From: Escherichia coli
GTDB taxonomy: Bacteria > Pseudomonadota > Gammaproteobacteria > Enterobacterales > Enterobacteriaceae
DNA length: 64,000 bases
Direction: 5' to 3' (one strand)
Assembly (NCBI RefSeq): GCF_044324875.1
Contig: NZ_CP172185.1
Part shown: in pieces, positions 1-64,000 of the stretch
How the letters are laid out: each line of letters begins with the position of its first letter
Position numbering within the stretch: the stretch's first letter is position 1
The notes under the pieces: generated by a model
The model's input: the letters and a program-made list of their open reading frames with translations, nothing else
What the model was told of the DNA's origin: nothing
The model's database searches: none
Translations under genes and position numbers: made by a program

Positions 1-807
1 GAAGGTGATGGCCATTATGATGGCGTAGACAAGGTAGTTTTGACCACCACTGAACTGGCTTTCAACGAACTCACGACCAGCACTGATCGCCATGATCAGA
101 TAAATCACCATCATCGTAAGAGAAATAGAGATGGAACTGTCGCGCAGGAAGCTCAGATTTTTGGGCAAATTCATCTCTTCGGTGGAGCGGGAACCTTTAC
201 CGCACACGCTGCCAATCCAGCCAGAAAGTACATATCCCAGAGTGCCAAAGTGACCAAAAGCAATGTCATCATTCCCCGTAATACGCTTCATATAGCGTTG
301 TGCTAATGCCGGGAAAAATGCCATCACAAGTCCCAGAATAAGAGAACCGGTAAAGACCAGTGATATACCTTCAAAACCAGCCACTGTCAGAATCACACCA
401 ATCATGCAGGCCATGTAAAATGTGTGGTGTCCGGTCAGGAAGATATATTTAAGGCGGGTAAAGCGGGCAACAATAATATTCGCCACCATACCAAATGCCA
501 TAATAAGGGCCGTCGATGCGCCATATTTTTCCAGCGCAATAGAAACAATAGCCTCATTATTCGGAATGATGCCCTGAATATTAAAGGCATGTTCAAACAT
601 ACTCCCAAGAGGATTTAACGAACCAACCAAAACAGTGGCACCACCGCCCAGTACAATAAAGCCGAGAATAGTTTTAATTGTACCTTTAACAACATCTGAA
701 AAAGATTTTTTCTGGGCAACCAGACCAATTAAGGCAATCAAGCCGACCAGTATCGCGGGCACTTTAAGTATATCAACAACAAAATTCAGCGTTTCAAGGA
801 TAAACAT
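1..807 (-). CDS. PTS ascorbate-family EIIC permease (UlaA/SgaT-like), 5' part only; gene continues past window start
   Basis: Manual reverse-strand translation from ATG at 807-805 gives MFILETLNFVVDILKVPAILVGLIALIGLV..., membrane protein resembling UlaA N-terminus; GAGGTGG SD upstream; gene lacks a Met-started complete ORF in the window. Confidence 0.7.
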   Translation of the reverse strand, partial: MFILETLNFVVDILKVPAILVGLIALIGLVAQKKSFSDVVKGTIKTILGFIVLGGGATVLVGSLNPLGSMFEHAFNIQGIIPNNEAIVSIALEKYGASTALIMAFGMVANIIVARFTRLKYIFLTGHHTFYMACMIGVILTVAGFEGISLVFTGSLILGLVMAFFPALAQRYMKRITGNDDIAFGHFGTLGYVLSGWIGSVCGKGSRSTEEMNLPKNLSFLRDSSISISLTMMVIYLIMAISAGREFVESQFSGGQNYLVYAIIMAITF

Positions 808-829
808 ATCCACCTCGCTTCAATTAAGG

Positions 830-1102
830 TTATTGTTTTGCTAACCAGTTACGCAGTTGCGTTTCGAGTTCATTAATATCAATGATGTTGTTGATAACCA
901 CCAACTGACTTTCCGGTACGCTGGCACTGGCAGCAATATCTTTGGCCATCACAAATAAATCGGCAGCCCCTGGCGTTGCTGATGAGAGATCGGAATGTTC
1001 CACTTCCGCCTCTATATCCATTTTTTTCAGAACTTTTTTAATATTCATTTCGACCATAAAACTACTACCAAGCCCTGAGCCACAAATAGCCATAATTTTC
1101 AT
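830..1102 (-). CDS. PTS EIIB component (UlaB/SgaB-like)
   Basis: ORF 830..1150; MKIMAICGSGLGSS matches the EIIB phospho-cysteine loop; start trimmed to the MKIMA codon. Confidence 0.7.
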   Translation of the reverse strand: MKIMAICGSGLGSSFMVEMNIKKVLKKMDIEAEVEHSDLSSATPGAADLFVMAKDIAASASVPESQLVVINNIIDINELETQLRNWLAKQ

Positions 1103-1180
1103 TATATTCACCATTTTAAGTTGAAGAAGTCCCATCACGCAACGGCGCAATGTTGTGAAAAGACTGAATTTATAATGTAA

Positions 1181-1630
1181 TCAGAACCGTGAAATTATCT
1201 TTTTTATTTCCTCCACATTGCGAGCCTGATGCAATTCATGTAAATCTTTTTCGCTGGAGAATAACTCAGCCAGTGCAGATATCATTTCGATATGACTGTG
1301 TTTGTCTGGTGCGGCAAGTAAAATGATAACATCTACAGGATCAAATTCCTCTGTATGAAAACTGACACCTTCTTCAAGTTTTAATAATGATAAACCTAAT
1401 CCTTTTGCCCCTTCTTCTGGTCGGGCATGCGGCATGGCCAGCCCGGGTGCCAGGACATAATAAGGCCCCAGTTTTTCATGTTGTGTCTTTATCGCACTGA
1501 GATAATCCGTCGTAATTATCTCTGCATCCAGTAACGGTCTGGCACAGATATCTAATGCCTGCTGCCAGGTTGCGGCATTCTTTCGTAATGCGATTGTTGA
1601 ATCAGAAAGCCAGATATTAAGCACTCCCAC
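1181..1630 (-). CDS. PTS EIIA component (UlaC/SgaA-like)
   Basis: ORF track 149 aa with GPYYVLAPGLAMPHARPEEG motif typical of ascorbate-type EIIA; apparent GTG start. Confidence 0.7.
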   Translation of the reverse strand: MGVLNIWLSDSTIALRKNAATWQQALDICARPLLDAEIITTDYLSAIKTQHEKLGPYYVLAPGLAMPHARPEEGAKGLGLSLLKLEEGVSFHTEEFDPVDVIILLAAPDKHSHIEMISALAELFSSEKDLHELHQARNVEEIKKIISRF

Positions 1631-1881
1631 CCCCTAATTTCTTATTTATATGACCAGAATGTATTCAAGTAACGACGGTATATCTGCGATCAATATCACA
1701 AAGATAGCGCTATCAGGAGGTATTGTTCGAATTTGTGATAGCGCTATCAAAATAGATTTCACTGATTAAATCCAGACTTATGGCAGATATTAAGAGGTAT
1801 ACTCTGCTACTGGCAGTGCAGGAAGCCGTTGATGATAAGTAATAAAAGATCTCCATATGTAGTCGCTGAGCAGGATTTTGT

Positions 1882-2901
1882 ATGGCAATAACCCGAAAAC
1901 GTCGTAGTACAGGTAAAGTCACTATTGCTGATGTCGCGCAACTCGCGGGAGTTGGCACAATGACTGTATCCAGAGCGTTACGCACTCCCGAACAAGTTTC
2001 AGATAAATTGAGGGAGAAGATTGAAGCCGCAGTTAATGAATTAGGGTATATGCCCAACCTCACTGCAAGCGCACTGGCATCGGCATCTTCACACACGATC
2101 GCAATGGTCGTGCCAAACCTGGCTGAAGCGGGATGCACGGAAATGTTTGCCGGGCTGCAACATGTGCTACAACCAGCGGGGTATCAAATAATCCTGGCTG
2201 AGTCACGCCATCGTCTGGAACAAGAAGAAAAACTGCTGGAAACCCTGCTGGCTTCTAATATCGCTGCAGCAATTTTGCTTAGTGTTGAGCATAATAGTAC
2301 CGTGCGTCACTTGCTCAAAAATGCCTCGATTCCTGTTATAGAAATCGGTGCCATTCGTACTGATCCGATAGATATCAACATTGGTATTGATAATGTTGCA
2401 GCAATGTTCGAGCTGACGGATATGCTGGTACAACGTGGTTATCAGAATATCGGTTTGCTATGCGCTAACCAGGAACAGTGGATCTTTCAGCAGCATTTAC
2501 AGGGATGGTATAAAGCTATGTTACGCCATCATATGTCTCCCAACCGTGTTATTAACGCTGCTCTGCCACCTGTTTTTTCCACCGGAGCATCACAACTACC
2601 GGAATTTTTGCTCGCATGGCCGGAACTGGATGCCCTGGTATGTGTGTCAGATGAGTTAGCCTGCGGTGTTCTCTATGAATGTCAACGAAGACGGATCAAA
2701 GTTCCAGACGAGCTCGCCGTAGTAGGATTTGGTGACAGTGACGTCAGCAAAGTTTGCCAACCATCATTAACAACAATGGCCGTTCCTCACAGGAAAATTG
2801 GTCTGGAAGCAGGAAATGTTTTGCTGGAACGAATTAAAGAAGGTAACTGGAGCAATCAGATATTCATTGAGCCCTGTTTATGTTTACGTGAAAGCTGCTG
2901 A
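1882..2901 (+). CDS. LacI/GalR-family transcriptional regulator
   Basis: 339 aa; N-terminal HTH VTIADVAQLAGVGTMTVSRAL, periplasmic-binding-like C-terminal domain; divergent from the PTS genes. Confidence 0.85.
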   Translation: MAITRKRRSTGKVTIADVAQLAGVGTMTVSRALRTPEQVSDKLREKIEAAVNELGYMPNLTASALASASSHTIAMVVPNLAEAGCTEMFAGLQHVLQPAGYQIILAESRHRLEQEEKLLETLLASNIAAAILLSVEHNSTVRHLLKNASIPVIEIGAIRTDPIDINIGIDNVAAMFELTDMLVQRGYQNIGLLCANQEQWIFQQHLQGWYKAMLRHHMSPNRVINAALPPVFSTGASQLPEFLLAWPELDALVCVSDELACGVLYECQRRRIKVPDELAVVGFGDSDVSKVCQPSLTTMAVPHRKIGLEAGNVLLERIKEGNWSNQIFIEPCLCLRESC

Positions 2902-3702
2902 AGCTGGGGGACTGGTATCTTTCAGCTCACTGATTTTGTTGCTGAACCTGATATATCCTTCGGTTTTCCACAACCAGGGGAAGGGTGTCATCATAAGGCG
3001 TGATGACACCCTGAATTCCCATCCTGTATCTGCAGAAAATTTTTCGTAAATAAATTAATTTAATAACTAAAAAGAAAATACAATAAGCAAAATATCAATT
3101 ACAGCATGTTCGTTTGTTTAAAGAACCTGCTGGTCCTGCCATTAATATTACCTGCTGATTGCTTCACATCCGGATTCCTCGCACTGCGCGCGGGTTATTG
3201 TTTCGTTTTCGGCCACGGGGTCGCCAGGGCTCTGTTTGCAGGCCATGATGGCCTGACCTGTACTGTTTCTCAGGCACTGAGATGTCCGTTTACGCCATTT
3301 GTTCCCGGATATCCTTAACCTCTGACGTTTGTTCCCTGCCCCTCTGTCTGATAACGAATACGCTCACAACGCACAGTACTGAACAATACCGACAACAACA
3401 TGTCTTACATGAAATTCGCTGTAACATCCACCGGAAAACATTTTCAGATATCGGATGAGGTACTACTTCCATTGACAGCGCGAGGTAACAAAATTGATGG
3501 TAACTCTGACCATTAACCGTAAACCGCAGGGTATTTTCAGTAAATCACCGGCAACGCCGCTGCAGGATAAAACGGACACAGCATACAAAATGAAGGCCGG
3601 TGACCAGATACCACAGTTGAACGATAAACAGAAACCTGCTGATAAAACACCGTGGCGACATGACAAAACGCCAGAGCAAAAACCGTAAGCGCATTATTCG
3701 TC

Positions 3703-4005
3703 TTGTGGAACTCTGGCCTGAGTCATTCAACCGGGAAAAAAACAAAACCACTTAAAGTGGGGATACCTGACGACCTGATACAGGATATCGCCATCCGAGA
3801 ACTGGCGTTTGGCGCTGGTACATTACATGCAGCAGTGGCGTCTTATGTGCAGTCTCCGTGCTATTACCGTGCGTTAATAGCAGGTGGCGCCCGTTACAAC
3901 CTGAACGGTCAGCCGTGCGGGGAAGTGACACCACAGGAACAGAAAGAGGCAGAGACCCGTTTAATGATGCTGAATGACCGACGAAAAGACAGAAAACCTC
4001 GTTGA
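3703..4005 (+). CDS. FinO/ProQ-like RNA-binding domain protein (possibly frameshifted with upstream ORF 3494..3688)
   Basis: KPLKVGIPDDLIQDIA...YNLNGQPCGEVTPQEQKEAETRL resembles the ProQ N-terminal FinO domain (RPLKIGIFQDL...DLDGNPCGELDEQ); track start is TTG. Confidence 0.4.
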   Translation: MWNSGLSHSTGKKTKPLKVGIPDDLIQDIAIRELAFGAGTLHAAVASYVQSPCYYRALIAGGARYNLNGQPCGEVTPQEQKEAETRLMMLNDRRKDRKPR

Positions 4006-4022
4006 CTGCACAACAGCGCTGT

Positions 4023-4619
4023 TCACTGAGCTGTAATCAATGTACAGCGCTGTACCGGGCGATGGGTAATACCGGTCACAACCGGTAACCCCAGAGACAA
4101 TGCAACTGTTTTTAACGCAATATACTGGCCGGATGTATCACCCCGGGCAGCCTGAAAACACCTTTCCACCCGGCATTGTCCGTCAGCACTTATCACCCGC
4201 CATGTCTGTTGCAATAAATCCACCCGTTGCGAACATTCTTCATCAACCGTGGCACTGACCCGTGGATGGCAAATGCTCGTCTGGCTGAGCAGCAACAGGC
4301 ATCGCATTGTTGCTCCTCCATGTTGTTCCCGCAACCAGCGTAATACCACCGGTGGTGCTGGACTGGCCGTGTGATTACGTTCAGTAATACGCTCGTGCAC
4401 CTGTCGGTAAAAGGAAGTACAGAATGCATGAATCTGTTGTCCGTTGATGTTTCCTTCTGCCGAATGGAGCGTGAAGTGAAATGCCAACAGATTTGGCCAG
4501 TGGTCCACCGCCTGCTGAACAAAACGCCGGATTTCCCCCGGCGCTGAAAGTAAGGCTTCGGTTATTTGCACTATTTTATCCCCGTTGAATTTTGTTAAGC
4601 CGGTGCAGACCAGACACAC
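4023..4619 (-). CDS. Inovirus Gp2-family (YagK/YfjJ-like) protein, paralog 1
   Basis: 198 aa; same overall architecture as the two downstream paralogs (LAFHFTLH ... MRCLLLLSQT). Confidence 0.45.
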   Translation of the reverse strand: MCLVCTGLTKFNGDKIVQITEALLSAPGEIRRFVQQAVDHWPNLLAFHFTLHSAEGNINGQQIHAFCTSFYRQVHERITERNHTASPAPPVVLRWLREQHGGATMRCLLLLSQTSICHPRVSATVDEECSQRVDLLQQTWRVISADGQCRVERCFQAARGDTSGQYIALKTVALSLGLPVVTGITHRPVQRCTLITAQ

Positions 4620-4848
4620 GGAAAGCGCACATCGACACCGGCACGGTACGATACAAACACCAGTGACTGGCGGGACGAAGGGAATGACGAATCAGTCAGG
4701 AAATGATGACAAACAGTTGGCTGGCCAGAGGGTGCCAGCAGAAAGATGAGCGGGAGTTGTCAGCGCCAGCACCAGGGACAGGGCTGATTTCCACAATACC
4801 AGCGCCGGCATTTCGCACATTGCCAGCGTACTGGCATTACAACACGTT

Positions 4849-5085
4849 TCATGCTGCTGCTCCTCGTGATTCCTCAATTCGCTGCTGCATCCACTGCTCC
4901 ACTTCACTTTTGTACCAGCGGCTGCTGCGCCCCAGTTTGATGGGTTTAGGGAAATGGCCTTCACTGATCAGCTTGTAAAACCATTTGTCGGTCATACCAG
5001 TGAAGCTGGTGATGTAGTTCATGTCGATCAGGGGATCGTCGGCACGCAGCAATACGCTGTCGTGACCTGTCATTGAGGTCAACAT
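4849..5085 (-). CDS. alpA: AlpA-family phage/island transcriptional regulator
   Basis: 78 aa; MNYITSFTGMTDKWFYKLISEGHFPKPIKLGRSSRWYKSEVEQWM is the AlpA HTH signature. Confidence 0.8.
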   Translation of the reverse strand: MLTSMTGHDSVLLRADDPLIDMNYITSFTGMTDKWFYKLISEGHFPKPIKLGRSSRWYKSEVEQWMQQRIEESRGAAA

Positions 5086-5153
5086 GGTCAGAATGTCCTC
5101 TGTGAGATTTATGAATGTTGGGCAAATGCGGGTGAATCTGCTGAGCTGAGCTT

Positions 5154-5756
5154 TCAGAGCTGGCCTGCTACGGGATACCAGGGATTACCGGCGAGGTAAC
5201 GGGCTTCCGGATCGCGCACACCACGACGATCGCGGGCGAAATCACTGAACGCCCATATCAGCTCTTTGAGTCTCTCTTCGCAGTCCGGTGAACAACTGTC
5301 CAGCACCACATCCCGGGTTATCTGTTTCTGGTACGGTGCTGCTTCACCCGGTGACGCGAAGCCCAGTACGTTGCTCCAGGCATCCAGAATCAACCGGTCC
5401 AGCTCAGGGCCGTCGAAATATTCCTGTCTGACGCACAGCACCACGTGGTATTCCGGTTTTTCAGGATGACGGGTCAGGAGCCAGCAGAGGTCGCGTCCGG
5501 GGGTTGCATTCATCAGCGCACTGACGGTTTCGATAAAGGCCATACCGAACCAGGTTTTTCTGTCGCTGAAGATGTTGCCATGTTCCCCCGGCAGACGAAG
5601 CAGGATCCGCCGTATCCTGGAGCCGGACTGCTCGCGCAACACACGGTTGAGAACGCCGATGATTTTGTTCTGATAAGATGGCCAGAAGGGCGCCATGCTA
5701 TAGTCGAAATAAGGGATAGCATTCATAAGATATGTTCCGTTATACGCAGCCCACAA
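5154..5756 (-). CDS. Inovirus Gp2-family (YfjI/YagK-like) protein, paralog 2
   Basis: 200 aa; island backbone position immediately after alpA. Confidence 0.55.
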   Translation of the reverse strand: MWAAYNGTYLMNAIPYFDYSMAPFWPSYQNKIIGVLNRVLREQSGSRIRRILLRLPGEHGNIFSDRKTWFGMAFIETVSALMNATPGRDLCWLLTRHPEKPEYHVVLCVRQEYFDGPELDRLILDAWSNVLGFASPGEAAPYQKQITRDVVLDSCSPDCEERLKELIWAFSDFARDRRGVRDPEARYLAGNPWYPVAGQL

Positions 5757-6082
5757 CGCGTCCTGCCCGTGGATGCGCTGACGTGTTATGGCTTGCGTAT
5801 GGGGTTGATGGAATAAGTGAAAAACCGCGGCAGAACGGGAAGATCAGGTAACCGACAAGGGACAGAACACCGGATGCAGGTTCAGAATGAATGATCTCCG
5901 TTGACTTCGGTTCACATCATTAAGCAGGACAGTAAGGTTTTACCGACGGAGTGTTTCCAGGAGCGAAAGCAGAGAAAAATACCGTTGCATGACTTCAGGA
6001 CGACTTTTTCAGAAAACGAGCTAAGGGCGTCAGCCAACGTCCTGTAGCATAAGCTCAGGCACCGGATGTCGTTTTACAGGGC

Positions 6083-6814
6083 TCACCTGCCATCCAGCAG
6101 ACGCCCCGGCCCACGACTGCAACCATAATTACGTTGCCCGGAACCGTCATGCTGCTTCGTCTCATATTTCACGAGATAACTGGCTCTGTTCCGGGCTTTC
6201 TGCAGCGCTTCCACATCACCACGCTTGATCCAGAGAACAGCGGCTTCACCCGGCTTTTTTTCTGAAGCCTTCCTGGTATCAGAACATCCACCCGACAAAG
6301 GCGTGTCATCGGAAGAAGGGCGAGCATCAGACGATGCTGGTTTACGGGAAGGCGTCCACCTGGAAAAATGGACCAGGCCATCGCCTTGCCAGGCCTCAAG
6401 ATGCAGGGCGCTGCACCATGCCTCCAGGATCATCGTCGCCAGCGAAGATGGTTCGCTGAAATCCCCTGGCGAGCACCAGGTATCTTTGTTGAGCAGCAAT
6501 ATCACGTGATAATGTTTCCTGCCTTTTTCCTTGCCAAACTCCCGACACCAGAAATAACGCAGAGTGGTTGCACGCACACGCTTGTTGGCACGTCGTTTTT
6601 TCCGCTGGTAAGCCTGGATTTTGGCTTTCAGGGATTCGAAAAAACGAGAAATCACCGCTGAATCCGGATCGGGATCCATGATGGTGACAGGCATATACTC
6701 AGGGAAACGTAAATCCACCCGGATTAACGAGACGGCACGGTGCTGCGACAGGGCACTGTCGAGAAGGCTGTCAAAACGGGATAACCAGTAAGCATTGTGT
6801 ATTGGTTGATTCAT
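6083..6814 (-). CDS. Inovirus Gp2-family (YfjJ/YagK-like) protein, paralog 3
   Basis: 243 aa; LIRVDLRFPEY ... HYHVILLLNKD pattern. Confidence 0.6.
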   Translation of the reverse strand: MNQPIHNAYWLSRFDSLLDSALSQHRAVSLIRVDLRFPEYMPVTIMDPDPDSAVISRFFESLKAKIQAYQRKKRRANKRVRATTLRYFWCREFGKEKGRKHYHVILLLNKDTWCSPGDFSEPSSLATMILEAWCSALHLEAWQGDGLVHFSRWTPSRKPASSDARPSSDDTPLSGGCSDTRKASEKKPGEAAVLWIKRGDVEALQKARNRASYLVKYETKQHDGSGQRNYGCSRGPGRLLDGR

Positions 6815-6849
6815 GATGAGAGATCTCCGTTGATTTGGATTGACTTCAC

Positions 6850-8390
6850 ATCATTAATCACCGCGGTAAAACTTTACGGCATCATGTCATTAAGCAATGC
6901 TACAACTCTCTGATTAAGAGTGATTGAAACGGAACAAACCATCCCGGAACGAAAAGATAATCCTGCACACAGCAGCAAAACACGCAACAACAGCATGAAT
7001 GGATTTAAAAACGACATGGACGACGAGAAAAGCCTGAAGGGAAAAGGATCCACAGAACATTCGAACAAAACACCAGAAACGCAACCAGAACGCTTCCTGG
7101 CAATGCAAATCAACAACAACGCCAAAACCTACAGCTTAATCACACAACTCAATCACGAATGCGAATGACACGTTTAAAACCTGTTTACAGATAACGCCGT
7201 AACACGATCATCCCCATCACCATCAGAATCGATTTTCTCATCCCGAAAATGTTACGTTTCACTACGCACCATAAAAACGATTAACCATCGATAACGTAAA
7301 TCTCATCTGAATCAAAAAACCAAAACCAATCATCACACTTTCGCAATGCAAGAAGAAAAACCACATCATGACGAAAACAATGACCTTACATGAAAAAGCA
7401 AAACGTCAGGAATCGTTAATGCCTCAATCTGATTGTTATCAAAACATCCAGAAAGTCGTTTAACAGAATCGTCGTAAGCACATCGAAAAGAACGTCAGAT
7501 CACCTCAGGAAAGTTCGGGTTGATTTAGCGTAAAGATACTTTTCTCAGCTTAACGTCGAAACACAAACCAAAAACCACAAACAACCAAAGCTCAGGAAAG
7601 GTTAAACGTCACATCAGTAAAATCGAATAGCAGATTGATTGCTTAAACAGGAAAGATTGTTTTACAGCAGCATTAAACTGATTTAGTTAACGTAAAATCA
7701 GAACTGACAGGTTTACTAACTTGGATGTGTATCAGTTCAAAAATGTGTACAGCAATGCGTAATGAAACACATTTAAAGGAGATTAATGGGAAAAGTGTGT
7801 AAATGCGTAAACATGCACTAATGAATCACTGAAGGAATACATACAAAACGACTTAATGAAAACATAAAAGGACCTAATGGAAAAGGTGTATATAATACCA
7901 TATCCGACATTCTCAACATCTTAAGACATCCATGCAGACTGAATGTTGGTTTCAGTTTTTCACGGTAAGCATGAATCTTTTCTGTTCAAAAGCAGAGCAG
8001 ATTTACTCTGGAATTATTTTTCTTACTCCGTATTCTGTACAGCAAAAACTTGTGCTAACTTTACAGCAAACCATCATAATCAGCGTCTGTAGTCCCATCG
8101 CTTTACCCCATGAAAGTGAATCCATATGATGTGAGAGAGATAAGTCATCGTATCCGGTAAACACTGCTTACTATAACATAAGATCATTCAGTCAGTTTTA
8201 TCTCTGAACTGACGATTATGGCATGCTCATTTATATGGCTCACAGAGGAGTGTTATTATCCGTAAGCTTTAATCATCAAATCACATGACCATACCAAACT
8301 GGCGCTATATCAGCTCATTTGACGCTCATTCCCTTTAGATTTCTTTATGTGTTTTTTGTCGATAATTAAAATGTAATATAAATTTAATAT
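6850..8390. other. About 1.5 kb ORF-poor, strand-skewed (A+C-rich top strand) intergenic region with recurrent short motifs
   Basis: No ORF of 60 aa or more on either strand between about 7170 and 7930; recurring AACGT(C/A)A..ATC, TCAGGAAAG and TAATGRA motifs. Confidence 0.6.
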
Positions 8391-8397
8391 TTTCACA

Positions 8398-9621
8398 TCA
8401 TAAACACCATTTAAAACCATCATCCTGAACATCATACAACAATATATTTTTACTAAAGCATGAATTGTATATTTCTATTAATTCAGGAAAATTATCAGGA
8501 TTCACCTTTAAATTCAACTGAATGTTACACTTAATTTCACTCAGCAGTTCTTCATGCGTGGATTTTATTATCCCTTTATCATAATCTATAAATACACACA
8601 TGTTTTTCATGAATTCAAACCCTTTTCCTGTATACAGTTTGATGAATGCCACAAGAGCAAACATTTCAAGATGCAGCCATAATGCCACGTGAGTTTTTCG
8701 CAAAGTATAAAAAATTGAATTCGCCACTTTTTTACTTATTGCTCTTTTGTACTGTGAGTGCGCCAGATTCAGTAGTGGCAATTCTCTCTCGATAAATGAA
8801 AGTGAAAAAGGCGGGTAAATTGATGTCGGAAATATTTCAGGTCTTATGATATTTTCGATTTCCACCATAAATCTATCCATAGAACGAAAATCATTTTCTT
8901 TTTTTATTCTGGTATAGAGACCGCCTTTATTCCTTACTGCGACTTTTTTTCGTGCTATCCCCCCCAACATTTCCTCTAATTGTTTATTTATCTTCGTATC
9001 ATTAAATACAACCATTCTTCTTATCATCCTGGGAAGGATGATAATATCAGAGCTTGAATCACTTGAACGGCAATTATTATTGATCCATGCAACTTCAAGT
9101 TGAAGTATCGGAACATTAAATTCTCTGGGGTTAATAACTCTCTGATATTGTTTTTTGTATGCGTTTTCATTAAGATATTCTCTGCTGTAGAGAAACTTAT
9201 AGCAATATAATCTGACAATATCCTTTATGTAAGATTTAAATGAGTCACCTGTAACAGATATATTTTTTCTTCTCAGTAACTCCTGTGTATTGAGCCATTC
9301 CCGTGACCGGAGTACTCCATTATGAAGACTTTTTCTTACTTGCTTTGAATTGCGCAATTGATGTAATATTTTTGCGTCCTCAACAATTCTCTTTCCCGTT
9401 TGATTTCTTGCAGCATCTATTACTCTGTCAAATATCTCCCGGTCCAGACTTTTGTCATATTTACTGATTATACGACAAATATTCCTGACCCGACGGTTCT
9501 CTTTATTTCGTTTCCATAACTGATAATGATCATCACATAACCTCAGGGCATTTGCCTCATCAAATTCTGAAACAGGATTGCTGCATTTTTTATTCCGACA
9601 GATACCTTTGTTTTTAGCCAT
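8398..9621 (-). CDS. Hypothetical protein, 407 aa, low-GC orphan
   Basis: Long ATG-initiated ORF with purine-rich SD; Lys/Arg/Asn-rich; N-terminal Cys-x4-Cys ... Cys-x2-His; no family recognised. Confidence 0.6.
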   Translation of the reverse strand: MAKNKGICRNKKCSNPVSEFDEANALRLCDDHYQLWKRNKENRRVRNICRIISKYDKSLDREIFDRVIDAARNQTGKRIVEDAKILHQLRNSKQVRKSLHNGVLRSREWLNTQELLRRKNISVTGDSFKSYIKDIVRLYCYKFLYSREYLNENAYKKQYQRVINPREFNVPILQLEVAWINNNCRSSDSSSDIIILPRMIRRMVVFNDTKINKQLEEMLGGIARKKVAVRNKGGLYTRIKKENDFRSMDRFMVEIENIIRPEIFPTSIYPPFSLSFIERELPLLNLAHSQYKRAISKKVANSIFYTLRKTHVALWLHLEMFALVAFIKLYTGKGFEFMKNMCVFIDYDKGIIKSTHEELLSEIKCNIQLNLKVNPDNFPELIEIYNSCFSKNILLYDVQDDGFKWCL

Positions 9622-9721
9622 ACTCTTCTTCCCGTCAATGGAAAAATTTTCACGTCCATATTACCTGACTGAGAGGCCGGATTAATGTGATCCGGTTCAG
9701 TGAAATCAACAGGATAACGGT

Positions 9722-10606
9722 ATGTCATTCAGCCATTCTTCCCTCTCCGCACACGTAAAGTCACATCTGACCTTTCTTCCTGAAGAAATTCGCCAGAAAA
9801 TCCTTGAACATCTTCGCAGCGTCATTCAGTACGAACCCGTTATTGGCATTATGGGTAAATCCGGTGCCGGAAAAAGCAGCCTGTGCAATGCCATTTTTCA
9901 GTCCCGTGTCTGCGCCACGCATCCGCTGAACGGCTGCACCCGTCAGGCTCATCGTCTTACCTTTCAGCCCGGTGAACGAAGAATGACGCTGGTCGATCTG
10001 CCCGGCACTGGCGAAACACCACAGCATGATCAGGAATACCGGGCACTTTACAGTCAGTTACTGCCCGAACTGGATCTGATTATCTGGATCCTGCGGGCTG
10101 ATGAACGTGCGTATGCTGCCGACATCGCCATGCATCAGTTTTTACTGAATGAAGGTGCCGATCCCTCGCGTTTTCTGTTTGTTCTCAGCCATGCCGATCG
10201 CATCCACCCGGCTGAAGAATGGAACAACCAGAGCAGCACGCCATCCCGTCAGCAGGAACTCTCACTGGCGACGGTGACAGCCCGGGTGGCAACCCTGTTC
10301 CCTTCATCATTTCCGGTACTCCCCATAGCCGCTCCTGCCGGCTGGAATCTTCCGGCATTTGTGTCTCTGATGATCCACGCCCTGCCACCACAGGCAACCA
10401 GCGCGGTTTATTCGCATATCCGGAATGAAAAGCGCACTGCGCAGGATCAGCAACACGCACAGCAGGCTTTTGGTGACGCCATCGGCCAGAGTTTTGACGC
10501 TGCCATTGCCCGGTTCAGCTTTCCGGCCTGGATGCTGCAGCTTCTGCGCAAAGCCCGTGATCGCATTATCCGCCTGCTGATCACACTGTGGGATCGCCTG
10601 TTCTGA
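9722..10606 (+). CDS. YeeP/YfjP-family GTPase (50S ribosome-binding GTPase-like)
   Basis: 294 aa; P-loop GIMGKSGAGKSS and DLPGTGE switch motif. Confidence 0.85.
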   Translation: MSFSHSSLSAHVKSHLTFLPEEIRQKILEHLRSVIQYEPVIGIMGKSGAGKSSLCNAIFQSRVCATHPLNGCTRQAHRLTFQPGERRMTLVDLPGTGETPQHDQEYRALYSQLLPELDLIIWILRADERAYAADIAMHQFLLNEGADPSRFLFVLSHADRIHPAEEWNNQSSTPSRQQELSLATVTARVATLFPSSFPVLPIAAPAGWNLPAFVSLMIHALPPQATSAVYSHIRNEKRTAQDQQHAQQAFGDAIGQSFDAAIARFSFPAWMLQLLRKARDRIIRLLITLWDRLF

Positions 10607-10791
10607 ATGTCCCCGCTTTTTGACCGGCCCCGGCGATAACCAGGAAACGCATTTCCGGTTGCGTCACCACAATGCTGAAGGGCTTCGGTAAACCCTCATT
10701 CATTTCATCCATCAGGCCGCGTCTTCTCCGTGAGACGCGGCTTTTTCATTGATTACGTCATTCAGTCTTAACCACTGATAAGGAGCAAAGT

Positions 10792-11610
10792 ATGCGATTA
10801 GCCAGTCGTTTTGGTTATGCGAACCAGATACGCCGTGACCGTCCGCTGACCCGTGAAGAGCTGATGCACCATGTGCCCGGGATTTTCGGGGAAGATAAAC
10901 ACACCTCCCGGAGCCGGAACTATACATACATCCCCACCATCACCGTGCTGGAAAGCCTGCAGCGGGAAGGCTTTCAGCCATTCTTCGCCTGCCAGACCCG
11001 CGTACGTGACCCGGGTCGCCGGGGGTATACCAAACACATGCTGCGTCTGCGCCGTGACGGGGAGATAAACGGACAACATGTCCCTGAAATTATTCTGCTC
11101 AACTCTCATGACGGTACCTCCAGCTACCAGATGCTGCCGGGTTACTTCAGGTTCGTCTGCCAGAACGGATGCGTCTGCGGTCAGTCTCGGGGGGAAGTGC
11201 GTGTTCCGCACCGGGGAAATGTGGTGGACAGAGTCATTGAAGGGGCTTACGAGGTGGTGGGCGTGTTTGACCGGATAGAGGAGAAGCGTGATGCCATGCA
11301 GTCGCTGGTCCTGCCGCCACCGGCACGCCAGGCGCTGGCACAGGCGGCACTGACTTACCGTTATGGTGACGAACATCAGCCCGTCACCACCGCCGACATT
11401 CTGACACCACGACGCCGGGAGGATTACGGTAAGGACCTGTGGAGTGCTTATCAGACCATCCAGGAGAATATGCTGAAAGGCGGGATTTCCGGTCGCAGTG
11501 CAAAAGGAAAACGTATCCATACCCGGGCCATTCACAGCATTGATACCGATATAAAACTCAACCGCGCATTGTGGGTGATGGCAGAAACGCTGCTGGAGAG
11601 CATGCGCTGA
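10792..11610 (+). CDS. DUF932-family protein (YfjQ/YafZ-like)
   Basis: 272 aa; position after the GTPase gene as in CP4-type islands. Confidence 0.7.
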   Translation: MRLASRFGYANQIRRDRPLTREELMHHVPGIFGEDKHTSRSRNYTYIPTITVLESLQREGFQPFFACQTRVRDPGRRGYTKHMLRLRRDGEINGQHVPEIILLNSHDGTSSYQMLPGYFRFVCQNGCVCGQSRGEVRVPHRGNVVDRVIEGAYEVVGVFDRIEEKRDAMQSLVLPPPARQALAQAALTYRYGDEHQPVTTADILTPRRREDYGKDLWSAYQTIQENMLKGGISGRSAKGKRIHTRAIHSIDTDIKLNRALWVMAETLLESMR

Positions 11611-11691
11611 TGCCGTTTCCCTGAGTGAGGGAATCATTCAGCTTTCGTTCCTGAAAAACACACATTTATTTGTTATTTAAGGCGTTATCTC

Positions 11692-12171
11692 ATGAAAACC
11701 GTTTCTCAGAATACCCCCACAATTTATTCAGCTACAACACCAGAGAATAATCCGCCTCAGTTGGTTGCCAGCCTCGTCCCTGATGAACAGCGCATCAGCT
11801 TCTGGCCGCAGCATTTTGGCCTCATTCCACAGTGGGTGACCCTGGAGCCCCGTGTCTTCGGCTGGATGGACCGTCTGTGCGAAGACTACTGCGGTGGTAT
11901 CTGGAATCTGTACACCCTGAACAACGGCGGGGCATTTATGGCCCCCGAACCGGATGATGATGATGACGAAACATGGGTACTGTTCAATGCCATGAACGGT
12001 AACCGCGCTGAAATGAGCCCGGAAGCCGCCGGCATTGCCGCCTGTCTGATGACGTACAGTCATCACGCCTGCCGTACGGAGTGTTATGCCATGACGGTTC
12101 ATTATTACCGTCTGCGGGATTACGCCCTGCAGCATCCGGAATGCAGCGCCATTATGCGCATCATTGACTGA
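11692..12171 (+). CDS. Antirestriction protein, KlcA/ArdB family (YfjX/YafX-like)
   Basis: 159 aa; acidic DDDDDE stretch, conserved island order. Confidence 0.75.
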   Translation: MKTVSQNTPTIYSATTPENNPPQLVASLVPDEQRISFWPQHFGLIPQWVTLEPRVFGWMDRLCEDYCGGIWNLYTLNNGGAFMAPEPDDDDDETWVLFNAMNGNRAEMSPEAAGIAACLMTYSHHACRTECYAMTVHYYRLRDYALQHPECSAIMRIID

Positions 12172-12186
12172 AAGGGGGCCGGAACA

Positions 12187-12663
12187 ATGCAACAGATTTC
12201 CTTTCTGCCCGGAGAAATGACAACCAGAGAGCGCAGCCTCATTCAGCGGGCCCTGAAAGCCCTGGACCGCCATCTTCATGAACCCGGCGTGGCCTTCACC
12301 TCCACGCATGCGGCACGGGAATGGCTGATTCTGAACATGGCGGGACTGGAGCGTGAAGAATTCCGGGTGCTGTATCTGAATAACCAGAATCAGCTGATTG
12401 CCGGTGAAACCCTCTTCACCGGCACCATCAACCGCACGGAAGTCCATCCCCGGGAAGTGATTAAACGCGCCCTGTACCACAATGCCGCTGCCGTGGTGCT
12501 GGCGCACAATCACCCGTCCGGTGAAGTCACACCCAGCAAGGCAGACCGCCTTATCACGGAACGTCTGGTACAGGCGCTGGCCCTGGTGGATATCCGGGTG
12601 CCGGACCATCTGATAGTCGGTGGCAGCCAGGTTTTCTCCTTTGCCGAACATGGTCTGCTTTAA
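12187..12663 (+). CDS. RadC-like JAB-domain protein (YeeS/YfjY-like)
   Basis: 158 aa; JAMM-like HNHPSGEVTPSKAD motif. Confidence 0.85.
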   Translation: MQQISFLPGEMTTRERSLIQRALKALDRHLHEPGVAFTSTHAAREWLILNMAGLEREEFRVLYLNNQNQLIAGETLFTGTINRTEVHPREVIKRALYHNAAAVVLAHNHPSGEVTPSKADRLITERLVQALALVDIRVPDHLIVGGSQVFSFAEHGLL

Positions 12664-12725
12664 CCCGTCACAACCACATCACACCTGTTTTCACTTTTAT
12701 CTTCTGTCTTCAGAGGTATCCCATT

Positions 12726-12947
12726 ATGAAAATCATCACCCGTGGTGAAGCCATGCGTATTCACCAACAGCATCCTGCATCCCGTCTTTTTCCGTTCTGT
12801 ACCGGCAAATACCGCTGGCACGGCAGCACTGAAACGTATACCGGTCGTGAAGTGCAGGATATTCCCGGTGTGCTGGCTGTGTTTGCAGAACGTCGTAAGG
12901 ACAGTTTTGGCCCGTATGTCCGGCTGATGAGCGTCACCCTGAACTGA
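12726..12947 (+). CDS. YeeT-family (DUF987) small protein
   Basis: 73 aa, MKIITRGEAMRIHQQHP...; position before the antitoxin gene. Confidence 0.75.
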   Translation: MKIITRGEAMRIHQQHPASRLFPFCTGKYRWHGSTETYTGREVQDIPGVLAVFAERRKDSFGPYVRLMSVTLN

Positions 12948-12961
12948 GTCAGGGCATTCTG

Positions 12962-13594
12962 ATGAGCAGAATTATCACCATCACAGTGTATACGCTGGAT
13001 GAACTTTCCTGCCCGGCACGGGAAAAAGCCCGCGACGGGTACCGTCAGCATCATGCTGACAGCAACTGGTATGAAAACGTGTATGAGGACGTCAGGGAGG
13101 TCTGTGGCATTTTCGGAATTGACCTCTGCCAGCGTGTTATCCGTCTCAGCAACGGCAGGTTTATGGAAGAGCCGTGCATCTGGTTCAGCGGATTCTGCAG
13201 CCAGGGACGGAGCCTGTTTTGAAGGACGCTGGCACTGGCAGTCAGCAACAACCAGGAGAGTCCGGGAGTATGCCCCGCAGAACCGTGAGCTTCATCGTAT
13301 CGCGGATGCCCTGCAGGCGGTGCAGAAACGTAACTTCTGGCAACTGCAGGCTGAAATCCACCACCGGGGACGTTACTGCCATCCGTTATCACTGTTACCC
13401 GGAACAGTCCGACTGGTCAGGCTATGACAGCCGATGCGGAAGCCGCTGTCAGCGAAGCCCTGCGCGACCTGGCCTTCTGGCTGTACCGTCAACTGGAAAA
13501 CGAGTACGACCAGATGACCTCAGACGCCGCTGTGGATGAGGCCATTCTCATCAATGCATACATCTTCACCGAAACCGGTCAGCGCACCGGCTGA
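12962..13594 (+). pseudogene. Apparently disrupted gene: protein-like segments in three reading-frame pieces (12962-13222, about 13200-13427, 13424-13594)
   Basis: All three segments translate to plausible protein sequence but are separated by frame changes; the last piece (57 aa) is below the ORF-track threshold. Confidence 0.35.
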
Positions 13595-13643
13595 CCTGTC
13601 ATCGTTAAACCATTCTTAACCACTTTTCAGAGAGGATTTTATC

Positions 13644-14012
13644 GTGTCAGACACACTCTCCGGGATAACTCATCCCGACGACAATCACGACCGCCCCTGG
13701 TGGGGGCTTCCCTGCACAGTGAGGCCCTGTTTTGGCGCCCGTCTGGTGCAGGAGGGTAACCGCCTGCATTACCTTGCCGACCGCGCCGGCATCAGAGGCC
13801 GGTTCAGCGATGCGGATGCATACCATCTGGACCAGGCCTTTCCGCTGCTGATGAAACAACTGGAACTCATGCTCACCAGCGGTGAACTGAATCCCCGCCA
13901 TCAGCATACCGTGACACTGTATGCGAAGGGGCTGACCTGCGAAGCCGACACCCTCGGCAGTTGTGGTTACGTTTATCTGGCTGTTTATCCGACGCCCGAA
14001 ACGAAAAAGTAA
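13644..14012 (+). CDS. Type IV antitoxin, CbeA/YeeU/YfjZ family
   Basis: 122 aa, near-identical to recalled YeeU (MSDTL.G.T.PDDNHDRPWWGLPCTV...TPETKK). Confidence 0.9.
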   Translation: MSDTLSGITHPDDNHDRPWWGLPCTVRPCFGARLVQEGNRLHYLADRAGIRGRFSDADAYHLDQAFPLLMKQLELMLTSGELNPRHQHTVTLYAKGLTCEADTLGSCGYVYLAVYPTPETKK

Positions 14013-14102
14013 ACCACCGGAATAACCTTCTGCTCCGGCCAGGTGTTTTCACCACGCCACTCTCCCCATAATTTAATCTCTCATATCAGGAAAATCTTCA
14101 GT

Positions 14103-14513
14103 ATGAAATTATTACCCGACACACATGTACGGGAGGCATCGTGCTGCCCGTCTCCCGTCACCATCTGGCAGACACTGCTCATCCGTCTGCTGGACCAGCA
14201 CTATGGCCTCACACTGAATGACACACCGTTCGCTGATGAACGTGTGATTGAGCAGCATATTGAGGCCGGCATTTCACTGTGCGATGCGGTGAACTTTCTC
14301 GTTGAAAAATACGCACTGGTACGTACCGACCAGCCGGGATTCAGCGCAGGAGCCCCGTCGCAGTTAATCAACAGCATCGATATTCTCCGGGCCCGCCGGG
14401 CAACAGGCCTGATGACACGTAATAACTACAGAATGGTAAATAACATTACCCTGGGTAGCATCCGGGGGCGAAACGATGAAACTTTCCCTGACGCTGGAAG
14501 CCGACAGCATTAA
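14103..14513 (+). CDS. Type IV toxin, CbtA/YeeV/YpjF family
   Basis: Start trimmed to MKLLPDT; [67 protein letters not shown] matches YeeV. Confidence 0.85.
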
Positions 14514-14898
14514 CGTGCAGGCACTGAACATGGGGCGCATTGTCGTTGACATTGATGGTGTAAATCTCGCTGAACTGATTAACAAGGTCGCTGAATACGG
14601 TTATTCACTCCGCGTGGTGGATGAACGTGACGCTACCGAAACACCGGCGACTTCTGCCAGCTCTCATCAGTTGCCGGAAGACAATACAGTGATACAGAGC
14701 GTGATGCCATTAACCACTGAAACAGCGCTGGATATCCTCATTGCGTGGCTGCAGGACAATATCGACTGCGGGTCCGGAATTATTTTCGACAACGATGAGG
14801 ATAAAACGGATTCGGCAGCACTGCTGCCCTGTATTGAACAGGCCAGGGAGGATATCCGTACCCTGCACCAACTGCAACTTCTGCACCAGAACCGGTGA
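14476..14898 (+). CDS. YeeW-like protein
   Basis: 140 aa; overlaps the 3' end of the toxin gene, as yeeW follows yeeV in CP4-44. Confidence 0.55.
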
Positions 14899-14982
14899 AT
14901 CTCACTCACCAGACTTCATTCTCCTGACGCCAGCCTGAACAGAGCTGGCGTTTTCGTTTATAAACAGAAAGGAAACCCCATA

Positions 14983-15768
14983 ATGTCATATATCACAATC
15001 CCCCACCCGAACGCGGTCAACGGACATACAGCCGTTATCTGTTCCACAAGTATCAGACACATCCTGGCTGTACGAAAGAGTACACTGCTGCAAATCGACA
15101 CGCTTATCCGGCAACTGACAGAAATCTCAGCACTGACGGAAAGTATTGGCGGTAAAGCCGCCCCGGACTGGGCCATGAAACAGGATTTTCGCTGTGGCTG
15201 CTGGCTGAAGGAGAAACAGGAAACCGCAATGAAAGCCATTACCCGGAATCTTGACCGCGAAATCTGGCGTAACCTGATGCAGCGTTCCGGGATGCTTTCC
15301 TTAATGGATGCACAGGCACGTGATACATGGTACAGGTCACTGGAATATGATAATTTTCCGGAAATCAGTGAAGCGAACATTCTGAGCACATTTGAACAAC
15401 TGCACCAGAATAAGGATGAAGTGTTTGAGCGGGGGGTGATCAACCTCTTCAAAGGGCTGAGCTGGGATTACAAAACCAACTCACCCTGTAAATTTGGCAG
15501 TAAAATTATCGTCAACAATCTGGTGAGGTGGGACCAGTGGGGATTTCATCTTATCAGTGGAATGCAGGCAGATCGCCTGGCTGACCTGGAAAGAATGTTG
15601 CATCTGCTCAGCGGTAAACCGATCCCCGACAACCGGGGAATATCACCATTAATCTGGATGACCACATACAGTCCGTTCAGGGTAAAGGACGCTATGAAGA
15701 TGAGATGTTCATCATTAAATACTTTAAGAAGGGAGCTGCACACATCACTTTCAAAAGGCTGGAGCTGA
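14983..15768 (+). CDS. Hypothetical protein, last gene of the island (possibly DUF4942-like)
   Basis: 261 aa ATG-initiated ORF; family assignment from memory is tentative. Confidence 0.5.
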   Translation: MSYITIPHPNAVNGHTAVICSTSIRHILAVRKSTLLQIDTLIRQLTEISALTESIGGKAAPDWAMKQDFRCGCWLKEKQETAMKAITRNLDREIWRNLMQRSGMLSLMDAQARDTWYRSLEYDNFPEISEANILSTFEQLHQNKDEVFERGVINLFKGLSWDYKTNSPCKFGSKIIVNNLVRWDQWGFHLISGMQADRLADLERMLHLLSGKPIPDNRGISPLIWMTTYSPFRVKDAMKMRCSSLNTLRRELHTSLSKGWS

Positions 15769-15935
15769 TTGACAGAATTAACGATATAATAGCCAGGCAC
15801 TTTCCTTCTGTGCTCTCAGCCTGACCCCGAGTTTGATTCCCTTTCGATATCAAAAGGGACTGCGGGTACAAAAGAGGGTACATCTTTCACCAAACCAAAC
15901 AAAATAAACCAATATCAACACGATAGAAGCATTCT

Positions 15936-15957
15936 TCGATTCCGAGTCCGGCACCAA
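15936..15957 (+). repeat. 3' fragment of tRNA-Phe (pheU attachment-site remnant)
   Basis: TTCGATTCCGAGTCCGGCACCA matches the pheU 3' end (one G fewer); upstream sequence does not match the rest of the tRNA. Confidence 0.7.
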
Positions 15958-15967
15958 ATTCATATAA

Positions 15968-15993
15968 ACGGACCTCCACGGAGGTCCGTTTTT
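15968..15993 (+). terminator. Rho-independent terminator (native pheU terminator)
   Basis: CGGACCTCC-AC-GGAGGTCCG stem followed by TTTTT. Confidence 0.6.
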
Positions 15994-16572
15994 CGTTTCA
16001 GGACGCCACAATTTAAGCGTTCTGCCTAAAAATCATTTCTACCGAACTCAACCAGATTCTCCCCACATCACCAGCAATTTGCGGGCATATCCCAATTCGG
16101 GGAAATGTGTTCCTGAGCTATAGCACTGACTGACGTGAAATGTCGTGCGGCCCCGTGATGCTGTTGAACGTCAAATGACGTCATCAGGAGCGTAACGCAT
16201 CCATAAAGCACAACATCGGGCAGAACGCCGACTGATGAGATTTTCTGAATGAGAACAAAGAGAAATGTATCAGTCCGCTTGCTCATGCAAAGACTAACAA
16301 TCCATAAAAATAGTAAGCGCTCCGGGCAATTTTCCATGGATTATTTTCTGAACATTTTTCTTTGGCAAAGATGATGAATTTTGATGGTAAGGAATATTAC
16401 TTCTGGTTCTCAGTAAAATCCTTTCGTAATACTATGTGATCAAGAAGTTTATGGCTGGTAAAAATAACGTCTTGCATTCACCAATAATATGTAAATAAAC
16501 CCATCTATAGATGGTAAAAATAGGTTGTGGCAATTATCATTGCATCATTCCCTTTTCGAATGAGTTTCTATT

Positions 16573-18111
16573 ATGCAACAACCTGTAGTTCGCGTTGGCG
16601 AATGGCTTGTTACTCCGTCCATAAACCAAATTAGCCGCAATGGGCGTCAACTTACCCTTGAGCCGAGATTAATCGATCTTCTGGTTTTCTTTGCTCAACA
16701 CAGTGGCGAAGTACTTAGCAGGGATGAACTTATCGATAATGTCTGGAAGAGAAGTATTGTCACCAATCACGTTGTGACGCAGAGTATCTCAGAACTACGT
16801 AAGTCATTAAAAGATAATGATGAAGATAGTCCTGTCTATATCGCTACTGTACCAAAGCGCGGCTATAAATTAATGGTGCCGGTTATCTGGTACAGCGAAG
16901 AAGAGGGAGAGGAAATAATGCTATCTTCGCCTCCCCCTATACCAGAGGCGGTTCCTGACACAGATTCTCCCTCCCACAGTCTTAACATTCAAAACACCGC
17001 AACACCACCTGAACAATCCCCTGTTAAAAGCAAACGATTCACTACCTTTTGGGTATGGTTTTTTTTCCTGTTGTCGTTAGGTATCTGTGTAGCACTGGTA
17101 GCGTTTTCAAGTCTTGATACACGTCTTCCGATGAGCAAATCGCGTATTTTGCTCAATCCACGCGATATTGACATTAATATGGTAAATAAAAGTTGTAACA
17201 GCTGGAGTTCCCCGTATCAGCTCTCTTACGCGATAGGCGTGGGTGATTTGGTGGCGACATCACTTAACACCTTCTCCACCTTTATGGTGCATGACAAAAT
17301 CAACTACAACATTGATGAACCGAGCAGTTCCGGTAAAACATTATCTATTGCGTTTGTTAATCAGCGCCAATACCGTGCTCAACAATGCTTTATGTCGGTA
17401 AAATTGGTAGACAATGCAGATGGTTCAACCATGCTGGATAAACGTTATGTCATCACTAACGGTAATCAGCTGGCGATTCAAAATGATTTACTCCAGAGTT
17501 TATCAAAAGCGTTAAACCAACCGTGGCCACAACGAATGCAGGAGATGCTCCAGCAAATTTTGCCTCATCGTGGTGCGTTATTAACTAATTTTTATCAGGC
17601 TCATGATTATTTACTGCATGGCGATGATAAATCATTGAACCGTGCCAGTGAATTACTAGGTGAGATTGTTCAATCATCCCCCGAATTTACCTACGCGAGA
17701 GCAGAAAAAGCATTAGTTGATATCGTGCGCCATTCTCAACATCCTTTGGATGAAAAACAATTAGCAGCACTGAACACAGAAATAAATAACATTGTTACAC
17801 TACCGGAATTGAATAACCTGTCCATTATATATCAAATAAAAGCGGTCAGTGCTCTGGTAAAAGGTAAAACAGATGAGTCTTACCAGGCGATAAATACTGG
17901 CATTGATCTTGAAATGTCCTGGCTAAATTATGTGTTGCTTGGCAAGGTTTATGAAATGAAGGGGATGAACCGGGAAGCAGCTGATGCATATCTCACCGCC
18001 TTTAATTTACGCCCAGGGGCAAACACCCTTTACTGGATTGAAAATGGTATATTCCAGACTTCTGTTCCTTATGTTGTACCTTATCTCGACAAATTTCTCG
18101 CTTCAGAATAA
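16573..18111 (+). CDS. cadC: CadC, membrane-bound ToxR-like activator of cadBA
   Basis: 512 aa, matches E. coli CadC. Confidence 0.95.
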   Translation: MQQPVVRVGEWLVTPSINQISRNGRQLTLEPRLIDLLVFFAQHSGEVLSRDELIDNVWKRSIVTNHVVTQSISELRKSLKDNDEDSPVYIATVPKRGYKLMVPVIWYSEEEGEEIMLSSPPPIPEAVPDTDSPSHSLNIQNTATPPEQSPVKSKRFTTFWVWFFFLLSLGICVALVAFSSLDTRLPMSKSRILLNPRDIDINMVNKSCNSWSSPYQLSYAIGVGDLVATSLNTFSTFMVHDKINYNIDEPSSSGKTLSIAFVNQRQYRAQQCFMSVKLVDNADGSTMLDKRYVITNGNQLAIQNDLLQSLSKALNQPWPQRMQEMLQQILPHRGALLTNFYQAHDYLLHGDDKSLNRASELLGEIVQSSPEFTYARAEKALVDIVRHSQHPLDEKQLAALNTEINNIVTLPELNNLSIIYQIKAVSALVKGKTDESYQAINTGIDLEMSWLNYVLLGKVYEMKGMNREAADAYLTAFNLRPGANTLYWIENGIFQTSVPYVVPYLDKFLASE

Positions 18112-18476
18112 GTAACTCCCGGGTTGATTTATGCTCGGGAATATTTGTTGTTGAGTTTTTGTATGTTCCTGTTGGTATAATATGTTGCGGCAATTTATTT
18201 GCCGCATAATTTTTATCACATAAATTTAACCAGGAAATATCCCGCAATCCATTGTAAACATTGAATGTTTATCTTTTCATGATATCAACTTGCGATCCTG
18301 ATGTGTTAATAAAAAACCTCAAGTTCTCACTTACAGAAACTTTTGTGTTATTTCACCTAATCTTTAGGATTAATCCTTTTTTCGTGAGTATTCTTAGCGC
18401 CAGTTTGGTCTGGTCAGGAAATAGTTATACATCATGACCCGGACTCCAAATTCAAAAATGAAATTAGGAGAAGAGC
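18112..18476 (+). promoter_or_regulatory. cadBA promoter region (Pcad, CadC-binding region)
   Basis: Intergenic cadC-cadB; assigned from known locus organisation, individual sites not resolved. Confidence 0.45.
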
Positions 18477-19811
18477 ATGAGTTCTGCCAAGAAGATCGGG
18501 CTATTTGCCTGTACCGGTGTTGTTGCCGGTAATATGATGGGGAGCGGTATTGCATTATTACCTGCGAACCTAGCAAGTATCGGTGGTATTGCTATCTGGG
18601 GTTGGATTATCTCTATTATTGGTGCAATGTCGCTGGCGTATGTATATGCCCGACTGGCAACAAAAAACCCGCAACAAGGTGGCCCAATTGCTTATGCCGG
18701 AGAAATTTCCCCTGCATTTGGTTTTCAGACAGGTGTTCTTTATTACCATGCTAACTGGATTGGTAACCTGGCGATTGGTATTACCGCTGTATCTTATCTT
18801 TCCACCTTCTTCCCAGTATTAAATGATCCTGTTCCGGCGGGTATCGCCTGTATTGCTATCGTCTGGGTATTTACCTTTGTAAATATGCTCGGCGGTACCT
18901 GGGTAAGCCGTTTAACCACTATTGGTCTGGTGCTGGTTCTTATTCCTGTGGTAATGACTGCTATTGTTGGCTGGCATTGGTTTGATGCTGCGACTTATGC
19001 TGCTAACTGGAATACTGCGGATACCACCGATGGTCATGCGATCATTAAAAGTATTCTGCTCTGCCTGTGGGCCTTCGTGGGTGTTGAATCCGCAGCTGTA
19101 AGTACTGGTATGGTTAAAAACCCGAAACGTACCGTTCCGCTGGCAACCATGCTGGGTACTGGTTTAGCAGGTATTGTTTATATCGCTGCGACTCAGGTGC
19201 TTTCCGGTATGTATCCGTCTTCTGTAATGGCAGCTTCCGGTGCTCCGTTTGCAATCAGTGCTTCAACTATCCTCGGTAATTGGGCTGCGCCGCTGGTTTC
19301 TGCATTCACCGCCTTTGCGTGCCTGACCTCTCTGGGCTCCTGGATGATGTTGGTAGGCCAGGCAGGTGTACGTGCCGCTAACGACGGTAACTTCCCGAAA
19401 GTTTATGGTGAAGTCGACAGCAACGGTATTCCGAAAAAAGGTCTGCTGCTGGCTGCAGTGAAAATGACTGCCCTGATGATCCTCATCACTCTGATGAACT
19501 CTGCCGGTGGTAAAGCATCTGACCTGTTCGGTGAACTGACCGGTATCGCAGTACTGCTGACTATGCTGCCGTACTTCTACTCTTGCGTTGACCTGATTCG
19601 TTTTGAAGGCGTTAACATCCGCAACTTTGTCAGCCTGATCTGCTCTGTACTGGGTTGCGTGTTCTGCTTCATCGCGCTGATGGGCGCAAGCTCCTTCGAG
19701 CTGGCAGGTACCTTCATCGTCAGCCTGATTATCCTGATGTTCTACGCTCGCAAAATGCACGAGCGCCAGAGCCACTCAATGGATAACCACACAGCGTCTA
19801 ACGCACATTAA
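18477..19811 (+). CDS. cadB: Lysine:cadaverine antiporter
   Basis: 444 aa APC-family transporter matching CadB. Confidence 0.95.
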   Translation: MSSAKKIGLFACTGVVAGNMMGSGIALLPANLASIGGIAIWGWIISIIGAMSLAYVYARLATKNPQQGGPIAYAGEISPAFGFQTGVLYYHANWIGNLAIGITAVSYLSTFFPVLNDPVPAGIACIAIVWVFTFVNMLGGTWVSRLTTIGLVLVLIPVVMTAIVGWHWFDAATYAANWNTADTTDGHAIIKSILLCLWAFVGVESAAVSTGMVKNPKRTVPLATMLGTGLAGIVYIAATQVLSGMYPSSVMAASGAPFAISASTILGNWAAPLVSAFTAFACLTSLGSWMMLVGQAGVRAANDGNFPKVYGEVDSNGIPKKGLLLAAVKMTALMILITLMNSAGGKASDLFGELTGIAVLLTMLPYFYSCVDLIRFEGVNIRNFVSLICSVLGCVFCFIALMGASSFELAGTFIVSLIILMFYARKMHERQSHSMDNHTASNAH

Positions 19812-19890
19812 TTAAAAGTATTTTCCGAGGCTCCTCCTTTCATTTTGTCCCATGTGTTGGGAGGGGCCTTTTTTACCTGGAGATATGACT

Positions 19891-22038
19891 ATGAACGTTA
19901 TTGCAATATTGAATCACATGGGGGTTTATTTTAAAGAAGAACCCATCCGTGAACTTCATCGCGCGCTTGAACGTCTGAACTTCCAGATTGTTTACCCGAA
20001 CGACCGTGACGACTTATTAAAACTGATCGAAAACAATGCGCGTCTGTGCGGCGTTATTTTTGACTGGGATAAATATAATCTCGAGCTGTGCGAAGAAATT
20101 AGCAAAATGAACGAGAACCTGCCGTTGTACGCGTTCGCTAATACGTATTCCACTCTCGATGTAAGCCTGAATGACCTGCGTTTACAGATTAGCTTCTTTG
20201 AGTATGCGCTGGGTGCTGCTGAAGATATTGCTAATAAGATCAAGCAGACCACTGACGAATATATCAACACTATTCTGCCTCCGCTGACTAAAGCACTGTT
20301 TAAATATGTTCGTGAAGGTAAATATACTTTCTGTACTCCTGGTCACATGGGCGGTACTGCATTCCAGAAAAGCCCGGTAGGTAGCCTGTTCTATGATTTC
20401 TTTGGTCCGAACACCATGAAATCTGATATTTCCATTTCAGTATCTGAACTGGGTTCTCTGCTGGATCACAGTGGTCCACACAAAGAAGCAGAACAGTATA
20501 TCGCTCGCGTCTTTAACGCAGACCGCAGCTACATGGTGACCAACGGTACTTCCACTGCGAACAAAATTGTTGGTATGTACTCTGCTCCGGCAGGCAGCAC
20601 CATTCTGATTGACCGTAACTGCCACAAATCGCTGACCCACCTGATGATGATGAGCGATGTTACGCCAATCTATTTCCGCCCGACCCGTAACGCTTACGGT
20701 ATTCTTGGTGGTATCCCACAGAGTGAATTCCAGCACGCTACCATTGCTAAGCGTGTGAAAGAAACACCAAACGCAACCTGGCCGGTACATGCCGTAATTA
20801 CTAACTCTACCTATGATGGTCTGCTGTACAACACCGACTTCATCAAGAAAACACTGGATGTGAAATCCATCCACTTTGACTCCGCGTGGGTGCCTTACAC
20901 CAACTTCTCACCGATTTACGAAGGTAAATGCGGTATGAGCGGTGGCCGTGTAGAAGGGAAAGTGATTTACGAAACCCAGTCCACTCACAAACTGCTGGCG
21001 GCGTTCTCTCAGGCTTCCATGATCCACGTTAAAGGTGACGTAAACGAAGAAACCTTTAACGAAGCCTACATGATGCACACCACCACTTCTCCGCACTACG
21101 GTATCGTGGCGTCCACTGAAACCGCTGCGGCGATGATGAAAGGTAATGCTGGTAAGCGTCTGATCAACGGTTCCATTGAACGTGCGATCAAATTCCGTAA
21201 AGAGATCAAACGCCTGAGAACGGAATCTGATGGCTGGTTCTTTGATGTATGGCAGCCGGATCATATCGATACGACTGAATGCTGGCCGCTGCGTTCTGAC
21301 AGCACCTGGCACGGCTTCAAAAACATCGATAACGAGCACATGTATCTTGACCCGATCAAAGTCACCCTGCTGACTCCGGGGATGGAAAAAGACGGCACCA
21401 TGAGCGACTTTGGTATTCCGGCCAGCATCGTGGCGAAATACCTCGACGAACATGGCATCGTTGTTGAGAAAACCGGTCCGTATAACCTGCTGTTCCTGTT
21501 CAGCATCGGTATCGATAAGACCAAAGCACTGAGCCTGCTGCGTGCTCTGACAGACTTCAAACGTGCGTTCGATCTGAACCTGCGTGTGAAAAACATGCTG
21601 CCGTCTCTGTATCGTGAAGATCCTGAATTCTATGAAAACATGCGTATTCAGGAACTGGCTCAGAATATCCACAAACTGATTGTTCACCACAATCTGCCGG
21701 ATCTGATGTATCGCGCATTTGAAGTTCTGCCGACCATGGTAATGACTCCGTATGCTGCGTTCCAGAAAGAGCTGCACGGTATGACCGAAGAAGTTTACCT
21801 CGACGAAATGGTAGGTCGTATTAACGCCAATATGATCCTTCCGTATCCGCCGGGAGTTCCTCTGGTAATGCCGGGTGAAATGATCACCGAAGAAAGCCGT
21901 CCGGTTCTGGAGTTCCTGCAGATGCTGTGTGAAATCGGCGCTCACTATCCGGGCTTTGAAACCGATATTCACGGTGCATACCGTCAGGCTGATGGCCGCT
22001 ATACCGTTAAGGTATTGAAAGAAGAAAGCAAAAAATAA
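19891..22038 (+). CDS. cadA: Inducible lysine decarboxylase
   Basis: Start trimmed to MNVIAILNHMGVYF; 715 aa. Confidence 0.95.
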   Translation: MNVIAILNHMGVYFKEEPIRELHRALERLNFQIVYPNDRDDLLKLIENNARLCGVIFDWDKYNLELCEEISKMNENLPLYAFANTYSTLDVSLNDLRLQISFFEYALGAAEDIANKIKQTTDEYINTILPPLTKALFKYVREGKYTFCTPGHMGGTAFQKSPVGSLFYDFFGPNTMKSDISISVSELGSLLDHSGPHKEAEQYIARVFNADRSYMVTNGTSTANKIVGMYSAPAGSTILIDRNCHKSLTHLMMMSDVTPIYFRPTRNAYGILGGIPQSEFQHATIAKRVKETPNATWPVHAVITNSTYDGLLYNTDFIKKTLDVKSIHFDSAWVPYTNFSPIYEGKCGMSGGRVEGKVIYETQSTHKLLAAFSQASMIHVKGDVNEETFNEAYMMHTTTSPHYGIVASTETAAAMMKGNAGKRLINGSIERAIKFRKEIKRLRTESDGWFFDVWQPDHIDTTECWPLRSDSTWHGFKNIDNEHMYLDPIKVTLLTPGMEKDGTMSDFGIPASIVAKYLDEHGIVVEKTGPYNLLFLFSIGIDKTKALSLLRALTDFKRAFDLNLRVKNMLPSLYREDPEFYENMRIQELAQNIHKLIVHHNLPDLMYRAFEVLPTMVMTPYAAFQKELHGMTEEVYLDEMVGRINANMILPYPPGVPLVMPGEMITEESRPVLEFLQMLCEIGAHYPGFETDIHGAYRQADGRYTVKVLKEESKK

Positions 22039-22051
22039 TTAGCTCGTACAA

Positions 22052-22079
22052 GGGAAGTGGCTTGCCACTTCCCTTTTTT
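22052..22079 (+). terminator. Rho-independent terminator after cadA
   Basis: GGGAAGTGGC..GCCACTTCCC stem followed by TTTTTT. Confidence 0.6.
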
Positions 22080-22096
22080 GCTCATAAGGAGAACAC

Positions 22097-23554
22097 ATGA
22101 AAACACCCTCACAGCCGCGCGCGATATACTATATCGTGGCGATCCAAATCTGGGAGTACTTCAGTTTTTACGGCATGCGTGCCTTACTCATTCTCTATCT
22201 CACCCATCAGCTTGGTTTTGATGATAACCATGCCATCAGCCTGTTCAGCGCATATGCATCTCTGGTTTACGTTACCCCTATTCTCGGCGGCTGGCTTGCC
22301 GACCGCCTGCTCGGCAACCGCACTGCAGTGATTGCCGGCGCGCTGTTAATGACCCTTGGCCATGTGGTGCTGGGCATTGATACAAATTCAACTTTTAGCC
22401 TGTATCTGGCGCTGGCAATCATTATTTGTGGCTACGGTTTATTCAAATCAAACATCAGCTGTTTGCTTGGCGAGCTCTACGACGAGAACGATCATCGACG
22501 TGATGGCGGTTTTTCGCTGCTGTATGCTGCGGGCAATATCGGTTCTATCGCAGCCCCAATCGCCTGCGGCCTGGCTGCTCAGTGGTATGGATGGCATGTT
22601 GGCTTTGCCCTTGCGGGTGGCGGCATGTTTATCGGTTTGTTGATTTTCTTAAGCGGTCATCGTCATTTCCAGTCCACGCGTAGTATGGATAAAAAAGCTC
22701 TAACAAGCGTTAAATTTGCCTTACCAGTATGGAGCTGGTTAGTGGTGATGCTCTGTTTAGCCCCTGTATTTTTTACCCTGCTGCTGGAGAACGACTGGTC
22801 AGGATATTTGCTGGCGATCGTTTGCCTCATTGCCGCACAAATCATTGCCCGCATGATGATCAAATTCCCCGAACACCGCCGTGCTCTTTGGCAAATTGTA
22901 TTGTTGATGTTTGTCGGGACATTGTTCTGGGTACTGGCACAACAGGGCGGCAGTACCATCAGCCTGTTTATCGATCGATTTGTGAATCGTCAGGCATTCA
23001 ATATTGAAGTACCTACTGCACTATTCCAGTCGGTGAACGCAATTGCGGTGATGCTCGCTGGGGTTGTACTTGCCTGGCTGGCATCGCCAGAAAGCCACGG
23101 TAACTCAACATTGCGCGTCTGGCTGAAGTTTGCCTTTGGTTTACTGCTGATGGCTTGTGGCTTTATGTTGCTGGCATTTGATGCCCGACATGCAGCGGCT
23201 GACGGTCAAGCGTCAATGGGCGTGATGATATCCGGGCTGGCGCTAATGGGCTTTGCCGAACTCTTTATTGACCCGGTGGCGATTGCGCAAATCACGCGTC
23301 TGAAAATGTCTGGCGTATTAACCGGTATTTATATGCTGGCAACAGGCGCGGTCGCCAACTGGCTGGCAGGCGTCGTGGCACAGCAGACGACAGAGTCGCA
23401 AATTAGCGGTATGGCAATTGCCGCTTACCAGCGATTCTTTTCTCAAATGGGAGAGTGGACGTTGGCTTGTGTCGCGATCATCGTGGTATTGGCCTTTGCT
23501 GCCCGTTTTCTGTTTAGCACGCCGACAAATATGATACAGGAGAGCAACGATTAA
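22097..23554 (+). CDS. dtpC: Dipeptide/tripeptide:H+ symporter DtpC (YjdL)
   Basis: 485 aa POT-family transporter. Confidence 0.9.
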
Positions 23555-23790
23555 CTGTCGTAAAAACAATTGGTTATGAATAAATTAACTTTCAGTTTAT
23601 CACACTAGCAAATCGAGATTAATAAGTCATTTAAACCATTTTTATGGTTATTTATTAGTGATATCAACTTGAGGTAAGCGTTAGTTTCGATAAGATAAAC
23701 TGAGTTATTAATAGTCGAGGCAGATAATACAGTGTACCGATCTGTCTCTTTATCTACGCTAAATTGAAAGCTGGATTTAGAGGAACCAAA

Positions 23791-25308
23791 ATGTCTGAAC
23801 GAGAAACACGGGGAGCCAATGAGGCTATTGATTTTAACGATGAACTGAGAAATCGCCGCGAAAAACTGGCGGCACTACGTCAGCAAGGTGTGGCGTTTCC
23901 CAATGATTTTCGCCGCGACCATACCTCTGACAAGTTGCACGAAGAGTTTGATGCGAAGGATAACCAGGAACTGGAATCCTTAAACATTGAAGTCTCGGTT
24001 GCTGGCCGAATGATGACCCGTCGTATCATGGGGAAAGCCTCCTTTGTAACGTTGCAGGATGTCGGTGGCCGTATTCAACTGTACGTTGCAAGAGATAGCC
24101 TGCCAGAAGGTGTTTATAACGATCAGTTTAAAAAATGGGATCTGGGTGACATTATCGGTGCCCGCGGTACGCTGTTTAAGACGCAAACCGGTGAGCTTTC
24201 CATTCACTGTACTGAGCTGCGCCTGCTGACTAAAGCACTACGTCCTTTACCAGATAAATTCCATGGTCTGCAGGATCAGGAAGTCCGTTATCGTCAACGT
24301 TATCTGGACCTCATCGCTAACGATAAATCCCGTCAAACGTTTGTTGTCCGTTCAAAAATTCTGGCCGCTATCCGTCAGTTCATGGTCGCGCGCGGCTTTA
24401 TGGAAGTAGAAACCCCGATGATGCAGGTAATTCCAGGTGGGGCATCTGCTCGCCCGTTTATTACCCATCATAACGCTCTGGATTTAGATATGTACCTGCG
24501 TATCGCGCCGGAGCTGTATCTGAAACGTCTGGTTGTAGGCGGTTTTGAACGGGTATTCGAAATCAACCGTAACTTCCGTAATGAAGGTATTTCTGTTCGC
24601 CATAATCCTGAGTTCACAATGATGGAACTCTACATGGCGTATGCGGATTACCACGATTTGATTGAACTGACGGAGTCCCTGTTCCGCACCCTGGCACAAG
24701 AGGTTCTTGGTACCACTAAAGTCACTTATGGCGAGCATGTGTTTGATTTCGGCAAACCGTTTGAAAAACTCACCATGCGCGAAGCAATCAAAAAATATCG
24801 TCCAGAAACCGATATGGCCGACCTGGATAATTTTGATGCTGCTAAAGCATTAGCTGAATCTATCGGAATTACGGTAGAGAAAAGCTGGGGTCTGGGACGT
24901 ATTGTTACGGAGATCTTTGATGAAGTGGCAGAAGCACATCTGATTCAGCCAACCTTTATTACGGAATATCCGGCAGAAGTGTCCCCGCTGGCGCGCCGTA
25001 ATGATGTTAACCCGGAAATCACCGACCGTTTTGAATTCTTCATCGGTGGTCGTGAAATCGGTAATGGTTTTAGCGAATTAAACGACGCAGAAGATCAGGC
25101 TGAACGTTTCCAGGAACAGGTTAACGCTAAAGCTGCAGGTGACGACGAAGCCATGTTCTATGACGAAGATTACGTGACTGCGCTGGAATATGGTCTGCCG
25201 CCAACCGCTGGTCTGGGTATTGGTATCGACCGAATGATTATGCTGTTTACAAACAGTCATACTATTCGCGACGTTATTCTCTTCCCGGCGATGCGCCCAC
25301 AGAAATAA
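23791..25308 (+). CDS. lysU: Lysyl-tRNA synthetase, inducible (LysU)
   Basis: Start trimmed from TTG to [11 protein letters not shown]; 505 aa class II aaRS; lysU rather than lysS by locus context. Confidence 0.9.
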
Positions 25309-25426
25309 ATTTCACTTAAATGAACGAAGCAGTCAGGCGACTGCTTCGTTCGTCGTTCCGCAAATCCAGTTATGAGGAGAGACGCTTCGTTTCAAGATAA
25401 CCAGCGGGTCCACTCAACTACAGCTC

Positions 25427-25600
25427 CTAAAAGAGAGAAAAAAGTAATGCCACAGGCAGACTCATTGGCCAGGTTATTCCGACCAGGAATGCACTAAGTA
25501 AACGAATATGTGTTTTCTCATGTGAGATAAACCAGATAATGACAAAGGATATGTTCACACCAATCACATAAAAAATTAATATTTTAGAGAATAGTGCCAT
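25427..25600 (-). CDS. ghoT: GhoT membrane-lytic toxin (57 aa); not in ORF track
   Basis: Manual translation MALFSKILIFYVIGVNISFVIIWFISHEKTHIRLLSAFLVGITWPMSLPVALLFSLF; downstream of ghoS. Confidence 0.8.
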   Translation of the reverse strand: MALFSKILIFYVIGVNISFVIIWFISHEKTHIRLLSAFLVGITWPMSLPVALLFSLF

Positions 25601-25627
25601 TTTTTATGTTCTTCTTATCCTTCCTGG

Positions 25628-25924
25628 CTACTTGTAAAACTGACGGAAATAGTCATCAACGGTCATAATGTTGAGGTCAAAATCAATATCCGGTAAGTCT
25701 AAGCATTTGAGCCTGATTAAATCTTCGATTTCACTTGCGGCTAATGATGTCGTTATTGCGAAGGAATTTTCATTCAATTGTCGTGGTATCCCATATTCAT
25801 CAGCCACGATAGAGGAGAAATTCATATCATACATCAATGATCTTAACCTTAAGAACACTGAGGAATAAGATGATGGATAATCAAAAGAAACAACATAAGT
25901 ATTGAACTTGTTTTTACCTTCCAT
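25628..25924 (-). CDS. ghoS: GhoS antitoxin (YjdK)
   Basis: 98 aa MEGKNKFNTYVVSFDYPSSY... Confidence 0.85.
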   Translation of the reverse strand: MEGKNKFNTYVVSFDYPSSYSSVFLRLRSLMYDMNFSSIVADEYGIPRQLNENSFAITTSLAASEIEDLIRLKCLDLPDIDFDLNIMTVDDYFRQFYK

Positions 25925-26151
25925 AATATGACTCCTATCAATTTTAAACGCTCTGGGGACGCAAAACTTATTAACCCCAATCGATGATTCTCATATAGGA
26001 GATATTCTTTTTTTTTGCTCAGTAAAGGGGATGACTTGGGACAAAAAAACGCTCTCTCTGCCCATTCTTTGTGCATCCCCCTACCCTTCAGATGCTCTCC
26101 TGCATCACACCGCGGAGAGCATGAAAAATATCGTGACTCTGTACTCTCCCA

Positions 26152-26424
26152 TCAACTGCGAATATCATCATACTCCCGCGTTTTATCAAATTCGTGTTTC
26201 GCAAATGGGCATAGTGGGATAATTTTTCGTTTTTCCCGACGCATTTTTTCCACGACTTTCGCAACCAGCTGTTTACCAATCCCCTGCCCTTTCAGGCTTT
26301 CATCGACATCGGTATGTTCGATAATCGCTAAATTCTCTCCGGTCGGCACAAAGACAATTTCAGCGATTTGCTTGCCTTGTTCGTCATTAATGTAAAATTT
26401 ATTGTGGCCTTCGCGTATTTCCAT
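26152..26424 (-). CDS. yjdJ: YjdJ, small GNAT-like protein
   Basis: 90 aa. Confidence 0.8.
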
Positions 26425-26435
26425 TTTACCCTCGC

Positions 26436-26666
26436 TTATTTATGACGGTATTTCAGCGCGCCGCTCGGGCACGTATCAATCACTTTAACCACAGTGGTGA
26501 CGTCAACTTCATCCGGCATGATCCACGGCTTTCGTTTGAGATTAAATAACTTGCCGTTGCCACGTACGCAATTGCCAGAATGCTGACATATCGCAGTGTT
26601 GAACCAGACATCGATCTTTTCGCCGGTATAGCAGCGATAACCACCGTCCAGTAGATCCTGATCCAT
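26436..26666 (-). CDS. yjdI: YjdI, small Cys-rich protein
   Basis: ORF 26436..26723; start trimmed to internal Met ([16 protein letters not shown]); the longer start is possible. Confidence 0.7.
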
Positions 26667-26845
26667 GACCTTCCCCCTCTCATCAGTATGGTTTTCGCAA
26701 TAAGCATAGCCCGGAATCTTCATACCGCACCGGCAGTTTCAGTTTCCTGAGCCTCTTCCCCTATATAGCCAATCATTCTTACTCCCTTTGAATTACCCGC
26801 CTCATCAGAGATAATGCTTAAGAAATTTGTCACACAAGGAAGCTG

Positions 26846-28477
26846 ATGAGACATTCATTGCCCTACCGCATGTTACGCAAACGTCCGATGAAATTGAGTA
26901 CCACAGTGATCTTAATGGTCAGCGCGGTACTGTTCTCGGTGCTATTGGTGGTGCATCTGATTTACTTCTCGCAAATCAGTGATATGACGCGAGACGGGCT
27001 AGCCAACAAGGCACTGGCGGTGGCGCGTACCCTCGCCGACTCGCCGGAAATCCGTCAGGGCTTGCAGAAAAAACCGCAGGAGAGCGGCATCCAGGCCATC
27101 GCGGAAGCCGTGCGCAAACGCAACGATCTGCTGTTTATTGTCGTTACCGATATGCAAAGTCTTCGCTACTCGCATCCTGAAGCCCAGCGTATTGGTCAGC
27201 CATTTAAAGGTGATGACATCCTTAAAGCGCTGAATGGCGAAGAAAATGTCGCTATCAATCGCGGTTTTCTGGCGCAGGCTTTACGCGTATTTACCCCCAT
27301 CTACGATGAAAATCATAAACAAATTGGCGTGGTGGCGATCGGCCTTGAGTTAAGTCGCGTGACCCAACAGATCAATGACAGTCGCTGGAGCATTATCTGG
27401 TCGGTATTATTTGGCATGCTGGTCGGACTGATCGGCACCTGCATTCTGGTTAAAGTACTGAAAAAAATTCTTTTTGGCCTGGAACCCTACGAAATCTCCA
27501 CGCTGTTTGAGCAACGCCAGGCCATGTTGCAGTCTATCAAAGAAGGCGTCGTTGCCGTGGACGATCGCGGCGAAGTCACGCTGATCAACGATGCCGCACA
27601 AGAATTGCTGAATTACCGTAAGTCGCAGGACGATGAGAAACTGTCGACGCTAAGCCACTCGTGGTCACAGGTAGTAGATGTCTCGGAAGTGTTACGCGAC
27701 GGTACCCCGCGCCGCGACGAAGAGATTACGATTAAAGACCGGCTATTACTGATCAACACCGTTCCGGTGCGCAGTAATGGCGTTATCATCGGTGCCATTT
27801 CAACCTTCAGAGACAAAACTGAAGTACGTAAACTGATGCAGCGACTCGACGGTCTGGTCAACTATGCTGACGCACTTCGTGAACGATCCCACGAATTTAT
27901 GAATAAATTGCACGTGATTCTCGGATTATTGCATCTGAAGAGTTATAAGCAGTTGGAAGATTACATTCTCAAAACAGCCAATAACTATCAGGAAGAGATT
28001 GGCTCTCTGCTGGGTAAGATCAAATCTCCGGTTATAGCTGGTTTTTTAATCAGCAAGATTAACCGCGCGACCGATTTAGGCCATACGCTGATTTTAAACA
28101 GTGAAAGCCAGCTGCCAGACAGCGGCAGTGAAGACCAGGTCGCGACGCTGATTACCACGTTGGGAAATCTGATAGAAAACGCGCTGGAAGCATTAGGGCC
28201 GGAACCCGGAGGCGAAATTAGCGTAACATTGCACTACCGTCACGGCTGGCTGCACTGTGAAGTTAATGATGATGGACCGGGGATCGCACCCGATAAAATC
28301 GATCACATTTTTGACAAAGGTGTCTCGACAAAAGGAAGCGAGCGAGGCGTCGGTTTAGCACTTGTCAAACAACAGGTAGAAAATCTCGGCGGCAGCATCG
28401 CCGTGGAATCGGAACCCGGGATTTTCACACAATTTTTTGTCCAGATACCCTGGGACGGGGAGAGGTCGAACAGATGA
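26846..28477 (+). CDS. dcuS: C4-dicarboxylate sensor histidine kinase
   Basis: 543 aa. Confidence 0.95.
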   Translation: MRHSLPYRMLRKRPMKLSTTVILMVSAVLFSVLLVVHLIYFSQISDMTRDGLANKALAVARTLADSPEIRQGLQKKPQESGIQAIAEAVRKRNDLLFIVVTDMQSLRYSHPEAQRIGQPFKGDDILKALNGEENVAINRGFLAQALRVFTPIYDENHKQIGVVAIGLELSRVTQQINDSRWSIIWSVLFGMLVGLIGTCILVKVLKKILFGLEPYEISTLFEQRQAMLQSIKEGVVAVDDRGEVTLINDAAQELLNYRKSQDDEKLSTLSHSWSQVVDVSEVLRDGTPRRDEEITIKDRLLLINTVPVRSNGVIIGAISTFRDKTEVRKLMQRLDGLVNYADALRERSHEFMNKLHVILGLLHLKSYKQLEDYILKTANNYQEEIGSLLGKIKSPVIAGFLISKINRATDLGHTLILNSESQLPDSGSEDQVATLITTLGNLIENALEALGPEPGGEISVTLHYRHGWLHCEVNDDGPGIAPDKIDHIFDKGVSTKGSERGVGLALVKQQVENLGGSIAVESEPGIFTQFFVQIPWDGERSNR

Positions 28478-29193
28478 TCAATGTATTAATTATCGATGAC
28501 GACGCAATGGTCGCGGAGCTGAATCGCCGATACGTAGCACAAATCCCAGGCTTTCAATGCTGTGGAACAGCCTCGACGCTGGAGAAAGCCAAAGAGATTA
28601 TCTTCAATAGCGATACGCCTATCGACCTGATATTGCTCGATATCTATATGCAAAAAGAGAACGGGCTCGATTTACTGCCTGTCCTGCATAACGCGCGTTG
28701 CAAAAGTGATGTGATTGTCATCTCCTCCGCAGCCGATGCGGCAACCATTAAAGATTCGCTGCATTACGGTGTCGTGGATTACCTGATCAAACCCTTCCAG
28801 GCTTCCCGCTTTGAAGAGGCGCTCACCGGCTGGCGGCAAAAGAAAATGGCGCTGGAAAAACATCAGTATTATGACCAGGCCGAGCTTGATCAGCTAATCC
28901 ACGGCAGCAGCTCCAACGAGCAGGATCCTCGTCGCTTGCCAAAAGGCTTAACGCCGCAGACGTTACGCACGCTGTGCCAGTGGATTGACGCGCATCAGGA
29001 CTATGAGTTTTCAACCGACGAGCTGGCTAACGAGGTTAACATTTCGCGTGTTTCCTGCCGTAAATACCTCATCTGGCTGGTCAACTGCCACATCTTGTTC
29101 ACCAGTATCCATTATGGCGTCACGGGGCGTCCGGTTTACCGTTACCGTATTCAGGCAGAACACTACTCACTGCTGAAACAATATTGCCAATAA
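28474..29193 (+). CDS. dcuR: C4-dicarboxylate response regulator
   Basis: 239 aa; 4-bp overlap with dcuS. Confidence 0.95.
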   Translation: MINVLIIDDDAMVAELNRRYVAQIPGFQCCGTASTLEKAKEIIFNSDTPIDLILLDIYMQKENGLDLLPVLHNARCKSDVIVISSAADAATIKDSLHYGVVDYLIKPFQASRFEEALTGWRQKKMALEKHQYYDQAELDQLIHGSSSNEQDPRRLPKGLTPQTLRTLCQWIDAHQDYEFSTDELANEVNISRVSCRKYLIWLVNCHILFTSIHYGVTGRPVYRYRIQAEHYSLLKQYCQ

Positions 29194-29763
29194 CGGATCG
29201 CTGGTTATCTGTAAGTAATAATTATTACTGTAATGCAAAATATTCCTGGCACAAGTTACATTCTTCATCAGTAAAACTTGTGCCAGATCAAATATAATTA
29301 TCCCTCCATCATCGTTAAAAATTAATATCTCTTCAGATGAACGGTGTTTTTAATTTCAAAACGCTAACAAAAGTTAATTAACTATTATGTCACCCGCATT
29401 ATGTGTATTTTTACCCACAAATGGGTAGATCAGATTAATCTATAAACCTAATGATATCTGCCCTGAGAACAAAAAATAGACCGATAAATATCAATAAGAT
29501 AACAGCAAACAAAACATTAACATCTGCGCAGTACAAACTATAAACCCATCGCCAGAGAGTTTTTCTCTCTGAAAAAGCCGCTTATCACAGTGCATAAATT
29601 TGCCGCTGCTTTAATCAGCCAATATTCACTGTGAGGTATTTGCTAAAGCCGGTAACGACCAAACGGATATTTAGTCAGGCTCTGAAAACAGTTCATACAA
29701 AACAGAACGTGACTGTGATCTATTCAGCAAAAATTTAAATAGGATTATCGCGAGGGTTCACAC

Positions 29764-31104
29764 ATGTTATTTACTATCCAACTTATCATAATACTGATAT
29801 GTCTGTTTTATGGTGCCAGAAAGGGTGGTATCGCGCTGGGTTTATTAGGCGGTATCGGTCTGGTCATTCTGGTCTTCGTCTTCCACCTTCAGCCAGGTAA
29901 ACCACCGGTTGATGTCATGCTGGTTATCATTGCGGTGGTGGCGGCATCGGCGACCTTGCAAGCTTCGGGCGGTCTTGATGTCATGCTGCAAATTGCCGAG
30001 AAGCTGCTGCGCCGCAACCCGAAATATGTCTCAATTGTCGCGCCGTTTGTGACCTGTACGCTGACCATTCTTTGCGGTACGGGTCATGTGGTTTACACCA
30101 TTCTGCCGATCATCTACGACGTCGCCATTAAGAACAACATCCGTCCGGAACGCCCGATGGCGGCAAGTTCTATCGGTGCACAGATGGGGATTATCGCCAG
30201 TCCGGTGTCGGTTGCAGTCGTGTCTCTGGTTGCGATGCTGGGTAATGTCACCTTTGATGGTCGCCATCTTGAGTTCCTCGACCTGCTGGCAATCACCATT
30301 CCATCGACGTTAATCGGTATCCTGGCGATCGGTATCTTCAGCTGGTTCCGCGGTAAAGATCTGGATAAAGACGAAGAGTTCCAGAAATTCATCTCCGTAC
30401 CGGAAAACCGTGAGTATGTTTACGGTGATACCGCGACGTTGCTGGATAAAAAACTGCCGAAAAGCAACTGGCTGGCAATGTGGATCTTCCTCGGGGCAAT
30501 CGCTGTAGTCGCACTTCTTGGTGCTGATTCGGACCTGCGTCCATCCTTCGGTGGCAAACCGCTGTCGATGGTACTGGTTATTCAGATGTTTATGCTGCTT
30601 ACCGGGGCGCTGATTATTATCCTGACCAAAACCAATCCCGCGTCTATCTCAAAAAACGAAGTCTTCCGTTCCGGTATGATCGCCATCGTGGCGGTGTACG
30701 GTATCGCATGGATGGCTGAAACCATGTTCGGTGCGCATATGTCTGAAATTCAGGGCGTACTGGGTGAAATGGTGAAAGAGTATCCGTGGGCCTATGCCAT
30801 TGTTCTGCTGCTGGTTTCCAAGTTTGTAAACTCTCAGGCTGCGGCGCTGGCGGCGATTGTTCCGGTCGCGCTGGCGATCGGCGTTGATCCGGCATACATC
30901 GTGGCTTCAGCACCGGCTTGCTACGGTTATTACATCCTGCCGACTTATCCGAGCGATCTGGCAGCGATTCAGTTTGACCGTTCCGGCACCACCCACATCG
31001 GTCGCTTCGTCATCAACCACAGCTTTATTCTGCCGGGGTTGATTGGTGTGAGCGTATCGTGCGTCTTCGGCTGGATCTTCGCCGCGATGTACGGGTTCTT
31101 ATAA
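29764..31104 (+). CDS. dcuB: Anaerobic C4-dicarboxylate antiporter
   Basis: 446 aa. Confidence 0.95.
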
Positions 31105-31181
31105 ATGCACTTTGCGTGCCGCCCGTGACTACGCGGCACGCCATTTTCGAATAACAAATACAGAGTTACAGGCTGGAAGCT

Positions 31182-32828
31182 ATGTCAAACAAACCCTTTA
31201 TCTACCAGGCACCTTTCCCGATGGGGAAAGACAATACCGAATACTATCTACTCACTTCCGATTACGTTAGCGTTGCCGACTTCGACGGCGAAACCATCCT
31301 GAAAGTGGAACCAGAAGCCCTGACTCTGCTGGCGCAGCAAGCCTTTCACGACGCTTCTTTCATGCTCCGTCCGGCACACCAAAAACAGGTCGCGGCTATT
31401 CTTCACGATCCAGAAGCCAGCGAAAACGACAAGTACGTGGCGCTGCAATTCTTAAGAAACTCCGAAATCGCCGCCAAAGGCGTGCTGCCGACCTGCCAGG
31501 ATACCGGCACCGCGATCATCGTCGGTAAAAAAGGTCAGCGCGTGTGGACCGGTGGCGGTGATGAAGAAGCACTGTCGAAAGGCGTCTATAACACCTATAT
31601 CGAAGATAACCTGCGCTATTCACAGAACGCGCCGCTGGACATGTATAAAGAGGTCAACACCGGCACGAACCTGCCTGCGCAAATCGACCTGTACGCGGTA
31701 GATGGCGATGAGTACAAATTCCTTTGCGTTGCGAAAGGCGGCGGCTCTGCCAACAAAACCTATCTCTACCAGGAAACCAAAGCCCTGCTGACTCCCGGCA
31801 AACTGAAAAACTTCCTCGTTGAGAAAATGCGTACCCTCGGTACTGCAGCCTGCCCGCCGTACCATATCGCGTTTGTGATTGGCGGTACGTCTGCGGAAAC
31901 CAACCTGAAAACCGTCAAGTTAGCAAGCGCTCACTATTACGATGAACTGCCGACGGAAGGGAACGAACATGGTCAGGCGTTCCGCGATGTCCAGCTGGAA
32001 CAGGAACTGCTGGAAGAGGCCCAGAAACTCGGTCTTGGCGCGCAGTTTGGCGGTAAATACTTCGCGCACGACATTCGCGTTATCCGTCTGCCACGTCACG
32101 GCGCATCCTGCCCGGTAGGCATGGGCGTCTCCTGCTCCGCTGACCGCAACATTAAAGCGAAAATCAACCGCGAAGGTATCTGGATCGAAAAACTGGAACA
32201 CAATCCAGGCCAGTACATTCCACAAGAACTGCGTCAGGCCGGTGAAGGCGAAGCGGTGAAAGTCGACCTTAACCGCCCGATGAAAGAGATCCTCGCCCAG
32301 CTTTCGCAATACCCGGTATCCACCCGCTTGTCGCTCACCGGCACCATTATCGTGGGTCGAGATATTGCACACGCCAAGCTGAAAGAGCTGATTGACGCCG
32401 GTAAAGAACTTCCGCAGTACATCAAAGATCACCCGATCTACTACGCGGGTCCGGCGAAAACCCCTGCCGGTTATCCATCAGGTTCACTTGGCCCAACCAC
32501 CGCAGGTCGTATGGACTCCTACGTGGATCTGCTGCAATCCCACGGCGGCAGCATGATCATGCTGGCGAAAGGCAACCGCAGCCAGCAGGTTACCGACGCG
32601 TGCCATAAACACGGCGGCTTTTACCTCGGTAGCATCGGCGGTCCAGCGGCGGTACTGGCGCAGCAGAGCATCAAGCATCTGGAATGCGTCGCTTATCCGG
32701 AGCTGGGTATGGAAGCTATCTGGAAAATCGAAGTAGAAGATTTCCCGGCGTTTATCCTGGTCGATGACAAAGGCAACGACTTCTTCCAGCAAATCGTCAA
32801 CAAACAGTGCGCGAACTGCACTAAGTAA
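31182..32828 (+). CDS. fumB: Class I fumarate hydratase (anaerobic)
   Basis: 548 aa; fumB by locus context. Confidence 0.95.
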
Positions 32829-32950
32829 CCTCTTCGGCCCAGCGCCTGGCAGCATGCTGCCAGGTGATCCCCCTGGGCCACCTCTTTTGCGATTGTAATT
32901 TCACGCTTGCTGGTGAATAGTCAGTATTTTCCCTGACTTGCGAACTCACC

Positions 32951-33580
32951 ATGACCCGCACACTCAAGCCGTTAATTCTTAACACCGGCGCACTGGCGCT
33001 AACGTTAATCCTGATTTATACCGGCATTTCGGCCCATGACAAACTCACCTGGCTGATGGAAGTGACACCGGTGATTATTGTCGTGCCGCTACTGCTTGCC
33101 ACCGCCAGACGTTATCCGTTAACGCCGCTGCTCTATACGCTCATCTTCTTTCACGCCATCATCCTGATGGTCGGCGGGCAGTATACCTACGCGAAAGTGC
33201 CCATCGGTTTTGAGGTGCAAGAATGGCTGGGATTGAGCCGTAATCCGTATGACAAGCTGGGGCATTTTTTCCAGGGGCTGGTGCCTGCACTGGTGGCACG
33301 AGAAATTCTCGTTCGCGGGATGTACGTGCGCGGACGTAAAATGGTGGCGTTCCTGGTCTGCTGCGTGGCGCTGGCGATAAGCGCGATGTATGAGTTAATC
33401 GAGTGGTGGGCAGCGCTGGCAATGGGTCAGGGAGCGGATGATTTTCTCGGCACCCAGGGCGACCAGTGGGACACGCAATCCGATATGTTCTGCGCGCTGC
33501 TTGGCGCATTAACGACGGTGATATTTCTCGCTCGCTTTCATTGCCGCCAGCTACGGCGCTTTGGCTTGATAACCGGATAA
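32951..33580 (+). CDS. yjdF: YjdF inner-membrane protein
   Basis: 209 aa hydrophobic. Confidence 0.85.
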   Translation: MTRTLKPLILNTGALALTLILIYTGISAHDKLTWLMEVTPVIIVVPLLLATARRYPLTPLLYTLIFFHAIILMVGGQYTYAKVPIGFEVQEWLGLSRNPYDKLGHFFQGLVPALVAREILVRGMYVRGRKMVAFLVCCVALAISAMYELIEWWAALAMGQGADDFLGTQGDQWDTQSDMFCALLGALTTVIFLARFHCRQLRRFGLITG

Positions 33581-33718
33581 CAACGTGCGCTTTGTTGACG
33601 CCGGATGCGGCGTGAATTCCTTATCCGGTCTACAAAATTTGCAAATCCAAAGCATTACATTAAGACATGGCCTGATAAACATATCGCATCAGGCCATTTT
33701 CGTTAGCTATTGTCCACG

Positions 33719-35140
33719 TCAGGCTTTCACATCACTCACTGCACCGACCGGAATATCAGCATGAACAGGCTCGGGCGGTACTTTGCGATATTTATCCAGC
33801 AGATGGATCTGGATCCTGCGCAGCGTGTCACCATTGAGGCGATAGAAACGGAAGTAGAGAATCAGCGTTACCATGAAAAACAGAGTCGGTAGAGCAATCA
33901 TAATAAACTGCATACCTAATAGGGCTTGCGTAGACTGTTCAACATTCGGTACATAGCCAATCATCCCTAACACAACCGCAATGAAAAAAGCCGCAAAGGC
34001 TGAACCGCCCTTCACCACCATAGTCTGCACGGAGTAAGCGATGCTTTCACAGCGTACGTGCAGTTTATATTCACCGTAATCAACGGTATCTGCCACCATG
34101 ATGACCTGTAATACCCAGAAAAGCGCCGTTCCCACATTCAGCAAGATACCCGCAATCACAATGAGGACGACGTTGTGATAGCTCATTAATGCCATTAACA
34201 GGAGAACACCACAGCTTAACACCGGAAGAATAGATGCTCCGGCCCATAAAATGCGTCGGGATAATGATTTAACTAAGCGTGGGAAGAATACTAACGTCAC
34301 CAGGTTAGCAGCTCCCGCATACGACAGATAATAGGGGAACAAATCCGCATCACCGATAACATATGAGAAATAATAGATAGCAAAGCCGGTAATAATATTG
34401 CTGGCTACATTATAAGCAAGAGCCATACCCAAGAGGCATGAAAGCTGATCGTTTTTATAAATAAGCGCAACGATGGCTTTAAGTGTCAGATGGCTTCCTT
34501 CAGCAGACGGTTGATTGTCTGACGAAAAGACTTCATGCACATTGCGCAGAGTGATGATGGTTGAAACAATAAAAAAGGCGATCAGTACCAGAGTGAACAT
34601 CTGAAAGCCAAATCCCCGATCGCCACCGCCGACATAATTAACAAATGGTAGCGTCACACCTGCCGTAACAAAGCCCGCCAGACTGGCAAAAAAACGCGGA
34701 TAAGGAACCAGTTGTTCGCGCTCACGTTTATCGAGCGTTATGGTTGGAACCAGCGACCAGAAGGGAATATCCATAATGGTGTAAGTCATGCCCCAGAGGA
34801 TGTAGGTCACGCAAACAAAGACAATCTGAGTAGTACCTTCAAACAGATGCGCACTAAAGAGGAGAAATAAGATTACAGAGTTTGCCAACGTACCGATCAG
34901 GATCCAGGGTTTGAACTGACCCCATCGCGATCGCGTAGCATTTACAATCCATCCCATAATCGGATCGTTAATAGCATCCCAGATCCTCGCCACCAGAAAC
35001 AAAGTACCGACCAAACCCACAGACAGCCCGACGACATCGGTGTAGTAATACATGAGGTACATATACACAATGCCGATCGCAAAATCCTTCCCGAACGCTC
35101 CAAATCCATAACTGAGTTTTGTAGTCATTGAAATGCTCAT
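33719..35140 (-). CDS. melB: Melibiose:cation symporter
   Basis: Start trimmed to [14 protein letters not shown]; 473 aa. Confidence 0.95.
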
Positions 35141-35242
35141 AGGGTATCGGGTCGCTGTTACCAACGCCCGCCTTCTGTTATTGGTATCGTCAGAGGTGTG
35201 CGCCGGAATAAATCCCCCGGCGCAGTAGCGTTTAGTCGCATT

Positions 35243-36598
35243 TTAACGGTGCAACCAGCCAGGCAGCCAGTCGCCGTGGGCAGCAATCAAGTCGTCAACA
35301 AGAGCATATATTTCGTCAATGCCCAGCACGGCGGCAGTATGCGGGTCCATCATCGCGGCGTGGTAAACACGGTCGCGATTTTCCGTAAGAATGGCTTCGG
35401 TCAGCAGCGTCTGTACGTTGATGTTGGTTTGCATCAGGGCGGCCAGATGCGAAGGTAGCGTACCGACTTTGGTCGGCTGAATGCCATTAGCATCAACCAG
35501 ACAGGCCACTTCCACACAACATCCTTGTGGCAGGTTATCAATCAATCCATCGTTACGGACGTTGCCGTAAATCACACTCGGCTCGCCAGTCCAGATAGCG
35601 TTCATGATTGTGCTGGCATATTCCCGTGACGGTTTAATATCAATCCAGGAGGCGTTTTTATACTCCTCCAGCTCTTTATGCCAGTTCGCCAGCTGCTCGA
35701 CGCAGCGTTTCGGGTACTCATCCAGCGGTACTTTATAACGCTCAATCAAATCCTCACGACCTGGCTTAATGAACCACGGTGTGTACTCAGCAAAATGTTC
35801 TGACGATTCCGTGACGAAGTAGCCCAGCTTTTTGAACATTTCATAGCGCACAATATTCTGGCAGCGAGTATTGCCATGAATATTCGGCTTCGGTGCCTGC
35901 CCTGCTTCATAAGCCGCCAGCAGTTCCGGGTAGAGATTCACGTAACTGCCGTCGGCGGTTTTGCGCTCCAGTTCCAGGTAAAACGCCATATGGTTGATAC
36001 CTGCGCAACGGTAACGCAGCGTAGCCGGGTCGATATTGAGGTCACGCGCCAGTTCTTCCGCCGTTCCCTGCACCGAATGGCACAGCCCTACCTGTTTGAT
36101 ATGCGGATAGCGGGCATACATCGCCCAGGTATTCATCGCCATTGGGTTAACGTAGTTGAGCATGGTGGCATCGGGGCAGACTTCCGTCATGTCCTCGCAA
36201 ATTTGCCACAGGTGCGGAATGGTACGTAGCGCGCGCATAATACCGCCCGGCCCCAACGTATCGGCAATGGTTTGTTCCAGACCATGCCGCTTACAGACCT
36301 CGAAATCAGTCACCGTGCAAGGTTCATAACCGCCAATCTGAAATGCCACCACCACAAAATCGGCATCCTGTAAGGCTTCTTTCTGTTGGGTGTGGCAGGT
36401 GATTTTGCCGCTGGCCCCTGCTGAATCCATCAGCTTACGCACCACAATGTGCGACTCTTCCAGGCGGGTGGGATCAATGTCCATCAGGGCAATATGCGCC
36501 GTTTTCAGCGCCTCGCGATGGAACACATCACCAAGAATATTTTTAACGAAAATCGTCGAACCAGCGCCGATAAATGTAATTTTGGGTGCAGACATCAT
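35243..36598 (-). CDS. melA: Alpha-galactosidase
   Basis: 451 aa, MMSAPKITFIGAGS. Confidence 0.95.
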   Translation of the reverse strand: MMSAPKITFIGAGSTIFVKNILGDVFHREALKTAHIALMDIDPTRLEESHIVVRKLMDSAGASGKITCHTQQKEALQDADFVVVAFQIGGYEPCTVTDFEVCKRHGLEQTIADTLGPGGIMRALRTIPHLWQICEDMTEVCPDATMLNYVNPMAMNTWAMYARYPHIKQVGLCHSVQGTAEELARDLNIDPATLRYRCAGINHMAFYLELERKTADGSYVNLYPELLAAYEAGQAPKPNIHGNTRCQNIVRYEMFKKLGYFVTESSEHFAEYTPWFIKPGREDLIERYKVPLDEYPKRCVEQLANWHKELEEYKNASWIDIKPSREYASTIMNAIWTGEPSVIYGNVRNDGLIDNLPQGCCVEVACLVDANGIQPTKVGTLPSHLAALMQTNINVQTLLTEAILTENRDRVYHAAMMDPHTAAVLGIDEIYALVDDLIAAHGDWLPGWLHR

Positions 36599-36880
36599 GC
36601 AGATCTCCTGGCTTGCTTGAATAACTTCATCATGGCAGGCGAATCTGCAGAAAACCTCCGGCTTCCAGGTTGAGCATTCCCATAAACTCAGATCCTACGT
36701 GAAGCATCAATAAATCTGAGTTTATGGGAATAAATTACCTGAAAAGCAGAGTTTTCGGCCTCATGATGCTCGGACGCTCCCCTCGCCGCTGTGGGAAGAG
36801 GGTGAAAACCGTGCTCCCACTCGCAGTCATCCTCCCTCACTCCTGCCATAATTCTGATATTCCAGGAAAGAGAGCCATCC
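36599..36880. promoter_or_regulatory. Divergent melR / melAB promoter region
   Basis: Intergenic between divergent melA and melR; assigned from known locus organisation. Confidence 0.4.
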
Positions 36881-37789
36881 ATGAATACAGATACGTTTAT
36901 GTGCAGCAGCGACGAAAAACAGACCCGCAGCCCGCTGTCGCTGTATTCGGAATACCAGCGGATGGAGATTGAGTTTCGCGCACCGCATATCATGCCCACC
37001 AGCCACTGGCATGGCCAGGTCGAAGTGAATGTGCCTTTCGATGGCGATGTGGAATACCTGATCAACAATGGAAAAGTGAATATCAATCAGGGTCATATCA
37101 CGCTGTTCTGGGCCTGTACACCGCACCAACTAACAGATACAGGAACCTGTCAGAGCATGGCGATTTTTAATCTGCCGATGCATCTGTTTCTCTCCTGGCC
37201 GCTGGATAAAGACCTGATTAACCACGTCACTCACGGCATGGTGATCAAATCACTGGCCACACAGCAACTTAGCCCGTTTGAAGTGCGCCGCTGGCAGCAG
37301 GAATTGAACAGTCCGAACGAGCAAATTCGCCAGCTCGCCATTGATGAAATTGGCCTGATGCTCAAGCGATTTAGCCTCTCTGGCTGGGAACCGATTCTGG
37401 TCAATAAAACCTCGCGCACACACAAAAACAGCGTCTCGCGCCATGCGCAATTTTATGTTAGCCAGATGCTGGGCTTTATTGCCGAAAACTATGATCAGGC
37501 GCTGACCATCAACGATGTGGCTGAGCACGTCAAACTTAACGCCAACTATGCAATGGGGATATTCCAGCGGGTCATGCAATTGACGATGAAACAGTACATA
37601 ACCGCGATGCGCATCAACCACGTTCGCGCGTTACTGAGCGATACCGATAAAAGTATTCTCGATATTGCCCTGACGGCAGGCTTTCGTTCAAGTAGTCGTT
37701 TTTACAGCACGTTCGGCAAATATGTCGGCATGTCGCCGCAACAATACCGCAAACTTAGCCAACAGCGCCGCCAGACGTTTCCCGGCTAA
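36881..37789 (+). CDS. melR: AraC-family melibiose operon activator
   Basis: 302 aa. Confidence 0.95.
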   Translation: MNTDTFMCSSDEKQTRSPLSLYSEYQRMEIEFRAPHIMPTSHWHGQVEVNVPFDGDVEYLINNGKVNINQGHITLFWACTPHQLTDTGTCQSMAIFNLPMHLFLSWPLDKDLINHVTHGMVIKSLATQQLSPFEVRRWQQELNSPNEQIRQLAIDEIGLMLKRFSLSGWEPILVNKTSRTHKNSVSRHAQFYVSQMLGFIAENYDQALTINDVAEHVKLNANYAMGIFQRVMQLTMKQYITAMRINHVRALLSDTDKSILDIALTAGFRSSSRFYSTFGKYVGMSPQQYRKLSQQRRQTFPG

Positions 37790-37987
37790 AGACGATATCA
37801 GTATCAGCCAAAAAAATAGTTTAGCCGTCGATAATAAGCAGTGAAAATAATTTAAAATAATCACATAACATATTGTTTATAAAAACAAATATTTCAAAAA
37901 TGTTTGTTTTTCACGCGCTTTACAGCCCGAAAAGGCCGGAAGATACTTGCCCGCAACGAAGATTCCTTCATAACCGGGTAAGCAATG

Positions 37988-40255
37988 ATGAAAGTATTAA
38001 TTGTTGAAAGCGAGTTTCTCCATCAAGACACCTGGGTCGGTAACGCCGTTGAGCGTCTGGCAGATGCTTTAAGCCAGCAAAATGTTACCGTGATTAAATC
38101 CACCTCCTTTGATGATGGTTTTGCCATTCTCTCTTCAAACGAAGCCATTGACTGCCTGATGTTCAGCTATCAAATGGAACATCCGGACGAACATCAAAAC
38201 GTCAGACAATTGATCGGTAAGCTTCATGAGCGCCAACAAAACGTGCCGGTCTTCCTGTTGGGCGATCGGGAAAAAGCCCTCGCCGCAATGGACCGGGATC
38301 TGCTGGAGCTTGTCGATGAATTCGCCTGGATTCTGGAAGATACCGCCGACTTTATCGCCGGACGCGCCGTTGCCGCGATGACCCGCTACCGCCAGCAACT
38401 GTTGCCGCCACTGTTCAGCGCGCTGATGAAATATAGCGACATCCATGAATATTCCTGGGCAGCGCCAGGCCACCAGGGCGGCGTTGGTTTTACCAAAACA
38501 CCCGCCGGACGTTTCTACCATGACTACTATGGTGAAAATCTGTTCCGCACCGACATGGGCATCGAACGAACTTCCCTCGGTTCTTTGCTTGACCATACTG
38601 GCGCATTTGGCGAAAGCGAAAAATATGCTGCACGCGTATTTGGTGCCGATCGCTCCTGGTCGGTAGTCGTCGGTACTTCCGGCTCTAACCGCACCATCAT
38701 GCAGGCTTGCATGACCGATAACGATATCGTGGTCGTTGACCGTAACTGCCATAAATCCATCGAACAAGGCTTGATGCTGACAGGCGCGAAACCGGTCTAC
38801 ATGGTGCCAAGCCGCAACCGCTATGGCATTATCGGGCCAATCTATCCGCAGGAAATGCAACCTGAAACCTTGCAGAAGAAAATCAGTGAAAGCCCGCTGA
38901 CTAAAGACAAAGCCGGGCAAAAACCGTCTTACTGCGTAGTGACCAACTGTACCTATGACGGCGTGTGTTATAACGCTAAAGAAGCGCAGGATCTGCTGGA
39001 AAAAACCTCCGATCGTCTGCACTTTGACGAAGCCTGGTACGGCTATGCACGTTTCAACCCGATCTATGCCGATCACTATGCCATGCGCGGCGAACCTGGC
39101 GATCACAACGGTCCTACCGTTTTCGCCACCCACTCCACCCACAAACTGCTGAATGCGCTGTCACAGGCCTCTTATATTCATGTACGTGAAGGTCGTGGGG
39201 CGATTAACTTCTCCCGCTTCAACCAGGCCTACATGATGCATGCCACCACCTCCCCGCTGTATGCCATCTGCGCATCCAACGACGTGGCGGTGTCGATGAT
39301 GGACGGCAACAGCGGCCTGTCACTGACGCAGGAAGTGATCGACGAAGCGGTTGATTTCCGTCAGGCGATGGCGCGACTGTATAAAGAGTTCACCGCTGAC
39401 GGTAGCTGGTTCTTCAAACCGTGGAACAAAGAAGTCGTCACCGACCCACAAACCGGCAAAACCTATGACTTTGCTGACGCACCAACCAAACTGCTGACCA
39501 CCGTTCAGGACTGCTGGGTCATGCATCCGGGCGAAAGCTGGCACGGCTTCAAAGATATTCCGGATAACTGGAGTATGCTCGACCCGATTAAAGTCAGCAT
39601 CCTTGCTCCGGGAATGGGTGAAGATGGTGAACTGGAAGAAACCGGCGTTCCAGCGGCGCTGGTCACTGCCTGGCTTGGTCGCCACGGCATTGTGCCTACC
39701 CGCACCACTGACTTCCAAATTATGTTCCTGTTCTCTATGGGCGTAACCCGTGGGAAATGGGGGACTCTGGTTAACACCCTTTGCTCCTTCAAACGCCACT
39801 ATGACGCCAACACACCGCTGGCGCAGGTGATGCCGGAACTTGTTGAACAATATCCTGACACTTACGCGAACATGGGGATTCACGATCTGGGTGACACCAT
39901 GTTTGCCTGGCTGAAAGAAAACAACCCTGGCGCACGGTTGAACGAAGCCTATTCCGGCCTACCGGTGGCGGAAATCACCCCGCGAGAAGCGTACAACGCG
40001 ATTGTCGACAACAATGTCGAACTGGTATCCATTGAAAACCTACCAGGACGCATCGCGGCAAACTCAGTTATCCCGTATCCGCCAGGAATCCCGATGCTGC
40101 TGTCTGGTGAAAACTTCGGCGATAAAAACAGTCCGCAAGTAAGTTATTTACGCTCGCTGCAATCCTGGGACCATCATTTCCCTGGATTTGAACACGAAAC
40201 TGAAGGGACTGAAATTATTGACGGTATTTACCACGTTATGTGTGTGAAAGCGTAA
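37988..40255 (+). CDS. adiA: Biodegradative arginine decarboxylase
   Basis: Start at second Met (MKVLIVESEF); 755 aa. Confidence 0.95.
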   Translation: MKVLIVESEFLHQDTWVGNAVERLADALSQQNVTVIKSTSFDDGFAILSSNEAIDCLMFSYQMEHPDEHQNVRQLIGKLHERQQNVPVFLLGDREKALAAMDRDLLELVDEFAWILEDTADFIAGRAVAAMTRYRQQLLPPLFSALMKYSDIHEYSWAAPGHQGGVGFTKTPAGRFYHDYYGENLFRTDMGIERTSLGSLLDHTGAFGESEKYAARVFGADRSWSVVVGTSGSNRTIMQACMTDNDIVVVDRNCHKSIEQGLMLTGAKPVYMVPSRNRYGIIGPIYPQEMQPETLQKKISESPLTKDKAGQKPSYCVVTNCTYDGVCYNAKEAQDLLEKTSDRLHFDEAWYGYARFNPIYADHYAMRGEPGDHNGPTVFATHSTHKLLNALSQASYIHVREGRGAINFSRFNQAYMMHATTSPLYAICASNDVAVSMMDGNSGLSLTQEVIDEAVDFRQAMARLYKEFTADGSWFFKPWNKEVVTDPQTGKTYDFADAPTKLLTTVQDCWVMHPGESWHGFKDIPDNWSMLDPIKVSILAPGMGEDGELEETGVPAALVTAWLGRHGIVPTRTTDFQIMFLFSMGVTRGKWGTLVNTLCSFKRHYDANTPLAQVMPELVEQYPDTYANMGIHDLGDTMFAWLKENNPGARLNEAYSGLPVAEITPREAYNAIVDNNVELVSIENLPGRIAANSVIPYPPGIPMLLSGENFGDKNSPQVSYLRSLQSWDHHFPGFEHETEGTEIIDGIYHVMCVKA

Positions 40256-40371
40256 CCACTATTCCGCTGAAGGCGTAATTGTTTAAATAACATTACGCCG
40301 CCTGGCCTTAGGCCTTTTGAGTATGGCAACGTTTTCATAAAAATTGCTGCAAACAAAAATGTCATACTTTT

Positions 40372-40400
40372 TGCGCGGCCCCATCCCGCGCTTTTTTTTG
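40372..40400 (+). terminator. Rho-independent terminator after adiA
   Basis: GCGCGG..CCGCGC hairpin followed by a T run. Confidence 0.5.
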
Positions 40401-40579
40401 CCTGTTATTTACCCTGTAAAAAAATATGTACATGAGAAATTACTATAAAAATTTGTAATATTAGTAAAACTCGTTATTTTTATGCATGTTTATATTCATC
40501 ATACAATTATATAACCATTTCCCGGTATCGCTTTGCTTTAGCGAGAACTGGTCTTTTATTCGCACTCAGGAGTACATGT

Positions 40580-41341
40580 ATGAGGATTTGCAGCGACCAA
40601 CCTTGTATTGTTTTATTGACTGAAAAAGATGTCTGGATAAGGGTGAATGGGAAAGAACCTATTAGCCTTAAAGCTAACCATATGGCGTTATTAAATTGTG
40701 AAAATAATATTATCGACGTCTCCTCTCTTAATAACACTTTGGTTGCTCATATTAGTCACGACATCATCAAAGATTACCTCCGGTTTCTGAATAAAGATCT
40801 CTCGCAAATACCAGTATGGCAACGTAGCGCTACGCCCATCCTCACCCTGCCATGCCTGACGCCAGACGTCTTTCGCGTTGCCGCGCAACATAGCATGATG
40901 CCCGCTGAAACTGAGTCAGAAAAGGAACGAACACGTGCATTATTATTCACTGTGCTATCCCGTTTTCTCGACAGTAAAAAATTCCTTTCATTAATGATGT
41001 ATATGTTACGTAATTGTGTAAGTGACAGCGTTTATCAAATTATTGAAAGCGATATCCACAAAGACTGGAATCTTAGTATGGTAGCCAGTTGTTTATGTCT
41101 TAGCCCAAGTCTGTTAAAGAAAAAGCTGAAAAGCGAAAACACCAGTTATAGCCAAATAATCACCACCTGCCGCATGCGTTATGCCGTCAATGAATTAATG
41201 ATGGACGGTAAAAATATCTCTCAGGTATCACAATCCTGCGGCTACAACAGTACGTCGTACTTTATTTCTGTCTTTAAAGACTTCTACGGTATGACGCCTC
41301 TGCATTATGTTAGTCAGCACAGAGAACGCACTGTCGCCTGA
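40580..41341 (+). CDS. adiY: AraC-family regulator AdiY
   Basis: 253 aa. Confidence 0.9.
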   Translation: MRICSDQPCIVLLTEKDVWIRVNGKEPISLKANHMALLNCENNIIDVSSLNNTLVAHISHDIIKDYLRFLNKDLSQIPVWQRSATPILTLPCLTPDVFRVAAQHSMMPAETESEKERTRALLFTVLSRFLDSKKFLSLMMYMLRNCVSDSVYQIIESDIHKDWNLSMVASCLCLSPSLLKKKLKSENTSYSQIITTCRMRYAVNELMMDGKNISQVSQSCGYNSTSYFISVFKDFYGMTPLHYVSQHRERTVA

Positions 41342-41477
41342 TTTTTAACCTTAACGAAGAGCTATATTAATAACGGCATCAGCGATAACCCGGTCGATAA
41401 TAATTCAACTATCGAATGCAGGCGTATGATATGACGTAATTTATTGTCACGAAGCTCGCCTTCGCGGGAGTTTAATT

Positions 41478-42815
41478 ATGTCTTCGGATGCTGATGCTCA
41501 CAAAGTGGGCTTAATCCCCGTCACCCTGATGGTGTCGGGGAATATTATGGGGTCAGGTGTTTTTCTGTTACCTGCAAACCTGGCCTCTACTGGCGGGATT
41601 GCCATTTATGGATGGTTGGTGACGATTATCGGTGCGCTGGGGCTCTCGATGGTATACGCCAAAATGTCGTTCCTCGACCCAAGTCCTGGTGGTTCTTACG
41701 CTTACGCCCGCCGCTGCTTTGGGCCGTTTCTCGGTTATCAAACCAACGTCCTCTACTGGCTGGCCTGCTGGATCGGCAATATCGCCATGGTGGTCATTGG
41801 CGTAGGATATTTAAGTTACTTCTTCCCGATTCTGAAAGATCCACTGGTATTAACCATCACCTGCGTCGTGGTGCTGTGGATCTTCGTCCTGCTGAACATT
41901 GTCGGTCCGAAAATGATCACCCGTGTGCAGGCCGTTGCCACCGTGCTGGCGCTGATCCCCATCGTCGGGATTGCCGTATTTGGCTGGTTCTGGTTCCGTG
42001 GTGAAACCTATATGGCGGCATGGAACGTCAGCGGCCTGGGCACCTTCGGCGCGATTCAAAGTACCCTTAACGTTACGCTGTGGTCGTTCATCGGTGTGGA
42101 AAGTGCCTCCGTTGCCGCAGGTGTGGTGAAAAACCCGAAACGCAACGTCCCTATCGCCACCATTGGTGGGGTATTGATTGCCGCCGTTTGCTATGTGCTC
42201 TCCACCACCGCGATTATGGGGATGATCCCTAATGCCGCACTGCGCGTTTCTGCCTCGCCATTCGGTGATGCCGCACGGATGGCGTTGGGTGACACCGCCG
42301 GGGCCATTGTTTCCTTCTGCGCAGCTGCGGGTTGCTTAGGTTCACTGGGCGGCTGGACGTTGCTGGCGGGTCAAACGGCGAAAGCCGCTGCCGATGACGG
42401 ACTGTTCCCACCGATTTTTGCCCGTGTAAATAAAGCGGGTACGCCAGTGGCAGGGCTGATTATCGTCGGTATTTTGATGACCATCTTCCAGCTCAGTAGC
42501 ATTTCGCCAAACGCGACCAAAGAATTCGGTCTGGTGTCTTCCGTGTCGGTCATCTTTACACTGGTGCCATATCTTTACACCTGTGCGGCATTACTGCTGC
42601 TCGGCCACGGTCACTTTGGTAAAGCACGCCCGGCATACCTGGCAGTTACTACCATTGCCTTCCTCTACTGCATCTGGGCCGTAGTAGGGTCCGGCGCAAA
42701 AGAGGTTATGTGGTCATTTGTCACTCTGATGGTAATCACCGCCATGTATGCGCTGAATTACAACCGGCTGCATAAAAACCCGTATCCCTTAGATGCACCA
42801 ATAAGCAAAGATTAA
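41478..42815 (+). CDS. adiC: Arginine:agmatine antiporter
   Basis: 445 aa. Confidence 0.95.
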
Positions 42816-42840
42816 TTCCCCTTAATCAAGCAAACATAAA

Positions 42841-42877
42841 AGCCAACCTTAAGAACTTAAGGTTGGCTTAATTTTGC
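42841..42877 (+). terminator. Rho-independent terminator after adiC
   Basis: AGCCAACCTTAAG-AAC-TTAAGGTTGGCT stem followed by a T-rich tract; supports eptA start at 42919 rather than the upstream TTG. Confidence 0.55.
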
Positions 42878-42918
42878 TTTGCGAGCATATGCGCACTTTG
42901 TTCGATGGAAACACCGTG

Positions 42919-44562
42919 ATGTTGAAGCGCCTACTAAAAAGACCCTCTTTGAATTTACTCGCCTGGCTATTGTTGGCCGCTTTTTATATCTCTATCTGCC
43001 TGAATATTGCCTTTTTTAAACAGGTGTTGCAGGCGCTGCCGCTGGACTCGCTGCATAACGTACTGGTTTTCTTGTCGATGCCGGTCGTCGCCTTCAGCGT
43101 GATTAATATTGTCCTGACACTAAGCTCTTTCTTATGGCTTAATCGACCGCTGGCCTGCCTGTTTATTCTGGTCGGCGCGGCTGCACAATATTTCATAATG
43201 ACTTACGGCATCGTCATCGACCGCTCGATGATTGCCAATATTATTGATACCACTCCGGCAGAAAGTTATGCGTTGATGACGCCGCAAATGTTATTAACGC
43301 TGGGATTCAGCGGCGTGCTTGCTGCGCTGATTGCCTGCTGGATTAAAATCAAACCTGCCACCTCGCACCTGCGCAGTGTTCTTTTCCGTGGAGCCAATAT
43401 TCTGGTGTCTGTACTGCTGATTTTGCTGGTCGCCGCACTGTTTTATAAAGACTACGCCTCATTGTTCCGCAACAACAAAGAGCTGGTGAAGTCCTTAAGC
43501 CCCTCTAACAGCATTGTTGCCAGCTGGTCATGGTACTCCCATCAGCGACTGGCAAATCTGCCGCTGGTGCGAATTGGTGAAGATGCGCACCGCAACCCAT
43601 TAATGCAGAACGAGACACGTAAAAATTTGACCATCCTGATTGTCGGCGAAACCTCGCGGGCGGAGAACTTCTCCCTCAATGGCTATCCGCGTGAAACTAA
43701 CCCGCGGCTGGCAAAAGATAACGTGGTCTATTTCCCTAATACCGCATCTTGCGGCACGGCAACGGCAGTTTCAGTACCGTGCATGTTCTCGGATATGCCG
43801 CGTGAGCACTACAAAGAAGAGCTGGCACAGCACCAGGAAGGCGTGCTGGATATCATTCAGCGAGCGGGCATCAACGTGCTGTGGAATGACAACGATGGCG
43901 GCTGTAAAGGTGCCTGCGACCGCGTGCCTCACCAGAACGTCACCGCGCTGAATCTGCCTGGTCAGTGCATCAACGGCGAATGCTATGACGAAGTGCTGTT
44001 CCACGGGCTGGAAGAGTACATCAATAACCTGCAGGGTGATGGCGTGATTGTCTTACACACCATCGGCAGCCACGGTCCGACCTATTACAACCGCTATCCG
44101 CCGCAGTTCAGGAAATTTACCCCAACCTGCGACACTAACGAGATCCAGACCTGTACCAAAGAGCAACTGGTGAACACTTACGACAACACGCTGGTTTACG
44201 TCGACTATATTGTTGATAAAGCGATTAATCTGCTGAAAGAACATCAGGATAAATTTACCACCAGCCTGGTTTATCTTTCTGACCACGGTGAGTCGTTAGG
44301 TGAAAATGGCATCTATCTGCACGGTCTGCCTTATGCCATCGCCCCGGATAGCCAAAAACAGGTGCCAATGCTGCTGTGGCTGTCGGAGGATTATCAAAAA
44401 CGGTATCAGGTTGACCAGAACTGCCTGCAAAAACAGGCGCAAACGCAACACTATTCACAAGATAATTTATTCTCCACGCTATTGGGATTAACTGGCGTTG
44501 AGACGAAGTATTACCAGGCTGCGGATGATATTCTGCAAACTTGCAGGAGAGTGAGTGAATGA
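42919..44562 (+). CDS. eptA: Lipid A phosphoethanolamine transferase (EptA/PmrC)
   Basis: Start trimmed to [12 protein letters not shown]; 547 aa. Confidence 0.9.
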
Positions 44563-45227
44563 AAATTCTGATTGTTGAAGACGATACGCTGTTATTGCAG
44601 GGATTGATTCTAGCGGCACAAACCGAAGGCTACGCGTGCGATGGCGTGACAACCGCGCGGATGGCGGAACAAAGCCTTGAGGCCGGTCATTACAGCCTGG
44701 TGGTACTGGATTTAGGGTTACCCGACGAAGATGGACTGCATTTTCTCGCCCGTATCCGGCAGAAAAAATACACCCTGCCGGTACTGATCCTCACCGCTCG
44801 CGATACGCTGACCGACAAAATCGCCGGGCTGGATGTCGGTGCCGATGACTATCTGGTGAAGCCTTTTGCGCTGGAAGAGTTACACGCCCGTATCCGCGCC
44901 CTGCTACGACGCCATAATAATCAGGGCGAAAGTGAGCTGATTGTTGGCAATCTGACGCTGAATATGGGTCGCCGTCAGGTATGGATGGGCGGTGAAGAGT
45001 TGATTCTGACGCCCAAAGAATATGCTCTGCTGTCACGGTTAATGCTCAAAGCAGGCAGTCCGGTGCATCGGGAAATTCTCTACAACGACATCTATAACTG
45101 GGACAATGAACCCTCGACCAACACCCTGGAAGTGCATATCCACAATCTGCGCGACAAAGTGGGCAAAGCCCGTATCCGCACCGTGCGCGGCTTTGGCTAT
45201 ATGCTGGTCGCGAATGAGGAAAACTAA
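44559..45227 (+). CDS. basR: Response regulator BasR (PmrA)
   Basis: 222 aa. Confidence 0.95.
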
Positions 45228-45236
45228 TTGAATCTG

Positions 45237-46328
45237 ATGCGTTTTCTGCGCCGACCAATATCGCTGCGCCAACGGCTGATATTGACCATTGGGGCCATTT
45301 TGTTGGTGTTTGAGCTGATCAGCGTCTTCTGGCTATGGCATGAAAGTACCGAGCAGATTCAGCTGTTTGAGCAGGCGCTACGCGACAATCGCAACAACGA
45401 TCGCCACATCATGCGTGAGATCCGCGAGGCGGTCGCCAGCCTGATCGTCCCCGGCGTCTTTATGGTCAGCCTGACGCTATTTATCTGCTATCAGGCGGTA
45501 CGCCGCATCACCCGGCCGCTGGCGGAGCTGCAAAAAGAGCTGGAAGCGCGCACCGCCGACAACTTAACGCCTATTGCCATTCACAGCGCCACCCTCGAAA
45601 TCGAAGCGGTGGTTTCGGCGTTGAACGATCTGGTCAGTCGCCTGACCAGCACGCTGGATAACGAAAGGTTGTTTACCGCTGACGTCGCGCACGAACTGCG
45701 AACGCCACTGGCGGGGGTGCGTTTGCATCTGGAACTGCTGGCGAAAACGCATCACATTGATGTAGCACCGTTAGTGGCTCGACTTGATCAGATGATGGAG
45801 AGTGTCTCCCAGCTGCTGCAACTGGCGCGTGCCGGACAGTCATTTTCTTCCGGGAATTATCAACATGTAAAACTGCTGGAAGATGTCATTCTCCCCTCGT
45901 ATGACGAACTCAGTACCATGCTCGACCAGCGACAGCAAACCCTGCTATTGCCAGAGAGCGCCGCCGACATCACCGTTCAGGGTGATGCAACCCTGCTGCG
46001 GATGTTATTGCGAAACCTGGTAGAAAACGCCCATCGTTACAGCCCGCAAGGCAGCAACATTATGATTAAGCTGCAAGAAGATGGCGGAGCGGTCATGGCC
46101 GTTGAAGATGAAGGACCGGGTATTGATGAGAGTAAATGCGGGGAGTTGAGTAAAGCGTTTGTACGTATGGACAGCCGTTATGGCGGGATTGGTCTGGGGT
46201 TAAGTATTGTCAGCCGCATTACACAGTTGCATCACGGGCAGTTTTTCCTGCAAAACCGGCAAGAGACTTCCGGCACGCGGGCCTGGGTACGGCTGAAGAA
46301 AGATCAGTACGTGGCAAACCAGATATAA
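45237..46328 (+). CDS. basS: Sensor kinase BasS (PmrB)
   Basis: Track start is TTG at 45228; first ATG at 45237 gives 363 aa. Confidence 0.9.
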   Translation: MRFLRRPISLRQRLILTIGAILLVFELISVFWLWHESTEQIQLFEQALRDNRNNDRHIMREIREAVASLIVPGVFMVSLTLFICYQAVRRITRPLAELQKELEARTADNLTPIAIHSATLEIEAVVSALNDLVSRLTSTLDNERLFTADVAHELRTPLAGVRLHLELLAKTHHIDVAPLVARLDQMMESVSQLLQLARAGQSFSSGNYQHVKLLEDVILPSYDELSTMLDQRQQTLLLPESAADITVQGDATLLRMLLRNLVENAHRYSPQGSNIMIKLQEDGGAVMAVEDEGPGIDESKCGELSKAFVRMDSRYGGIGLGLSIVSRITQLHHGQFFLQNRQETSGTRAWVRLKKDQYVANQI

Positions 46329-46393
46329 AGAAAGCTGCTGACCACCAGCACGCTGAACACGGTAGTTAAACTTTCATAAACACGGTTTTTCAT
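46304..46393 (-). CDS. pmrR: PmrR, 29-aa membrane peptide; not in ORF track
   Basis: Manual translation MKNRVYESLTTVFSVLVVSSFLYIWFATY; 3' end overlaps the basS 3' end convergently. Confidence 0.8.
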   Translation of the reverse strand: MKNRVYESLTTVFSVLVVSSFLYIWFATY

Positions 46394-46504
46394 TGCACTC
46401 TCCTCCGTTAACCTGGAGGAGAGTATGCGCGTCAGAGATTAAGTGAACCTTAAGACTTCAATTGGCCTGATAAGACAGCGTCACATCAGGCCATCCGTTT
46501 CAGC

Positions 46505-48007
46505 TTATTCATCAATTCGCGGATGTTGCTGCACCAGGCGAGTACGTTTCGCCTGCAAATCGGCAATCTCGTGGTCAATATCATCGATTTTCTGCTCGAT
46601 ATTATCGTAATGCTCGACGAGAATTTCCTTCGCTTCCTGTATATCTGACGCCGCCGGTGTCGCACCTTTCAACGGACGATTCGCCGTCTCTTTCATGGTT
46701 ACGCCGGTGATTAAACCAACCACCGCCACTACCATCAGGTAATAGGCAGGCATCATCAAATTCTGCGAGCTTTCGACCAGCCAGGCCGCCAGCGTTGGCG
46801 TCAGACCGGCAACCAGCACCGAAATATTAAATGCCGCCGCCAGCGCGCTGTAACGGATATGCGTCGGGAACATCGCTGGCAAGGTAGAGGCCATAACGCC
46901 CGTAAAGCAGTTAAGGATCACCGCCAGCATCAGTAACCCGGCAAAAATCAGGCCGATGACGTTACTGTTAATCAGAATAAACGCCGGGATCGCCAACACA
47001 AACAGTGCAACACTACCAAGTAGCACAAACGGACGACGGCCAAAACGGTCACTCAGCAAGCCCATCACCGGCTGGACAAACAGCATACCGATCATAATGG
47101 CGATAATAATCAGCACCCCGTGGTCTTCGGAGTAATGCAGGTTATGCGACAAATAACTCGGCATATAGGTCAGCAACATGTAGTAAGTCACGTTGGTGGC
47201 AATTACCAGACCAATACATGTCAACAGGCTGCGCCAGTATTTAGTGGCAATCTCTTTAAACGAGACTTTCGGGCCATCCTGCAAACCTTCGCGGTCGCCC
47301 TGCTCCAGTTTATCAACATGCTGCTGGAACGCCGGAGTCTCTTCCAGCGCATGGCGCAGGTAAAGCCCGATAATCCCTAACGGCAGAGCAATAAAGAACG
47401 GAATACGCCAGCCCCAGTCGAGGAAGTTCGCTTCGCCGACAATGGTCGAAATTAACACCACCACGCCCGCACCCAGCACAAACCCGGCAATAGAACCGAA
47501 GTCCAGCCAGCTGCCCATAAATCCACGTTTACGGTCAGGGGAGTATTCCGCAACAAATATCGACGCCCCGGTATATTCACCGCCGACCGAGAAACCTTGT
47601 GCCATCTTACAGATCAACAGCAGAATCGGTGCCCAAATACCAATCGTGTCGTAGGACGGTATTAAGCCAATACAGAAGGTACTGATCGACATAATCACAA
47701 TAGTGATAGCGAGGATCTTCTGGCGACCATATTTATCGCCCAACATACCAAAGAAGAGTCCACCAAGCGGTCGAATCAGAAAGGGAACGGAGAAAGTGGC
47801 AAGTGCAGCAACCATCTGCACGCTGGGGTCAGCCCCCGGGAAAAAAACTTTACCTAATGCGTAAGCAACAAAACCATAAACACCAAAATCGAACCATTCC
47901 ATTGCATTACCCAGTGATGCTGCGGTAATGGCTTTACGCAATTTACCGTCATCAATAATGGTGACATCACGAAGGGTAATCGGTTTTACTTTTTTCCTTT
48001 TCAGCAT
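46505..48007 (-). CDS. proP: Proline/glycine-betaine:H+ symporter
   Basis: Start trimmed to MLKRKKVKPITL; 500 aa. Confidence 0.95.
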   Translation of the reverse strand: MLKRKKVKPITLRDVTIIDDGKLRKAITAASLGNAMEWFDFGVYGFVAYALGKVFFPGADPSVQMVAALATFSVPFLIRPLGGLFFGMLGDKYGRQKILAITIVIMSISTFCIGLIPSYDTIGIWAPILLLICKMAQGFSVGGEYTGASIFVAEYSPDRKRGFMGSWLDFGSIAGFVLGAGVVVLISTIVGEANFLDWGWRIPFFIALPLGIIGLYLRHALEETPAFQQHVDKLEQGDREGLQDGPKVSFKEIATKYWRSLLTCIGLVIATNVTYYMLLTYMPSYLSHNLHYSEDHGVLIIIAIMIGMLFVQPVMGLLSDRFGRRPFVLLGSVALFVLAIPAFILINSNVIGLIFAGLLMLAVILNCFTGVMASTLPAMFPTHIRYSALAAAFNISVLVAGLTPTLAAWLVESSQNLMMPAYYLMVVAVVGLITGVTMKETANRPLKGATPAASDIQEAKEILVEHYDNIEQKIDDIDHEIADLQAKRTRLVQQHPRIDE

Positions 48008-48270
48008 AGCTTTCCTCGCAGAGTTGGCCCATTTCCGCAAACGCCAGAAAAATCAGCGCGACGGCCGCAAAAGGGGAGCGGGAATTGCAGGATGCAATCT
48101 CTGTAACAAGCGTAGCGGGTTTGCTTACACCCTCCGGTTAAGGAATGTACAATCAAACCAGTTGACGCCTGAATTGGGCAGTTAATGACCTTTTTACCCT
48201 ACCAGTGTTTAAATTTGTGATCAACTTCACATATGGATTTCGTTTAGGACTCATTGATGTAACTGATTAT

Positions 48271-49149
48271 TTACACCAAATTTACAGAGAAGATTTCCTC
48301 GACCATTGCCCCCGCCAGACGCTGCGCTGAACAGAGTCGTGGCATCCCCAGCGCGACAGTTTGCCAGCGTTGGGTCACTGACCAGCAAACGGGTTGTTTA
48401 TCTACCGTGGTCCACTTTCCCAGCCAACTTAAAAAATCAGCATGATCCCCGCCCGTCGGAACGGTCGAAGAGGCAAACCACTGATGGTAATAGTGACGCG
48501 TGGTCGGGGCCGCATTGATACTCTCTGCCAGATGTTGTGTCGCTTTCACGCGCAAATCACCCAGCAACAACGCCACCGCTTGCGGGCTTCCCAGACGGCA
48601 GGCATCGCCAAATGCCCCCCAGCGCAACTCCTCCAGAACGATAAAACAGCGCCCAGGCAACGACCAGGCGTTATACGCCCCAGCACGCCAGCGGGTAAAA
48701 ATTTGCTCGCTCTGTTCACCCGCCTGCACCAGTAGGCCTCGTTGCGTTAACGCCTTTTCCTTCCAGCGACAACGGGCTGAAAACCACTCATACAAGGCGG
48801 CAATTTGCTGGGGGAGCTCCGGGAAAGCAGAGTGCTGGCGGTGATCCATTTTTTGCAGCAGCGCCAGATGCTGCGCGATCTGCGTCAGTGCCAGATGACC
48901 GGGATCCAGCATCGACGCCAGTTTTTCAACCAATGTCAGACGCAGGCTAAGCGGCGCATTTAACATCCCGCCGTTCGTCCATGCCTGAAGCTGCACACGC
49001 GCAAGAAGTTCCTGCATCAGTCGTTCACGAAACTGCTGCTGATGGGCTTGTGGATGGCGGGCATCATCGCCCTGCGCCAGATCCACTAAAAAGCGCGGAT
49101 GAACCGACTCCAGCACGCGACCGGGGCCGTCAAGTAACGTCTTGGTCAA
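48271..49149 (-). CDS. yjcZ: YjcZ
   Basis: 292 aa. Confidence 0.8.
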   Translation of the reverse strand: MTKTLLDGPGRVLESVHPRFLVDLAQGDDARHPQAHQQQFRERLMQELLARVQLQAWTNGGMLNAPLSLRLTLVEKLASMLDPGHLALTQIAQHLALLQKMDHRQHSAFPELPQQIAALYEWFSARCRWKEKALTQRGLLVQAGEQSEQIFTRWRAGAYNAWSLPGRCFIVLEELRWGAFGDACRLGSPQAVALLLGDLRVKATQHLAESINAAPTTRHYYHQWFASSTVPTGGDHADFLSWLGKWTTVDKQPVCWSVTQRWQTVALGMPRLCSAQRLAGAMVEEIFSVNLV

Positions 49150-51374
49150 TATCGTTCTGCCGTGAAAAGTGTTTGAATATCATCGCGTAACAGCTGAGCG
49201 TCGGTATAAATCCAGCTGTGAGTCATCACAGTCTGCTGCAATTGCTGCTGCATCAGCCTGACCACCGATTCATTTTGTTGACGCAGAGCCAGGCTTTCGC
49301 GTAAACGCGTCTGTAATTCCGTCAAACATGAAGCGAACTCAGCGAAAAAAGTATTCATGCCTGCCGTAACAGATTCATCGACCTGCTCTGCCAGAACTTT
49401 AGCCATTTGTTGGCAATAAAGATCGACTTCTGCGCTTAATGCTCGTTGCAACACACTGTAATCAACCGTCTCTGTCGGGGATTTCTCATTTCCCCGTCCC
49501 CAGTCGGGCTGATTCAACCAGCGCGAAAAAGTCTCACGCACAACGCCTAAACGCGTGCTCTGCTCGTCCGTTGCTTCCTGGCGCGAAATGACTTCACTGA
49601 ACAGCTGGCGAGTGTTGAAGTGGGGAACTGCGCCGTGAAAAACAGGAAAATGAAACCCAGGACGAAACCCTGACTCGCTCAATTCCATTTTGATTTGTTG
49701 CTCAATGGGGCGAATAACATCGGTTAACACCCGGCAAAGGGTGGATTCCAGCTCGGCAAAACGCAGCGTAAAGTCGCGACTAATGGTGTTCTGCGCCGTC
49801 TGTAACAGTGTCTCACAGCGGGTACGAATCTCGCTTAACGGCTCCGAATCATCCTGAAACAAGGCGGCTAACTGCGCATTCAGCGCATCTTGCTGTTGAC
49901 GCAGAAAGTGGTTGGCGGAGGTCAGGGCCAGCTCGATTTCATGTTTAATCTCGCCGCTCACCTGCGCCTGATTGAGTTGCAATAGCTGCAAACTTTCTTC
50001 GATCTGATGGATATTTTGCCGCAATTGTTCACAAGCGACGTTTAACCCGTGCGCACGAAAATCCAGGTATTCCCGCGCCTGCTGCGCGTAATTCAACAGT
50101 TTATGCGCGGCAGATCGCAGAGCATACAACGAGGCGTTAGCGTAAGCGGCATGAAGCAACGCCTGAATTGGCTGGGCGAACAGCGAATCTTCCCACAACT
50201 GATCGGCAGCATGACGAATATGTTCGAGGTCAGCCAGATCGGCATGACGCCAGCGCCTGCCGAGCGCGGCATGGGCAAAATCTTCCACCCAGCGTTGTTG
50301 CTCTGGCGGTGGTAACTTACCGTTGTTGGCTAACTCATGGCGCGCCCGATTCGCCAGGTAGCCCCACATCGACGACACCGGAAATATCTGCTGTGGCGTA
50401 ATACAGCCTTTCATCAGCGTCCCGGAAATCAGTGCCCGCACCTGGTCGGCGTCGTCACTGTTACGATCCTGTTGATCGAACTTATTGACCAGCACATACA
50501 GCGGCACCGATTGCCCCACCGCCAAAATCGCCTCACGGACCTCTTCATCGGAGATCGATTTCAGTTGCGTATAATCCAGCACTGCCAGTACCGCCGAGGC
50601 GCGTGCCAGCTGCTGGTTAAGCATTTTTTGCAGATGCGGTTGCCCGGCTTCATTTGGCCCGGGGGTATCCAGTAACGTCAACTGACCGGGATAACTCTCC
50701 AGCCCCGCCAGATGGACAAACTCCACTTCAATCACGGGAATATGCTCAATGGCGGCGTAAGCAGAAAAAGGAAAATCGACGTCCAGCGCCTTCGCCAGTC
50801 GCACCAAATCATTCAAACTTTTCAGACAATGAAAAATAGGCTGGGCACCCAGATAATATTTTTCGAAAGCGACGCCATTTTCGATCCGCTGCATAAGCGC
50901 ACGCATATCTTTATCTATTTCCAGCACATCGGTCAGATGCTTAATATCGCAATCACGCAGGCGCTGTTGTAATTTTTGAATTAAACAATCGATTGGCGCG
51001 ACATGTGAAAAATGCAGTACCGGTTCCTTTTGCCCGGGCGTATGGCGAATAAGCGTCGGCAGCGCAGTCATTGGGCGATTACGATTAGGCAAAACCTCCG
51101 TACCAACAATGGCATTAATGGTGGTTGATTTCCCTGCTTTCATGGTACCGACAATCGCCAGCACCATTTCCAGTCGGGAAATTTTACGCAACTCATTATT
51201 CAGCATCGCGTGACGTTCGGCGATATTAGGCTGACTCCAGGGTAAAGCCAGTTGTGGCGCATCGTCTCCGGGGACAGAGAGAGGCATTTTTTCCAGTAAC
51301 TGCAACTGTTGGCGAGAAAGCTGTAACAGGCGTTCAGCCTCCTGACTTAACTCATACAGGGTCTGTGTGTACAT
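49146..51374 (-). CDS. crfC: Dynamin-like GTPase CrfC (YjdA)
   Basis: 742 aa with G-domain motifs. Confidence 0.85.
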   Translation of the reverse strand: MYTQTLYELSQEAERLLQLSRQQLQLLEKMPLSVPGDDAPQLALPWSQPNIAERHAMLNNELRKISRLEMVLAIVGTMKAGKSTTINAIVGTEVLPNRNRPMTALPTLIRHTPGQKEPVLHFSHVAPIDCLIQKLQQRLRDCDIKHLTDVLEIDKDMRALMQRIENGVAFEKYYLGAQPIFHCLKSLNDLVRLAKALDVDFPFSAYAAIEHIPVIEVEFVHLAGLESYPGQLTLLDTPGPNEAGQPHLQKMLNQQLARASAVLAVLDYTQLKSISDEEVREAILAVGQSVPLYVLVNKFDQQDRNSDDADQVRALISGTLMKGCITPQQIFPVSSMWGYLANRARHELANNGKLPPPEQQRWVEDFAHAALGRRWRHADLADLEHIRHAADQLWEDSLFAQPIQALLHAAYANASLYALRSAAHKLLNYAQQAREYLDFRAHGLNVACEQLRQNIHQIEESLQLLQLNQAQVSGEIKHEIELALTSANHFLRQQQDALNAQLAALFQDDSEPLSEIRTRCETLLQTAQNTISRDFTLRFAELESTLCRVLTDVIRPIEQQIKMELSESGFRPGFHFPVFHGAVPHFNTRQLFSEVISRQEATDEQSTRLGVVRETFSRWLNQPDWGRGNEKSPTETVDYSVLQRALSAEVDLYCQQMAKVLAEQVDESVTAGMNTFFAEFASCLTELQTRLRESLALRQQNESVVRLMQQQLQQTVMTHSWIYTDAQLLRDDIQTLFTAERY

Positions 51375-51775
51375 AGAAAATTCTTCCTTAAAGCAAATTT
51401 TGTTACTTTTATTTAGCCAGATTGTTTTTGAGTTCTGTTTTCGGCTTTTATAATTACTGCAAGAAATAATTTTATATTTAGCGTGTTGTTTTTTATTAGA
51501 ATAAATAACGTCTTCCGATACGTTTAAAACGTCAGAAAGATAAAAATATCATTTGAATTAAAAAAAGAACAAGTAGAGCATTAACCTTATCTTAAATAAT
51601 AAATGGAGGCAAAAAGATTATTTTCTTTTTGCGTTTCCTTTCAAATGAAAACGATCGTCGTCTAAAATCAGCAGTACCCCCGACAAACTCAGGGATTTTG
51701 TGTATAATTGCGGCCTTTTTCGGCAATCTGCCGTTTTTTGGCGCTTTTGCCCTGCTGACTTTTGAGGAAATCCAC

Positions 51776-52111
51776 ATGTCATTACCACACTGCCCAAAAT
51801 GCAACTCCGAATACACCTACGAAGATAACGGCATGTACATCTGCCCGGAATGTGCCTACGAATGGAACGACGCAGAACCTGCACAGGAAAGCGACGAGCT
51901 GATCGTTAAAGATGCTAACGGCAATCTGCTGGCTGACGGCGACAGCGTTACCATCATTAAAGATCTGAAGGTGAAAGGTAGCTCTTCGATGCTGAAAATT
52001 GGCACCAAAGTGAAAAACATCCGCCTGGTTGAAGGCGACCATAACATCGATTGCAAAATCGACGGTTTTGGTCCGATGAAACTGAAATCTGAGTTTGTGA
52101 AAAAGAACTGA
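51776..52111 (+). CDS. phnA: PhnA zinc-ribbon protein
   Basis: Start trimmed to [17 protein letters not shown]; 111 aa; TATAAT-like -10 upstream. Confidence 0.9.
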
Positions 52112-52114
52112 TTG

Positions 52115-52210
52115 TATTGTGATCGGTAAGCCGGATAAGGCGCTCGCGCCGCATCCGGCAACGATGCCGACAGCCTGATGCGACGCTGACCGCGTCTTAT
52201 CAGGCTTCCC
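52115..52210. repeat. REP/BIME-type extragenic palindromic element
   Basis: GCCGGATAAGGCGC...GCATCCGGCA and GCCTGATGCGACGCTG...CTTATCAGGC motifs. Confidence 0.6.
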
Positions 52211-52270
52211 TCTCATCTGTATAAATTTCGAACTACACTTAACTGGCTTCTCTTAACTGAGGTCACCATC

Positions 52271-52714
52271 ATGCCGTTAAGTCCCTACCTCTCTTTTGCC
52301 GGTAACTGTGCCGACGCAATTGCTTATTATCAACGTACGTTGGGCGCTGAACTGCTCTATAAAATCAGCTTCGGCGAAATGCCAAAATCAGCGCAGGACA
52401 GCGCCGAGAACTGCCCTTCCGGAATGCAATTTCCCGATACCGCCATCGCCCACGCCAATGTGCGCATTGCCGGAAGCGATATCATGATGAGCGATGCTAT
52501 ACCGTCAGGAAAAGCCAGCTACTCCGGCTTTACGCTGGTGCTCGATTCGCAACAGGTCGAAGAAGGAAAACGCTGGTTTGACAACCTTGCCGCTAACGGA
52601 AAAATCGAAATGGCCTGGCAGGAAACTTTCTGGGCGCATGGCTTCGGCAAAGTCACCGATAAATTTGGCGTACCGTGGATGATTAATGTCGTCAAACAAC
52701 AACCAACGCAATAA
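52271..52714 (+). CDS. phnB: PhnB
   Basis: 147 aa. Confidence 0.9.
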   Translation: MPLSPYLSFAGNCADAIAYYQRTLGAELLYKISFGEMPKSAQDSAENCPSGMQFPDTAIAHANVRIAGSDIMMSDAIPSGKASYSGFTLVLDSQQVEEGKRWFDNLAANGKIEMAWQETFWAHGFGKVTDKFGVPWMINVVKQQPTQ

Positions 52715-52769
52715 TCCGCCGGGAGGCCCGCCCTCCCGCACTGTCATCGAATTCCCGTTAACTCTTCAT

Positions 52770-52815
52770 CTGTTAGTCACTTTTAATTAACCAAATCGTC
52801 ACAATAATCCGCCAC
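52770..52815 (+). promoter_or_regulatory. Candidate Pho box upstream of phnC
   Basis: CTGTTAGTCACTTTTAATTAACCAAATCGTCACAATAATC shows 7+4 nt periodicity typical of PhoB sites. Confidence 0.45.
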
Positions 52816-52846
52816 GATGGAGCCACTTTTTTAGGGAGGCTGCATC

Positions 52847-53635
52847 ATGCAAACGATTATCCGTGTCGAGAAGCTCGCCAAAACCTTCAATCAGCATCAG
52901 GCGCTGCACGCGGTTGATCTGAACATTCATCACGGTGAAATGGTGGCTCTGCTTGGGCCGTCGGGTTCCGGCAAATCCACCCTTTTACGTCACTTAAGCG
53001 GTTTGATTACCGGCGATAAATCTGCCGGTAGCCATATTGAGCTGCTGGGCCGCACAGTCCAGCGCGAAGGCCGCCTGGCCCGCGATATCCGCAAAAGCCG
53101 CGCCAACACCGGCTACATCTTCCAACAATTCAACCTGGTGAATCGCCTGAGCGTACTGGAGAACGTGCTGATTGGCGCGCTCGGCAGCACGCCATTCTGG
53201 CGCACCTGTTTTAGCTACTTCACTCGCGAGCAGAAACAGCGCGCGTTACAGGCGCTGACCCGCGTTGGCATGGTGCACTTTGCCCATCAGCGCGTTTCCA
53301 CCCTCTCCGGCGGACAGCAGCAGCGTGTGGCGATTGCCCGTGCGCTGATGCAGCAGGCGAAGGTGATTCTGGCCGATGAACCCATCGCCTCGCTGGACCC
53401 GGAATCGGCGCGCATCGTGATGGACACCCTGCGCGACATTAACCAGAACGACGGCATTACCGTGGTCGTCACGCTGCATCAGGTGGATTACGCCCTGCGC
53501 TACTGCGAACGCATCGTCGCCCTGCGCCAGGGGCACGTCTTCTACGACGGCAGCAGCCAACAGTTTGATAACGAACGTTTTGACCATCTCTACCGCAGCA
53601 TCAACCGCGTCGAAGAAAACGCGAAAGCTGCCTGA
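52847..53635 (+). CDS. phnC: Phosphonate ABC transporter ATPase
   Basis: 262 aa, Walker [10 protein letters not shown]. Confidence 0.95.
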
Positions 53636-53659
53636 CATCCCCATCATTGAGGAAAACGA

Positions 53660-54676
53660 ATGAACGCTAAGATAATTGCCTCGCTGGCCTTCACCAGCAT
53701 GTTCAGCCTCAGCACCCTGTTAAGCCCGGCGCACGCCGAAGAGCAGGAAAAGGCGCTGAATTTCGGCATTATTTCAACGGAATCACAGCAAAACCTGAAA
53801 CCGCAATGGACGCCGTTCTTACAGGATATGGAGAAGAAGCTGGGCGTAAAGGTCAACGCCTTCTTTGCCCCGGACTACGCGGGCATTATCCAGGGGATGC
53901 GCTTCAATAAAGTGGATATCGCCTGGTACGGCAATCTGTCGGCGATGGAAGCGGTGGATCGCGCCAACGGTCAGGTCTTCGCCCAGACGGTCGCGGCGGA
54001 TGGATCGCCGGGTTACTGGAGCGTGTTGATCGTCAACAAAGACAGTCCGATCAACAACCTGAACGATCTGCTGGCGAAGCGTAAAGATCTCACCTTCGGC
54101 AATGGCGATCCTAACTCCACCTCTGGCTTCCTCGTCCCCGACTACTACGTCTTCGCCAAAAACAATATCTCCGCCAGCGACTTCAAGCGCACCGTCAACG
54201 CCGGGCATGAAACCAACGCGCTGGCCGTCGCCAACAAGCAGGTGGATGTGGCGACCAACAACACCGAAAACCTCGACAAGCTGAAAACCTCCGCACCGGA
54301 GAAGCTCAAAGAACTGAAGGTGATCTGGAAATCGCCGCTGATCCCAGGCGATCCGATCGTCTGGCGCAAAAATCTGTCCGAAACCACCAAAGACAAGATC
54401 TACGACTTCTTTATGAACTACGGCAAGACGCCGGAAGAGAAAGCGGTGCTGGAGCGCCTGGGATGGGCCCCGTTCCGCGCCTCCAGCGACCTGCAACTGG
54501 TGCCGATTCGCCAACTCGCACTGTTTAAAGAGATGCAGGGCGTAAAAGGTAATAAAGGGCTGAATGAGCAGGACAAGCTGGCAAAAACCAGCGCCATTCA
54601 GGCGCAACTGGATGACCTGGACCGCCTGAACAACGCGTTAAGCGCGATGAGTTCGGTGAGTAAAGCGGTGCAGTAA
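53660..54676 (+). CDS. phnD: Phosphonate periplasmic binding protein
   Basis: 338 aa with signal peptide. Confidence 0.95.
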   Translation: MNAKIIASLAFTSMFSLSTLLSPAHAEEQEKALNFGIISTESQQNLKPQWTPFLQDMEKKLGVKVNAFFAPDYAGIIQGMRFNKVDIAWYGNLSAMEAVDRANGQVFAQTVAADGSPGYWSVLIVNKDSPINNLNDLLAKRKDLTFGNGDPNSTSGFLVPDYYVFAKNNISASDFKRTVNAGHETNALAVANKQVDVATNNTENLDKLKTSAPEKLKELKVIWKSPLIPGDPIVWRKNLSETTKDKIYDFFMNYGKTPEEKAVLERLGWAPFRASSDLQLVPIRQLALFKEMQGVKGNKGLNEQDKLAKTSAIQAQLDDLDRLNNALSAMSSVSKAVQ

Positions 54677-54679
54677 ATC

Positions 54680-54780
54680 GTAAGTCGGATAAGACGCCAC
54701 GGCGTCGCATCCGACAATGTGCAGACGTTGATGCCGGATGCGGTGCAAGCACCTTATCCGGCCTACAGACCGGAGCCAAA
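54680..54780. repeat. REP element between phnD and phnE
   Basis: GTCGGATAAGACGCC...GCGTCGCATCCGACA and GCCGGATGCGGTGCAAGCACCTTATCCGGCCTAC. Confidence 0.6.
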
Positions 54781-54781
54781 C

Positions 54782-55561
54782 ATGCAAACCATCACCATCG
54801 CCCCACCCAAGCGCAGCTGGTTCTCGCTTCTGAGCTGGGCCGTTGTTCTCGCCGTGCTGGTCGTCTCGTGGCAGGGCGCGGAAATGGCCCCGCTCACGCT
54901 GATTAAAGACGGCGGCAACATGGCAACCTTCGCCGCCGACTTCTTCCCGCCCGATTTCAGCCAGTGGCAGGATTACCTCACCGAAATGGCCGTCACGCTG
55001 CAAATCGCCGTCTGGGGCACCGCGCTGGCGGTGGTTCTCTCCATCCCCTTTGGCCTGATGAGCGCCGAAAACCTGGTGCCGTGGTGGGTTTACCAGCCCG
55101 TTCGCCGCCTGATGGACGCCTGCCGCGCCATTAACGAGATGGTCTTCGCCATGCTGTTCGTGGTCGCCGTCGGTCTCGGTCCGTTCGCTGGCGTACTGGC
55201 GCTGTTTATCCACACCACCGGCGTACTCTCCAAACTGCTTTCCGAAGCGGTAGAAGCAATTGAACCCGGCCCGGTGGAAGGTATTCGCGCCACCGGTGCC
55301 AACAAGCTCGAAGAGATCCTCTACGGCGTGCTGCCGCAGGTGATGCCGCTGCTGATCTCCTACTCCCTCTATCGCTTCGAATCCAACGTCCGTTCGGCCA
55401 CCGTTGTTGGCATGGTCGGCGCGGGCGGGATCGGCGTCACCCTGTGGGAAGCGATTCGCGGTTTCCAGTTCCAGCAAACCTGCGCCCTGATGGTGCTGAT
55501 TATCGTCACGGTCAGCCTGCTGGATTTCCTCTCTCAACGGTTGCGTAAGCACTTTATCTGA
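54782..55561 (+). CDS. phnE: Phosphonate ABC transporter permease, intact
   Basis: Start trimmed to [11 protein letters not shown]; uninterrupted 259 aa. Confidence 0.9.
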
Positions 55562-55581
55562 TAAGCGAGGCATTGATATCT

Positions 55582-56307
55582 ATGCACTTGTCTACACATC
55601 CGACCAGCTACCCAACACGCTATCAGGAGATAGCCGCAAAACTTGAGCAGGAGCTTCGTCAACACTACCGCTGCGGCGACTATCTTCCCGCCGAGCAGCA
55701 ACTGGCGGCGCGCTTTGAGGTGAACCGCCACACCCTGCGCCGCGCCATCGACCAACTGGTGGAAAAAGGCTGGGTACAGCGCCGTCAGGGCGTCGGCGTG
55801 CTGGTACTGATGCGCCCGTTCGATTACCCGCTCAACGCCCAGGCGCGTTTTAGCCAGAACCTGCTGGATCAGGGCAGCCATCCCACCAGCGAAAAACTGC
55901 TGTCGGTGCTGCGCCCGGCCTCCGGTCACGTCGCTGACGCGCTGGGGATAACCGAGGGCGAGAACGTTATCCACCTGCGCACCCTGCGTCGGGTCAACGG
56001 CGTCGCGCTCTGTTTAATCGACCACTACTTTGCGGATCTCACCCTCTGGCCGACGCTGCAACGCTTCGACAGCGGCTCGCTGCACGATTTTCTGCGCGAG
56101 CAAACGGGGATTGCGCTGCGCCGCAGCCAGACGCGGATCAGCGCCCGCCGCGCCCAGGCCAAAGAGTGCCAGCGTCTTGAAATCCCGAATATGTCGCCGC
56201 TGCTGTGCGTGCGCACCCTTAACCACCGTGACGGTGAAAGCAGCCCGGCGGAGTACTCCGTCAGCCTGACGCGCGCCGACATGATTGAATTCACTATGGA
56301 GCACTGA
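55582..56307 (+). CDS. phnF: GntR-family regulator PhnF
   Basis: Start trimmed from TTG to MHLSTHPTSYP; 241 aa. Confidence 0.9.
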   Translation: MHLSTHPTSYPTRYQEIAAKLEQELRQHYRCGDYLPAEQQLAARFEVNRHTLRRAIDQLVEKGWVQRRQGVGVLVLMRPFDYPLNAQARFSQNLLDQGSHPTSEKLLSVLRPASGHVADALGITEGENVIHLRTLRRVNGVALCLIDHYFADLTLWPTLQRFDSGSLHDFLREQTGIALRRSQTRISARRAQAKECQRLEIPNMSPLLCVRTLNHRDGESSPAEYSVSLTRADMIEFTMEH

Positions 56308-56760
56308 ATGCACGCAGATACCGCGACCCGCCAGCACTGGATGTCCATACTGGCACACAGCCAACCGGCTGAACTGGCAGCCCGCCTGAAGGCGCTGAAC
56401 ATCACTGCCGACTATGAAGTAATCCGCGCCGCTGAAACCGGCCTGGTGCAGATTCAGGCGCGGATGGGTGGCACCGGCGAACGCTTTTTTGCTGGCGACG
56501 CCACGCTCACCCGCGCCACCGTACGCCTGACTGACGGCACGCTCGGCTACAGCTGGGTGCTGGGGCGCGACAAACAGCACGCCGAACGCTGCGCGCTGAT
56601 TGACGCGCTGATGCAGCAAACCCGCCATTTTCAAAACTTATCAGAAACCCTTATTGCCCCGCTGGACGCTGACCGTATGGCACGCATTGCCGCACGCCAG
56701 GCCGAAGTGAACGCCAGCCGGGTCGACTTCTTTACGATGGTTCGCGGAGATAACGCATGA
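56308..56760 (+). CDS. phnG: C-P lyase subunit PhnG
   Basis: 150 aa. Confidence 0.95.
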
Positions 56761-57341
56761 CCCTGGAAACCGCTTTTATGCTTCCTGTGCAGGATGCCCA
56801 GCACAGTTTTCGTCGCCTGTTAAAGGCCATGAGCGAGCCGGGCGTGATTGTCGCCCTGCATCAGCTCAAACGCGGCTGGCAGCCGCTGAATATCGCCACC
56901 ACCAGCGTGCTGCTGACGCTGGCCGATAACGACACGCCGGTGTGGCTTTCTGCGCCATTAAGTAACGATATCGTCAGCCAGAGCCTGCGTTTTCATACCA
57001 ACGCGCCGCTGGTCAATCAGCCGGAACTGGCGACCTTCGCGGTAACGGATGAGGCGATTTCCAGCGAACAGCTTAACGCCCTTTCCAGCGGCACCGCTGT
57101 TGCGCCAGAAGCGGGCGCGACGCTGATTTTACAGGTCGTCAGCCTGAGCGGCGGGCGCATGCTGCGCCTTACTGGCGCGGGTATTGCCGAAGAACGAATG
57201 ATCGCCCCGCAGCTGCCGGAGTGCATTCTGCACGAACTTACCGAGCGCCCGCACCCGTTCCCGCTCGGCATCGACCTGATCCTGACCTGCGGCGAGCGGC
57301 TGCTGGCTATCCCGCGAACCACTCATGTGGAGGTGTGCTGA
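56757..57341 (+). CDS. phnH: C-P lyase subunit PhnH
   Basis: 194 aa. Confidence 0.95.
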
Positions 57342-58405
57342 TGTACGTTGCCGTGAAAGGGGGCGAGAAGGCGATCGACGCCGCCCACGCCCTGCAAGAG
57401 AGCCGACGCCGGGGCAATACCGATTTGCCTGAACTGAGCGTCGCCCAGATTGAACAGCAGCTTAACCTCGCGGTAGATCGCGTGATGACCGAAGGCGGCA
57501 TTGCCGACCGCGAACTGGCGGCGCTGGCGCTGAAACAGGCCAGCGGCGATAACGTCGAAGCAATTTTCCTGCTGCGCGCCTACCGTACCACGCTGGCGAA
57601 GCTGGCGGTAAGCGAGCCGCTCGACACCACGGAGATGCGTCTCGAACGGCGTATTTCAGCGGTGTATAAAGATATTCCCGGCGGCCAGCTGCTTGGCCCA
57701 ACCTACGACTACACCCACCGCCTGCTCGATTTCACCCTGCTGGCAAACGGCGAAGCGCCGACGCTGACCACAGCCGACAGCGAACAACAGCCGTCGCCGC
57801 ACGTTTTCAGCCTGCTGGCGCGTCAGGGGCTGGCGAAGTTTGAAGAGGATAGCGGCGCACAGCCGGATGACATCACCCGCACGCCGCCGGTTTACCCCTG
57901 CTCACGCTCCTCCCGCCTGCAACAATTAATGCGCGGGGACGAAGGCTATTTGCTGGCGCTGGCCTACTCCACCCAGCGTGGTTACGGGCGCAATCACCCG
58001 TTCGCAGGCGAAATCCGCAGCGGCTATATCGACGTGTCGATTGTGCCGGAAGAGCTGGGATTTGCGGTGAACGTCGGCGAACTGCTGATGACCGAATGTG
58101 AAATGGTCAACGGTTTTATCGACCCGCCGGATGAGCCGCCGCACTTCACGCGCGGCTACGGGCTGGTGTTCGGCATGAGCGAGCGCAAAGCGATGGCGAT
58201 GGCGCTGGTTGACCGTGCGTTGCAGGCTCCGGAGTACGGCGAGCACGCGACAGGCCCGGCGCAGGATGAAGAGTTCGTGCTGGCGCATGCCGACAACGTC
58301 GAAGCCGCAGGCTTTGTCTCGCACCTCAAACTCCCCCACTACGTCGATTTCCAGGCCGAACTGGAGCTACTCAAACGTCTGCAACAGGAGCAGAACCATG
58401 GCTAA
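57341..58405 (+). CDS. phnI: C-P lyase subunit PhnI
   Basis: Start trimmed to [13 protein letters not shown]; 354 aa; 1-nt overlap with phnH stop. Confidence 0.9.
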   Translation: MYVAVKGGEKAIDAAHALQESRRRGNTDLPELSVAQIEQQLNLAVDRVMTEGGIADRELAALALKQASGDNVEAIFLLRAYRTTLAKLAVSEPLDTTEMRLERRISAVYKDIPGGQLLGPTYDYTHRLLDFTLLANGEAPTLTTADSEQQPSPHVFSLLARQGLAKFEEDSGAQPDDITRTPPVYPCSRSSRLQQLMRGDEGYLLALAYSTQRGYGRNHPFAGEIRSGYIDVSIVPEELGFAVNVGELLMTECEMVNGFIDPPDEPPHFTRGYGLVFGMSERKAMAMALVDRALQAPEYGEHATGPAQDEEFVLAHADNVEAAGFVSHLKLPHYVDFQAELELLKRLQQEQNHG

Positions 58406-59243
58406 TCTGAGCGGCTACAACTTTGCTTACCTCGACGAGCAGACCAAACGCATGATCCGCCGCGCCATCTTAAAAGCGGTGGCGATCCCCGGTTATCAGG
58501 TGCCGTTTGGCGGGCGCGAGATGCCGATGCCGTACGGCTGGGGAACCGGCGGCATACAGCTTACCGCCAGCGTGATTGGCGAAAGCGATGTGCTGAAGGT
58601 GATTGACCAGGGCGCGGATGACACCACCAACGCCGTGTCGATTCGCAACTTCTTTAAGCGCGTGACCGGGGTAAACACCACTGAACGTACGGACGATGCG
58701 ACGCTTATCCAGACGCGCCACCGCATCCCCGAAACGCCGCTGACCGAAGATCAGATCATTATTTTCCAGGTGCCGATCCCGGAACCGCTGCGCTTTATCG
58801 AGCCGCGCGAAACGGAGACCCGCACTATGCACGCGCTGGAGGAGTACGGCGTGATGCAGGTGAAACTGTATGAAGATATCGCCCGCTTCGGTCATATCGC
58901 CACCACCTATGCCTATCCGGTGAAGGTGAACGGGCGCTACGTGATGGACCCGTCGCCGATCCCGAAATTCGATAACCCAAAAATGGACATGATGCCCGCC
59001 CTGCAGCTGTTCGGCGCAGGACGCGAGAAGCGCATCTATGCGGTGCCGCCGTTTACCCGCGTGGAAAGCCTCGATTTCGACGATCACCCGTTCACCGTTC
59101 AACAGTGGGATGAGCCGTGCGCCATCTGCGGATCGACCCACAGCTATCTCGACGAAGTGGTACTGGATGACGCCGGAAACCGCATGTTTGTCTGCTCCGA
59201 TACCGATTATTGCCGCCAACAGAGCGAGGCGAAAAGCCAATGA
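58398..59243 (+). CDS. phnJ: C-P lyase PhnJ
   Basis: Start trimmed to MANLSGYNFAYLDEQ; 281 aa; C-terminal Cys cluster. Confidence 0.9.
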   Translation: MANLSGYNFAYLDEQTKRMIRRAILKAVAIPGYQVPFGGREMPMPYGWGTGGIQLTASVIGESDVLKVIDQGADDTTNAVSIRNFFKRVTGVNTTERTDDATLIQTRHRIPETPLTEDQIIIFQVPIPEPLRFIEPRETETRTMHALEEYGVMQVKLYEDIARFGHIATTYAYPVKVNGRYVMDPSPIPKFDNPKMDMMPALQLFGAGREKRIYAVPPFTRVESLDFDDHPFTVQQWDEPCAICGSTHSYLDEVVLDDAGNRMFVCSDTDYCRQQSEAKSQ

Positions 59244-59998
59244 ATCAACCGTTACTTTCGGTCAATAACCTGACCCACCTTTACGCGCCGGGCAAAGGCT
59301 TTAGCGATGTTTCTTTTGATTTATGGCCGGGGGAAGTGCTGGGCATCGTCGGGGAATCCGGCTCCGGGAAGACCACGCTGCTGAAATCAATCTCCGCGCG
59401 CCTGACGCCGCAGCAGGGGGAGATTCGCTATGAAAACCGCTCCCTCTATGGCATGAGCGAAGCCGACCGCCGCCGTTTACTGCGCACCGAATGGGGCGTG
59501 GTACATCAGCATCCGCTCGACGGCCTGCGCCGCCAGGTGTCGGCAGGCGGCAATATCGGCGAGCGGCTGATGGCGACCGGGGCGCGTCATTACGGCGACA
59601 TCCGCGCCACCGCGCAGAAGTGGCTGGAAGAGGTGGAGATTCCCGCCAACCGGATCGACGACCTGCCGACCACCTTTTCCGGCGGCATGCAGCAACGTTT
59701 GCAGATTGCCCGCAACCTGGTGACGCATCCGAAGCTGGTGTTTATGGACGAACCAACCGGCGGGCTGGATGTGTCGGTGCAGGCGCGCCTGCTCGACCTG
59801 CTGCGCGGCCTGGTGGTGGAGCTGAACCTGGCGGTGGTGATTGTCACCCACGATTTAGGCGTCGCCCGCCTGCTGGCGGACCGTTTGCTGGTGATGAAGC
59901 AGGGGCAAGTAGTGGAGAGTGGGTTAACCGACCGCGTGCTCGACGACCCTCACCATCCATATACCCAGCTGCTGGTGTCATCGGTTTTGCAGAATTGA
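59240..59998 (+). CDS. phnK: ABC-ATPase-like PhnK
   Basis: Start trimmed to [11 protein letters not shown]; 252 aa. Confidence 0.9.
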
Positions 59999-59999
59999 G

Positions 60000-60100
60000 C
60001 CAGTGCCGGATACGGCGTAAACGCCTTATCCGGCCGACAAATGCGCTCCCCGTAGGTCGGATAAGACGCGTCAGCGTCGCATCCGACACCCGAACCACGA
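60000..60100. repeat. REP element between phnK and phnL
   Basis: GCCGGATACGGCGTAAACGCCTTATCCGGCC and GTCGGATAAGACGCGTCAGCGTCGCATCCGACA. Confidence 0.6.
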
Positions 60101-60108
60101 GGCGAAAA

Positions 60109-60789
60109 ATGATTAACGTACAAAACGTCAGTAAAACCTTCATCCTGCACCAGCAAAACGGCGTGCGCCTGCCCGTCTTACAACGTGCCTCGCTCACCGT
60201 CAACGCAGGCGAATGCGTGGTGCTTCACGGCCACTCCGGCAGCGGAAAATCAACCCTGCTGCGCTCGCTGTACGCCAACTATCTGCCCGATGAAGGTCAA
60301 ATCCAGATCAAACACGGTGATGAGTGGGTAGACCTGATCACCGCGCCAGCCCGCAAAGTGGTGGAGATCCGCAAAACCACCATCGGCTGGGTGAGCCAGT
60401 TTCTGCGCGTCATCCCGCGTATTTCGGCACTGGAAGTGGTGATGCAGCCTCTGCTCGATACCGGCGTACCGCGTGAAGCCTGCGCCGCTAAAGCCGCCCG
60501 ATTACTGACGCGCCTGAACGTGCCTGAACGCCTGTGGCACCTGGCACCATCGACCTTCTCCGGCGGCGAACAGCAGCGCGTCAACATCGCCCGTGGCTTT
60601 ATCGTCGACTATCCGATTCTGCTGCTGGATGAACCCACCGCCTCGCTGGACGCTAAAAACAGCGCCGCGGTGGTGGAACTCATTCGCGAAGCCAAAGCCC
60701 GTGGCGCGGCCATCGTCGGTATCTTCCATGACGAAGCCGTACGCAATGACGTCGCCGACCGCCTGCACCCGATGGGAGCCTCTTCATGA
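60109..60789 (+). CDS. phnL: ABC-ATPase-like PhnL
   Basis: Real start [11 protein letters not shown] inside the longer 59491..60789 ORF; 226 aa. Confidence 0.9.
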
Positions 60790-61922
60790 TTATCAATAAC
60801 GTCAAACTGGTGCTGGAAAACGAAGTGGTGCACGGTTCACTGGAGGTGCAGGATGGCGAAATCCGCGCCTTTGCCGAAAGCCAGAGCCGCCAGCCGGAAG
60901 CGATGGACGGCGAAGGTGGCTGGCTACTGCCCGGACTGATTGAGCTGCATACCGACAACCTCGATAAATTCTTCACCCCGCGCCCGAAAGTTGACTGGCC
61001 TGCCCACTCGGCGATGAGCAGCCACGACGCGCTGATGGTGGCAAGCGGCATCACCACCGTACTGGACGCGGTGGCGATTGGCGACGTGCGCGACGGCGGC
61101 GATCGGCTGGAGAATCTGGAGAAGATGATCAACGCCATCGAAGAGACGCAGAAACGCGGCGTCAACCGCGCCGAGCACCGCCTGCACCTGCGCTGCGAAC
61201 TGCCGCACCACACCACGTTGCCGCTGTTTGAAAAACTGGTGCAGCGCGAACCTGTGACGCTGGTATCGCTGATGGACCACTCGCCAGGCCAGCGCCAGTT
61301 CGCCAATCGCGAGAAGTATCGCGAATATTATCAGGGCAAATATTCCCTCACCGATGCGCAGATGCAGCAGTACGAAGAAGAGCAATTGGCGCTCGCCGCA
61401 CGCTGGTCGCAGCCAAATCGCGAAACCATCGCCGCAATGTGCCGCGCGCGATACATTGCGCTCGCCAGCCACGATGACGCCACGCACGCCCACGTTGCCG
61501 AATCCCACCAGCTTGGCAGCGTGATTGCCGAATTTCCCACCACGTTCGAAGCGGCAGAAGCCTCGCGCAAGCATGGCATGAACGTGCTGATGGGCGCGCC
61601 GAATATCGTGCGCGGCGGTTCGCACTCCGGCAACGTGGCGGCCAGTGAACTGGCGCAGCTTGGCCTGCTGGATATCCTCTCTTCCGACTACTACCCCGCC
61701 AGCCTGCTCGATGCGGCATTTCGCGTCGCCGATGACGAGAGCAACCGCTTTACGCTGCCGCAGGCGGTGAAGCTGGTGACTAAAAATCCGGCGCAGGCGC
61801 TTAATCTTCAGGATCGCGGAGTGATTGGCGAGGGCAAACGCGCCGACCTGGTGCTGGCGCATCGCAAGGGCAACCACATTCATATCGACCACGTCTGGCG
61901 TCAGGGTAAAAGGGTGTTCTGA
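60786..61922 (+). CDS. phnM: PhnM amidohydrolase-family C-P lyase component
   Basis: 378 aa. Confidence 0.95.
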
Positions 61923-62479
61923 TGACGGGAAAACTGATTTGGTTAATGGGGGCCTCTGGCTCCGGAAAAGACAGTCTGTTGACGGAACTTCGCCAGCGGG
62001 AACAAACTCAGCTACTGGTAGCGCATCGCTACATCACGCGCGCCGCCAGCGCCGGAAGTGAAAACCATATCGCCCTGAGCGAGCAGGAGTTTTTTACCCG
62101 CGCGGGGCAGAACCTTCTGGCCTTAAGCTGGCACGCTAACGGTCTGTATTATGGCGTCGGCGTCGAGATTGACCTCTGGCTGCACGCCGGATTCGACGTG
62201 CTGGTCAACGGCTCACGCGCGCATTTGCCGCAGGCACGGGCGCGCTATCAATCGGCGCTGTTGCCCGTTTGTTTACAGGTTTCGCCGGAGATCCTGCGCC
62301 AGCGCCTGGAAAACCGTGGTCGTGAAAATGCCAGTGAAATTAACGCCCGACTGGCACGCGCTGCCCGCTATACTCCTCAGGATTGTCTTACGCTCAATAA
62401 TGACGGCAGCCTGCGCCAGTCGGTCGACAAGCTGCTGACGCTGATTCATCAGAAGGAGAAACACCATGCCTGCTTGTGA
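61922..62479 (+). CDS. phnN: Ribose 1,5-bisphosphate phosphokinase PhnN
   Basis: 185 aa, P-loop GASGSGKDS. Confidence 0.95.
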
Positions 62480-62900
62480 GCTTCGCCCGGCTACGCAGTA
62501 CGACACCGACGCAGTTTACGCGCTGATTTGTGAGCTAAAACAGGCGGAGTTTGACCACCACGCGTTTCGCGTGGGCTTTAACGCCAACCTGCGCGACCCA
62601 AACATGCGCTACCATCTGGCGCTACTGGATGGCGAAGTTGTCGGCATGATCGGCCTGCATTTGCAGTTTCATCTGCATCATGTCAACTGGATCGGCGAAA
62701 TTCAGGAACTGGTGGTGATGCCGCAGGCGCGCGGTCTGAACATCGGCAGTAAATTACTGGCATGGGCAGAAGAAGAAGCCCGCCAGGCCGGGGCCGAAAT
62801 GACCGAGCTTTCGACCAACGTGAAGCGCCACGACGCGCACCGTTTCTATCTGCGCGAAGGCTACGAGCAGAGCCATTTCCGCTTCACCAAGGCGCTGTAA
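62466..62900 (+). CDS. phnO: Aminoalkylphosphonate N-acetyltransferase PhnO
   Basis: 144 aa GNAT. Confidence 0.95.
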
Positions 62901-62901
62901 C

Positions 62902-63660
62902 ATGAGCCTGACCCTCACACTTACTGGCACTGGCGGCGCACAGGGCGTTCCCGCATGGGGCTGTGAGTGCGCGGCCTGCGCCAGAGCGCGGCGCTCACCG
63001 CAGTATCGCCGCCAGCCATGCAGCGGCGTCGTGAAGTTTAACGACGCGATCACCCTGATCGACGCCGGGCTGCACGATCTCGCCGATCGCTGGTCGCCCG
63101 GATCGTTCCAGCAGTTTTTGCTGACGCACTACCATATGGATCACGTGCAGGGGCTGTTTCCGCTGCGCTGGGGCGTGGGCGATTCGATCCCGGTCTACGG
63201 CCCGCCGGATGAACAGGGCTGCGACGATCTGTTTAAACATCCGGGCCTGCTTGATTTCAGCCACACGGTGGAACCGTTTGTAGTGTTTGATTTGCAGGGA
63301 TTACAGGTCACGCCGCTGCCGCTCAATCATTCGAAACTCACTTTCGGCTATTTACTGGAAACGGCACATAGCCGGGTGGCGTGGCTGTCTGACACCGCAG
63401 GCCTGCCGGAAAAAACGCTGAAATTTTTACGCAATAATCAGCCACAGGTAATGGTGATTGATTGCAGCCACCCACCGCGCGAGGATGCACCGCGTAATCA
63501 CTGTGATTTAAATACCGTGCTTGCGCTGAATCAGGTTATCCGCTCGCCACGGGTGATTCTGACCCATATCAGCCACCAGTTTGATGCGTGGCTGATGGAA
63601 AACGCACTGCCGTCGGGGTTTGAGGCGGGGTTTGATGGGATGGAGATTGGGGTGGCGTGA
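62902..63660 (+). CDS. phnP: Metallo-beta-lactamase-fold phosphodiesterase PhnP
   Basis: 252 aa with HxHxDH motif ([10 protein letters not shown]). Confidence 0.95.
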
Positions 63661-63682
63661 TGGGAGGGAATGTGCGCGCTGG

Positions 63683-63795
63683 CCCCCTCACCCTAACCCT
63701 CTCCCCAGAGGGGCGAGGGGACCGATTGTGCTCGATATTGAATATTGCGCTGGTTTTCTCCCTCGCCCCATTGGGGAGAGGGCCGGGGTGAGAGG
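63683..63795. repeat. Long imperfect palindrome (intergenic repeat element) downstream of phnP
   Basis: CCCTCTCCCCAGAGGGGCGAGGGGA ... TCCCTCGCCCCATTGGGGAGAGGG, flanked by CCCCTCACCC / GGGGTGAGAGG. Confidence 0.6.
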
Positions 63796-63818
63796 CGATG
63801 CCTGCTCCATACCCAACA

Positions 63819-64000
63819 TCAACGCCCATACTCATCTTCCATTCTCCGCTCTTCATCTTCTAGCTGCCGACGCTCCTGATCCAGCTGGCGCTGGCGATCG
63901 TCCAGCTGCCTGCGGCGATCTTCAAACTGGCGGCGGCGATCGTCATATTGTCTGCGCCGATCGTCGTTCACTTCACGCTGCCAGCCGTCGTCGCGCGAAT
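63819..64000 (-). CDS. yjdP: YjdP, 3' part only; repeat-rich R/Q/D/E protein
   Basis: Manual reverse-strand translation ...DDRRRQYDDRRRQFEDRRRQLDDRQRQLDQERRQLEDEERRMEDEYGR*. Confidence 0.75.
   Translation of the reverse strand, partial: SRDDGWQREVNDDRRRQYDDRRRQFEDRRRQLDDRQRQLDQERRQLEDEERRMEDEYGR

Follow-up and report, generated by a model that had tools for sequence, protein, structure and literature searches.

Intact cad and adi acid-resistance loci beside a pheU-integrated genomic island in Escherichia coli

Results

Organization of the region

The DNA analyzed in this study is a stretch of 64,000 nucleotides from Escherichia coli, referred to below as the window. Its left part is the distal portion of a genomic island that occupies the tRNA gene pheU, after which come cadC-cadBA and, farther downstream, adiA-adiY-adiC. 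Nucleotide alignment showed that positions 15935–46509 are colinear with E. coli K-12 MG1655, with 98.56% identity over 30,577 alignment columns. Five 1-bp indels relative to K-12 (at 15950, 18118, 26008, 26710, and 32875) were found, none of which hit a coding sequence, and no insertion-sequence element interrupted the 30 kb of core sequence in this alignment.

In the tblastn analysis, the six cad and adi genes and the 14 genes between them gave gap-free end-to-end matches to the K-12 proteins. Each of the six cad and adi translations had a single terminal stop, and neither nucleotide nor protein alignment to K-12 revealed a frameshift or premature stop in these genes. The first-pass annotation of the window had described all six as full length, which these three lines of analysis confirmed; it had pointed to alignment with K-12 as the place where hidden frameshifts could appear, and none turned up. 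Five of the proteins (CadC, CadB, the lysine decarboxylase, the arginine decarboxylase, and AdiC) scored above the curated NCBIfam cut-offs. In cadA, cadB, and adiC taken together, 0 of the 57 nucleotide differences from K-12 were nonsynonymous; the cad and adi genes are under strong purifying selection.

Genomic island and pheU junction

Homology to K-12 began only at position 15935, and positions 1–15934 were assigned to the distal end of the island. Its cargo was annotated using Pfam matches and annotated near-identical island copies. The gene content comprised PTS IIB/IIA, regulator (LacI family), YagK/YfjJ-family, GTPase, DUF932, antirestriction, RadC, and DUF987 genes, together with a toxin-antitoxin pair of the YeeU/CbtA type, DUF5983, and DUF4942. 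A 407-aa island protein had no match in PADLOC or Pfam, and Rfam, run with permissive settings over positions 6800–8450, where ORFs are sparse, gave sub-threshold matches only. The island forms the context of the acid-resistance modules and lies outside them.

Alignment to K-12 pheU identified a 22-nt copy of the 3′ end of this tRNA-Phe gene at 15935–15956 (+ strand), an attR-type junction repeat. It is one G short of the 23 nt in K-12 and occurs only once in the window. The intrinsic terminator hairpin of pheU follows at 15966–15991 (+ strand), with an 11-bp stem and then a T-run, in the same sequence as downstream of K-12 pheU. The K-12 annotation, mapped via the alignment, placed an integrase pseudogene remnant (yjdQ in K-12, b4654) at 16154–16316 (+ strand); a yjdQ-type remnant is also annotated in strain Ch1, ST131, and O157. 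The distance from the pheU end to the cadC ATG was 616 bp in both the window and K-12. It had been claimed that the island adjoins a cadC upstream flank of unaltered length, about 615 bp; the K-12 alignment bears this out, with the estimate off by one base. The repeated tRNA 3′ end and the unchanged flank that follows it are what the distal junction of a pheU-integrated island should show.

No tRNA gene was detected in the window, and dicD and dsbD were absent from it by tblastn, indicating that the island extends past the left edge and that an intact pheU, if any, lies outside. The draft genome L004 shares the CadC allele of the window but has no island at this point, where dicD-pheU lies directly and joins at the same base. 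Islands at pheU or pheV with a CP4-57-like YeeU/CbtA tail have the same tRNA-Phe 3′-end junction repeat and the same terminal module order as found here (GTPase, DUF932, antirestriction, RadC, DUF987, YeeU, CbtA, DUF5983, DUF957, and DUF4942). In contrast to these islands, only the distal 15.9 kb lies within the window, and the end with the integrase falls outside it, as does the intact pheU. Strain ECCNB12-2 carries a 97.8% identical island copy at another site, beside setC/yicL.

The cad locus

cadC (16573–18111, + strand) encodes a 512-aa, membrane-integrated, ToxR-like activator responsive to pH and lysine, as identified by tblastn, K-12 alignment, and the NCBIfam equivalog NF007540 (756 bits; cut-off, 400). 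The protein matches the CadC architecture of an N-terminal winged-helix DNA-binding domain, a single membrane-spanning helix, and a periplasmic sensor containing the Cys208/Cys272 pair. Pfam records for the identical protein list Trans_reg_C and CadC_C1, and the exact sequence was present on 182 public contigs. All 512 of the 512 residues aligned with K-12 CadC without gaps at 98.8% identity, the six substitutions being A129D, I276V, E308Q, T325M, K328Q, and D405N. Among the nine sequences compared, D405N was confined to this allele group. The dN/dS of cadC relative to K-12 was 0.14.

We checked 22 CadC residues, namely the DNA-contact residues, R184, and Cys208/Cys272, which were taken from papers, and further positions, which we take to be pH-sensing and LysP-contact residues. 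All 22 were kept, and no substitution fell among them. R32, R50, W58, H66, T69, Q70, and K95, which contact DNA (PMC5430869), were kept, as were the cleavage site R184 and the C208 and C272 pair (PMC3096576, PMC11484849). F165 was also kept.

The cadBA promoter carries the Cad1 and Cad2 sites. The CadC-binding site Cad1, a 41-mer spanning −153 to −113 that was placed by alignment of the published sequence (PMC5430869), lies at 18252–18292 (+ strand) and matches K-12 at 40 of 41 positions; the exception is A>G at 18263, corresponding to −142. The promoter is identical to K-12 from −113 to −15 and differs from it at −142, −14, and −8, where the window has G, T, and G (T>G), respectively.

cadB (18477–19811, + strand) encodes the 444-aa lysine/cadaverine antiporter and lies directly upstream of cadA in one operon. 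Its 13 nucleotide differences from K-12 were all synonymous, so that the protein is 100% identical, and it scored 920 bits with NF007754 (cut-off, 585). A spacer of 79 bp, identical to that of K-12, separates it from cadA (19891–22038, + strand), which encodes the 715-aa inducible lysine decarboxylase. CadA is likewise 100% identical to the K-12 protein, with 17 nucleotide differences, all synonymous. NF011929 gave 1628 bits (cut-off, 1056), and the LdcC model scored lower, at 1350 bits. The protein is a full-length decarboxylase of the OKR_DC_1 (PLP fold type I) family, and it contains the stretch STHK, presumably the place of the PLP-binding lysine. In the mechanical ORF list, the cadA start was set 39 nt farther upstream, at 19852. 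A hairpin search found a terminator-like hairpin after cadA at 22050–22075 (+ strand), and between cadA and dtpC the sequence does not differ from that of K-12.

Compared with the K-12 Cad system (AR4), gene order, lengths, and spacing are shared. The differences outside the genes are ten intergenic changes, including the three in the cadBA promoter, and the replacement of the upstream pheU by the island end and the 22-nt pheU remnant.

The adi locus

adiA (37988–40255, + strand) encodes the acid-inducible (biodegradative) arginine decarboxylase, full length with 755 of 755 residues aligned gap-free. It differs from K-12 by two conservative substitutions, V247I and V663I (99.7% identity), and scored 1705 bits with NF011603 (cut-off, 1167). 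The mechanical ORF list set its start 3 nt farther upstream, at 37985. Between adiA and adiC lies adiY (40580–41341, + strand), which encodes a 253-aa AraC/XylS-type activator of both genes. AdiY is identical to K-12 at 252 of 253 residues (99.6%; V136L), and His34 and His60, its pH-sensing residues (PMC12826058), are present. NCBIfam has no dedicated model for AdiY, and the best match was GadX, under its cut-off; thus, the assignment rests on near-identity and synteny. The dN/dS was 0.02 for adiA and for adiY. The exact AdiA allele was found on 352 public contigs and the exact AdiY allele on at least 1000.

adiC (41478–42815, + strand) encodes the 445-aa arginine/agmatine antiporter, which is 100% identical to the K-12 protein with 27 nucleotide differences, all synonymous, and scored 892 bits with NF007929 (cut-off, 574). 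The locus shares gene order and lengths with the K-12 Adi system (AR3), and the intergenic regions are 98.5–99.3% identical without indels. The differences from AR3 are limited to the three substitutions in AdiA and AdiY and seven intergenic single-base differences.

Discussion

The window very probably contains an ordinary E. coli core segment, lying between pheU and basRS, with two intact amino-acid-dependent acid-resistance systems. This reading is drawn from the colinearity with K-12, the non-coding position of the indels, the near-identical proteins, the signs of purifying selection, the NCBIfam scores, the kept residues, and the common promoter alleles. The presence of intact cad and adi loci is the normal state of the species and already known biology. 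The strain has the default E. coli gene set for the inducible acid-resistance systems that depend on lysine and arginine, and its cadC was left undisturbed by the pheU island.

Judging from the sequence identity to K-12, in which both mechanisms have been shown, the Cad system would respond to mild acid and lysine through the membrane sensor CadC, which would bind Cad1 and Cad2 and activate cadBA. Lysine would be decarboxylated by CadA, consuming a proton, and CadB would swap cadaverine for external lysine. At lower pH, AdiY protonated at His34/His60 would activate adiA and adiC, AdiA would decarboxylate arginine, and AdiC would exchange agmatine for arginine. Both systems also have trans-acting partners encoded beyond the window, LysP, H-NS, DsbC, and DegP/Q in the case of cad and further factors in that of adi. 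The island probably entered the chromosome at the pheU 3′ end, ahead of cadC, leaving the 22-nt repeat. It spared the 616 bp preceding cadC, in which the terminator of pheU, the old remnant of an integrase gene, and the promoter region of cadC are all retained. With cad and adi intact and this flank untouched, the strain would be expected to be lysine-decarboxylase positive and to show arginine-dependent acid resistance. The junction also offers a clean anchor, at base 15934/15935, for placing where the pheU island ends on its right-hand side.

Intact genes could nevertheless belong to a silent or weakened cad module, owing to the promoter differences, to the CadC substitutions (A129D, E308Q, D405N, and others), or to a defect in trans, for example, in lysP. 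At −142, A>G alters a base within the TTA of the motif proposed for CadC recognition, 5′-TTAxxxxT-3′ (PMC5430869), the changes at −14 and −8 adjoin or fall within the inferred −10 region, and one of the six CadC substitutions, D405N, is lineage-restricted. However, 61-mers identical to those of the window occur in 1764 complete E. coli genomes for Cad1 and in 1914 for the second promoter segment, and G at −142 and at −8 was also present in the ST131, O157:H7, Ch1, and PKF11 genomes examined. K-12 is the odd one out at −142 against the eight other sequences in the comparison; at −8, it differs from all of them except the divergent strain E600003. The three promoter variants are widespread natural alleles, and a promoter crippled by them was therefore rejected as the main reading. 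Furthermore, the CadC substitutions miss every critical residue checked, the dN/dS of cadC points to continuing constraint, and the lack of nonsynonymous change in cadB and cadA is unexpected for a long-silenced operon. We consider a silent module very unlikely.

Another effect of the same alleles has a small chance of being real: the CadC allele (D129, Q308, and N405) and the promoter allele (G at −142, T at −14, and G at −8) might set an induction threshold or output of cadBA unlike that of K-12. In that case, the heterogeneity of E. coli lineages under acid stress would be tuned in part of the cad system by its natural alleles.

Returning to the reading of an ordinary core segment, we considered what the intact cad locus says about lineage. 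The first-pass annotation stated that cad is often inactivated in Shigella and enteroinvasive lineages and took intact cadA as informative. The former agrees with the literature: the lysine-decarboxylase-negative phenotype is caused by mutations of the cad locus, mainly in cadC in EIEC (PMC5723341). The latter holds only weakly. An intact locus speaks against a classical Shigella-like lineage, and 5188 of 5426 complete E. coli genomes (95.6%) have cad as a contiguous locus, while the emerging EIEC clone O96:H19 has kept its cad operon intact and is positive for lysine decarboxylase (PMC5723341); intact cadA thus tells little beyond that. Its value is low, arguing against classical Shigella and most EIEC and little else. 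The adi locus is contiguous in 5400 of the 5426 genomes. The "black hole" loci of Shigella and EIEC, which reflect a pathoadaptive loss of lysine decarboxylase, occupy the same chromosomal position beside pheU but have been damaged by deletions, by IS insertions, or by mutations that inactivate cadC (PMC5723341, PMC4156367), whereas no gene is disrupted here. Within this scope, intact cad is useful as a negative marker, denoting a strain without the classical Shigella/EIEC-type cad erosion.

The O96:H19 example also means that the window could come from an invasive (EIEC-like) or pathoadapted lineage that has not yet become cad-negative, in which case intact cad would be no sign of a commensal-type lineage. 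The occupation of pheU by an island fits such an origin, as does the finding that none of the 5426 complete E. coli genomes was more than 99.4% identical to the window. However, the window holds no invasion-related gene, the visible island cargo consists of PTS/sugar genes and a prophage-like toxin-antitoxin tail, and the 30 kb of core is free of IS disruption. The closest relatives are poultry, wild-bird, and human isolates with no pathotype stated. An invasive or pathoadapted origin is highly improbable on this evidence. Shigella origin, raised by the complete-genome identity of at most 99.4%, was rejected, as the locus is intact and IS-free and draft E. coli genomes match at 99.4–99.9%.

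Barring assembly errors in the window, there is a negligible chance that any of the six genes is a pseudogene whose frameshift or stop escaped the ORF reading, given the gap-free matches at K-12 lengths, the one terminal stop per translation, and the intergenic position of all five indels in the 30.6-kb alignment. At the gathering threshold, Rfam matched nothing within the cad-adi span; farther right in the window, it matched STnc630 and two REP-type naRNA4 copies.

Intactness of the cad and adi genes

We aligned the window with the E. coli K-12 MG1655 region 4,332,000-4,368,000. A single colinear block spanned window 15935-46509 (30,577 columns, 98.56% identity). An ORF scan found plus-strand ORFs at the coordinates of the first-pass annotation, and the K-12 alignment placed there cadC (16573-18111, 512 aa), cadB (18477-19811, 444 aa), cadA (19891-22038, 715 aa), adiA (37988-40255, 755 aa), adiY (40580-41341, 253 aa), and adiC (41478-42815, 445 aa). 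Translation of each gene ran to a single stop at its end and gave a product exactly as long as that of K-12. The proteins CadB, CadA, and AdiC did not differ from those of K-12; substitutions were present in CadC (A129D, I276V, E308Q, T325M, K328Q, and D405N), AdiA (V247I and V663I), and AdiY (V136L).

When 25 K-12 proteins were used as tblastn queries, every gene from cadC to basS was matched full length without gaps. Five 1-bp indels relative to K-12 (15950, 18118, 26008, 26710, and 32875) were all located outside coding sequences. Hidden frameshifts would have contradicted the earlier claim that cadC-cadBA and adiA-adiY-adiC are full length; as the matches were gap-free, the indels non-coding, and the translations of K-12 length, nucleotide and protein alignment to K-12 detected none in the six genes. 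In a megablast search, 14000-38000 was matched in 5425 of 5426 complete E. coli genomes, and the annotation under the match comprised cadC, cadB, cadA, dtpC, lysS/lysU, ghoTS, yjdJI, dcuSR, dcuB, fumB, yjdF, melBA, melR, adiA, adiY, adiC, eptA, and basRS. Among the genes that separate the cad and adi modules is the type V toxin-antitoxin pair ghoS/ghoT (25430-25924), whose proteins are 100% identical to those of K-12. The finding of intact cad and adi loci is real and was correctly located and read; these loci are textbook parts of the core genome, and their state here is the normal one.

Predicted function and constraint

Identity to the characterised K-12 systems suggests the functions of the cad and adi products. 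Five of the six proteins scored above NCBIfam curated cut-offs (CadC, cadaverine/lysine antiporter, lysine decarboxylase, arginine decarboxylase, and arginine/agmatine antiporter). The sixth, AdiY, has no dedicated NCBIfam model; it is identical to K-12 AdiY at 252 of 253 residues and its gene is located between adiA and adiC. All residues checked in CadC and AdiY were conserved, namely the CadC DNA-contact residues R32, R50, W58, H66, T69, Q70, and K95 (PMC5430869), Cys208 and Cys272 of the CadC disulfide (PMC3096576), R184 as the proposed site of cleavage (PMC11484849), and the AdiY pH-sensing residues His34 and His60 (PMC12826058).

All 57 nucleotide differences from K-12 across cadA, cadB, and adiC were synonymous. 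Against K-12, adiA and adiY each had a dN/dS of 0.02 and cadC one of 0.14, indicating that purifying selection acts on all six genes.

Lineage value of the cad locus

A locus was counted as present when one place covered at least 80% of the query (6.2 kb for cad). The cad locus was present in 5188 of the 5426 complete E. coli genomes (95.6%) and the adi locus in 5400 (99.5%); thus, intact cad and adi are the default state in E. coli. The first-pass annotation described cad as often inactivated in Shigella and enteroinvasive lineages, in line with PMC5723341: cad is silenced in Shigella and most EIEC, in EIEC chiefly via cadC (PMC5723341; also PMC4156367). To this extent intact cad carries some lineage information, but EIEC O96:H19 retains an intact operon (PMC5723341) and intactness is the default in the species. 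Intact cad is therefore a weak lineage marker.

Among the 5426 complete RefSeq E. coli genomes, none was more than about 99.2-99.4% identical to any of the tested parts of the window, an unusual result for this species. The draft assembly GCA_900482385.1 was 99.88% identical over the cad region. Finished genomes seem to include few members of the lineage from which the strain comes.

Outside the cad/adi span, Rfam matched the sRNA STnc630 (46297-46462, minus strand, adjoining basS/pmrB) and two REP-type naRNA4 elements (52129-52206 and 54683-54763). The GC content of about 0.6 at 53-64 kb reflects the core phn operon and not foreign DNA.

cadBA promoter and CadC alleles

The 41-mer of the CadC-binding site Cad1 (-153 to -113; PMC5430869) was located at 18252-18292, a position that would place the cadBA transcription start at 18405, 72 nt upstream of the cadB ATG. 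Within Cad1, position -142 (18263), one of the bases of the proposed CadC motif 5'-TTAxxxxT-3' (PMC5430869), is G in the window and A in K-12. Positions -113 to -15 are the same in both, and the window has T for A at -14 (18391) and G for T at -8 (18397). The 61-mer around Cad1 was identical in 1764 complete genomes and that around the -10 region in 1914; judged from these sequences, the differences at -142, -14, and -8 are not lesions.

Among nine sequences compared, K-12 alone had A at -142, the other eight having G. G at -8 was found in all except K-12 and the divergent strain E600003, that is, in the window, ST131, O157:H7, Ch1, PKF11, and two draft-genome loci (L004 and L005, the latter from GCA_900482385.1); T at -14 was shared by the window, PKF11, and both draft loci. 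Because, among these nine, A at -142 occurs only in K-12, which also has T at -8 where all others but E600003 have G, the K-12 cadBA promoter, on which all studies of the Cad promoter are based, may not be representative of the species. In the CadC sequences compared, V276, M325, and Q328 are each found in most, D129 and Q308 also occur in other lineages, and N405 is limited to the allele group of the window, which is found on 182 public contigs. The CadC and promoter allele pair of the window may differ quantitatively in its behaviour from that of K-12.

The pheU flank upstream of cadC

Homology to K-12 starts within pheU: window 15935-15956, TTCGATTCCGAGTCCGGCACCA, corresponds to the final 23 nt of tRNA-Phe less one G. 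ARAGORN detected no tRNA gene in the window, and dicD and dsbD, which lie beyond pheU in K-12, were not found by tblastn. The pheU remnant is followed on its 3' side by the pheU terminator hairpin (15966-15991) and then, before cadC, by an integrase pseudogene remnant (approximately 16154-16316; yjdQ in the K-12 annotation) common to K-12, ST131, O157:H7, and Ch1. This remnant is evidence for a far older pheU island preceding the present insertion.

In both the window and K-12, 616 bp separate the pheU sequence from the cadC ATG (16 substitutions, no indel), confirming the equal flank length proposed earlier (about 615 bp). L004, from a draft genome that lacks the island but shares the CadC allele of the window, meets the window exactly at 15935. 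This indicates that an island has integrated at the 3' end of pheU, that 1-15934 is its distal end, and that its insertion left the cadC upstream region unchanged.

Gene content of the island tail

The part of the island tail within the window encodes the IIA and IIB components of a PTS, a LacI-family regulator, a YagK/YfjJ-family protein, a GTPase, DUF932, an antirestriction protein, RadC, DUF987, YeeU/CbtA, DUF5983, and DUF4942. The PTS in window 1-3000 (and in locus L003 at 1-5900) is of the ascorbate type; in the window it consists of IIC, which is clipped by the window edge, IIB, and IIA, and is accompanied by the divergent LacI-family regulator. In strain ECCNB12-2, whose island copy is 97.8% identical and adjoins setC/yicL, not pheU, two transketolase subunits extend the PTS cluster.

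The lowest GC content in the window (0.34-0.40) was found at 6900-9621, where Rfam gave only sub-threshold matches in the ORF-poor part. This part (approximately 6900-8400, about 1.3 kb) is without annotation in related RefSeq genomes and is followed by a 407-aa minus-strand ORF (8398-9621) that had no Pfam or PADLOC match and is annotated as hypothetical in other genomes. ORFs for a YeeU (CbeA)-type antitoxin and a CbtA-type toxin (13644-14513) both seem intact; in Ch1, the closest complete genome, the cbtA homologue and adjoining genes are annotated as frameshifted.

Follow-up and report, generated by a model that had tools for sequence, protein, structure and literature searches.

The ghoS–ghoT locus

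On the minus strand of the 64,000-nucleotide stretch of Escherichia coli DNA that was analysed (the window), positions 25427..25600 form an uninterrupted frame of 57 codons and a stop, which starts with ATG, ends with TAG and is translated as MALFSKILIFYVIGVNISFVIIWFISHEKTHIRLLSAFLVGITWPMSLPVALLFSLF. The frame lies in the gene order lysU (+), ghoT ghoS yjdJ yjdI (-), dcuS dcuR (+), which is the same in K-12 and in strain WP4-S17-ESBL-08. The genes and spacers around it are as follows.

25427..25600, minus strand: ghoT coding sequence, 57 aa and TAG; GhoT/OrtT family, a small and hydrophobic toxin of the inner membrane
25601..25627, minus strand: ghoS–ghoT spacer, 27 nt, CCAGGAAGGATAAGAAGAACATAAAAA, identical to K-12
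25628..25924, minus strand: ghoS coding sequence, 98 aa and stop; Cas2-like endoribonuclease antitoxin, type V
25925..26151, minus strand: yjdJ–ghoS intergenic region, 227 nt, including a run of nine A

The product of the frame is identical to GhoT of E. coli K-12 MG1655 (YjdO, b4559) at 57 of 57 residues, and the DNA at 174 of 174 nucleotides, so that the search for frame-disrupting differences from the annotated gene, by which the initial annotation had proposed to check its reading, returned none. On the Pfam family PF10753 (Toxin_GhoT_OrtT), for which the curated cut-off is 22.1 bits, the product scores 90.4 (E 8.9e-26), and the alignment places residues 4-57 on positions 1-55 of the 55-position profile, that is, over its full length. 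In profile searches, neither protein of the pair was matched by a model of NCBIfam or PADLOC; because those libraries hold no HMMs for the two proteins, their silence is not counter-evidence. A PDB sequence search with GhoT found nothing, even at E values up to 1, and there is no solved GhoT structure.

The 98-aa frame that begins upstream of ghoT on the same strand, across a spacer of only 27 nt, encodes a GhoS identical to that of K-12 (b4128) at 98 of 98 residues. It matches PF11080 (Endoribonuclease GhoS) with 138.8 bits (E 6e-41) and PDB entry 2LLZ with an E value of 8e-62, K-12 GhoS being the protein of that solved structure. Residue R28, reported as the key catalytic residue of GhoS (PMC4010927), is retained in the alignment to K-12. 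The K-12 locus thus has the same GhoT protein, ghoT DNA, GhoS protein, 27-nt spacer and flanking genes as the window, and the two differ only outside ghoT, by four synonymous nucleotide differences in ghoS, four substitutions in the ghoT–lysU spacer and the length of a homopolymer upstream of ghoS (~26007..26015), which has nine A in the window and eight in K-12.

The 57-aa peptide is strongly hydrophobic (GRAVY 1.5): two hydrophobic segments, at about residues 3-26 and 34-57, flank the polar loop HEKTHIR, and 19-residue hydropathy windows reach peaks of 2.6 (residues 7-25) and 1.8 (residues 38-57). Judged from hydropathy, GhoT is therefore predicted to have two membrane-spanning segments, in agreement with the published prediction for the family (PMC4344625). 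Phe38 and its partner Ile21 are both retained in the alignment to K-12, and the substitution F38R abolishes GhoT toxicity (PMC4344625).

The frame at 25427..25600 is almost certainly chromosomal ghoT, the toxin half of the E. coli ghoS–ghoT type V toxin–antitoxin operon, and nothing argues against its identification as ghoT. The initial annotation, which had described a 57-aa GhoT on the minus strand immediately downstream of ghoS, is borne out on both points, and its description of the product as a membrane protein agrees with the family match and the two hydrophobic segments, from which a membrane location is predicted. The gene is already known and is a routine entry in RefSeq/PGAP and in the K-12 reference annotation. 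In K-12 it has long been annotated as b4559, with experimental characterisation since 2012.

Signals for expression

The signals that may govern translation and termination of the two genes are listed below, with the ghoS Shine–Dalgarno sequence taken from the anti-Shine–Dalgarno scan.

25610..25615, minus strand: weak Shine–Dalgarno-like AAGAAG in the ghoS–ghoT spacer
25618..25625, minus strand: better Shine–Dalgarno-like AGGAAGGA, at least 17 nt from the ghoT ATG and too distant
25932..25937, minus strand: strong ghoS Shine–Dalgarno sequence TAGGAG
25322..25351, unstranded: hairpin with a perfect 13-bp stem and a 4-nt loop, GAACGAAGCAGUC GCCU GACUGCUUCGUUC

The best duplex that the 3′ end of 16S rRNA can form within 20 nt of the ghoT start has a pairing energy of only -3.1 kcal/mol, as compared with -6.8 for ghoS, -8.0 for yjdJ and -9.5 kcal/mol for pmrR, a small gene elsewhere in the window. 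A ribosome-binding site of this weakness may help to hold the basal translation of GhoT low.

The 227-nt yjdJ–ghoS region is the presumed site of the ghoST promoter. Over 25200..26900, the promoter-consensus scan called five sites where 4.4 were expected, a number not above chance, and no convincing promoter was placed; the single promoter-like site on the minus strand, at 26189..26161, falls within the 3′ end of yjdJ and is at chance level as well. The terminator-consensus scan of the same interval called no site where 1.6 were expected, and thus none between ghoS and ghoT; the outcome of neither scan is informative.

The hairpin at 25322..25351 was not called by the terminator scan because its U-tract is weak. 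It stands half-way along the 118 nt that separate the convergent stops of ghoT (25427) and lysU (25308). The minimum-energy fold and the centroid fold both contain it, and it dominates the predicted ensemble. This structure probably serves as a shared bidirectional terminator for the ghoT and lysU transcripts, as the folding predictions and its position suggest.

Reported type V control of GhoT

The mode of action of the pair is known from published work on the K-12 genes, whose products are identical to those of the window. GhoS acts there as an endoribonuclease with ghoT mRNA as its specific target (PMC4010927, PMC12282077, with Wang et al. 2012, Nat Chem Biol 8:855, as the source given in both), and an antitoxin that acts on the message of the toxin, not on the protein, is the defining trait of type V systems (PMC4010927; PMC12282077). 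GhoT damages the membrane and lowers ATP, and its overproduction yields lysed "ghost" cells (PMC4344625, PMC4010927). A further toxin, MqsR, which is an RNase that cuts at GCU, degrades ghoS mRNA and enriches ghoT mRNA, the latter because ghoT is free of GCU (PMC4344625, PMC10305079, PMC10643148).

By analogy with the K-12 work, this control in the present strain would start with co-transcription of ghoS and ghoT, after which GhoS would cleave the transcript within its ghoT portion and so keep the amount of toxin small. When MqsR is active, ghoS mRNA would be preferentially degraded and ghoT mRNA enriched. GhoT would then enter the inner membrane and dissipate the proton motive force and ATP, which would slow growth or, on overproduction, would lead to lysis and the formation of "ghosts."

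The distribution of GCU at the locus follows the published pattern: the triplet is absent from ghoT and from the 27-nt spacer and occurs three times in ghoS (nt 121, 213 and 221). This count of none against three is consistent with the MqsR model and is not proof of it, because GCU is also absent from about 9% of shuffled ghoT sequences of the same composition.

Conservation and the role of GhoT

An 801-bp region containing the locus was matched in 5341 of 5426 complete E. coli genomes, and the RefSeq label "type V toxin-antitoxin system toxin GhoT" is attached to the gene among the matches listed. The GhoT accession WP_001173343.1 occurs in the best-matching genome and in five E. coli genomes sampled at even steps down the similarity ranking, O157:H7 and ST131 included. 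When those five were compared with K-12 and the window (seven genomes, with the first 336 columns left out on account of a shift in poly-A length), ghoT had two variable sites, both synonymous, and one GhoT protein throughout, whereas ghoS had ten, of which eight were synonymous and two nonsynonymous, and three GhoS protein variants. Per 100 nt, the variability of ghoT was 1.15, as against 3.4-4.2 for its neighbours; this corresponds to about two variable sites in 174 nt where about six would be expected from the neighbour rates, a low variation that is not regarded as significant.

The remaining 85 of the 5426 genomes gave no match to the 801-bp region, and probably include cases of deletion. 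FDAARGOS_1250 (NZ_CP069571.1) keeps only 55 nt of a 561-bp ghoST query, and in this genome an IS1A element joins yjdJ directly to a truncated cadC (3538..5996, corresponding to window ~17500..26150). The deletion removes ghoS, ghoT, lysU, dtpC, cadA and cadB. Loss of the cad locus of this kind is known from Shigella and enteroinvasive strains.

The papers cited for the mechanism are mostly from one group, and toxicity has been shown largely by overproduction. The latter point bears on the reading that GhoT is a small, conserved protein of the inner membrane that does not normally act as a toxin, its toxicity being an artefact of overproduction and ghoST no true toxin–antitoxin module at native expression. 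Such a reading would draw on the invariance of the GhoT protein in seven of seven diverse E. coli genomes while GhoS varies, which is the pattern of a needed function, on the weak ribosome-binding site of ghoT, on the use of plasmid overexpression in the published toxicity assays (PMC4344625, PMC4010927), and on reviews that point to weaknesses of this sort in toxin–antitoxin work generally (PMC10643148, PMC10305079). However, some viable E. coli do without the gene, as the 85 genomes with no match and the one IS1-linked deletion indicate, and the low variation of ghoT is not statistically compelling. In an independent CRISPRi screen under gentamicin, moreover, knock-down of ghoS was far costlier than knock-down of ghoT (PMC12282077), a pattern that fits a harmful GhoT restrained by GhoS. 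A role for GhoT other than that of a toxin is accordingly considered unlikely, and the type V toxin remains the preferred assignment.

Both ghoT and ghoS have a G+C content of 35%, as compared with 50.5% for the window, and the dip spans about 25300..26050. This composition suggests that the low-G+C ghoST islet between lysU and yjdJ is an old horizontal acquisition. It is conceivable, if rather improbable, that GhoT is under stronger purifying selection than its antitoxin, either through a routine cellular role of the peptide or its mRNA (for example, in tuning of the membrane potential) or through constraint on the sequence as the specific RNA that GhoS cuts; in that case the islet would have been acquired and then domesticated, and would not be a selfish module.

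Relationship to OrtT and to other small membrane toxins

A paralogue of GhoT in E. coli is the orphan toxin OrtT (YdcX), which likewise has 57 aa, belongs to PF10753 and has two predicted membrane-spanning segments and the conserved F38 (PMC4344625), and for which membrane damage and ATP depletion have been reported as they have for GhoT (PMC4344625). The shared length and family would allow the frame to be read as ortT (ydcX), the gene of this paralogue, or as another GhoT/OrtT member. However, the product is 100% identical to K-12 GhoT and just 63.2% identical to sequences annotated as ortT, a value close to the published one (~63%; PMC4344625); ghoS lies directly upstream, in the lysU/yjdJ setting of ghoT; and the two GCU sites reported in ortT mRNA (PMC4344625) have no counterpart in the window frame. 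Unlike GhoT, OrtT also has no adjacent antitoxin, is not neutralised by GhoS, and is induced by a different stress (PMC4344625). Sequence identity to ghoT and synteny thus lead to rejection of the ortT identity, to which practically no weight can be given.

Homologues of GhoT/OrtT with 56-67% identity were also found on large plasmids in a search of a plasmid collection, in 78 Pantoea records as well as in Salmonella, Klebsiella and Proteus, and nearly all of these plasmids are non-mobilizable. The E. coli "plasmid" matches that are 100% identical to GhoT are records of 94 kb to 4.9 Mb, which look like chromosomal pieces filed as plasmids.

Short frames are common in the window, where ORFs of 20-59 aa number 707 and those of 50-59 aa make up 80 of this total, and the frame could in principle be a chance ORF or a decayed pseudogene in the AT-rich ghoS–lysU spacer. 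The weak Shine–Dalgarno match of ghoT would be in keeping with this, and the local G+C content of 35% favours stops over long stop-free runs, yet odd frames are possible at such a composition. Nevertheless, chance or decay is an extremely improbable origin for a frame that matches its family over the full length (E 9e-26), is identical to an experimentally studied K-12 gene, varies only synonymously across diverse genomes and is more hydrophobic than any other intergenic ORF of 50 aa or longer, and this explanation was rejected on the K-12 identity, the PF10753 match and the synonymous-only variation.

GhoT resembles the membrane peptides of type I systems (Hok, TisB, Ldr and Ibs) in its small size, its hydrophobicity and its inner-membrane location, in the control of its synthesis through the mRNA and in the membrane depolarisation that follows overproduction, but the type I antitoxin is an antisense RNA, whereas ghoST uses a protein RNase, whose gene precedes that of the toxin in the operon. 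A type I system is unsupported by the scans at this locus: an Rfam search gave no family match in or near 25300..26100, and hence no known antisense RNA, and plus-strand promoter-like sites inside ghoT were no commoner in the consensus scan than in shuffles.

Genomic surroundings

From about 15935 to 64000 the window is collinear with K-12 at 95.7-98.6% identity, and its identity to other E. coli chromosomes reaches 99.3% over 24 kb. The first ~15.9 kb (1..15956) is not collinear with K-12; collinearity ends inside the tRNA-Phe gene pheU, of which only an imperfect 22-nt copy of the 3′ end, one G short, lies at 15935..15956 (TTCGATTCCGAGTCCGGCACCA). ARAGORN called no tRNA in the window. The segment 1..15956 resembles the distal end of a genomic island with pheU as its integration site. 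Only 75 of 5426 E. coli genomes cover 80% or more of it in a single place, and the best matches listed are 97-98% identical. The annotation of the best match includes ascorbate-type PTS components IIA/IIB/IIC, a LacI regulator, ProQ/FinO, an inovirus Gp2-family protein and a GTPase, and also DUF932, an antirestriction protein, RadC and a YeeU/CbtA type IV toxin–antitoxin pair.

On the other side of the window, Rfam naRNA4 (nucleoid-associated ncRNA 4, a REP-type repeat) was matched twice, at 52129..52206 (+) and 54683..54763 (-). The first of these coincides with a break or overlap of the K-12 alignment at 52123..52205, and on the phn operon side (52123..64000) the identity to K-12 is 95.7%, down from 98.6%.

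Small genes below the length cut-off

The track of open reading frames supplied with the sequence had a default floor of 60 aa, which hides the 57-aa ghoT, and the list made with this floor is empty over 25309..25627, from lysU to ghoS. The earlier observation that genes of fewer than 60 aa are invisible in that track is thus correct. The accompanying statement that ghoT was found only by manual translation holds for the supplied track and does not hold for annotation in general, since RefSeq/PGAP and the K-12 reference call the gene routinely. A systematic small-ORF scan with scoring of ribosome-binding sites, which had been put forward as a means of detection, performs poorly in this case, because ghoT ranks low with its anti-Shine–Dalgarno pairing. 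The gene was instead singled out by the top GRAVY value among intergenic ORFs of at least 50 aa, together with an ATG start and the absence of overlap with a long ORF.

Another gene of this class is present in the window.

46307..46396, minus strand: pmrR, 29-aa small regulatory membrane protein, 100% identical to K-12 b4703 (tblastn)

The first-start ORF scan did not return pmrR at its annotated coordinates, and the gene was found by tblastn. It lies within an Rfam STnc630 match (46297..46462, 181 bits) beside basS. Among the K-12 small genes sought by tblastn, ecnA and ecnB are absent from the window, because the pheU island replaces that side.

The identification of ghoT brings no new biology, and its value is methodological. 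The gene serves as a positive control, which demonstrates that a 60-aa floor hides at least two real genes in the window, ghoT (57 aa) and pmrR (29 aa), and that Shine–Dalgarno scoring alone misses ghoT, whereas a search by profile or by homology reveals it, as do its hydrophobicity and its place in the operon.

Follow-up and report, generated by a model that had tools for sequence, protein, structure and literature searches.

A conserved hairpin joining the pmrR promoter and ribosome-binding site may silence read-through transcripts in Enterobacteriaceae

In the stretch of Escherichia coli DNA analyzed here (64,000 nucleotides, hereafter the window), the Shine-Dalgarno sequence of pmrR is held in a perfect hairpin, and compensatory base changes maintain this hairpin across some 55 Enterobacteriaceae species, Salmonella included, with either proP or uvrB as the upstream gene. 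On balance, we think that it probably acts as a filter on transcript origin, silencing only read-through transcripts and not the PmrA-driven pmrR mRNA. The 3' arm would serve as the pmrR Shine-Dalgarno sequence, and the 5' arm would be the DNA that runs from the -10 element to the start of the PmrA-activated promoter. Transcripts from pmrR's own promoter would begin at the top of the stem (around 46414/46415), lack the 5' arm and leave the ribosome-binding site open, such that PmrR would be made when PmrA is active. Transcripts entering from the co-directional upstream gene (uvrB in Klebsiella and relatives, proP in Escherichia, Salmonella, and Citrobacter) would carry both arms and bury the ribosome-binding site, so that expressing proP or uvrB would not yield PmrR as a by-product. 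The E. coli read-through RNA would run antisense into basS until stopped by Rho about 350 nt further on, and would be trimmed back to the hairpin, which would in this way become the stable 3' end of the proP mRNA. Earlier publications cover the pmrR gene, its overlap with basS, and its PmrA-box promoter, and the Rfam STnc630 model already includes the hairpin; what this analysis adds is the covariation-backed conservation of the hairpin, the promoter geometry, and the link to published 3'-end and Rho data.

The genes of the locus are arranged as follows.

46304-46393, minus strand: pmrR coding sequence, for the 29-residue membrane peptide MKNRVYESLTTVFSVLVVSSFLYIWFATY, an LpxT inhibitor (open reading frame list and RefSeq annotation, b4703)
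45237-46328, plus strand: basS (pmrB) coding sequence, for the BasSR/PmrAB sensor kinase (open reading frame and RefSeq; MG1655 b4112, 4332181-4333272)
46304-46328, both strands: convergent overlap of pmrR and basS, 25 nt, with both stop codons inside (open reading frame coordinates)
46505-48007, minus strand: proP coding sequence, co-directional with and upstream of pmrR (open reading frame and RefSeq; b4111, 4330502-4332004)

Against the NCBIfam equivalog model for PmrR (NF033224, cut-off 30 bits), the window peptide scored 74.2 bits over its full length (residues 1-29) and the Salmonella peptide 65.2 bits; PF28106 is also listed for PmrR in precomputed annotation. The gene has the PmrA-box promoter and the position convergent with the pmrB 3' end that are expected of pmrR, and deletion of the box in E. 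coli is known to abolish PmrR function (PMC8129183). RefSeq annotates the pmrR and pmrB pair alike in 5,408 of 5,426 complete E. coli genomes, and the pair appears in a published list of convergent excludons (PMC12288877). The open reading frame coordinates bear out the original prediction that the 3' end of pmrR reaches about 25 nt into basS (46304-46328). This overlap is not the conserved feature, because its length varies among genera from +57 nt to an 8-nt gap (a 7-nt gap in Salmonella). Membrane localization and deletion phenotypes of PmrR have been described in E. coli, where growth is impaired when PmrR is too low or too high and its production in unstressed cells slows growth (PMC11429745); PmrR also affects polymyxin/colistin resistance and bile sensitivity (PMC8129183). 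The growth cost of unstressed PmrR offers a reason to prevent accidental expression.

The hairpin lies directly before the pmrR start codon.

46397-46406, minus strand: hairpin 3' arm, GGAGGAGAGU in the pmrR sense, containing the Shine-Dalgarno sequence (inverted-repeat search and folding)
46407-46414, minus strand: hairpin loop, AGGUUAAC in the pmrR sense, conserved in neither sequence nor length
46415-46424, minus strand: hairpin 5' arm, ACUCUCCUCC in the pmrR sense, the anti-Shine-Dalgarno arm, overlapping the end of the -10 hexamer and the stretch to the predicted +1
46297-46462, minus strand: Rfam RF02052 (STnc630) match; the hairpin is part of the consensus structure of that model (covariance-model score)

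The arms (46397-46406, ACTCTCCTCC, and 46415-46424, GGAGGAGAGT) are 10 nt each, 100% complementary, and separated by 8 nt. A perfect inverted repeat of 9-10 bp had been proposed to contain the pmrR Shine-Dalgarno sequence; it extends over the full 10 bp, one base longer and ending at 46424 instead of 46423, and the GGAGG/AGGAG motif does lie within its 3' arm, which ends 3 nt short of the AUG. Perfect 10-bp inverted repeats with loops of 3-12 nt occur at nine places in the window, which holds 19 10-mer inverted-repeat matches against 0.58 +/- 0.96 per shuffled window. The hairpin folds with -19.9 kcal/mol in the pmrR sense (z = -4.45, none of 200 shuffles being as good) and with -20.3 kcal/mol in the basS sense (z = -3.58).

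How the hairpin would act depends on where pmrR transcripts begin, and the promoter elements are closely interleaved with its 5' arm.

46438-46454, minus strand: PmrA/BasR box, CTTAAGGTTCACTTAAT, a perfect match to YTTAAK-N5-YTTAAK
46422-46427, minus strand: -10-like hexamer, CATACT (family consensus nAnACT), at a conserved spacing from the PmrA box
46414-46415, minus strand: predicted PmrA-dependent pmrR transcription start, 7-8 nt past the hexamer T, where the 5' arm meets the loop

Only two perfect matches to the box consensus are present in the window, at pmrR and at eptA. The box starts 61 nt before the ATG here, and 58-63 nt before it (mostly 59-61 nt) in the sequences studied. It precedes CATACT by 10 nt, the arrangement of a PhoB-like PmrA promoter; in 54 sequences the A2 and T6 of the hexamer are invariant, and the spacing is always 10 nt apart from a single 1-nt insertion. 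The eptA promoter has the identical 10-nt spacing at 20 loci (A2 in 20/20, T6 in 20/20), as does arnB in MG1655 with the hexamer TAAAAT. PmrA has been modelled as an activator of the PhoB kind, with its box overlapping the -35 element; this overlap is stated for pbgP (PMC4660055). From the box, the 10-nt spacer, and the conserved hexamer, we infer that pmrR transcription starts at 46414/46415, at the top of the stem, so that the PmrA-driven mRNA should lack the 5' arm and keep its ribosome-binding site open. The last base of the 5' arm falls 7 or 8 nt past the hexamer T, at the predicted +1 or +2, in 32 of 57 sequences. The SMRT-Cappable-seq and Salmonella D23580 tables contain no pmrR or coordinate entry. 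If mapping confirmed the predicted start, the result would come close to the observation, a pmrR 5' end downstream of the hairpin, that had been named as speaking against the original prediction.

The two kinds of transcript differ strongly in computed structure. The predicted leader of 19-24 nt has a mean folding energy of -1.5 kcal/mol, against -17.2 kcal/mol for the box-to-ATG stretch. The computed cost of opening the Shine-Dalgarno sequence and start codon is 20.3 kcal/mol in the E. coli read-through RNA and 5.2 kcal/mol in the RNA from the predicted +1; the corresponding values are 12.1 and 4.5 kcal/mol in K. pneumoniae and 21.6 and 6.7 kcal/mol in Salmonella, in whose pmrR leader, the comparison that had been recommended, the hairpin is also present. 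A ribosome-binding site within the 3' arm of a stable hairpin is conserved across genera. Under the filter model, read-through transcripts would go untranslated, and mutation of the 5' arm would bring relief. The earlier suggestion of translational occlusion stands in part: the stem does hold the Shine-Dalgarno sequence, which by computation costs about 20 kcal/mol to open when both arms are present, but the PmrA-dependent mRNA is predicted to lack the 5' arm, at a cost of about 5 kcal/mol, and occlusion would then apply to upstream transcripts only. One published result counts against the filter model, namely that an E. coli pmrR promoter reporter was not induced by low Mg2+ (PMC11429745); the behavior of the K-12 promoter is only partly understood.

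Placing the hairpin instead inside the 5' UTR of the PmrA-dependent pmrR mRNA, where it would repress or tune translation as a thermometer or standby-site device, would also account for a Shine-Dalgarno sequence in a stable stem and for the conservation of the hairpin with covariation. PmrR dosage matters in both directions (PMC11429745), and the Rfam STnc630 model starts upstream of the PmrA box, as such a leader would. We nevertheless regard this arrangement as quite unlikely. The 5' arm begins just 13 nt past the box and overlaps the conserved -10-like hexamer, which leaves no place for a PmrA-activated start upstream of it, and a start there is incompatible with the eptA and arnB geometry and with a PhoB-like box at -35 (PMC4660055). 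The boundaries of STnc630 are those of the proP-basS intergenic region, from which it was defined using Salmonella Hfq co-immunoprecipitation cDNA (27 reads against 1 in the control, with a negative northern blot; PMC2515195 supplement), and include no mapped 5' end.

Comparison across the family shows that base pairing is what is conserved. A MAFFT alignment was gapped inside the 5' arm, and pairs were therefore counted on a fixed-offset pseudo-alignment, in which Phytobacter-type sequences fall out of register, making the counts conservative; the Salmonella locus was found through the PmrB protein cluster, as a genome scan with BasS gave none. With the helix aligned without reference to structure, 76.5% of pairs in 49 distinct sequences were standard, and the covariation score was 0.273 against 0.148 +/- 0.012 for shuffled sets, none of 500 of which reached 0.273; sliding the pairing partner lowered it to 0.05-0.14. 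One pair of the helix was seen as AU 16 times, CG 15 times, GC six times, and GU six times. The 3' arm aligns with the GAGGA/GGAG core in every genus, the 57 sequences contain 43 distinct 5' arms, and the loops, of 4-14 nt, are unrelated in sequence. This pattern bears on whether the inverted repeat could act at the DNA level, by forming a cruciform at the promoter or by serving a dimeric protein as a palindromic operator. The repeat is a perfect palindrome whose center lies a few bases past the predicted start, as that of an operator might, but complementarity and not sequence is conserved, with pairs changing together across the many 5' arms, and G-U pairs are tolerated. This is the signature of base pairing, and we reject the operator; a role as DNA in general is extremely improbable.

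The position of the hairpin links it to pmrR. In nearly all sequences it lies 0-8 nt from the pmrR ATG, fixed relative to the ATG and the predicted +1 and not to the upstream stop codon. It stays where the upstream gene is uvrB instead of proP, and also where the PmrA box already has a strong GC-rich terminator-like stem next to it (K. pneumoniae and others); its persistence in both situations argues for a tie to pmrR over a role merely as the neighbor's terminator. At the sole locus with an upstream neighbor transcribed away from pmrR, that of Pantoea sp. A4, the hairpin is absent. The box-to-ATG stretch, 42-46 nt, is nearly the only free non-coding sequence at the locus, so a hairpin selected for some other reason would also sit there and include the Shine-Dalgarno sequence.

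The hairpin could alternatively function on the other strand, as a terminator or stabilizer in the 3' UTR of the eptA-basRS mRNA. Folding is equally good there (-20.3 kcal/mol), and when all 14 pairs are counted, pairing is slightly better in the basS sense, at 79.0% against 76.5%. Wobble pairs in the core helix favor the pmrR-sense strand by 33 to 13, an asymmetry that is confounded because the G residues of the 3' arm are also held by Shine-Dalgarno function. Whole-region folding means are -17.2 kcal/mol in the pmrR sense and -15.9 kcal/mol in the basS sense (sense better in 34 sequences, worse in 20), a modest difference on non-independent data (Wilcoxon p = 0.011). A role on the basS strand would explain why colistin resistance from the BL21 pmrB allele required more than 86 bp downstream of pmrB: 86 bp gave no resistance, 103 bp partial, and 126 bp full resistance, with a 315-fold difference in pmrB mRNA (PMC8004244), and the +86 endpoint corresponds to window position 46414, in the loop, cutting the hairpin. 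In the same study, however, pmrB mRNA half-life was alike at +86 and +126, and the +103 construct, which ends at 46431, just beyond the -10 hexamer, has the complete hairpin and yields only partial resistance. Full resistance requires +126, at 46454, exactly the last base of the PmrA box, and a requirement for the pmrR promoter therefore fits better than one for the hairpin. The basS strand also lacks a U-tract after the stem, and no 3' end is reported on it in the Term-seq, TRS, or Rho data, although basS was poorly expressed in those conditions. Taken together, these points make a basS-strand function very unlikely.

Published RNA 3' ends show what happens to transcripts that cross the hairpin. 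MG1655 positions (g) were converted to window positions (w) by w = 46393 - (g - 4332116).

46392-46393, minus strand: RNA 3' end mapped 3-5 nt past the hairpin in the pmrR sense (Term-seq and TRS)
46204, minus strand: primary 3' end assigned to the pmrR transcript, whose 3' UTR would then run for about 100 nt antisense to basS (PMC10687069 supplementary file 6, 4332305)
46041, minus strand: peak of a Rho-dependent termination region antisense to basS (PMC7815308 supplementary file 2)
46463-46493, no strand assigned: REP-like palindrome in the interval from the proP stop codon to the PmrA box, with 14-nt arms that are 86% complementary

The 3' end was placed by Term-seq at 4332116 (+), with flanking sequence given (PMC7815308 supplementary file 1), and by TRS at a peak of 4332117 with a range of 4332112-4332120 (PMC10687069 supplementary file 4), and is ascribed by its authors to the upstream gene. 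No 3' end was found at the REP-like palindrome in either data set (PMC7815308, PMC10687069). About 350 nt beyond the hairpin-adjacent 3' end, on the pmrR strand, lies a strong Rho-dependent region, with its peak at 4332468 (+), a Rho score of 8.58, and a significance of 2.7e-37, and 248 reads upstream of the Rho site were recorded in untreated cells (PMC7815308 supplementary file 2). The 3' end past the hairpin and the reads before the Rho site show that upstream transcripts crossing the hairpin exist.

These data also bear on the suggestion that the hairpin is a bidirectional terminator shared with proP. It is a GC-rich stem-loop of 10 bp with six G-C pairs and about -20 kcal/mol on both strands, and two data sets place an RNA 3' end just past it on the proP/pmrR strand. 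A U run directly after the stem is absent on either strand, the flanks being GUGCAAUGAAAAAC in the pmrR sense and AUGCGCGUCAGAG in the basS sense, and a terminator scan called the hairpin on neither. A classical or bidirectional intrinsic terminator is rejected for want of a U-tract. Since transcription continues to the Rho region, the 3' end past the hairpin may come from processing. Stems lacking a U-tract can set the 3' ends of Rho-terminated RNAs by blocking 3'-to-5' exonucleases, a theme of PMC7815308. Given the missing U-tract, the Rho-dependent stop downstream, and the lack of a reported basS-strand 3' end, the hairpin looks like a 3'-end-protecting stem for the proP mRNA, neither an intrinsic nor a bidirectional terminator.

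Alternatively, the hairpin might serve only to generate or shield the 3' end of the proP or uvrB mRNA upstream, its use of the Shine-Dalgarno sequence being incidental and pmrR unaffected. The mapped 3' end is the sole one reported downstream of proP, trimming of Rho-terminated RNA to a stem is a known route for which the Rho region downstream provides, and in Salmonella the PmrA box lies 8 nt past the proP stop codon, making the hairpin the first stable stem after proP. We consider this unlikely, but the most serious of the alternatives, because the stem has a U-tract on neither strand, is kept in K. pneumoniae where a terminator-like stem already ends at the PmrA box, and keeps its register with the pmrR ATG and predicted +1 whatever the distance to the upstream stop codon. 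The filter on transcript origin accommodates the 3' end as a second use of the same stem.

A more speculative reading is that the stable RNA ending at the hairpin, the proP 3' region that is enriched 27-fold with Hfq in Salmonella under the name STnc630, is no mere by-product, and that antisense read-through into basS couples the stress responses of proP and uvrB to PmrAB. Read-through from proP (osmotic, stationary-phase) or uvrB (SOS) would be limited by Rho and the hairpin, and the antisense transcription would lower basS expression while the hairpin holds PmrR off. Such coupling, which we rate as quite unlikely, might explain the downstream control of pmrB mRNA level in the BL21 colistin-resistance study. 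A literature search returned nothing on ProQ with the proP 3' UTR, on STnc630 in main texts, or on pho-box spacing.

The origin filter, if true, would explain how a 29-residue regulator can be kept under strict PmrA control so near a strongly regulated upstream gene, about 110 nt away in E. coli and about 70 nt in Salmonella. PmrR sets which group lipid A receives: with LpxT blocked, EptA adds phosphoethanolamine. The kind of mechanism is already known, and the value of this example is mainly a correct annotation and a clean, testable case in a clinically relevant regulon.

The closest parallels are the read-through protection systems reportedly described for IS10/Tn10 by Davis, Simons, and Kleckner in 1985 and for the T4 lysozyme gene (e) by McPheeters and colleagues in 1986. 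IS10/Tn10, IS50, and the T4 genes e, soc, and 49 have an inverted repeat through which the ribosome-binding site pairs with sequence lying before the gene's own start. In the IS10 and T4 gene e type, own-promoter transcripts start inside the repeat and are translated, whereas outside transcripts carry both arms and are silent. The pmrR locus shares the ribosome-binding site within a repeat, and promoter geometry predicts an own start within it. The locus differs in being a chromosomal gene for a small regulatory peptide under a two-component-system activator, in having a 5' arm that coincides with the -10-to-+1 stretch of the activator-dependent promoter, and in having a stem at which the upstream mRNA also has its 3' end. 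[quoted passage not shown] With the 3'-end stems of Rho-terminated RNAs, the pmrR hairpin shares a stable stem without a U-tract, a 3' end a few nucleotides on, and a Rho region further downstream, but its stem is made of the promoter and Shine-Dalgarno sequence of the downstream gene. Finally, the window matches RF02052 at 181.4 bits (gathering threshold 55, model positions 1-166 of 166, E = 7.5e-39). STnc630 (Sittka et al. 2008) thus shares its locus and strand with the pmrR region, and its consensus structure holds the hairpin, but it is an uncharacterized candidate with intergenic boundaries that covers the pmrR promoter, leader, and reading frame together with the proP 3' region.

This stretch contains the adiC - eptA - basR - basS / pmrR / proP locus of E. 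coli. Of 5,426 complete E. coli genomes, 5,408 match a 311-nt query around the site, with identities of 90-100% (at least 95% in all matching genomes except one) and with pmrB, pmrR and proP annotated at every match. Window positions convert to MG1655, where pmrR lies on the plus strand, by w = 46393 - (g - 4332116). As the original prediction held, a 29-aa minus-strand pmrR ORF ends 25 nt inside basS, and the inverted repeat that it placed directly 5' of pmrR, put there at 9-10 bp with the Shine-Dalgarno (SD) sequence inside, is perfect over arms of 10 nt. The features are:

42856-42872, PmrA box of eptA, upstream of eptA
46304..46393, minus strand, pmrR ORF, 29 aa
46328, basS 3' end, convergent with pmrR, overlap 25 nt
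46397-46406 / 46415-46424, inverted repeat, perfect 10-nt arms, 8-nt loop
46427..46422, minus strand, -10-like hexamer CATACT, ten nucleotides past the pmrR box
46454..46438, minus strand, PmrA box of pmrR, CTTAAGGTTCACTTAAT
46463-46493, REP-like palindrome of E. coli, in the interval from the proP stop codon to the PmrA box

The pmrR peptide scores 74 bits against NCBIfam PmrR. The overlap, the convergent arrangement and the PmrA-box promoter have been described in E. coli, where deletion of the PmrA box alone abolished PmrR function (PMC8129183); the 90-bp ORF with its 25-bp overlap has been remarked upon and stem-loops predicted downstream of pmrB (PMC8004244), and pmrR-basS is listed as a convergent excludon (PMC12288877). 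The objects at this locus are already known; the literature that we found describes no role for the hairpin.

The pmrR-sense RNA reads 5'-ACUCUCCUCC-AGGUUAAC-GGAGGAGAGU-GCA-AUG, which makes its 3' arm the SD sequence. In this sense the hairpin has a folding energy of -19.9 kcal/mol (z = -4.45), and in the basS sense one of -20.3 kcal/mol. Perfect 10-bp hairpins occur at nine sites in the window, far more commonly than in shuffles (19 10-mer matches versus 0.58 per shuffled window). An Rfam match to RF02052 (STnc630; 46297-46462, minus strand, 181 bits) already includes the hairpin in its consensus structure. STnc630 derives from Salmonella Hfq co-immunoprecipitation cDNA of the proP/basS intergenic region (27 reads versus 1 in the control) and was not detected by northern blot in the source study. 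The same consensus also contains the stem of a terminator-like site inside the pmrR coding sequence (46336-46350, minus strand; UGCUGGUGGUCAGCA then GCUUUCUUUA), at which no mapped RNA 3' end was found in the Term-seq and TRS data.

Across 80 pmrB loci, surveyed at one genome per species, about 55 carry a PmrR-like ORF of 29-30 aa that lies antisense to the 3' end of pmrB. The hairpin is found in Escherichia, E. fergusonii, Citrobacter, Klebsiella, Raoultella, Kluyvera, Kosakonia, Phytobacter, Trabulsiella, Yokenella, Pluralibacter and others, and it is also present in the Salmonella pmrR leader (locus L085, a named NCBI assembly), with which a comparison had been proposed. Its arms change in pairs (CUCUCC/GGAGAG, CUAUCC/GGAUAG, CUGUCC/GGACAG, CUGCCC/GGGCAG), and its loops are related among loci in neither sequence nor length. 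On a structure-blind alignment, in which the 5' side was positioned at a constant distance from the promoter hexamer's invariant T and the 3' side taken from MAFFT columns, 76.5% of cells pair in the pmrR sense. Covariation scores 0.273, versus 0.148 +/- 0.012 for shuffles (0 of 500 reach 0.273) and 0.05-0.14 with slid partners; one helix pair occurs as AU 16, CG 15, GC 6 and GU 6. Such covariation rules out a chance repeat. A perfect inverted repeat could also serve as a DNA operator, but a protein-binding palindrome would conserve sequence and here the arms conserve complementarity instead; such a site is ruled out as a candidate, and an operator role is extremely improbable.

In Klebsiella, Raoultella, Kluyvera, Kosakonia, Phytobacter and relatives (loci L013-L065) the ORF at the PmrR position has 30 aa (for example MQKINFREYLAVATALVIIVAFFHQWVLTF at 3553-3642, minus strand, of the K. 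pneumoniae locus L025), with PmrA box, spacing, hairpin and C-terminal W-x-L-[ST]-[FY] motif as in pmrR. NCBIfam NF033224 has no match to these ORFs, and the genes may be unannotated. One locus whose PmrB is labelled Salmonella enterica (L083, GCA_016412205.1) differs from the main Salmonella cluster in that its PmrR peptide and leader are of the Citrobacter type (MKTRIYESLTTVFSLLIVSSFLYVWVSSY), so this locus may be mislabelled.

The window holds only two perfect matches to YTTAAK-N5-YTTAAK, those of eptA and pmrR. In an alignment of 54 distinct promoter-leader sequences, the box is followed by an nAnACT hexamer without indels except one 1-nt insertion, and positions 2 (A) and 6 (T), the two most critical of a -10 element, are invariant. 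The box-hexamer geometry is matched at eptA in 20 loci (A2 20/20, T6 20/20, A5 19/20) and at arnB in MG1655 (box, 10 nt, TAAAAT), and the pho box likewise lies 10 bp upstream of the -10 region. At pbgP the -35 element falls within the PmrA box, and PmrA has been modelled on the PhoB-sigma4 complex (PMC4660055). From this geometry, with PmrA taken as PhoB-like, we infer that pmrR transcription would start near 46415/46414, where the 5' arm gives way to the loop (last base of the one or first of the other), a position read from sequence. A PmrA-activated start upstream of the 5' arm is geometrically excluded, as that arm begins only 13 nt past the box; it ends 7 or 8 nt past the invariant T in 32 of 57 sequences. 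The mean folding energy is -1.5 kcal/mol for the predicted leaders (19-24 nt) and -17.2 for the box-to-ATG stretch.

A published truncation series numbered from the pmrB stop codon can be placed on these elements, since its +176 endpoint is the whole pmrB-proP intergenic region (46329-46504). The +86 construct, ending in the hairpin loop (46414) with 5' arm, hexamer and box all gone, gave no resistance; +103 (46431, just past the hexamer), which retains hairpin and hexamer and lacks the box, gave partial resistance, and +126 (46454, the last base of the box) gave full resistance (PMC8004244). The authors had picked the truncation points by folding pmrB-strand RNA, did not relate them to the pmrR promoter, and reported a 315-fold difference in pmrB mRNA (PMC8004244); their match to loop, hexamer and box is a link new relative to that study.

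Read on the opposite strand, the hairpin would be an element of the basS 3' UTR, and pairing on the reverse-complement alignment (79.0% overall) is about equal to that in the pmrR sense. Among nine core pairs, single-sense wobbles number 33 pmrR-only versus 13 basS-only, weak evidence for the pmrR strand because the 3'-arm G's are also held by SD function. Transcript ends are stronger evidence. Term-seq places a 3' end, with flanking sequence printed, at MG1655 4332116 (+) (PMC7815308), the A of the pmrR AUG, and TRS places one at 4332117, its authors adding that by SEnd-seq the upstream gene's transcripts end inside the pmrR coding sequence (PMC10687069). Neither list has a further 3' end between the proP stop codon and this one, nor any at the REP-like palindrome, which Salmonella lacks, its PmrA box starting 8 nt past the proP stop codon. 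From these ends it follows that the hairpin forms in vivo in pmrR/proP-strand RNA. A basS element is very unlikely.

The further proposal of a bidirectional terminator shared with proP fails: a U-tract is absent after the hairpin on both strands, the terminator scan calls neither, and an intrinsic terminator is rejected. A strong Rho-dependent termination region lies antisense to basS at 4332468 (+) (score 8.6, significance 2.7e-37), with 248/32 upstream/downstream reads without bicyclomycin and 400/443 with it (PMC7815308). This is window position ~46041 on the minus strand, so convergent pmrR-sense transcription normally reaches ~290 nt into basS. On the simplest reading, proP transcripts would run across the pmrR promoter and ORF, be halted by Rho inside antisense basS at ~46041 and be trimmed back to the hairpin.

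The ends beside the hairpin would also suit a stem kept purely for 3'-end formation of the neighbouring gene. Klebsiella, Raoultella, Kluyvera, Kosakonia and relatives have uvrB in place of proP as the co-directional gene upstream, and they keep the hairpin. The K. pneumoniae locus (L025 3703-3721, minus strand) has a GC-rich stem, with an A-run before it, that stops precisely where the PmrA box begins; the T-rich box supplies the tail, and the whole resembles a bidirectional uvrB/pmrB terminator joined to the box. Judged loosely, 35 of 55 loci have a stem whose end is no more than a few bases from the box, and some of these are clear bidirectional terminators, so the SD hairpin is kept even with a dedicated terminator before the promoter. 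Pantoea sp. A4, the only locus with a divergent upstream neighbour, lacks the hairpin, as a single case. In nearly all sequences 0-8 nt separate the hairpin from the ATG; the pmrB stop codon, by contrast, ranges from a 57-nt overlap with pmrR to an 8-nt gap. The hairpin is tied to pmrR, not to proP, and a role in 3'-end formation alone is unlikely.

The stem-at-box arrangement likewise appears in several other genera (loci L032, L043, L044, L045, L049, L054 and L060). Between adiC and eptA, a perfect 13-bp palindrome (AAGCCAACCTTAA / TTAAGGTTGGCTT then AATTTTG; 42840-42876, plus strand; -23.8 kcal/mol, z = -6.1) shares sequence with the eptA PmrA box (42856-42872), whose first half is the palindrome's 3' arm. 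For adiC mRNA the published primary 3' end (MG1655 4335633) is window 42876, which makes the adiC terminator and the eptA box a fused element.

Opening the 16-nt SD/start window costs 20.3, 21.6 and 12.1 kcal/mol (E. coli, Salmonella, K. pneumoniae) in RNA entering from upstream, versus 5.2, 6.7 and 4.5 kcal/mol in RNA from the predicted +1. By computed cost, the proposed translational occlusion would apply to RNA with both arms and not to mRNA from the predicted start. A repressor within pmrR's own 5' UTR would draw on the same occlusion; with the start predicted inside the hairpin, it is quite unlikely. We somewhat favour the hairpin as a filter that sorts transcripts by origin. On this reading mRNA driven by PmrA would begin inside the hairpin and be translatable, RNA from proP or uvrB would carry both arms and stay silent, and in the proP lineage the hairpin would double as the protected 3' end of proP mRNA. 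PmrR inhibits LpxT and alters the chemistry of lipid A (PMC8129183), and its production in unstressed cells slows growth (PMC11429745), which gives a reason to evolve such a filter.

Its logic matches that at IS10/IS50 and at phage T4 e, soc and gene 49. IS10 and IS50 have "protection from outside activation", and the T4 genes share the arrangement. The pmrR filter is also related to the left end of IS200 (PMC4513863).

Follow-up and report, generated by a model that had tools for sequence, protein, structure and literature searches.

An intact phnE allele and its conserved upstream REP pair in the phosphonate operon of Escherichia coli

A close described counterpart of the locus studied here is the phn operon of Escherichia coli K-12, in which phnE is frameshifted at an 8-bp repeat; this frameshift and its repeat go back in the literature to 1991 and 2004 (as cited in PMC6469041). 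An 8-bp deletion, 5'-GCTGGCGT, at positions 407-414 of the phnE ORF reactivates the K-12 gene (PMC6469041), K-12 phnE+ revertants were reported to take up both phosphonate and orthophosphate (PMC6469041; PMC4759930), and BL21 is phnE+ (PMC6469041). In the importer specified by phnCDE, PhnD binds the phosphonate in the periplasm, PhnE forms the channel and PhnC hydrolyses ATP. A second described system that is relevant for this locus is the REP325 element, which was found to stabilise the upstream transcript and to attenuate transcription into the downstream gene, partly via Rho (bioRxiv 10.64898/2026.03.23.713779). The same study gives a median log ratio of 0.96 versus -0.09, with wide scatter, and describes the effects of REP elements as context-dependent and widely varying (bioRxiv 10.64898/2026.03.23.713779).

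We analysed a stretch of E. coli DNA of 64,000 nucleotides (hereafter the window), focusing on phnE and on the spacer that separates it from phnD (Table 1). With a probability of about 0.9, this interval represents an ordinary functional E. coli phnE allele with a conserved REP pair upstream; an intact phnE combined with such a REP pair is wild-type and already known. The first-pass annotation had described an intact 259-aa permease that, unlike the frameshifted K-12 allele, should be part of a functional phosphonate transporter, and that description is supported. In the ORF listing, the frame that opens at ATG 54782 stays open up to the stop at 55561. The 259-aa product scored well above the cut-off of the PhnE equivalog model TIGR01097 (311.5 bits versus 216.7, model positions 8-251 of 252), and residues 88-258 matched the binding-protein-dependent permease domain PF00528 (91.8 bits versus 26.4). 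The prediction of a functional transporter leans on the finding that PhnE equals the protein of a repaired K-12 gene and that phnC, phnD and phnF-P are of full length (both discussed below).

Table 1. Features of the phn locus (window coordinates)
Feature	Position	Strand	Description
yjdN-phnC spacer	52715..52846	+	phn operon control region
phnC	52847..53635	+	ATPase subunit, 262 aa; NF007438 606 bits vs cut-off 365; K-12 length
phnD	53660..54676	+	periplasmic phosphonate-binding protein, 338 aa; TAA 54674-54676; TIGR03431 376 bits vs 261
phnD-phnE spacer	54677-54781		105 nt; two imperfect palindromes
REP unit 1	54680..54718	-	CATTGTCGGATGCGACGCCGTGGCGTCTTATCCGACTTAC read on minus strand; arms 54684-54698/54701-54715
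REP pair (BIME)	54683..54763	-	Rfam naRNA4 RF02564 (REP325 unit)
linker between REP heads	54719..54730		12 nt; holds GTG 54719; aligns to naRNA4 linker columns
REP unit 2	54731..54767	+	TGCCGGATGCGGTGCAAGCACCTTATCCGGCCTACAG; arms 54733-54746/54749-54762
Shine-Dalgarno GGAG	54772..54775	+	six bases before ATG 54782; predicted unpaired
phnE CDS	54782..55561	+	259 aa; membrane subunit, PhnCDE phosphonate/phosphate ABC importer
8-bp repeat tract, two copies	55187..55202	+	GCTGGCGT ACTGGCGC; alignment to K-12
codons 155-186 of phnE	55244..55339	+	32 residues; read as cytoplasmic EAA loop

The allele is found in other strains as well. A query of 1,051 bases around phnE matched 5,395 of the 5,426 complete E. 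coli genomes searched, three of them at 100%. In strain TUM1886, which is base-identical to the window over 54142-55805 and differs at 80 positions over 7 kb, the NCBI pipeline annotated phnE as a gene of 780 nt for a protein of 259 aa (WP_001193500.1). The same protein was annotated in seven examined genomes, whose DNA around the gene falls into no fewer than five different haplotypes. The opposite strand carries an antisense ORF (54638-55573, 311 aa) that is longer than phnE itself; it had no Pfam match and was set aside as a shadow ORF of a GC-rich gene.

The first-pass annotation had proposed an alignment with K-12 phnE around the 8-bp repeat as a check of its claims. In the alignment of the window with K-12 MG1655 (98% mean column identity), the sole gap is an indel of one 8-bp copy, and this is the only difference in length between the two genes. 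MG1655 has three copies, in the context GTTC GCTGGCGT GCTGGCGT GCTGGCGC TGTTT, versus two in the window (55187-55202), in the context GTTC GCTGGCGT ACTGGCGC TGTTT; in either strain, position 406 of the 259-aa frame is where the tract starts. The extra K-12 copy at position 406 agrees with the published location of the reactivating deletion at 407-414 (PMC6469041). For an off state of the K-12 type at least three tandem copies are needed, with a number of extra copies that is not a multiple of three, and the window has two. When one copy is removed, K-12 phnE becomes 780 nt long and differs from the window at 26 nt, all of them synonymous. The absence of any amino acid difference from the repaired gene implies that the window encodes exactly the protein of the K-12 phnE+ revertants, and the purely synonymous nature of the 26 differences is a signature of strong purifying selection.

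The consequences of the copy number for the protein can be outlined as follows. Two copies keep the frame, and the third copy in K-12 shifts it after residue 140; the K-12 product consists of 140 native residues, behind which translation continues out of frame for 49 more until a stop is reached (189 aa). Residues 155-186, which we take to be the EAA loop by which the permease of an ABC importer contacts the ATPase, and all that follows are lost in K-12, as they lie downstream of the frameshift. The transporter would thus be switched off by loss of the ATPase-contact loop and of the C-terminal membrane helices. Replication slippage on the 8-bp repeat would toggle between the on and off states, and the allele in the window is in the on state, with the added peculiarity that a synonymous G-to-A change breaks up its repeat.

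The alternative to this reading that survives best, which we nevertheless consider unlikely, is that the gene is intact but specifies a longer product with REP-derived codons in the protein, i.e. 276 aa from ATG 54731 or 280 aa from GTG 54719. Both codons are in frame and no stop separates them from 54782. The mechanically derived ORF between phnD and phnF (54719..55561, + strand) makes use of the GTG and amounts to 280 aa, and the K-12 RefSeq CDS starts 54 nt after phnD, at the equivalent of ATG 54731, with which REP unit 2 opens, and amounts to 276 aa. Several observations speak against the longer forms. No Shine-Dalgarno-like sequence precedes GTG 54719 or ATG 54731, the latter lies at the foot of the hairpin formed by REP unit 2 and the former within a small predicted hairpin. 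The shorter form is favoured by a GGAG located six bases upstream of ATG 54782; this GGAG and the ATG are both unpaired in the centroid structure of the spacer fold. Position 8 of the TIGR01097 model aligns to PhnE residue 16, which puts the N-terminus of the family close to residue 9 when counted from ATG 54782 and makes an extension needless. In each of four further genera (Dryocola, Leclercia, Enterobacillus and Stutzerimonas), the orthologue has the same aligned start as the 259-aa PhnE. GGAG-type ribosome-binding sites were found in all three loci examined (Dryocola, Enterobacillus and Stutzerimonas), and in two of them, Dryocola and Stutzerimonas, GGAG or ACGGAG occupies the corresponding place ahead of phnE, in the latter as GGAG followed by ATG. 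Of the three loci, only that of Dryocola has an in-frame stop upstream of the aligned ATG; it lies 15 codons away, and the intervening stretch is free of start codons. Finally, the NCBI pipeline gives 259 aa in every examined non-K-12 genome in which phnE is annotated as intact.

Taken together, these comparisons lend good, if indirect, support to ATG 54782 as the predicted start of phnE, and thereby to a product of 259 aa. The remark in the first-pass annotation that the 280-aa ORF contains REP-derived codons was correct, as the 21 extra codons (54719-54781) cross REP unit 2 (54731-54767). The same remark also fits the 276-aa K-12 model, which begins inside the REP. In annotation, the 259-aa start is preferable to that of the K-12 reference model, which falls within a REP palindrome.

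Less probable still is that the frame is open and the phosphonate system is yet non-functional or unexpressed, owing to missense changes in phnC, phnD or phnG-P or to a Pho-regulatory defect located beyond the window. PhnC, PhnD and most C-P lyase subunits do differ from K-12 at 1-8 residues each, and phoB and phoR are absent from the window. Against this, the 13 other phn genes (phnC, phnD and phnF-phnP) are all present, co-directional, of K-12 length and free of internal stops, and their products scored far above the curated cut-offs; they were identified by curated models, with PhnI and PhnJ recognised via Pfam. The nucleotide differences in the phn genes are mostly synonymous, a pattern of purifying selection seen for instance in phnD, which equals its K-12 counterpart in length and differs from it at 34 nt and 4 aa. 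The region upstream of phnC is also that of K-12 save one base (52700-52870, spanning the yjdN-phnC spacer). This spacer presumably holds the PhoB-dependent promoter that was reportedly described in Makino 1991. The phnE gene adjoins phnC and phnD at the head of the C-P lyase operon, the context in which a PhnE is found.

An intact and functional importer is thus the reading that we retain. The import of phosphonate and phosphate by the strain is predicted, and the functional call is as strong as a sequence allows. Likewise, a working phosphonate pathway is predicted, and the window holds nothing that contradicts it. The strain from which the window derives would import and use phosphonates and take up phosphate via PhnCDE, as most E. 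coli do.

The last alternative is that the true genome or population is frameshifted and that the two copies were produced artificially, by the assembly or the consensus, at a repeat prone to slippage. The points in its favour are the known hypermutability of the 8-bp tract and the mixed state of K-12 cultures, as reportedly described in Iqbal 2004. It can be dismissed as extremely improbable, since 408 complete genomes, each assembled independently, contain precisely this 39-nt allele with its interrupting A, and a three-copy version of it was found in none of the 5,426 genomes of the collection.

These counts come from a census of the repeat states with short megablast queries over the 5,426 complete E. 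coli genomes, in which no 28-base word fits the wrong allele. Apart from the window-type allele (GCTGGCGT ACTGGCGC), the canonical two-copy allele GCTGGCGT GCTGGCGC was found in 2,463 genomes and canonical two-copy alleles with a variant flank in 1,201; as many as about 360 genomes may, owing to a recombinant flank, have been counted in both of these classes. The O157:H7/O55:H7-type allele GCTGGTGT GCTGGCGC was found in 309 genomes and the K-12-type three-copy allele in 998-1,012. The five allele classes total 5,393 of the 5,395 phnE-bearing genomes. Because of the possible double count, the share of two-copy alleles is best derived by subtraction of the three-copy class together with 60 hits taken at even spacing from a search with a 201-nt query, of which 48 were two-copy, 11 three-copy and one of another type. 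By this approach the two-copy, in-frame state amounts to about 81% and the K-12-type three-copy state to about 18.6% of the complete E. coli genomes, the former in line with the statement that phnE is intact in by far most E. coli (PMC6469041).

The frameshift in phnE is not peculiar to K-12: it is present in about 1,000 of the 5,426 complete genomes, many of which are from wild isolates. In a sample of 40 matches to the three-copy allele, some 12 were evident laboratory K-12 derivatives and the rest had been isolated from humans, pigs, poultry and a giant panda or from sewage and water. Seven copies of the 8-bp unit were present in a bovine isolate whose phnE was annotated as frameshifted. 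The off allele was reportedly considered unique to K-12 by Iqbal et al. in 2004. The census shows that the 'cryptic' K-12 allele is no laboratory oddity and that the on/off repeat varies in natural populations.

Another characteristic of the tract in the window is its interruption. The G-to-A change at 55195 is synonymous (GTG to GTA, both Val) and affects the first base of the second copy of a repeat that is otherwise perfect. With the second copy opening with A, GCTGGCG does not recur at the 8-bp period, and the pairing available upon slippage is 6 nt (CTGGCG) versus 7 nt (GCTGGCG) in a perfect repeat. One could imagine that the change dampens slippage and makes the on state steadier in this lineage (408 of the 5,426 genomes) than it would be with a perfect repeat; we regard this idea as doubtful, and any damping effect is probably small. 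Expanded alleles were not found on the A-interrupted, window-type background among the 5,426 genomes, versus about 1,000 on the perfect-repeat background, a comparison that is confounded by the K-12 flank that the expanded alleles share and by the fact that the interruption costs the pairing just one nucleotide (6 nt left of 7). As 1,011 of the 1,014 three-copy records have at least 99% identity to the exact K-12 flank, and nearly all thus share one flanking haplotype, the three-copy alleles may be largely inherited and not recurrent.

Other interrupting changes were observed in O157:H7 (the allele found in 309 genomes) and in at least one further strain, PapRG-06-5 (GCTGGCGT GTTGGCGC). Together, the several interrupting changes might mean that phase variation in the uptake of phosphonate has been selected against repeatedly. 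The synonymous interruptions in several lineages form a natural test set to relate the perfection of the repeat to the rate of switching.

In the spacer between phnD and phnE, the first-pass annotation had noticed a single REP element. Its presence was established by the core pattern, by the Rfam match and by dispersed copies; it is in fact an inverted pair (BIME) and not a single element. REP unit 1 begins 3 nt past the phnD stop, with its stem starting 7 nt past that stop, and we take it to be of Z-type in the Y/Z nomenclature; REP unit 2 would then be of Y-type. The two units are inverted, with their heads facing each other across the linker, as expected for a BIME. Their arms, of 15 and 14 nt, are 87% and 86% complementary, and the outer ends of the units are complementary to one another. 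Both units contain the conserved GATGCG...CTTATC core. The pattern CGGATGCG-N4-16-CTTATCCG for this core occurs five times in the window versus zero times expected by chance, with the other sites lying in the yjdM-yjdN spacer (a pair), between phnK and phnL (a single copy) and near 33602 (one site); the pattern of REP unit 1 also matches a sister copy at 60056-60087.

The match to the Rfam model RF02564 on the minus strand covered the full length of the model (1-77) with 64.6 bits (gathering threshold 59.5, E 3.9e-9); on the + strand the pair scored 49.8 bits, below the threshold, and the true REP325 site at 52129-52206 scored 85.5 bits. In the predicted RNA fold the spacer forms two REP hairpins, including that of unit 1 (-45.4 kcal/mol, z = -3.4). 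A sensitive BLAST search with the spacer yielded matches at 12 or more places per genome (median at least 40) in 5,425 of the 5,426 E. coli genomes. The position of the pair is conserved: the 1,051-nt query, which includes the spacer, was covered for at least 80% in 5,388 genomes, and the spacer differs from that of K-12 at three bases. Both units lie outside the coding sequence only when the 259-aa start is adopted, and the K-12 annotation makes unit 2 coding. No REP features are listed for the phn region in the annotation of NC_000913.3, and a literature search gave nothing usable on a REP between phnD and phnE. Terminator-like matches in the region 52600-55700 were not above chance level (7 versus 4.2 ± 2.4 expected), with one of them on the 8-bp tract, and were rejected. 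A stem-loop was found 3' of phnD in all three other genera examined (Dryocola, Enterobacillus and Stutzerimonas), by which a hairpin at the phnD-phnE junction looks like a general property, for which E. coli uses a REP pair.

By analogy, the REP pair most likely acts like other intercistronic REPs. From other REPs (bioRxiv 10.64898/2026.03.23.713779), the pair may be predicted to influence mRNA stability or readthrough or to be bound by gyrase, IHF, HU or the RAYT transposase. On the polycistronic mRNA it would guard the phnD message from decay starting at the 3' end and would partly attenuate transcription into phnE. The phnCD message would then exceed that of phnE, with more binding protein than channel as the outcome, and this predicted difference agrees with the stoichiometry that an ABC importer should have. 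A mechanism via REP-induced ribosome stalling and tmRNA was not relied on, as a literature search on stalling near stops gave nothing usable.

Beyond the correct annotation of phnE, the finding matters little. At the level of the protein, a sequence search of the PDB found no structure of PhnE, and the nearest relative with a solved structure is MetI, the permease of the methionine ABC importer (PDB 3DHW, 6CVL), which aligns to PhnE residues 125-254 (E 6e-6). MetI and PhnE belong to one family of binding-protein-dependent importer permeases; their sequence relationship is distant and they differ in substrate and partner proteins.

At the level of the spacer, the phnD-phnE pair resembles REP325/naRNA4 in the yjdM-yjdN spacer in consisting of two inverted hairpins with a short linker. 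In contrast to the REP325 cluster it is a single such unit, and its best Rfam match is antisense to the phn operon. It is also similar to intercistronic REPs such as that of malE-malF, which are situated between co-directional genes of one operon, right after the upstream stop. In malE-malF the REP follows the gene of a periplasmic binding protein, as it does after phnD.

At the level of the gene, the phnE pseudogene of K-12 MG1655 (b4583, in the 'cryptic' phn operon) shares with the window the locus, the flanking genes and the REP-pair spacer; unlike the window it has the third 8-bp copy and the resulting frameshift, and its CDS is annotated from the ATG inside REP unit 2. The phnE+ genes of E. 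coli B/BL21 and of the K-12 revertants have two 8-bp copies and a 259-aa product, as in the window, and the operon order phnCDEFGHIJKLMNOP is common to all of them. From the repaired K-12 backbone the window differs in its tract (GCTGGCGT ACTGGCGC versus the canonical GCTGGCGT GCTGGCGC) and by the 26 synonymous differences described above.

The off state of phnE is common in nature and not peculiar to K-12, the K-12-type three-copy frameshift allele being found in about 1,000 of the 5,426 complete E. coli genomes, with non-laboratory strains making up about 70% of 40 sampled matches to this allele. One bovine isolate (NZ_AP042682.1) carried seven 8-bp copies at position 406 of the phnE ORF. 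At the equivalent of window 55187-55202, the repeat was found to be disrupted by different single-base interruptions in two further lineages, reading GCTGGTGT GCTGGCGC in 309 O157:H7/O55:H7 genomes (e.g. O157:H7 strain H6437) and GCTGGCGT GTTGGCGC in the baboon isolate PapRG-06-5. The phnD-phnE-phnF segment gave no match in 31 of the 5,426 complete genomes, and five of its matches in the E. coli genome collection were on plasmid-labelled records.

We also found signs of a possible second site of rearrangement within phnE, at a pair of 7-nt direct repeats, CCACCGG (see table). A public E. coli PhnE protein (P0049; 126 contigs) has an in-frame deletion of 25 residues, and two others (P0002 and P0003) have the reciprocal duplication of 25 residues; both changes correspond exactly to the segment between the repeats. 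Several further in-frame deletions, of 18-45 residues, were observed in the same region among the public E. coli PhnE proteins. These changes delete or double a putative ATPase-contact loop. They suggest that phnE can also be inactivated by slippage or recombination at a second site.

Features in the window, with positions in nucleotides
Feature	Position	Strand	Remark
STnc630 (enterobacterial sRNA)	46297-46462	-	full-length Rfam match, 181 bits
yjdM-yjdN spacer	52112-52270		REP325/naRNA4 locus
Rfam match within the yjdM-yjdN spacer	52129-52206
CCACCGG direct repeats (7 nt)	55215 and 55290		75 nt apart
single REP unit	60056-60087	-	phnK-phnL gap, 110 nt

The phnE pseudogene in the K-12 MG1655 record (1944-2782 in the extracted locus, L001) begins at the ATG equivalent to window 54731; a REP palindrome opens with these three bases, which lie 17 codons upstream of the start assigned by the NCBI pipeline in other strains. 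The gene model of the K-12 reference is probably over-extended. A GC-rich stem-loop was found in the phnD-phnE spacer of the distant genera Dryocola, Enterobacillus and Stutzerimonas as well, built in Dryocola from REP-like palindromes of its own, and phnCDE operons seem to have conserved a hairpin at this junction. The single REP unit in the phnK-phnL gap and REP unit 1, found between phnD and phnE, agree at 29 of 32 bases. A spurious 432-aa ORF in the ORF list (59491-60789) results from the presence of the phnK-phnL REP unit.

Elsewhere in the window, the STnc630 match overlaps a site annotated in strain TUM1886 as the small protein gene pmrR. In TUM1886, melB is split by an insertion of IS1414; comparison of window positions ~33590-34910 with 33586-34899 of TUM1886 showed that this 1.3-kb segment is absent from the window, in which melB therefore appears uninterrupted. 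An island occupies the left end of the window (~1-14000); it contains remnants of IS3/IS1 as well as a toxin-antitoxin pair, YeeU/CbtA, and is collinear with TUM1886 in part only.

The K-12 locus of REP325, the model REP element, has been described as a cluster of six repeats (PMC4550694), in a yjdM-yjdN spacer of 657 nt, whereas the locus in the window holds one REP pair only in a spacer of 159 nt, indicating that REP325 is strongly contracted in this strain.

Follow-up and report, generated by a model that had tools for sequence, protein, structure and literature searches.

A nearly intact head-to-head pair of BoxC repeats between phnP and yjdP of Escherichia coli and its decayed alleles

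BoxC elements were, reportedly, reviewed by Bachellier et al. in 1999 alongside other palindromic repeats of enterobacteria. The same repeat has been described under several other names: it is the potential intrastrand triplex (PIT) element of Hoyne and Maher (Hoyne et al., 2000; Hoyne and Maher, 2002; both as presented in PMC4666352) and the TMECO triplex motif, CCCTCNCCC N3-6 GGGNGAGGG N3 GGGNGAGGG (Holder et al., 2015; PMC4666352), and Kaplan et al. (2016; PMC5100583) gave these sequences yet other names, HPG1 for type A and HPG2 for type B. The isolated G-rich strand of TMECO forms a stable triplex in vitro and a duplex when the complementary strand is present, and TMECO oligonucleotides cause polymerase stops in vitro; in vivo DMS footprinting, however, showed no protection, so that the triplex went undetected (PMC4666352). 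Inverted pairs of a type A and a type B unit occur at five sites in K-12, the genes flanking TMECO copies show no functional or positional pattern, and local variability is raised at TMECO loci, which also show partial deletions described as a “palindrome effect” (PMC4666352). Kaplan et al. interpreted the family as a switch between G-quadruplex, hairpin and duplex, and they also observed pairs on opposite strands and a T-rich stretch before HPG2 (PMC5100583).

The repeat family, the pairing of A and B units, the in vitro structures, the link with instability and also the phnP-yjdP site in K-12 are already known. Kaplan et al. (2016; PMC5100583) enter the latter as HPGQ 51, of class HPG1, with distances of 24 nt to phnP and 101 nt to yjdP, and it is a solo unit in the TMECO catalogue (see below). 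An initial sequence-only reading of the DNA studied here had suggested that the long palindrome at this site could belong to a repeat family other than REP; the family is not a new one but BoxC/PIT/TMECO/HPG1-HPG2, and the locus appears in two published catalogues.

The window, i.e., the whole 64-kb stretch of E. coli DNA that was analyzed, contains the 3′ ends of phnP and yjdP close to its own end. These genes converge, as had been proposed (phnP ends at 63660 on the plus strand, yjdP at 63819 on the minus strand), and are separated by an intergenic gap of 158 nt. The stop codon of phnP (TGA) occupies 63658-63660 and the palindrome begins 23 nt beyond it, while the stop codon of yjdP at 63819-63821 likewise lies 23 nt from the palindrome. 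Across a 551-nt query covering the locus, the closest complete genome is that of E. coli PCN033 (99.6% identity). The features discussed below are:

62902..63660, plus strand: phnP, the final gene of the phn (carbon-phosphorus lyase) operon, from the ORF list and RefSeq orthologous regions.
63669..63683, no strand: outer (3′) flank of unit A, AATGTGCGCGCTGGC, coming within 8 nt of the phnP stop.
63684..63719, minus strand: unit A, BoxC/TMECO type A “mm” with loop 2 = TTA, reading CCCTCGCCCC-TCT-GGGGAGAGGG-TTA-GGGTGAGGGG.
63720..63759, no strand: spacer of 40 nt joining the units head-to-head, its ends being conserved 5′ unit flanks.
63760..63795, plus strand: unit B, BoxC/TMECO type B with loop 2 = CCG, reading CCCTCGCCCC-ATT-GGGGAGAGGG-CCG-GGGTGAGAGG.
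63819..64000, minus strand: 3′ part of yjdP, encoding a DDRRRQL repeat protein and running off the end of the window, from RefSeq (PCN033, K-12) and a partial ORF.

Both gene ends carry repeats of their own. The 3′ half of yjdP (63855-63965, minus strand) contains direct repeats (ATCGTCCAGCTGCC... and CGATCGTC) with a 21-nt period and a spacing of 21 or 42 nt, which encode DDRRRQ(L/F/Y) heptads; the product is now called “DDRRRQL repeat protein YjdP” in RefSeq. The 3′ end of phnP and the sequence just beyond it (63614-63669) contain G-rich direct repeats (CGGGGTTTGAGGCG / CGGGGTTTGATGGG, and GGGGTGGCGTGATGGGAGGGA) that resemble the third block of BoxC, GGGGTGAGGGG; in the allele of strain ABU83972 the phnP stop lies within ...GGCGTGAGGGAAAATACCCGCGCCGGCC..., which is similar to the third block of BoxC and to the spacer between the units at ygfF-gcvP in K-12. 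Judged by this resemblance, the G-rich repeats at the end of phnP may be the remnant of a further BoxC unit overlapping the gene.

The palindrome between the two stop codons is real and well beyond what is expected by chance. A repeat search revealed an inverted repeat of 36 nt per arm (63684-63719 / 63760-63795) that is 83% complementary with 40 nt between the arms, so that the imperfect palindrome spans positions 63684-63795, i.e., 112 nt. The sequence-only reading had correctly noted a long imperfect palindrome in the gap and described two nested inverted repeats. Both of these, CCCTCTCCCCA (63697-63707) with TGGGGAGAGGG (63772-63782) and GAGGGGCGAGGGGA (63708-63721) with TCCCTCGCCCC (63759-63769), lie at the coordinates it gave, but there are three nested pairs rather than two, the outermost being CCCCTCACCC (63684-63693) with GGGGTGAGAGG (63785-63795). 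Because of this additional outer pair the potential hairpin measures about 112 nt instead of the estimated 90 nt or so. The center was rightly described as AT-rich, although only mildly so (42-43% G+C versus 50.5% over the whole window), and it comprises 37-40 nt and not 35 nt. Fold prediction, which the same reading had proposed as a check, yielded hairpins that are far more stable than those of shuffled sequences in RNA as well as in single-stranded DNA: -85.6 kcal/mol for RNA of the plus strand (63670-63810; z = -7.2), -82.7 kcal/mol for RNA of the minus strand (63670-63810; z = -7.3), and -36.4 kcal/mol for ssDNA (63684-63795; z = -6.9), with in each case 0 out of 200 shuffles performing as well.

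On the basis of its sequence, the element is a head-to-head inverted BoxC pair: the type A unit occupies the minus strand, its type B partner the plus strand, and a 40-nt spacer joins them. Unit A exactly matches the TMECO consensus at 63685-63719 on the minus strand, where 0 matches are expected in shuffles of the window. Its 36 nt (CCCTCGCCCCTCTGGGGAGAGGGTTAGGGTGAGGGG) are identical to No. 22 in Table 1 of the TMECO catalogue, MG1655 4314285-4314320 (PMC4666352), which falls in the phnP-yjdP gap of K-12 and is orthologous to unit A. Blocks 1 and 2 of unit A form 9 out of 10 Watson-Crick pairs, block 3 forms allowed purine-motif triads with block 2 at 10 out of 10 positions, and the unit represents the sole canonical G-quadruplex motif in the 64-kb window. 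Unit B is slightly degenerate: it has an A at 63793 where the consensus and PCN033 have a G. Consequently, it fails the strict TMECO pattern but matches a fixed-gap consensus with one mismatch (63760-63794, plus strand; 0 expected in shuffles), and the PCN033 orthologue is an exact consensus match. Unit B retains 9 out of 10 Watson-Crick pairs and 9 out of 10 triads, and with the loss of its fourth G-tract it has no G-quadruplex motif. For the units in the window, the potential to form a triplex is gauged by these triad counts (10/10 for unit A and 9/10 for unit B), and the in vitro data stem from near-identical oligonucleotides (PMC4666352).

The locus shares with the described BoxC/PIT/TMECO elements the three-block motif (one C-rich block followed by two G-rich ones), the A and B loop variants, the inverted pairing, and a dispersed and strictly intergenic occurrence. 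A type A (TTA) and a type B (CCG) unit are found on opposite strands, 40 nt apart. When the five K-12 pairs were read again, the pair in the window turned out to be head-to-head like pair 17+18 (lldD-trmL), whereas the other four are tail-to-tail. A difference with the BoxC/TMECO catalogue is that the K-12 phnP-yjdP site is entered there as a solo unit, because its B partner has a 12-nt deletion, whereas the strain of the window keeps both units nearly intact. The difference with HPG1/HPG2 is that in the window the G-quadruplex pattern is satisfied by unit A only.

Comparison of the window with other K-12 copies shows that the repeat extends beyond the two units. The ends of the spacer, GACCGATTGTGCTC beside unit A and GCGCTGGTTTTCT beside unit B, recur at other K-12 copies; the sequence conserved 5′ of type A is ...GYGCWC-N-GGTC and that 5′ of type B is ...GCRC-N-TTTTCT. 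Because these 5′ flanks are conserved across copies, both ends of the 40-nt center belong to the repeat; its middle forms a small AT-rich imperfect palindrome. The outer flank of unit A at 63669..63683 is, by inspection, modestly similar to inter-unit or tail sequences of BoxC, as for example at the hrpB-mrcB copy of K-12 (reverse complement), where GAACGTGCGCGCTGAT lies beside CCCTCACCC. Head-to-head composites also occur elsewhere. A second E. coli locus, non-orthologous to phnP-yjdP and adjoining a glycosyltransferase gene, carries an A-spacer-B arrangement whose spacer is homologous in part; this composite, seen in E. coli pMTY18781-3 (1501-1620), lies on the chromosome of 705 genomes. A shorter head-to-head A-spacer-B arrangement is present in Enterobacter hormaechei (601-698) between convergent EamA-family and nepI genes.

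To what extent the element is repeated was assessed by a BLAST search of its 125 nt against 5,426 complete E. coli genomes. This provided 66,616 places spread over 5,413 of these genomes; the median genome has 13 of them, plasmids account for only 34, and in the listed best-hit genomes RefSeq has no annotated feature under the match. The element is, therefore, dispersed, multi-copy and, with the window copy lying between two stop codons, intergenic; there is no further BoxC copy within the 64-kb window. A 48-nt query from the center, in contrast, gave a single place in each of the 3,156 genomes (out of 5,426) that have it. Because the center is single-copy and the arms are multi-copy, the arms represent the repeat and the spacer is essentially locus-specific. 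The suggestion that the palindrome could belong to a different repeat family is borne out by these counts. Occurrence as a single, unconserved copy, which the sequence-only reading had held to speak against its interpretation, applies to the spacer and not to the arms. When the element was compared with a plasmid collection, matches were obtained in 43 records of Azospirillum, 41 of Sinorhizobium and 8 of Rhizobium; on account of these BLAST matches, BoxC-like motifs occur on alphaproteobacterial megaplasmids or chromids. The TMECO motif is said in the literature to be unassociated with mobile elements; in contrast, No. 3 and No. 4 of the catalogue lie inside the cryptic prophage CP4-6 of K-12 (281900-289480).

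Alleles of the locus were retrieved from E. coli genomes with the 551-nt query, and representative ones were aligned and compared among themselves. Their lengths are 551, 538-539, 488, 469, 434, 427 and 420 nt, and the aligned representatives are:

PCN033 and the window: both units present, the pair intact.
K-12: unit B lacks 12 nt, lost between GGGG repeats.
XJ34: 63 nt are deleted at a GAGGG microhomology, and what is left forms a perfect hairpin of four blocks.
ERL03-1416: 82 nt are lost between two copies of GAGGGGCGA.
DXMF6-3R: larger deletion.
Strain 2D: only GGTGAGGGG kept.
ABU83972: nothing recognizable.

The largest deletions of the series amount to ca. 124 nt. In DXMF6-3R (253-434), whose deletion is among the larger ones, yjdP contains an internal stop and bears a pseudogene annotation. 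Junction-specific searches showed the K-12-type junction in 3,022 genomes (2,800 at at least 99% identity), while an intact B unit at this locus occurs in at most 150 of the 5,426 genomes, 63 of them at at least 99% identity. About one third of the genomes cover just 72-78% of the 551-nt query. The A at 63793 was found in none of the 5,426 genomes, since the best matches reach 99.2%. The deletions also affect the predicted structure: the ssDNA of the window allele folds at -36.4 kcal/mol (z = -6.9) versus -21 kcal/mol (z = -2.4) for the K-12 allele.

The element is thus dispensable and decays via nested deletions across E. coli, a partial-deletion decay that fits the published “palindrome effect” of BoxC/TMECO loci. 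A degenerate-pattern scan of contigs for phnP 3′ ends of an outgroup yielded only an unrelated Deltaproteobacteria MAG, and with alleles of E. coli alone the direction of change may also be the opposite: those lacking the element might represent empty sites that are ancestral, and gene conversion, rather than ancestry, might account for the intact B unit. The uniformity of the K-12-type allele fits shared ancestry, and selection for that form is also compatible with it.

Two other families of enterobacterial repeats resemble the element in general architecture. Like BoxC, REP elements and BIMEs are short, G+C-rich, palindromic intergenic repeats that often occur as inverted pairs past gene ends, form stem-loops in mRNA and are hotspots of polymorphism; the difference is that their sequence is unrelated to that of BoxC. 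REPs are connected with the RAYT transposase family and have mRNA-stabilizing, gyrase-binding and IHF-binding roles. To our knowledge, neither such a transposase nor any of these roles is attached to BoxC. The REP consensus GCCGGATGCGGCG...CCGGCCTAC was not matched at 63660-63820, in line with the earlier statement that this is not a standard REP sequence. Elsewhere in the window it was matched, with 3 mismatches each, at 33600-33633, 52126-52159 and 60005-60038, which represent ordinary REP elements. ERIC/IRU elements and other MITE-like palindromes of enterobacteria are likewise imperfect palindromes (of ca. 125 bp) in transcribed intergenic regions with presence/absence polymorphism. However, the ERIC core AAGTAAGTGACTGGGGTGAGCG is unmatched in the window at up to 3 mismatches, the BoxC composite is made of two units of the triplex type, and no target-site duplication is seen at phnP-yjdP.

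In our opinion the element is best explained, with good though not full confidence, as a structured BoxC pair of selfish or neutral nature that acts as a hotspot of slippage and deletion and has no selected role at this locus. This reading is the best supported because most strains by far either lack the element or have it in degenerate form. When single-stranded or supercoiled, the pair would extrude as a 112-nt hairpin or cruciform, and each G-rich strand may, by analogy with the in vitro literature, fold into a purine-motif triplex or a G-quadruplex. Such structures would stall polymerases and bring the internal direct repeats GGGG, GAGGG and GAGGGGCGA together, after which replication slippage would delete parts of the element. 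We infer the lack of a selected function from the dispensability of the element and from negative published tests, which concerned single and not paired units. The formation of non-B DNA in cells would be a step of this mechanism, but in vivo DMS footprinting did not reveal the triplex (PMC4666352). The same G-rich strands, toggling between duplex, hairpin, triplex and G-quadruplex, might instead serve as a regulatory switch that modulates local transcription or replication, a reading advanced by Kaplan et al. (2016; PMC5100583) and in part by Holder et al. (2015; PMC4666352). CD and NMR data do reveal that consensus oligonucleotides fold in vitro as a triplex or as a G-quadruplex/hairpin (PMC4666352; PMC5100583), and unit A possesses the full G-quadruplex motif as well as all ten triads. 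However, in unit B one triad and the fourth G-tract are lost, the duplex prevails when the complement is present and in vivo DMS was negative (PMC4666352), the flanking genes are patternless in function and position (PMC4666352), and the site is downstream of both genes, outside promoters, so that we regard such a switch as very unlikely here. Its position just past two convergent genes would, on the other hand, suit an element that acts on both transcripts, with the stem-loop stopping RNA polymerase or blocking 3′-5′ exonucleases and thereby setting and stabilizing the 3′ ends of the phn and yjdP mRNAs and limiting convergent read-through. REP elements stabilize mRNA 3′ ends and so offer a precedent. 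The distance of 23 nt to each stop codon, the very stable RNA hairpins on both strands, and the location of many HPG1 copies between convergent genes and nearer to 3′ ends (PMC5100583) agree with this. Yet a terminator/promoter scan detected at the element no terminator-like site or U-tract on either strand, and no promoter either; the tails behind the stem are CGATGCC (plus strand) and GCCAGCG (minus strand), and not the U-run that an intrinsic terminator requires. Single PIT units, as far as the work of Hoyne and Maher (2002) is summarized in PMC4666352, acted neither as promoters nor as terminators, were without effect in vivo and left RNA polymerase unaffected, whereas they blocked DNA polymerase in vitro. 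Moreover, the hairpin is weakened in the commonest allele and the element is missing in about one third of E. coli. phnP and yjdP have no entry in the supplements on Term-seq 3′ ends (PMC7815308) and SMRT-Cappable-seq operons (PMC6131387), a weak argument, since phn is silent unless cells are starved of phosphate. A bidirectional transcript-end element is, on balance, unlikely, and the terminator considered by the sequence-only reading finds no backing in these data. Neither does the structured RNA that it mentioned: even at a permissive E-value, the best Rfam 15 match reached 28.8 bits against a gathering threshold of 100, the matches being weak and generic to long hairpins, mostly of miRNA-precursor families. 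Three 44-codon ORFs cross the element, at 63657-63791 (+), 63688-63822 (-) and 63745-63879 (+), but they were rejected as genes. The first two are near mirror images of each other, as expected for by-products of a palindrome, the common alleles lack 12-124 nt and so break the ORFs, and RefSeq has no annotation under the match in any listed genome; it is, therefore, hardly conceivable that the element encodes a small protein.

An alternative of a different kind is that the whole A-spacer-B composite (ca. 125-145 bp) was inserted between phnP and yjdP as a MITE-like mobile element, in which case alleles without the element would represent the empty sites of the ancestor, with solo units as products of decay. 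The halves indeed resemble terminal inverted repeats, copy number varies widely between strains, and the head-to-head composites at the second E. coli locus (705 genomes, partly homologous spacer) and, in shorter form, in Enterobacter hormaechei would agree with mobility. The 12 K-12 units that are listed as solo besides No. 22 were all read over ca. 110 nt on one side and ca. 150 nt on the other, and the “solo” No. 3 has a truncated type A remnant head-to-head upstream, making it a degenerate pair. In contrast, nine type A solo units showed no partner remnant over these distances, and the idea that pairs are primary and solos are remnants found no general support, with a remnant at No. 3 only of the 12 K-12 solos. 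Other pairs in K-12 have a tail-to-tail arrangement and spacers that are unrelated, no transposase is known to go with the BoxC family, and no target-site duplication was evident when filled and empty alleles were aligned. In addition, the “empty” allele of strain 2D is a deletion, because it keeps a fragment of unit B. An insertion of this type is, therefore, rather unlikely, and we are equally hesitant to regard the composite with the inner flanks GACCGATYGAGCAC ... GCGCTGRTTTTCT as the intact, MITE-like form of BoxC of which many solo or degenerate units would be deletion products. If it were nevertheless true, nearly intact copies would be few, with the window holding one of them, and the locus would provide a natural series of decay; the composites in Enterobacter hormaechei and at the second E. 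coli locus would then be a hint that the unit as a whole was once mobile.

If the pair is a selfish or neutral repeat, as we prefer, it may still affect the transcripts of its neighbors. Transcription that continues past phnP or yjdP would yield RNA with a very stable stem-loop, which does not amount to an intrinsic terminator but could passively slow 3′ exonucleases; such a passive effect of the paired form is possible. With the family, the pairing, the structures, the instability and the locus already published, the discovery value of the present case is small. For annotation, it implies that none of the 44-codon ORFs across the element merits a gene call. Its interest lies in the strain of the window, which retains a nearly intact pair, a rare state at a site that is decayed in K-12 and in most other strains. 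The intact form and the deletions of 12, 63, 82 and ca. 124 nt, each at short direct repeats, constitute a natural series of alleles that is usable for models of slippage at structured repeats and for studying the effects of the paired form on phn and yjdP transcripts.

Follow-up and report, generated by a model that had tools for sequence, protein, structure and literature searches.

On the whole, our analysis shows that the number of heptads in the charged repeat at the 3' end of yjdP is almost fixed, yet has changed several independent times by in-register 21-nt insertions and deletions that are flanked by microhomology. It is very probable that yjdP is a conserved gene restricted to Enterobacteriaceae, which encodes a small protein exported by prediction and of which the repeat tract makes up the C-terminal half. 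The DDRRRQL repeat is already catalogued and is part of the curated family name, and the importance of the present results is modest and lies mainly in annotation. The additions here are the near-fixed heptad number, the predicted charged helix with a single hydrophobic stripe, and a 9-nt repeat in the predicted signal peptide as the variable one.

The window, that is, the whole stretch of 64,000 nucleotides of Escherichia coli analysed here, ends inside a minus-strand open reading frame. Positions 63819-63998 are translated as SRDDGWQREVNDDRRRQYDDRRRQFEDRRRQLDDRQRQLDQERRQLEDEERRMEDEYGR followed by a stop, which gives the last 59 codons of yjdP, and the final 2 bases of the window are part of the codon preceding these. 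The last 441 bases are 99.8% identical to E. coli PCN033, the closest genome, in which the full yjdP has 330 nt and encodes 109 aa (L001:1760-2089), and in which RefSeq annotates this stretch as phnP, then 'yjdP: DDRRRQL repeat protein YjdP'. The name 'DDRRRQL repeat protein YjdP' is found in the RefSeq annotation of 5,404 of the 5,426 complete E. coli genomes. Against the NCBIfam equivalog model NF041443 (DDRRRQL_YjdP, curated cutoff 90 bits), the full PCN033 protein, of which only the final 59 codons fall inside the window, scores 147.4 bits with E = 1.2e-43 over profile positions 1-101 of 101. The Pfam family PF28054 (YjdP) is precomputed for all YjdP homologues; a Pfam release older than PF28054 gives only noise for YjdP, with no family at E <= 10. 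The window gene agrees with the NF041443/PF28054 family in the motif, the 109-aa length, the predicted signal peptide and the position beside phnP, and there is no substantive difference, only Asn61 in the window allele for the Ser61 of most E. coli. The family is small, with 59 representatives at 50% identity among 1.84 billion proteins, and the named homologues all belong to Enterobacteriaceae, including Escherichia, Shigella, Citrobacter, a Klebsiella MAG, Buttiauxella, Cronobacter dublinensis and Entomohabitans.

The position of the gene is in line with this family assignment across genera. In the last 3 kb of the window phnM, phnN, phnO and phnP lie on the plus strand, and yjdP is convergent with phnP both here and in E. 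coli genomes. In Citrobacter and Buttiauxella yjdP is near phnP, 1-2 genes apart, and in Cronobacter it adjoins PhnH/YjdM. In E. fergusonii and E. albertii it is near glyoxalase genes, with YjdM also near in E. albertii. The gene has stayed where the phn locus, or its remnant, ends. The features of the gene and of its repeat in the window are given below.

63819..64000, minus strand: 3' part of yjdP, codons ~50-109, cut by the window end (translation, PCN033 identity, NF041443)
63819-63821, minus strand: TGA stop of yjdP
63840..63965, minus strand: six 21-nt units encoding six heptads (Tandem Repeats Finder, codon-register listing, shuffles, AlphaFold2)
63945-63965, minus strand: heptad DDRRRQY
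63924-63944, minus strand: heptad DDRRRQF
63903-63923, minus strand: heptad EDRRRQL
63882-63902, minus strand: heptad DDRQRQL
63861-63881, minus strand: heptad DQERRQL
63840-63860, minus strand: heptad EDEERRM
63819..63839, minus strand: degenerate seventh unit EDEYGR plus stop
63912..63941, minus strand: exact direct repeat pair GATCGCCGC, 9 nt, 21 apart (63933-63941 and 63912-63920)
63832..63860, minus strand: exact direct repeat pair GAAGATGA, 8 nt, 21 apart (63853-63860 and 63832-63839)
In the same tract: exact direct repeat GACGATCGCC, 10 nt, 42 nt apart
In the same tract: exact direct repeat CAGCTGGA, 8 nt, 21 nt apart

The original prediction described tandem DRRRQ-type charged repeats at the 3' end of yjdP, and its peptide is found exactly in the minus-strand translation. 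Each heptad carries one hydrophobic residue (Y, F, L, L, L and M in turn), the other positions being D/E, R or Q, and in the degenerate seventh unit Y107 and R109 are invariant in close homologues. With Tandem Repeats Finder, 63885-63965 is detected as an array of period 21 with 3.9 copies, 77% matches and a score of 83. In the protein there are 27 identities at lag 7, compared with 8.5 ± 2.5 in residue shuffles (0 of 20,000 reach 27), and with the maximum taken over lags 2-20, still none of 5,000 shuffles reaches 27 identities. The heptad periodicity is far above chance and is no effect of composition. That the near-periodic repeats are mirrored in direct repeats of the DNA, as had also been proposed, is borne out by 91 of 156 identities at lag 21, to be compared with 52.7 ± 6.1 in codon shuffles (0 of 20,000), and by the exact direct repeats, the longest of which have 8-10 nt; the 21-nt units themselves are imperfect.

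We then consider the number of repeats across strains. Six heptads are present in 8 of 8 alleles spread over the complete-genome ranking, and 60 evenly spaced E. coli genomes show no insertion or deletion in the tract. In a large protein collection, many YjdP alleles have 102 aa, with one heptad lost, and a 123-aa allele in E. albertii has two additional heptads through a near-perfect 42-nt duplication. DNA alignments reveal at least five distinct in-register deletions of 21 nt, each with 3-9 nt of flanking microhomology.

Deletion event 1: alleles P0040 (102 aa) and P0030a; microhomology GATCGCCGC (9 nt); the commonest variant
Deletion event 2: allele P0030b; microhomology CAG; protein the same as that of P0030a, DNA unlike event 1
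Deletion event 3: allele P0028; microhomology TGA; arose in the Asn61 allele type of the window
Deletion event 4: allele P0025; microhomology GATCGCC (7 nt); found in two SNP/neighbourhood backgrounds
Deletion event 5: allele P0018, which loses ERRMEDE; microhomology GAAGATGA (8 nt); on a metagenome scaffold

Among the three exact repeats spaced by 21 nt in the window allele, two are sites of observed deletions. All insertions and deletions seen at the DNA level are whole multiples of 21 nt and in register, and rarer alleles at -1, -5 and -9 residues are seen at the protein level only. To obtain the frequency of the deletions, junction-specific 60-mers were searched in the 5,426 complete genomes at an E-value limit strict enough to leave out half-matches. 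The junction of event 1 is present in 16 of these genomes and that of event 3 in one, while the junctions of events 2 and 4 are found in none of the 5,426 complete RefSeq genomes, their alleles occurring in draft or metagenome assemblies only. Altogether, with the junctions of events 1-4 searched, five-heptad alleles are detected in 17 of 5,426 complete E. coli genomes (0.3%), which is a lower bound given that four junctions were tested. The event 1 protein is widespread in draft assemblies, being indexed in 2,561 blocks of the protein collection.

Nearly all strains keep six copies of the unit. The original prediction held that such a tract is prone to slippage; whole-unit changes of 21 nt with microhomology at their junctions are indeed found, but they are rare, and slippage is read from the junctions. 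A comparison of repeat number across strains had been suggested as the check, and it shows that the number differs (102-aa and 123-aa alleles), with six heptads in almost all. Instead of an identical number everywhere together with no expression, we thus find a number that differs and a gene that is transcribed and stress-induced (PMC5105897). Units would be gained and lost by replication slippage or by misaligned recombination between the short exact repeats of neighbouring units. Where identical deletions occur in different backgrounds, some of them could be due to recombination and not to recurrence.

The substitutions in the tract tell of its age. When the repeat of PCN033 is compared with that of E. 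fergusonii, 23 codons show synonymous and 6 non-synonymous differences; against Citrobacter the counts are 18 synonymous and 4 non-synonymous, and in both comparisons the substitutions lie mostly at third codon positions. This synonymous excess and the third-position changes indicate purifying selection on the annotated yjdP frame. Six heptads are common to Escherichia and Citrobacter, and the heptad pattern is present in the distant homologues of the Klebsiella MAG, Buttiauxella, Cronobacter and Entomohabitans. These alignments show the repeat units to be old, with amino acids conserved across genera and DNA diverged at synonymous sites. On the whole, the heptad tract is an old, imperfect and selected repeat, not a hypermutable one.

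The remainder of the protein can be read as follows. The N-terminus of YjdP, which lies outside the window, consists of MKR, FPLFLLFTLLTLSTV and PAQA followed by D, with a 15-residue hydrophobic core and no lipobox. Signal-peptide cleavage is read by the -3/-1 A-x-A rule, by which we infer MKRFPLFLLFTLLTLSTVPAQA to be a Sec-type signal peptide with its cleavage site before this D. The mature protein so predicted has 87 residues and a net charge of -8. The acidic segment of 39 residues at its start (net -7) contains DIIDDxIGNIQQAINDAY, the most conserved motif of the family, and its 48-residue repeat part is nearly neutral, with 69% D, E or R. In the AlphaFold2 prediction for mature YjdP, made with a 14-sequence alignment, mature residues 2-18 form a helix of low confidence, 19-32 are a disordered linker (pLDDT < 50 at 21-30), and 33-86 are a single uninterrupted helix of 54 residues with pLDDT 86-97, which covers the repeats exactly. 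The repeat helix would be ~8 nm long in this model.

In this predicted helix, position a of the heptad is hydrophobic in 6 of 6 units and position d is R, R, R, E, E, E, and one hydrophobic residue per heptad would form a single stripe along the helix. A conserved Gln precedes the hydrophobic residue of each heptad, a pattern that persists at only 40-60% identity among homologues. The DDRRR spacing gives acid-to-Arg pairs at i/i+3 and i/i+4; acid-then-base spacing of this kind is helix-stabilising, as in ER/K helices, and the pairs would stabilise the helix of YjdP likewise. Loss or gain of a unit would shorten or lengthen the helix by two turns and leave the hydrophobic stripe and the salt-bridge pattern intact. 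The structural period equals the DNA period, and it is plausible that whole-unit variants survive for this reason. A two-copy AlphaFold2 model with fused linker, built to probe self-association, reaches a pTM of 0.46 with the helices retained, and gives no Foldseek match to a hairpin or bundle; the monomer model has no Foldseek match in the PDB, as is expected for a lone helix.

Three other explanations of the tract have to be weighed against these results. One is that the tract is a contingency locus of phase or antigenic variation, in which frequent switching of copy number is an adaptive strategy. Length alleles do exist and arose repeatedly, and the product, being predicted as exported, could face the environment. 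However, the units are imperfect (77% identity) with a longest exact repeat of 10 nt, the 21-nt unit never shifts the frame, 99.7% of complete genomes are without the tested variants, conservation of the six heptads extends from E. coli as far as Citrobacter, and the repeat codons are under purifying selection, all of which makes this explanation very unlikely. Compared with VNTR and contingency loci in general, yjdP is alike in that units are lost and gained in register with microhomology at the junctions, and differs in that its heptad repeats are imperfect, its unit is in frame and its variants are rare (0.3%). Even less credible is that the tract acts as a DNA or RNA element, either a GATC cluster bound by Dam or SeqA or a structured RNA. 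The GATC sites at 63878, 63896, 63917, 63938 and 63959 are indeed two helical turns apart, with a spacing of 21 nt, or 18 nt for the first pair. Nevertheless, each of them is an Asp-Arg dipeptide written GAT-CGN, equally dense clusters occur in other 90-nt stretches of the window, sites are lost in K-12 and O157, and Citrobacter, Cronobacter and Buttiauxella have 1-3 GATC per gene without a 21-nt array. As for a structured RNA, Rfam gives sub-threshold noise only, and for either form the substitution pattern is that of coding sequence. The GATC cluster is probably incidental, a by-product of the Asp-Arg codons.

The last alternative regards the tract as a disordered polyampholyte tail, whose heptad periodicity is a mere relic of duplication. 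It draws on the 69% of D, E or R in the tract, on the lack of a solved homologue or fold match, and on the fact that AlphaFold2 can over-predict helices in charged repeats. Against this, genera at only 40-60% identity conserve both the recurring hydrophobic residue, one in every seven, and the Gln before it, the AlphaFold2 confidence is very high over the repeats and low elsewhere, and the acid-then-base pairs at i/i+3 and i/i+4 favour a helix. We therefore regard a disordered tail as improbable and retain the predicted helix, with a selected repeat of six heptads, as the preferred reading.

Compared with known helical systems, the YjdP tract resembles an ER/K-type single alpha-helix (SAH) with one hydrophobic stripe added. 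In sequence and in the AlphaFold2 model, the likeness lies in a long predicted helix of acidic and basic residues with acid-to-base pairs at i+3 and i+4. The differences are that YjdP uses Asp and Arg where SAH domains use Glu and Lys, that it has a hydrophobic seam at every seventh residue, conserved across genera and missing in SAH domains, and that it is periplasmic by predicted export. With the coiled coils of Lpp and the Skp arms it shares the 7-residue periodicity and a helix of ~50-55 residues, a length similar to that of the mature Lpp helix. Unlike in these proteins, position d is charged (R/E) in YjdP and there is no a/d hydrophobic core, and unlike Lpp it has neither a lipobox Cys nor a C-terminal Lys for attachment to peptidoglycan. 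No homology to envelope coiled coils of the Lpp/Skp type is detected; a sequence-profile search of the PDB yields no solved relative, and its coiled-coil matches are weak noise (M protein, Skp and GCN4 fusions, E = 0.003-0.9, the best being M protein at 0.003). A canonical a/d coiled coil was considered for the tract and rejected, on account of the Arg or Glu at position d and of the missing hydrophobic a/d core. Kinship with the LTxxQ proteins CpxP, Spy and ZraP was rejected as well, as there is no LTXXQ or Metal_resist match in Pfam at E <= 10 and no sequence relative in the PDB.

Published expression data give some hints to the function. A LolCDE inhibitor raises the yjdP mRNA 9.5- and 10.6-fold, and genes of the Rcs, Cpx and sigma-S regulons rise as well (PMC5105897); yjdP is also listed in the table of 'top 20 repressed genes' in a study of acid-resistance regulation (PMC5217608). 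In the searchable literature, with b4487 included as a search name, no yjdP phenotype and no detection at the protein level were found. With low confidence, we suggest that YjdP may be a periplasmic protein of the envelope-stress response, whose charged helix may self-associate or bind a partner in the envelope. YjdP belongs to the small, predicted periplasmic proteins of E. coli that are induced by envelope stress, and the natural alleles with 5, 6 and 8 heptads would be ready reagents for its study.

Beside the heptads, yjdP has a second repeat, located in the hydrophobic core of the predicted signal peptide and outside the window. This is a perfect 9-nt repeat, (TTCACGCTG)n, encoding (FTL)n, with the alleles below.

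L007:308-664 and L008:308-673, minus strand: (TTCACGCTG)n alleles, codons 9-30

Its expansion adds 9 or 12 residues to the hydrophobic core, giving alleles of 118 and 121 aa in place of the usual 109 aa. The expanded form is present in 435 of 5,426 complete E. coli genomes (8%), ~155 of them with 6 units and ~280 with 5. The truly variable repeat of yjdP is this 9-nt repeat of the signal peptide, not the DDRRRQL tract. The expansion might alter the export route or the cleavage of the signal peptide. One may go further and regard YjdP as a stress-induced periplasmic spacer or tether, in which the helix length (5, 6 or 8 heptads) and the (FTL)n length serve as functional dials, like the length of Lpp that sets the periplasmic width. 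If this were true, lineages would differ in how far the protein reaches, how it is exported or how it is retained in the membrane, these properties being tuned by repeats gained and lost in register; we consider it a highly speculative idea with a very small chance of being right.

The spacer between the convergent genes phnP and yjdP contains another repeated element, which is separate from the protein repeat.

63684..63795, no strand assigned: GC-rich inverted repeat in the spacer where phnP and yjdP converge, which is 3' UTR to both; arms of 36 nt, 83% complementary

The RNA fold of 63684-63795 has -86.6 kcal/mol with z = -6.3. The element is multi-copy in the genome and shows presence or absence between strains. 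Its variation gives spacers of 27 to 158 nt among strains, and this palindromic element is the main source of length variation in the interval. The element carries the HPG1/HPG2 motif pair, GGGAGAGGGTTAGGGTGAGGG and GGGAGAGGGCCGGGGTGAG, reported as a G-quadruplex/hairpin switch and recorded there for the yjdP-phnP interval (PMC5100583). Over 63400-64000, the Rfam matches are no more than sub-threshold noise from miRNA and IRES models, located at the palindromic spacer; the promoter scan found no promoter, and PADLOC returns noise only. Two 'terminator-like' matches inside the heptad repeat, on the non-coding strand, are regarded as artefacts of the GC-rich repeat.

Finally, the neighbour upstream of yjdP depends on the lineage (L001:2158-2475, L003, L009). 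K-12-like strains have a full-length rpiB there, PCN033-like strains have a truncated RpiB-family gene of 105 aa beside yjcS, and strains of the O157:H7 type have a hybrid histidine kinase (OI167 island; PMC10128022). The O157-type alleles also have a distinct start of yjdP, its first 8 codons reading MKRHSTLF, and this 5' difference suggests a recombination boundary inside the sequence for the signal peptide. The yjdP gene of E. coli FLI21 is interrupted midway by an IS1X2 element, which leaves two pseudogene fragments (L010:2021-3126), showing that yjdP is dispensable in at least one clinical isolate.
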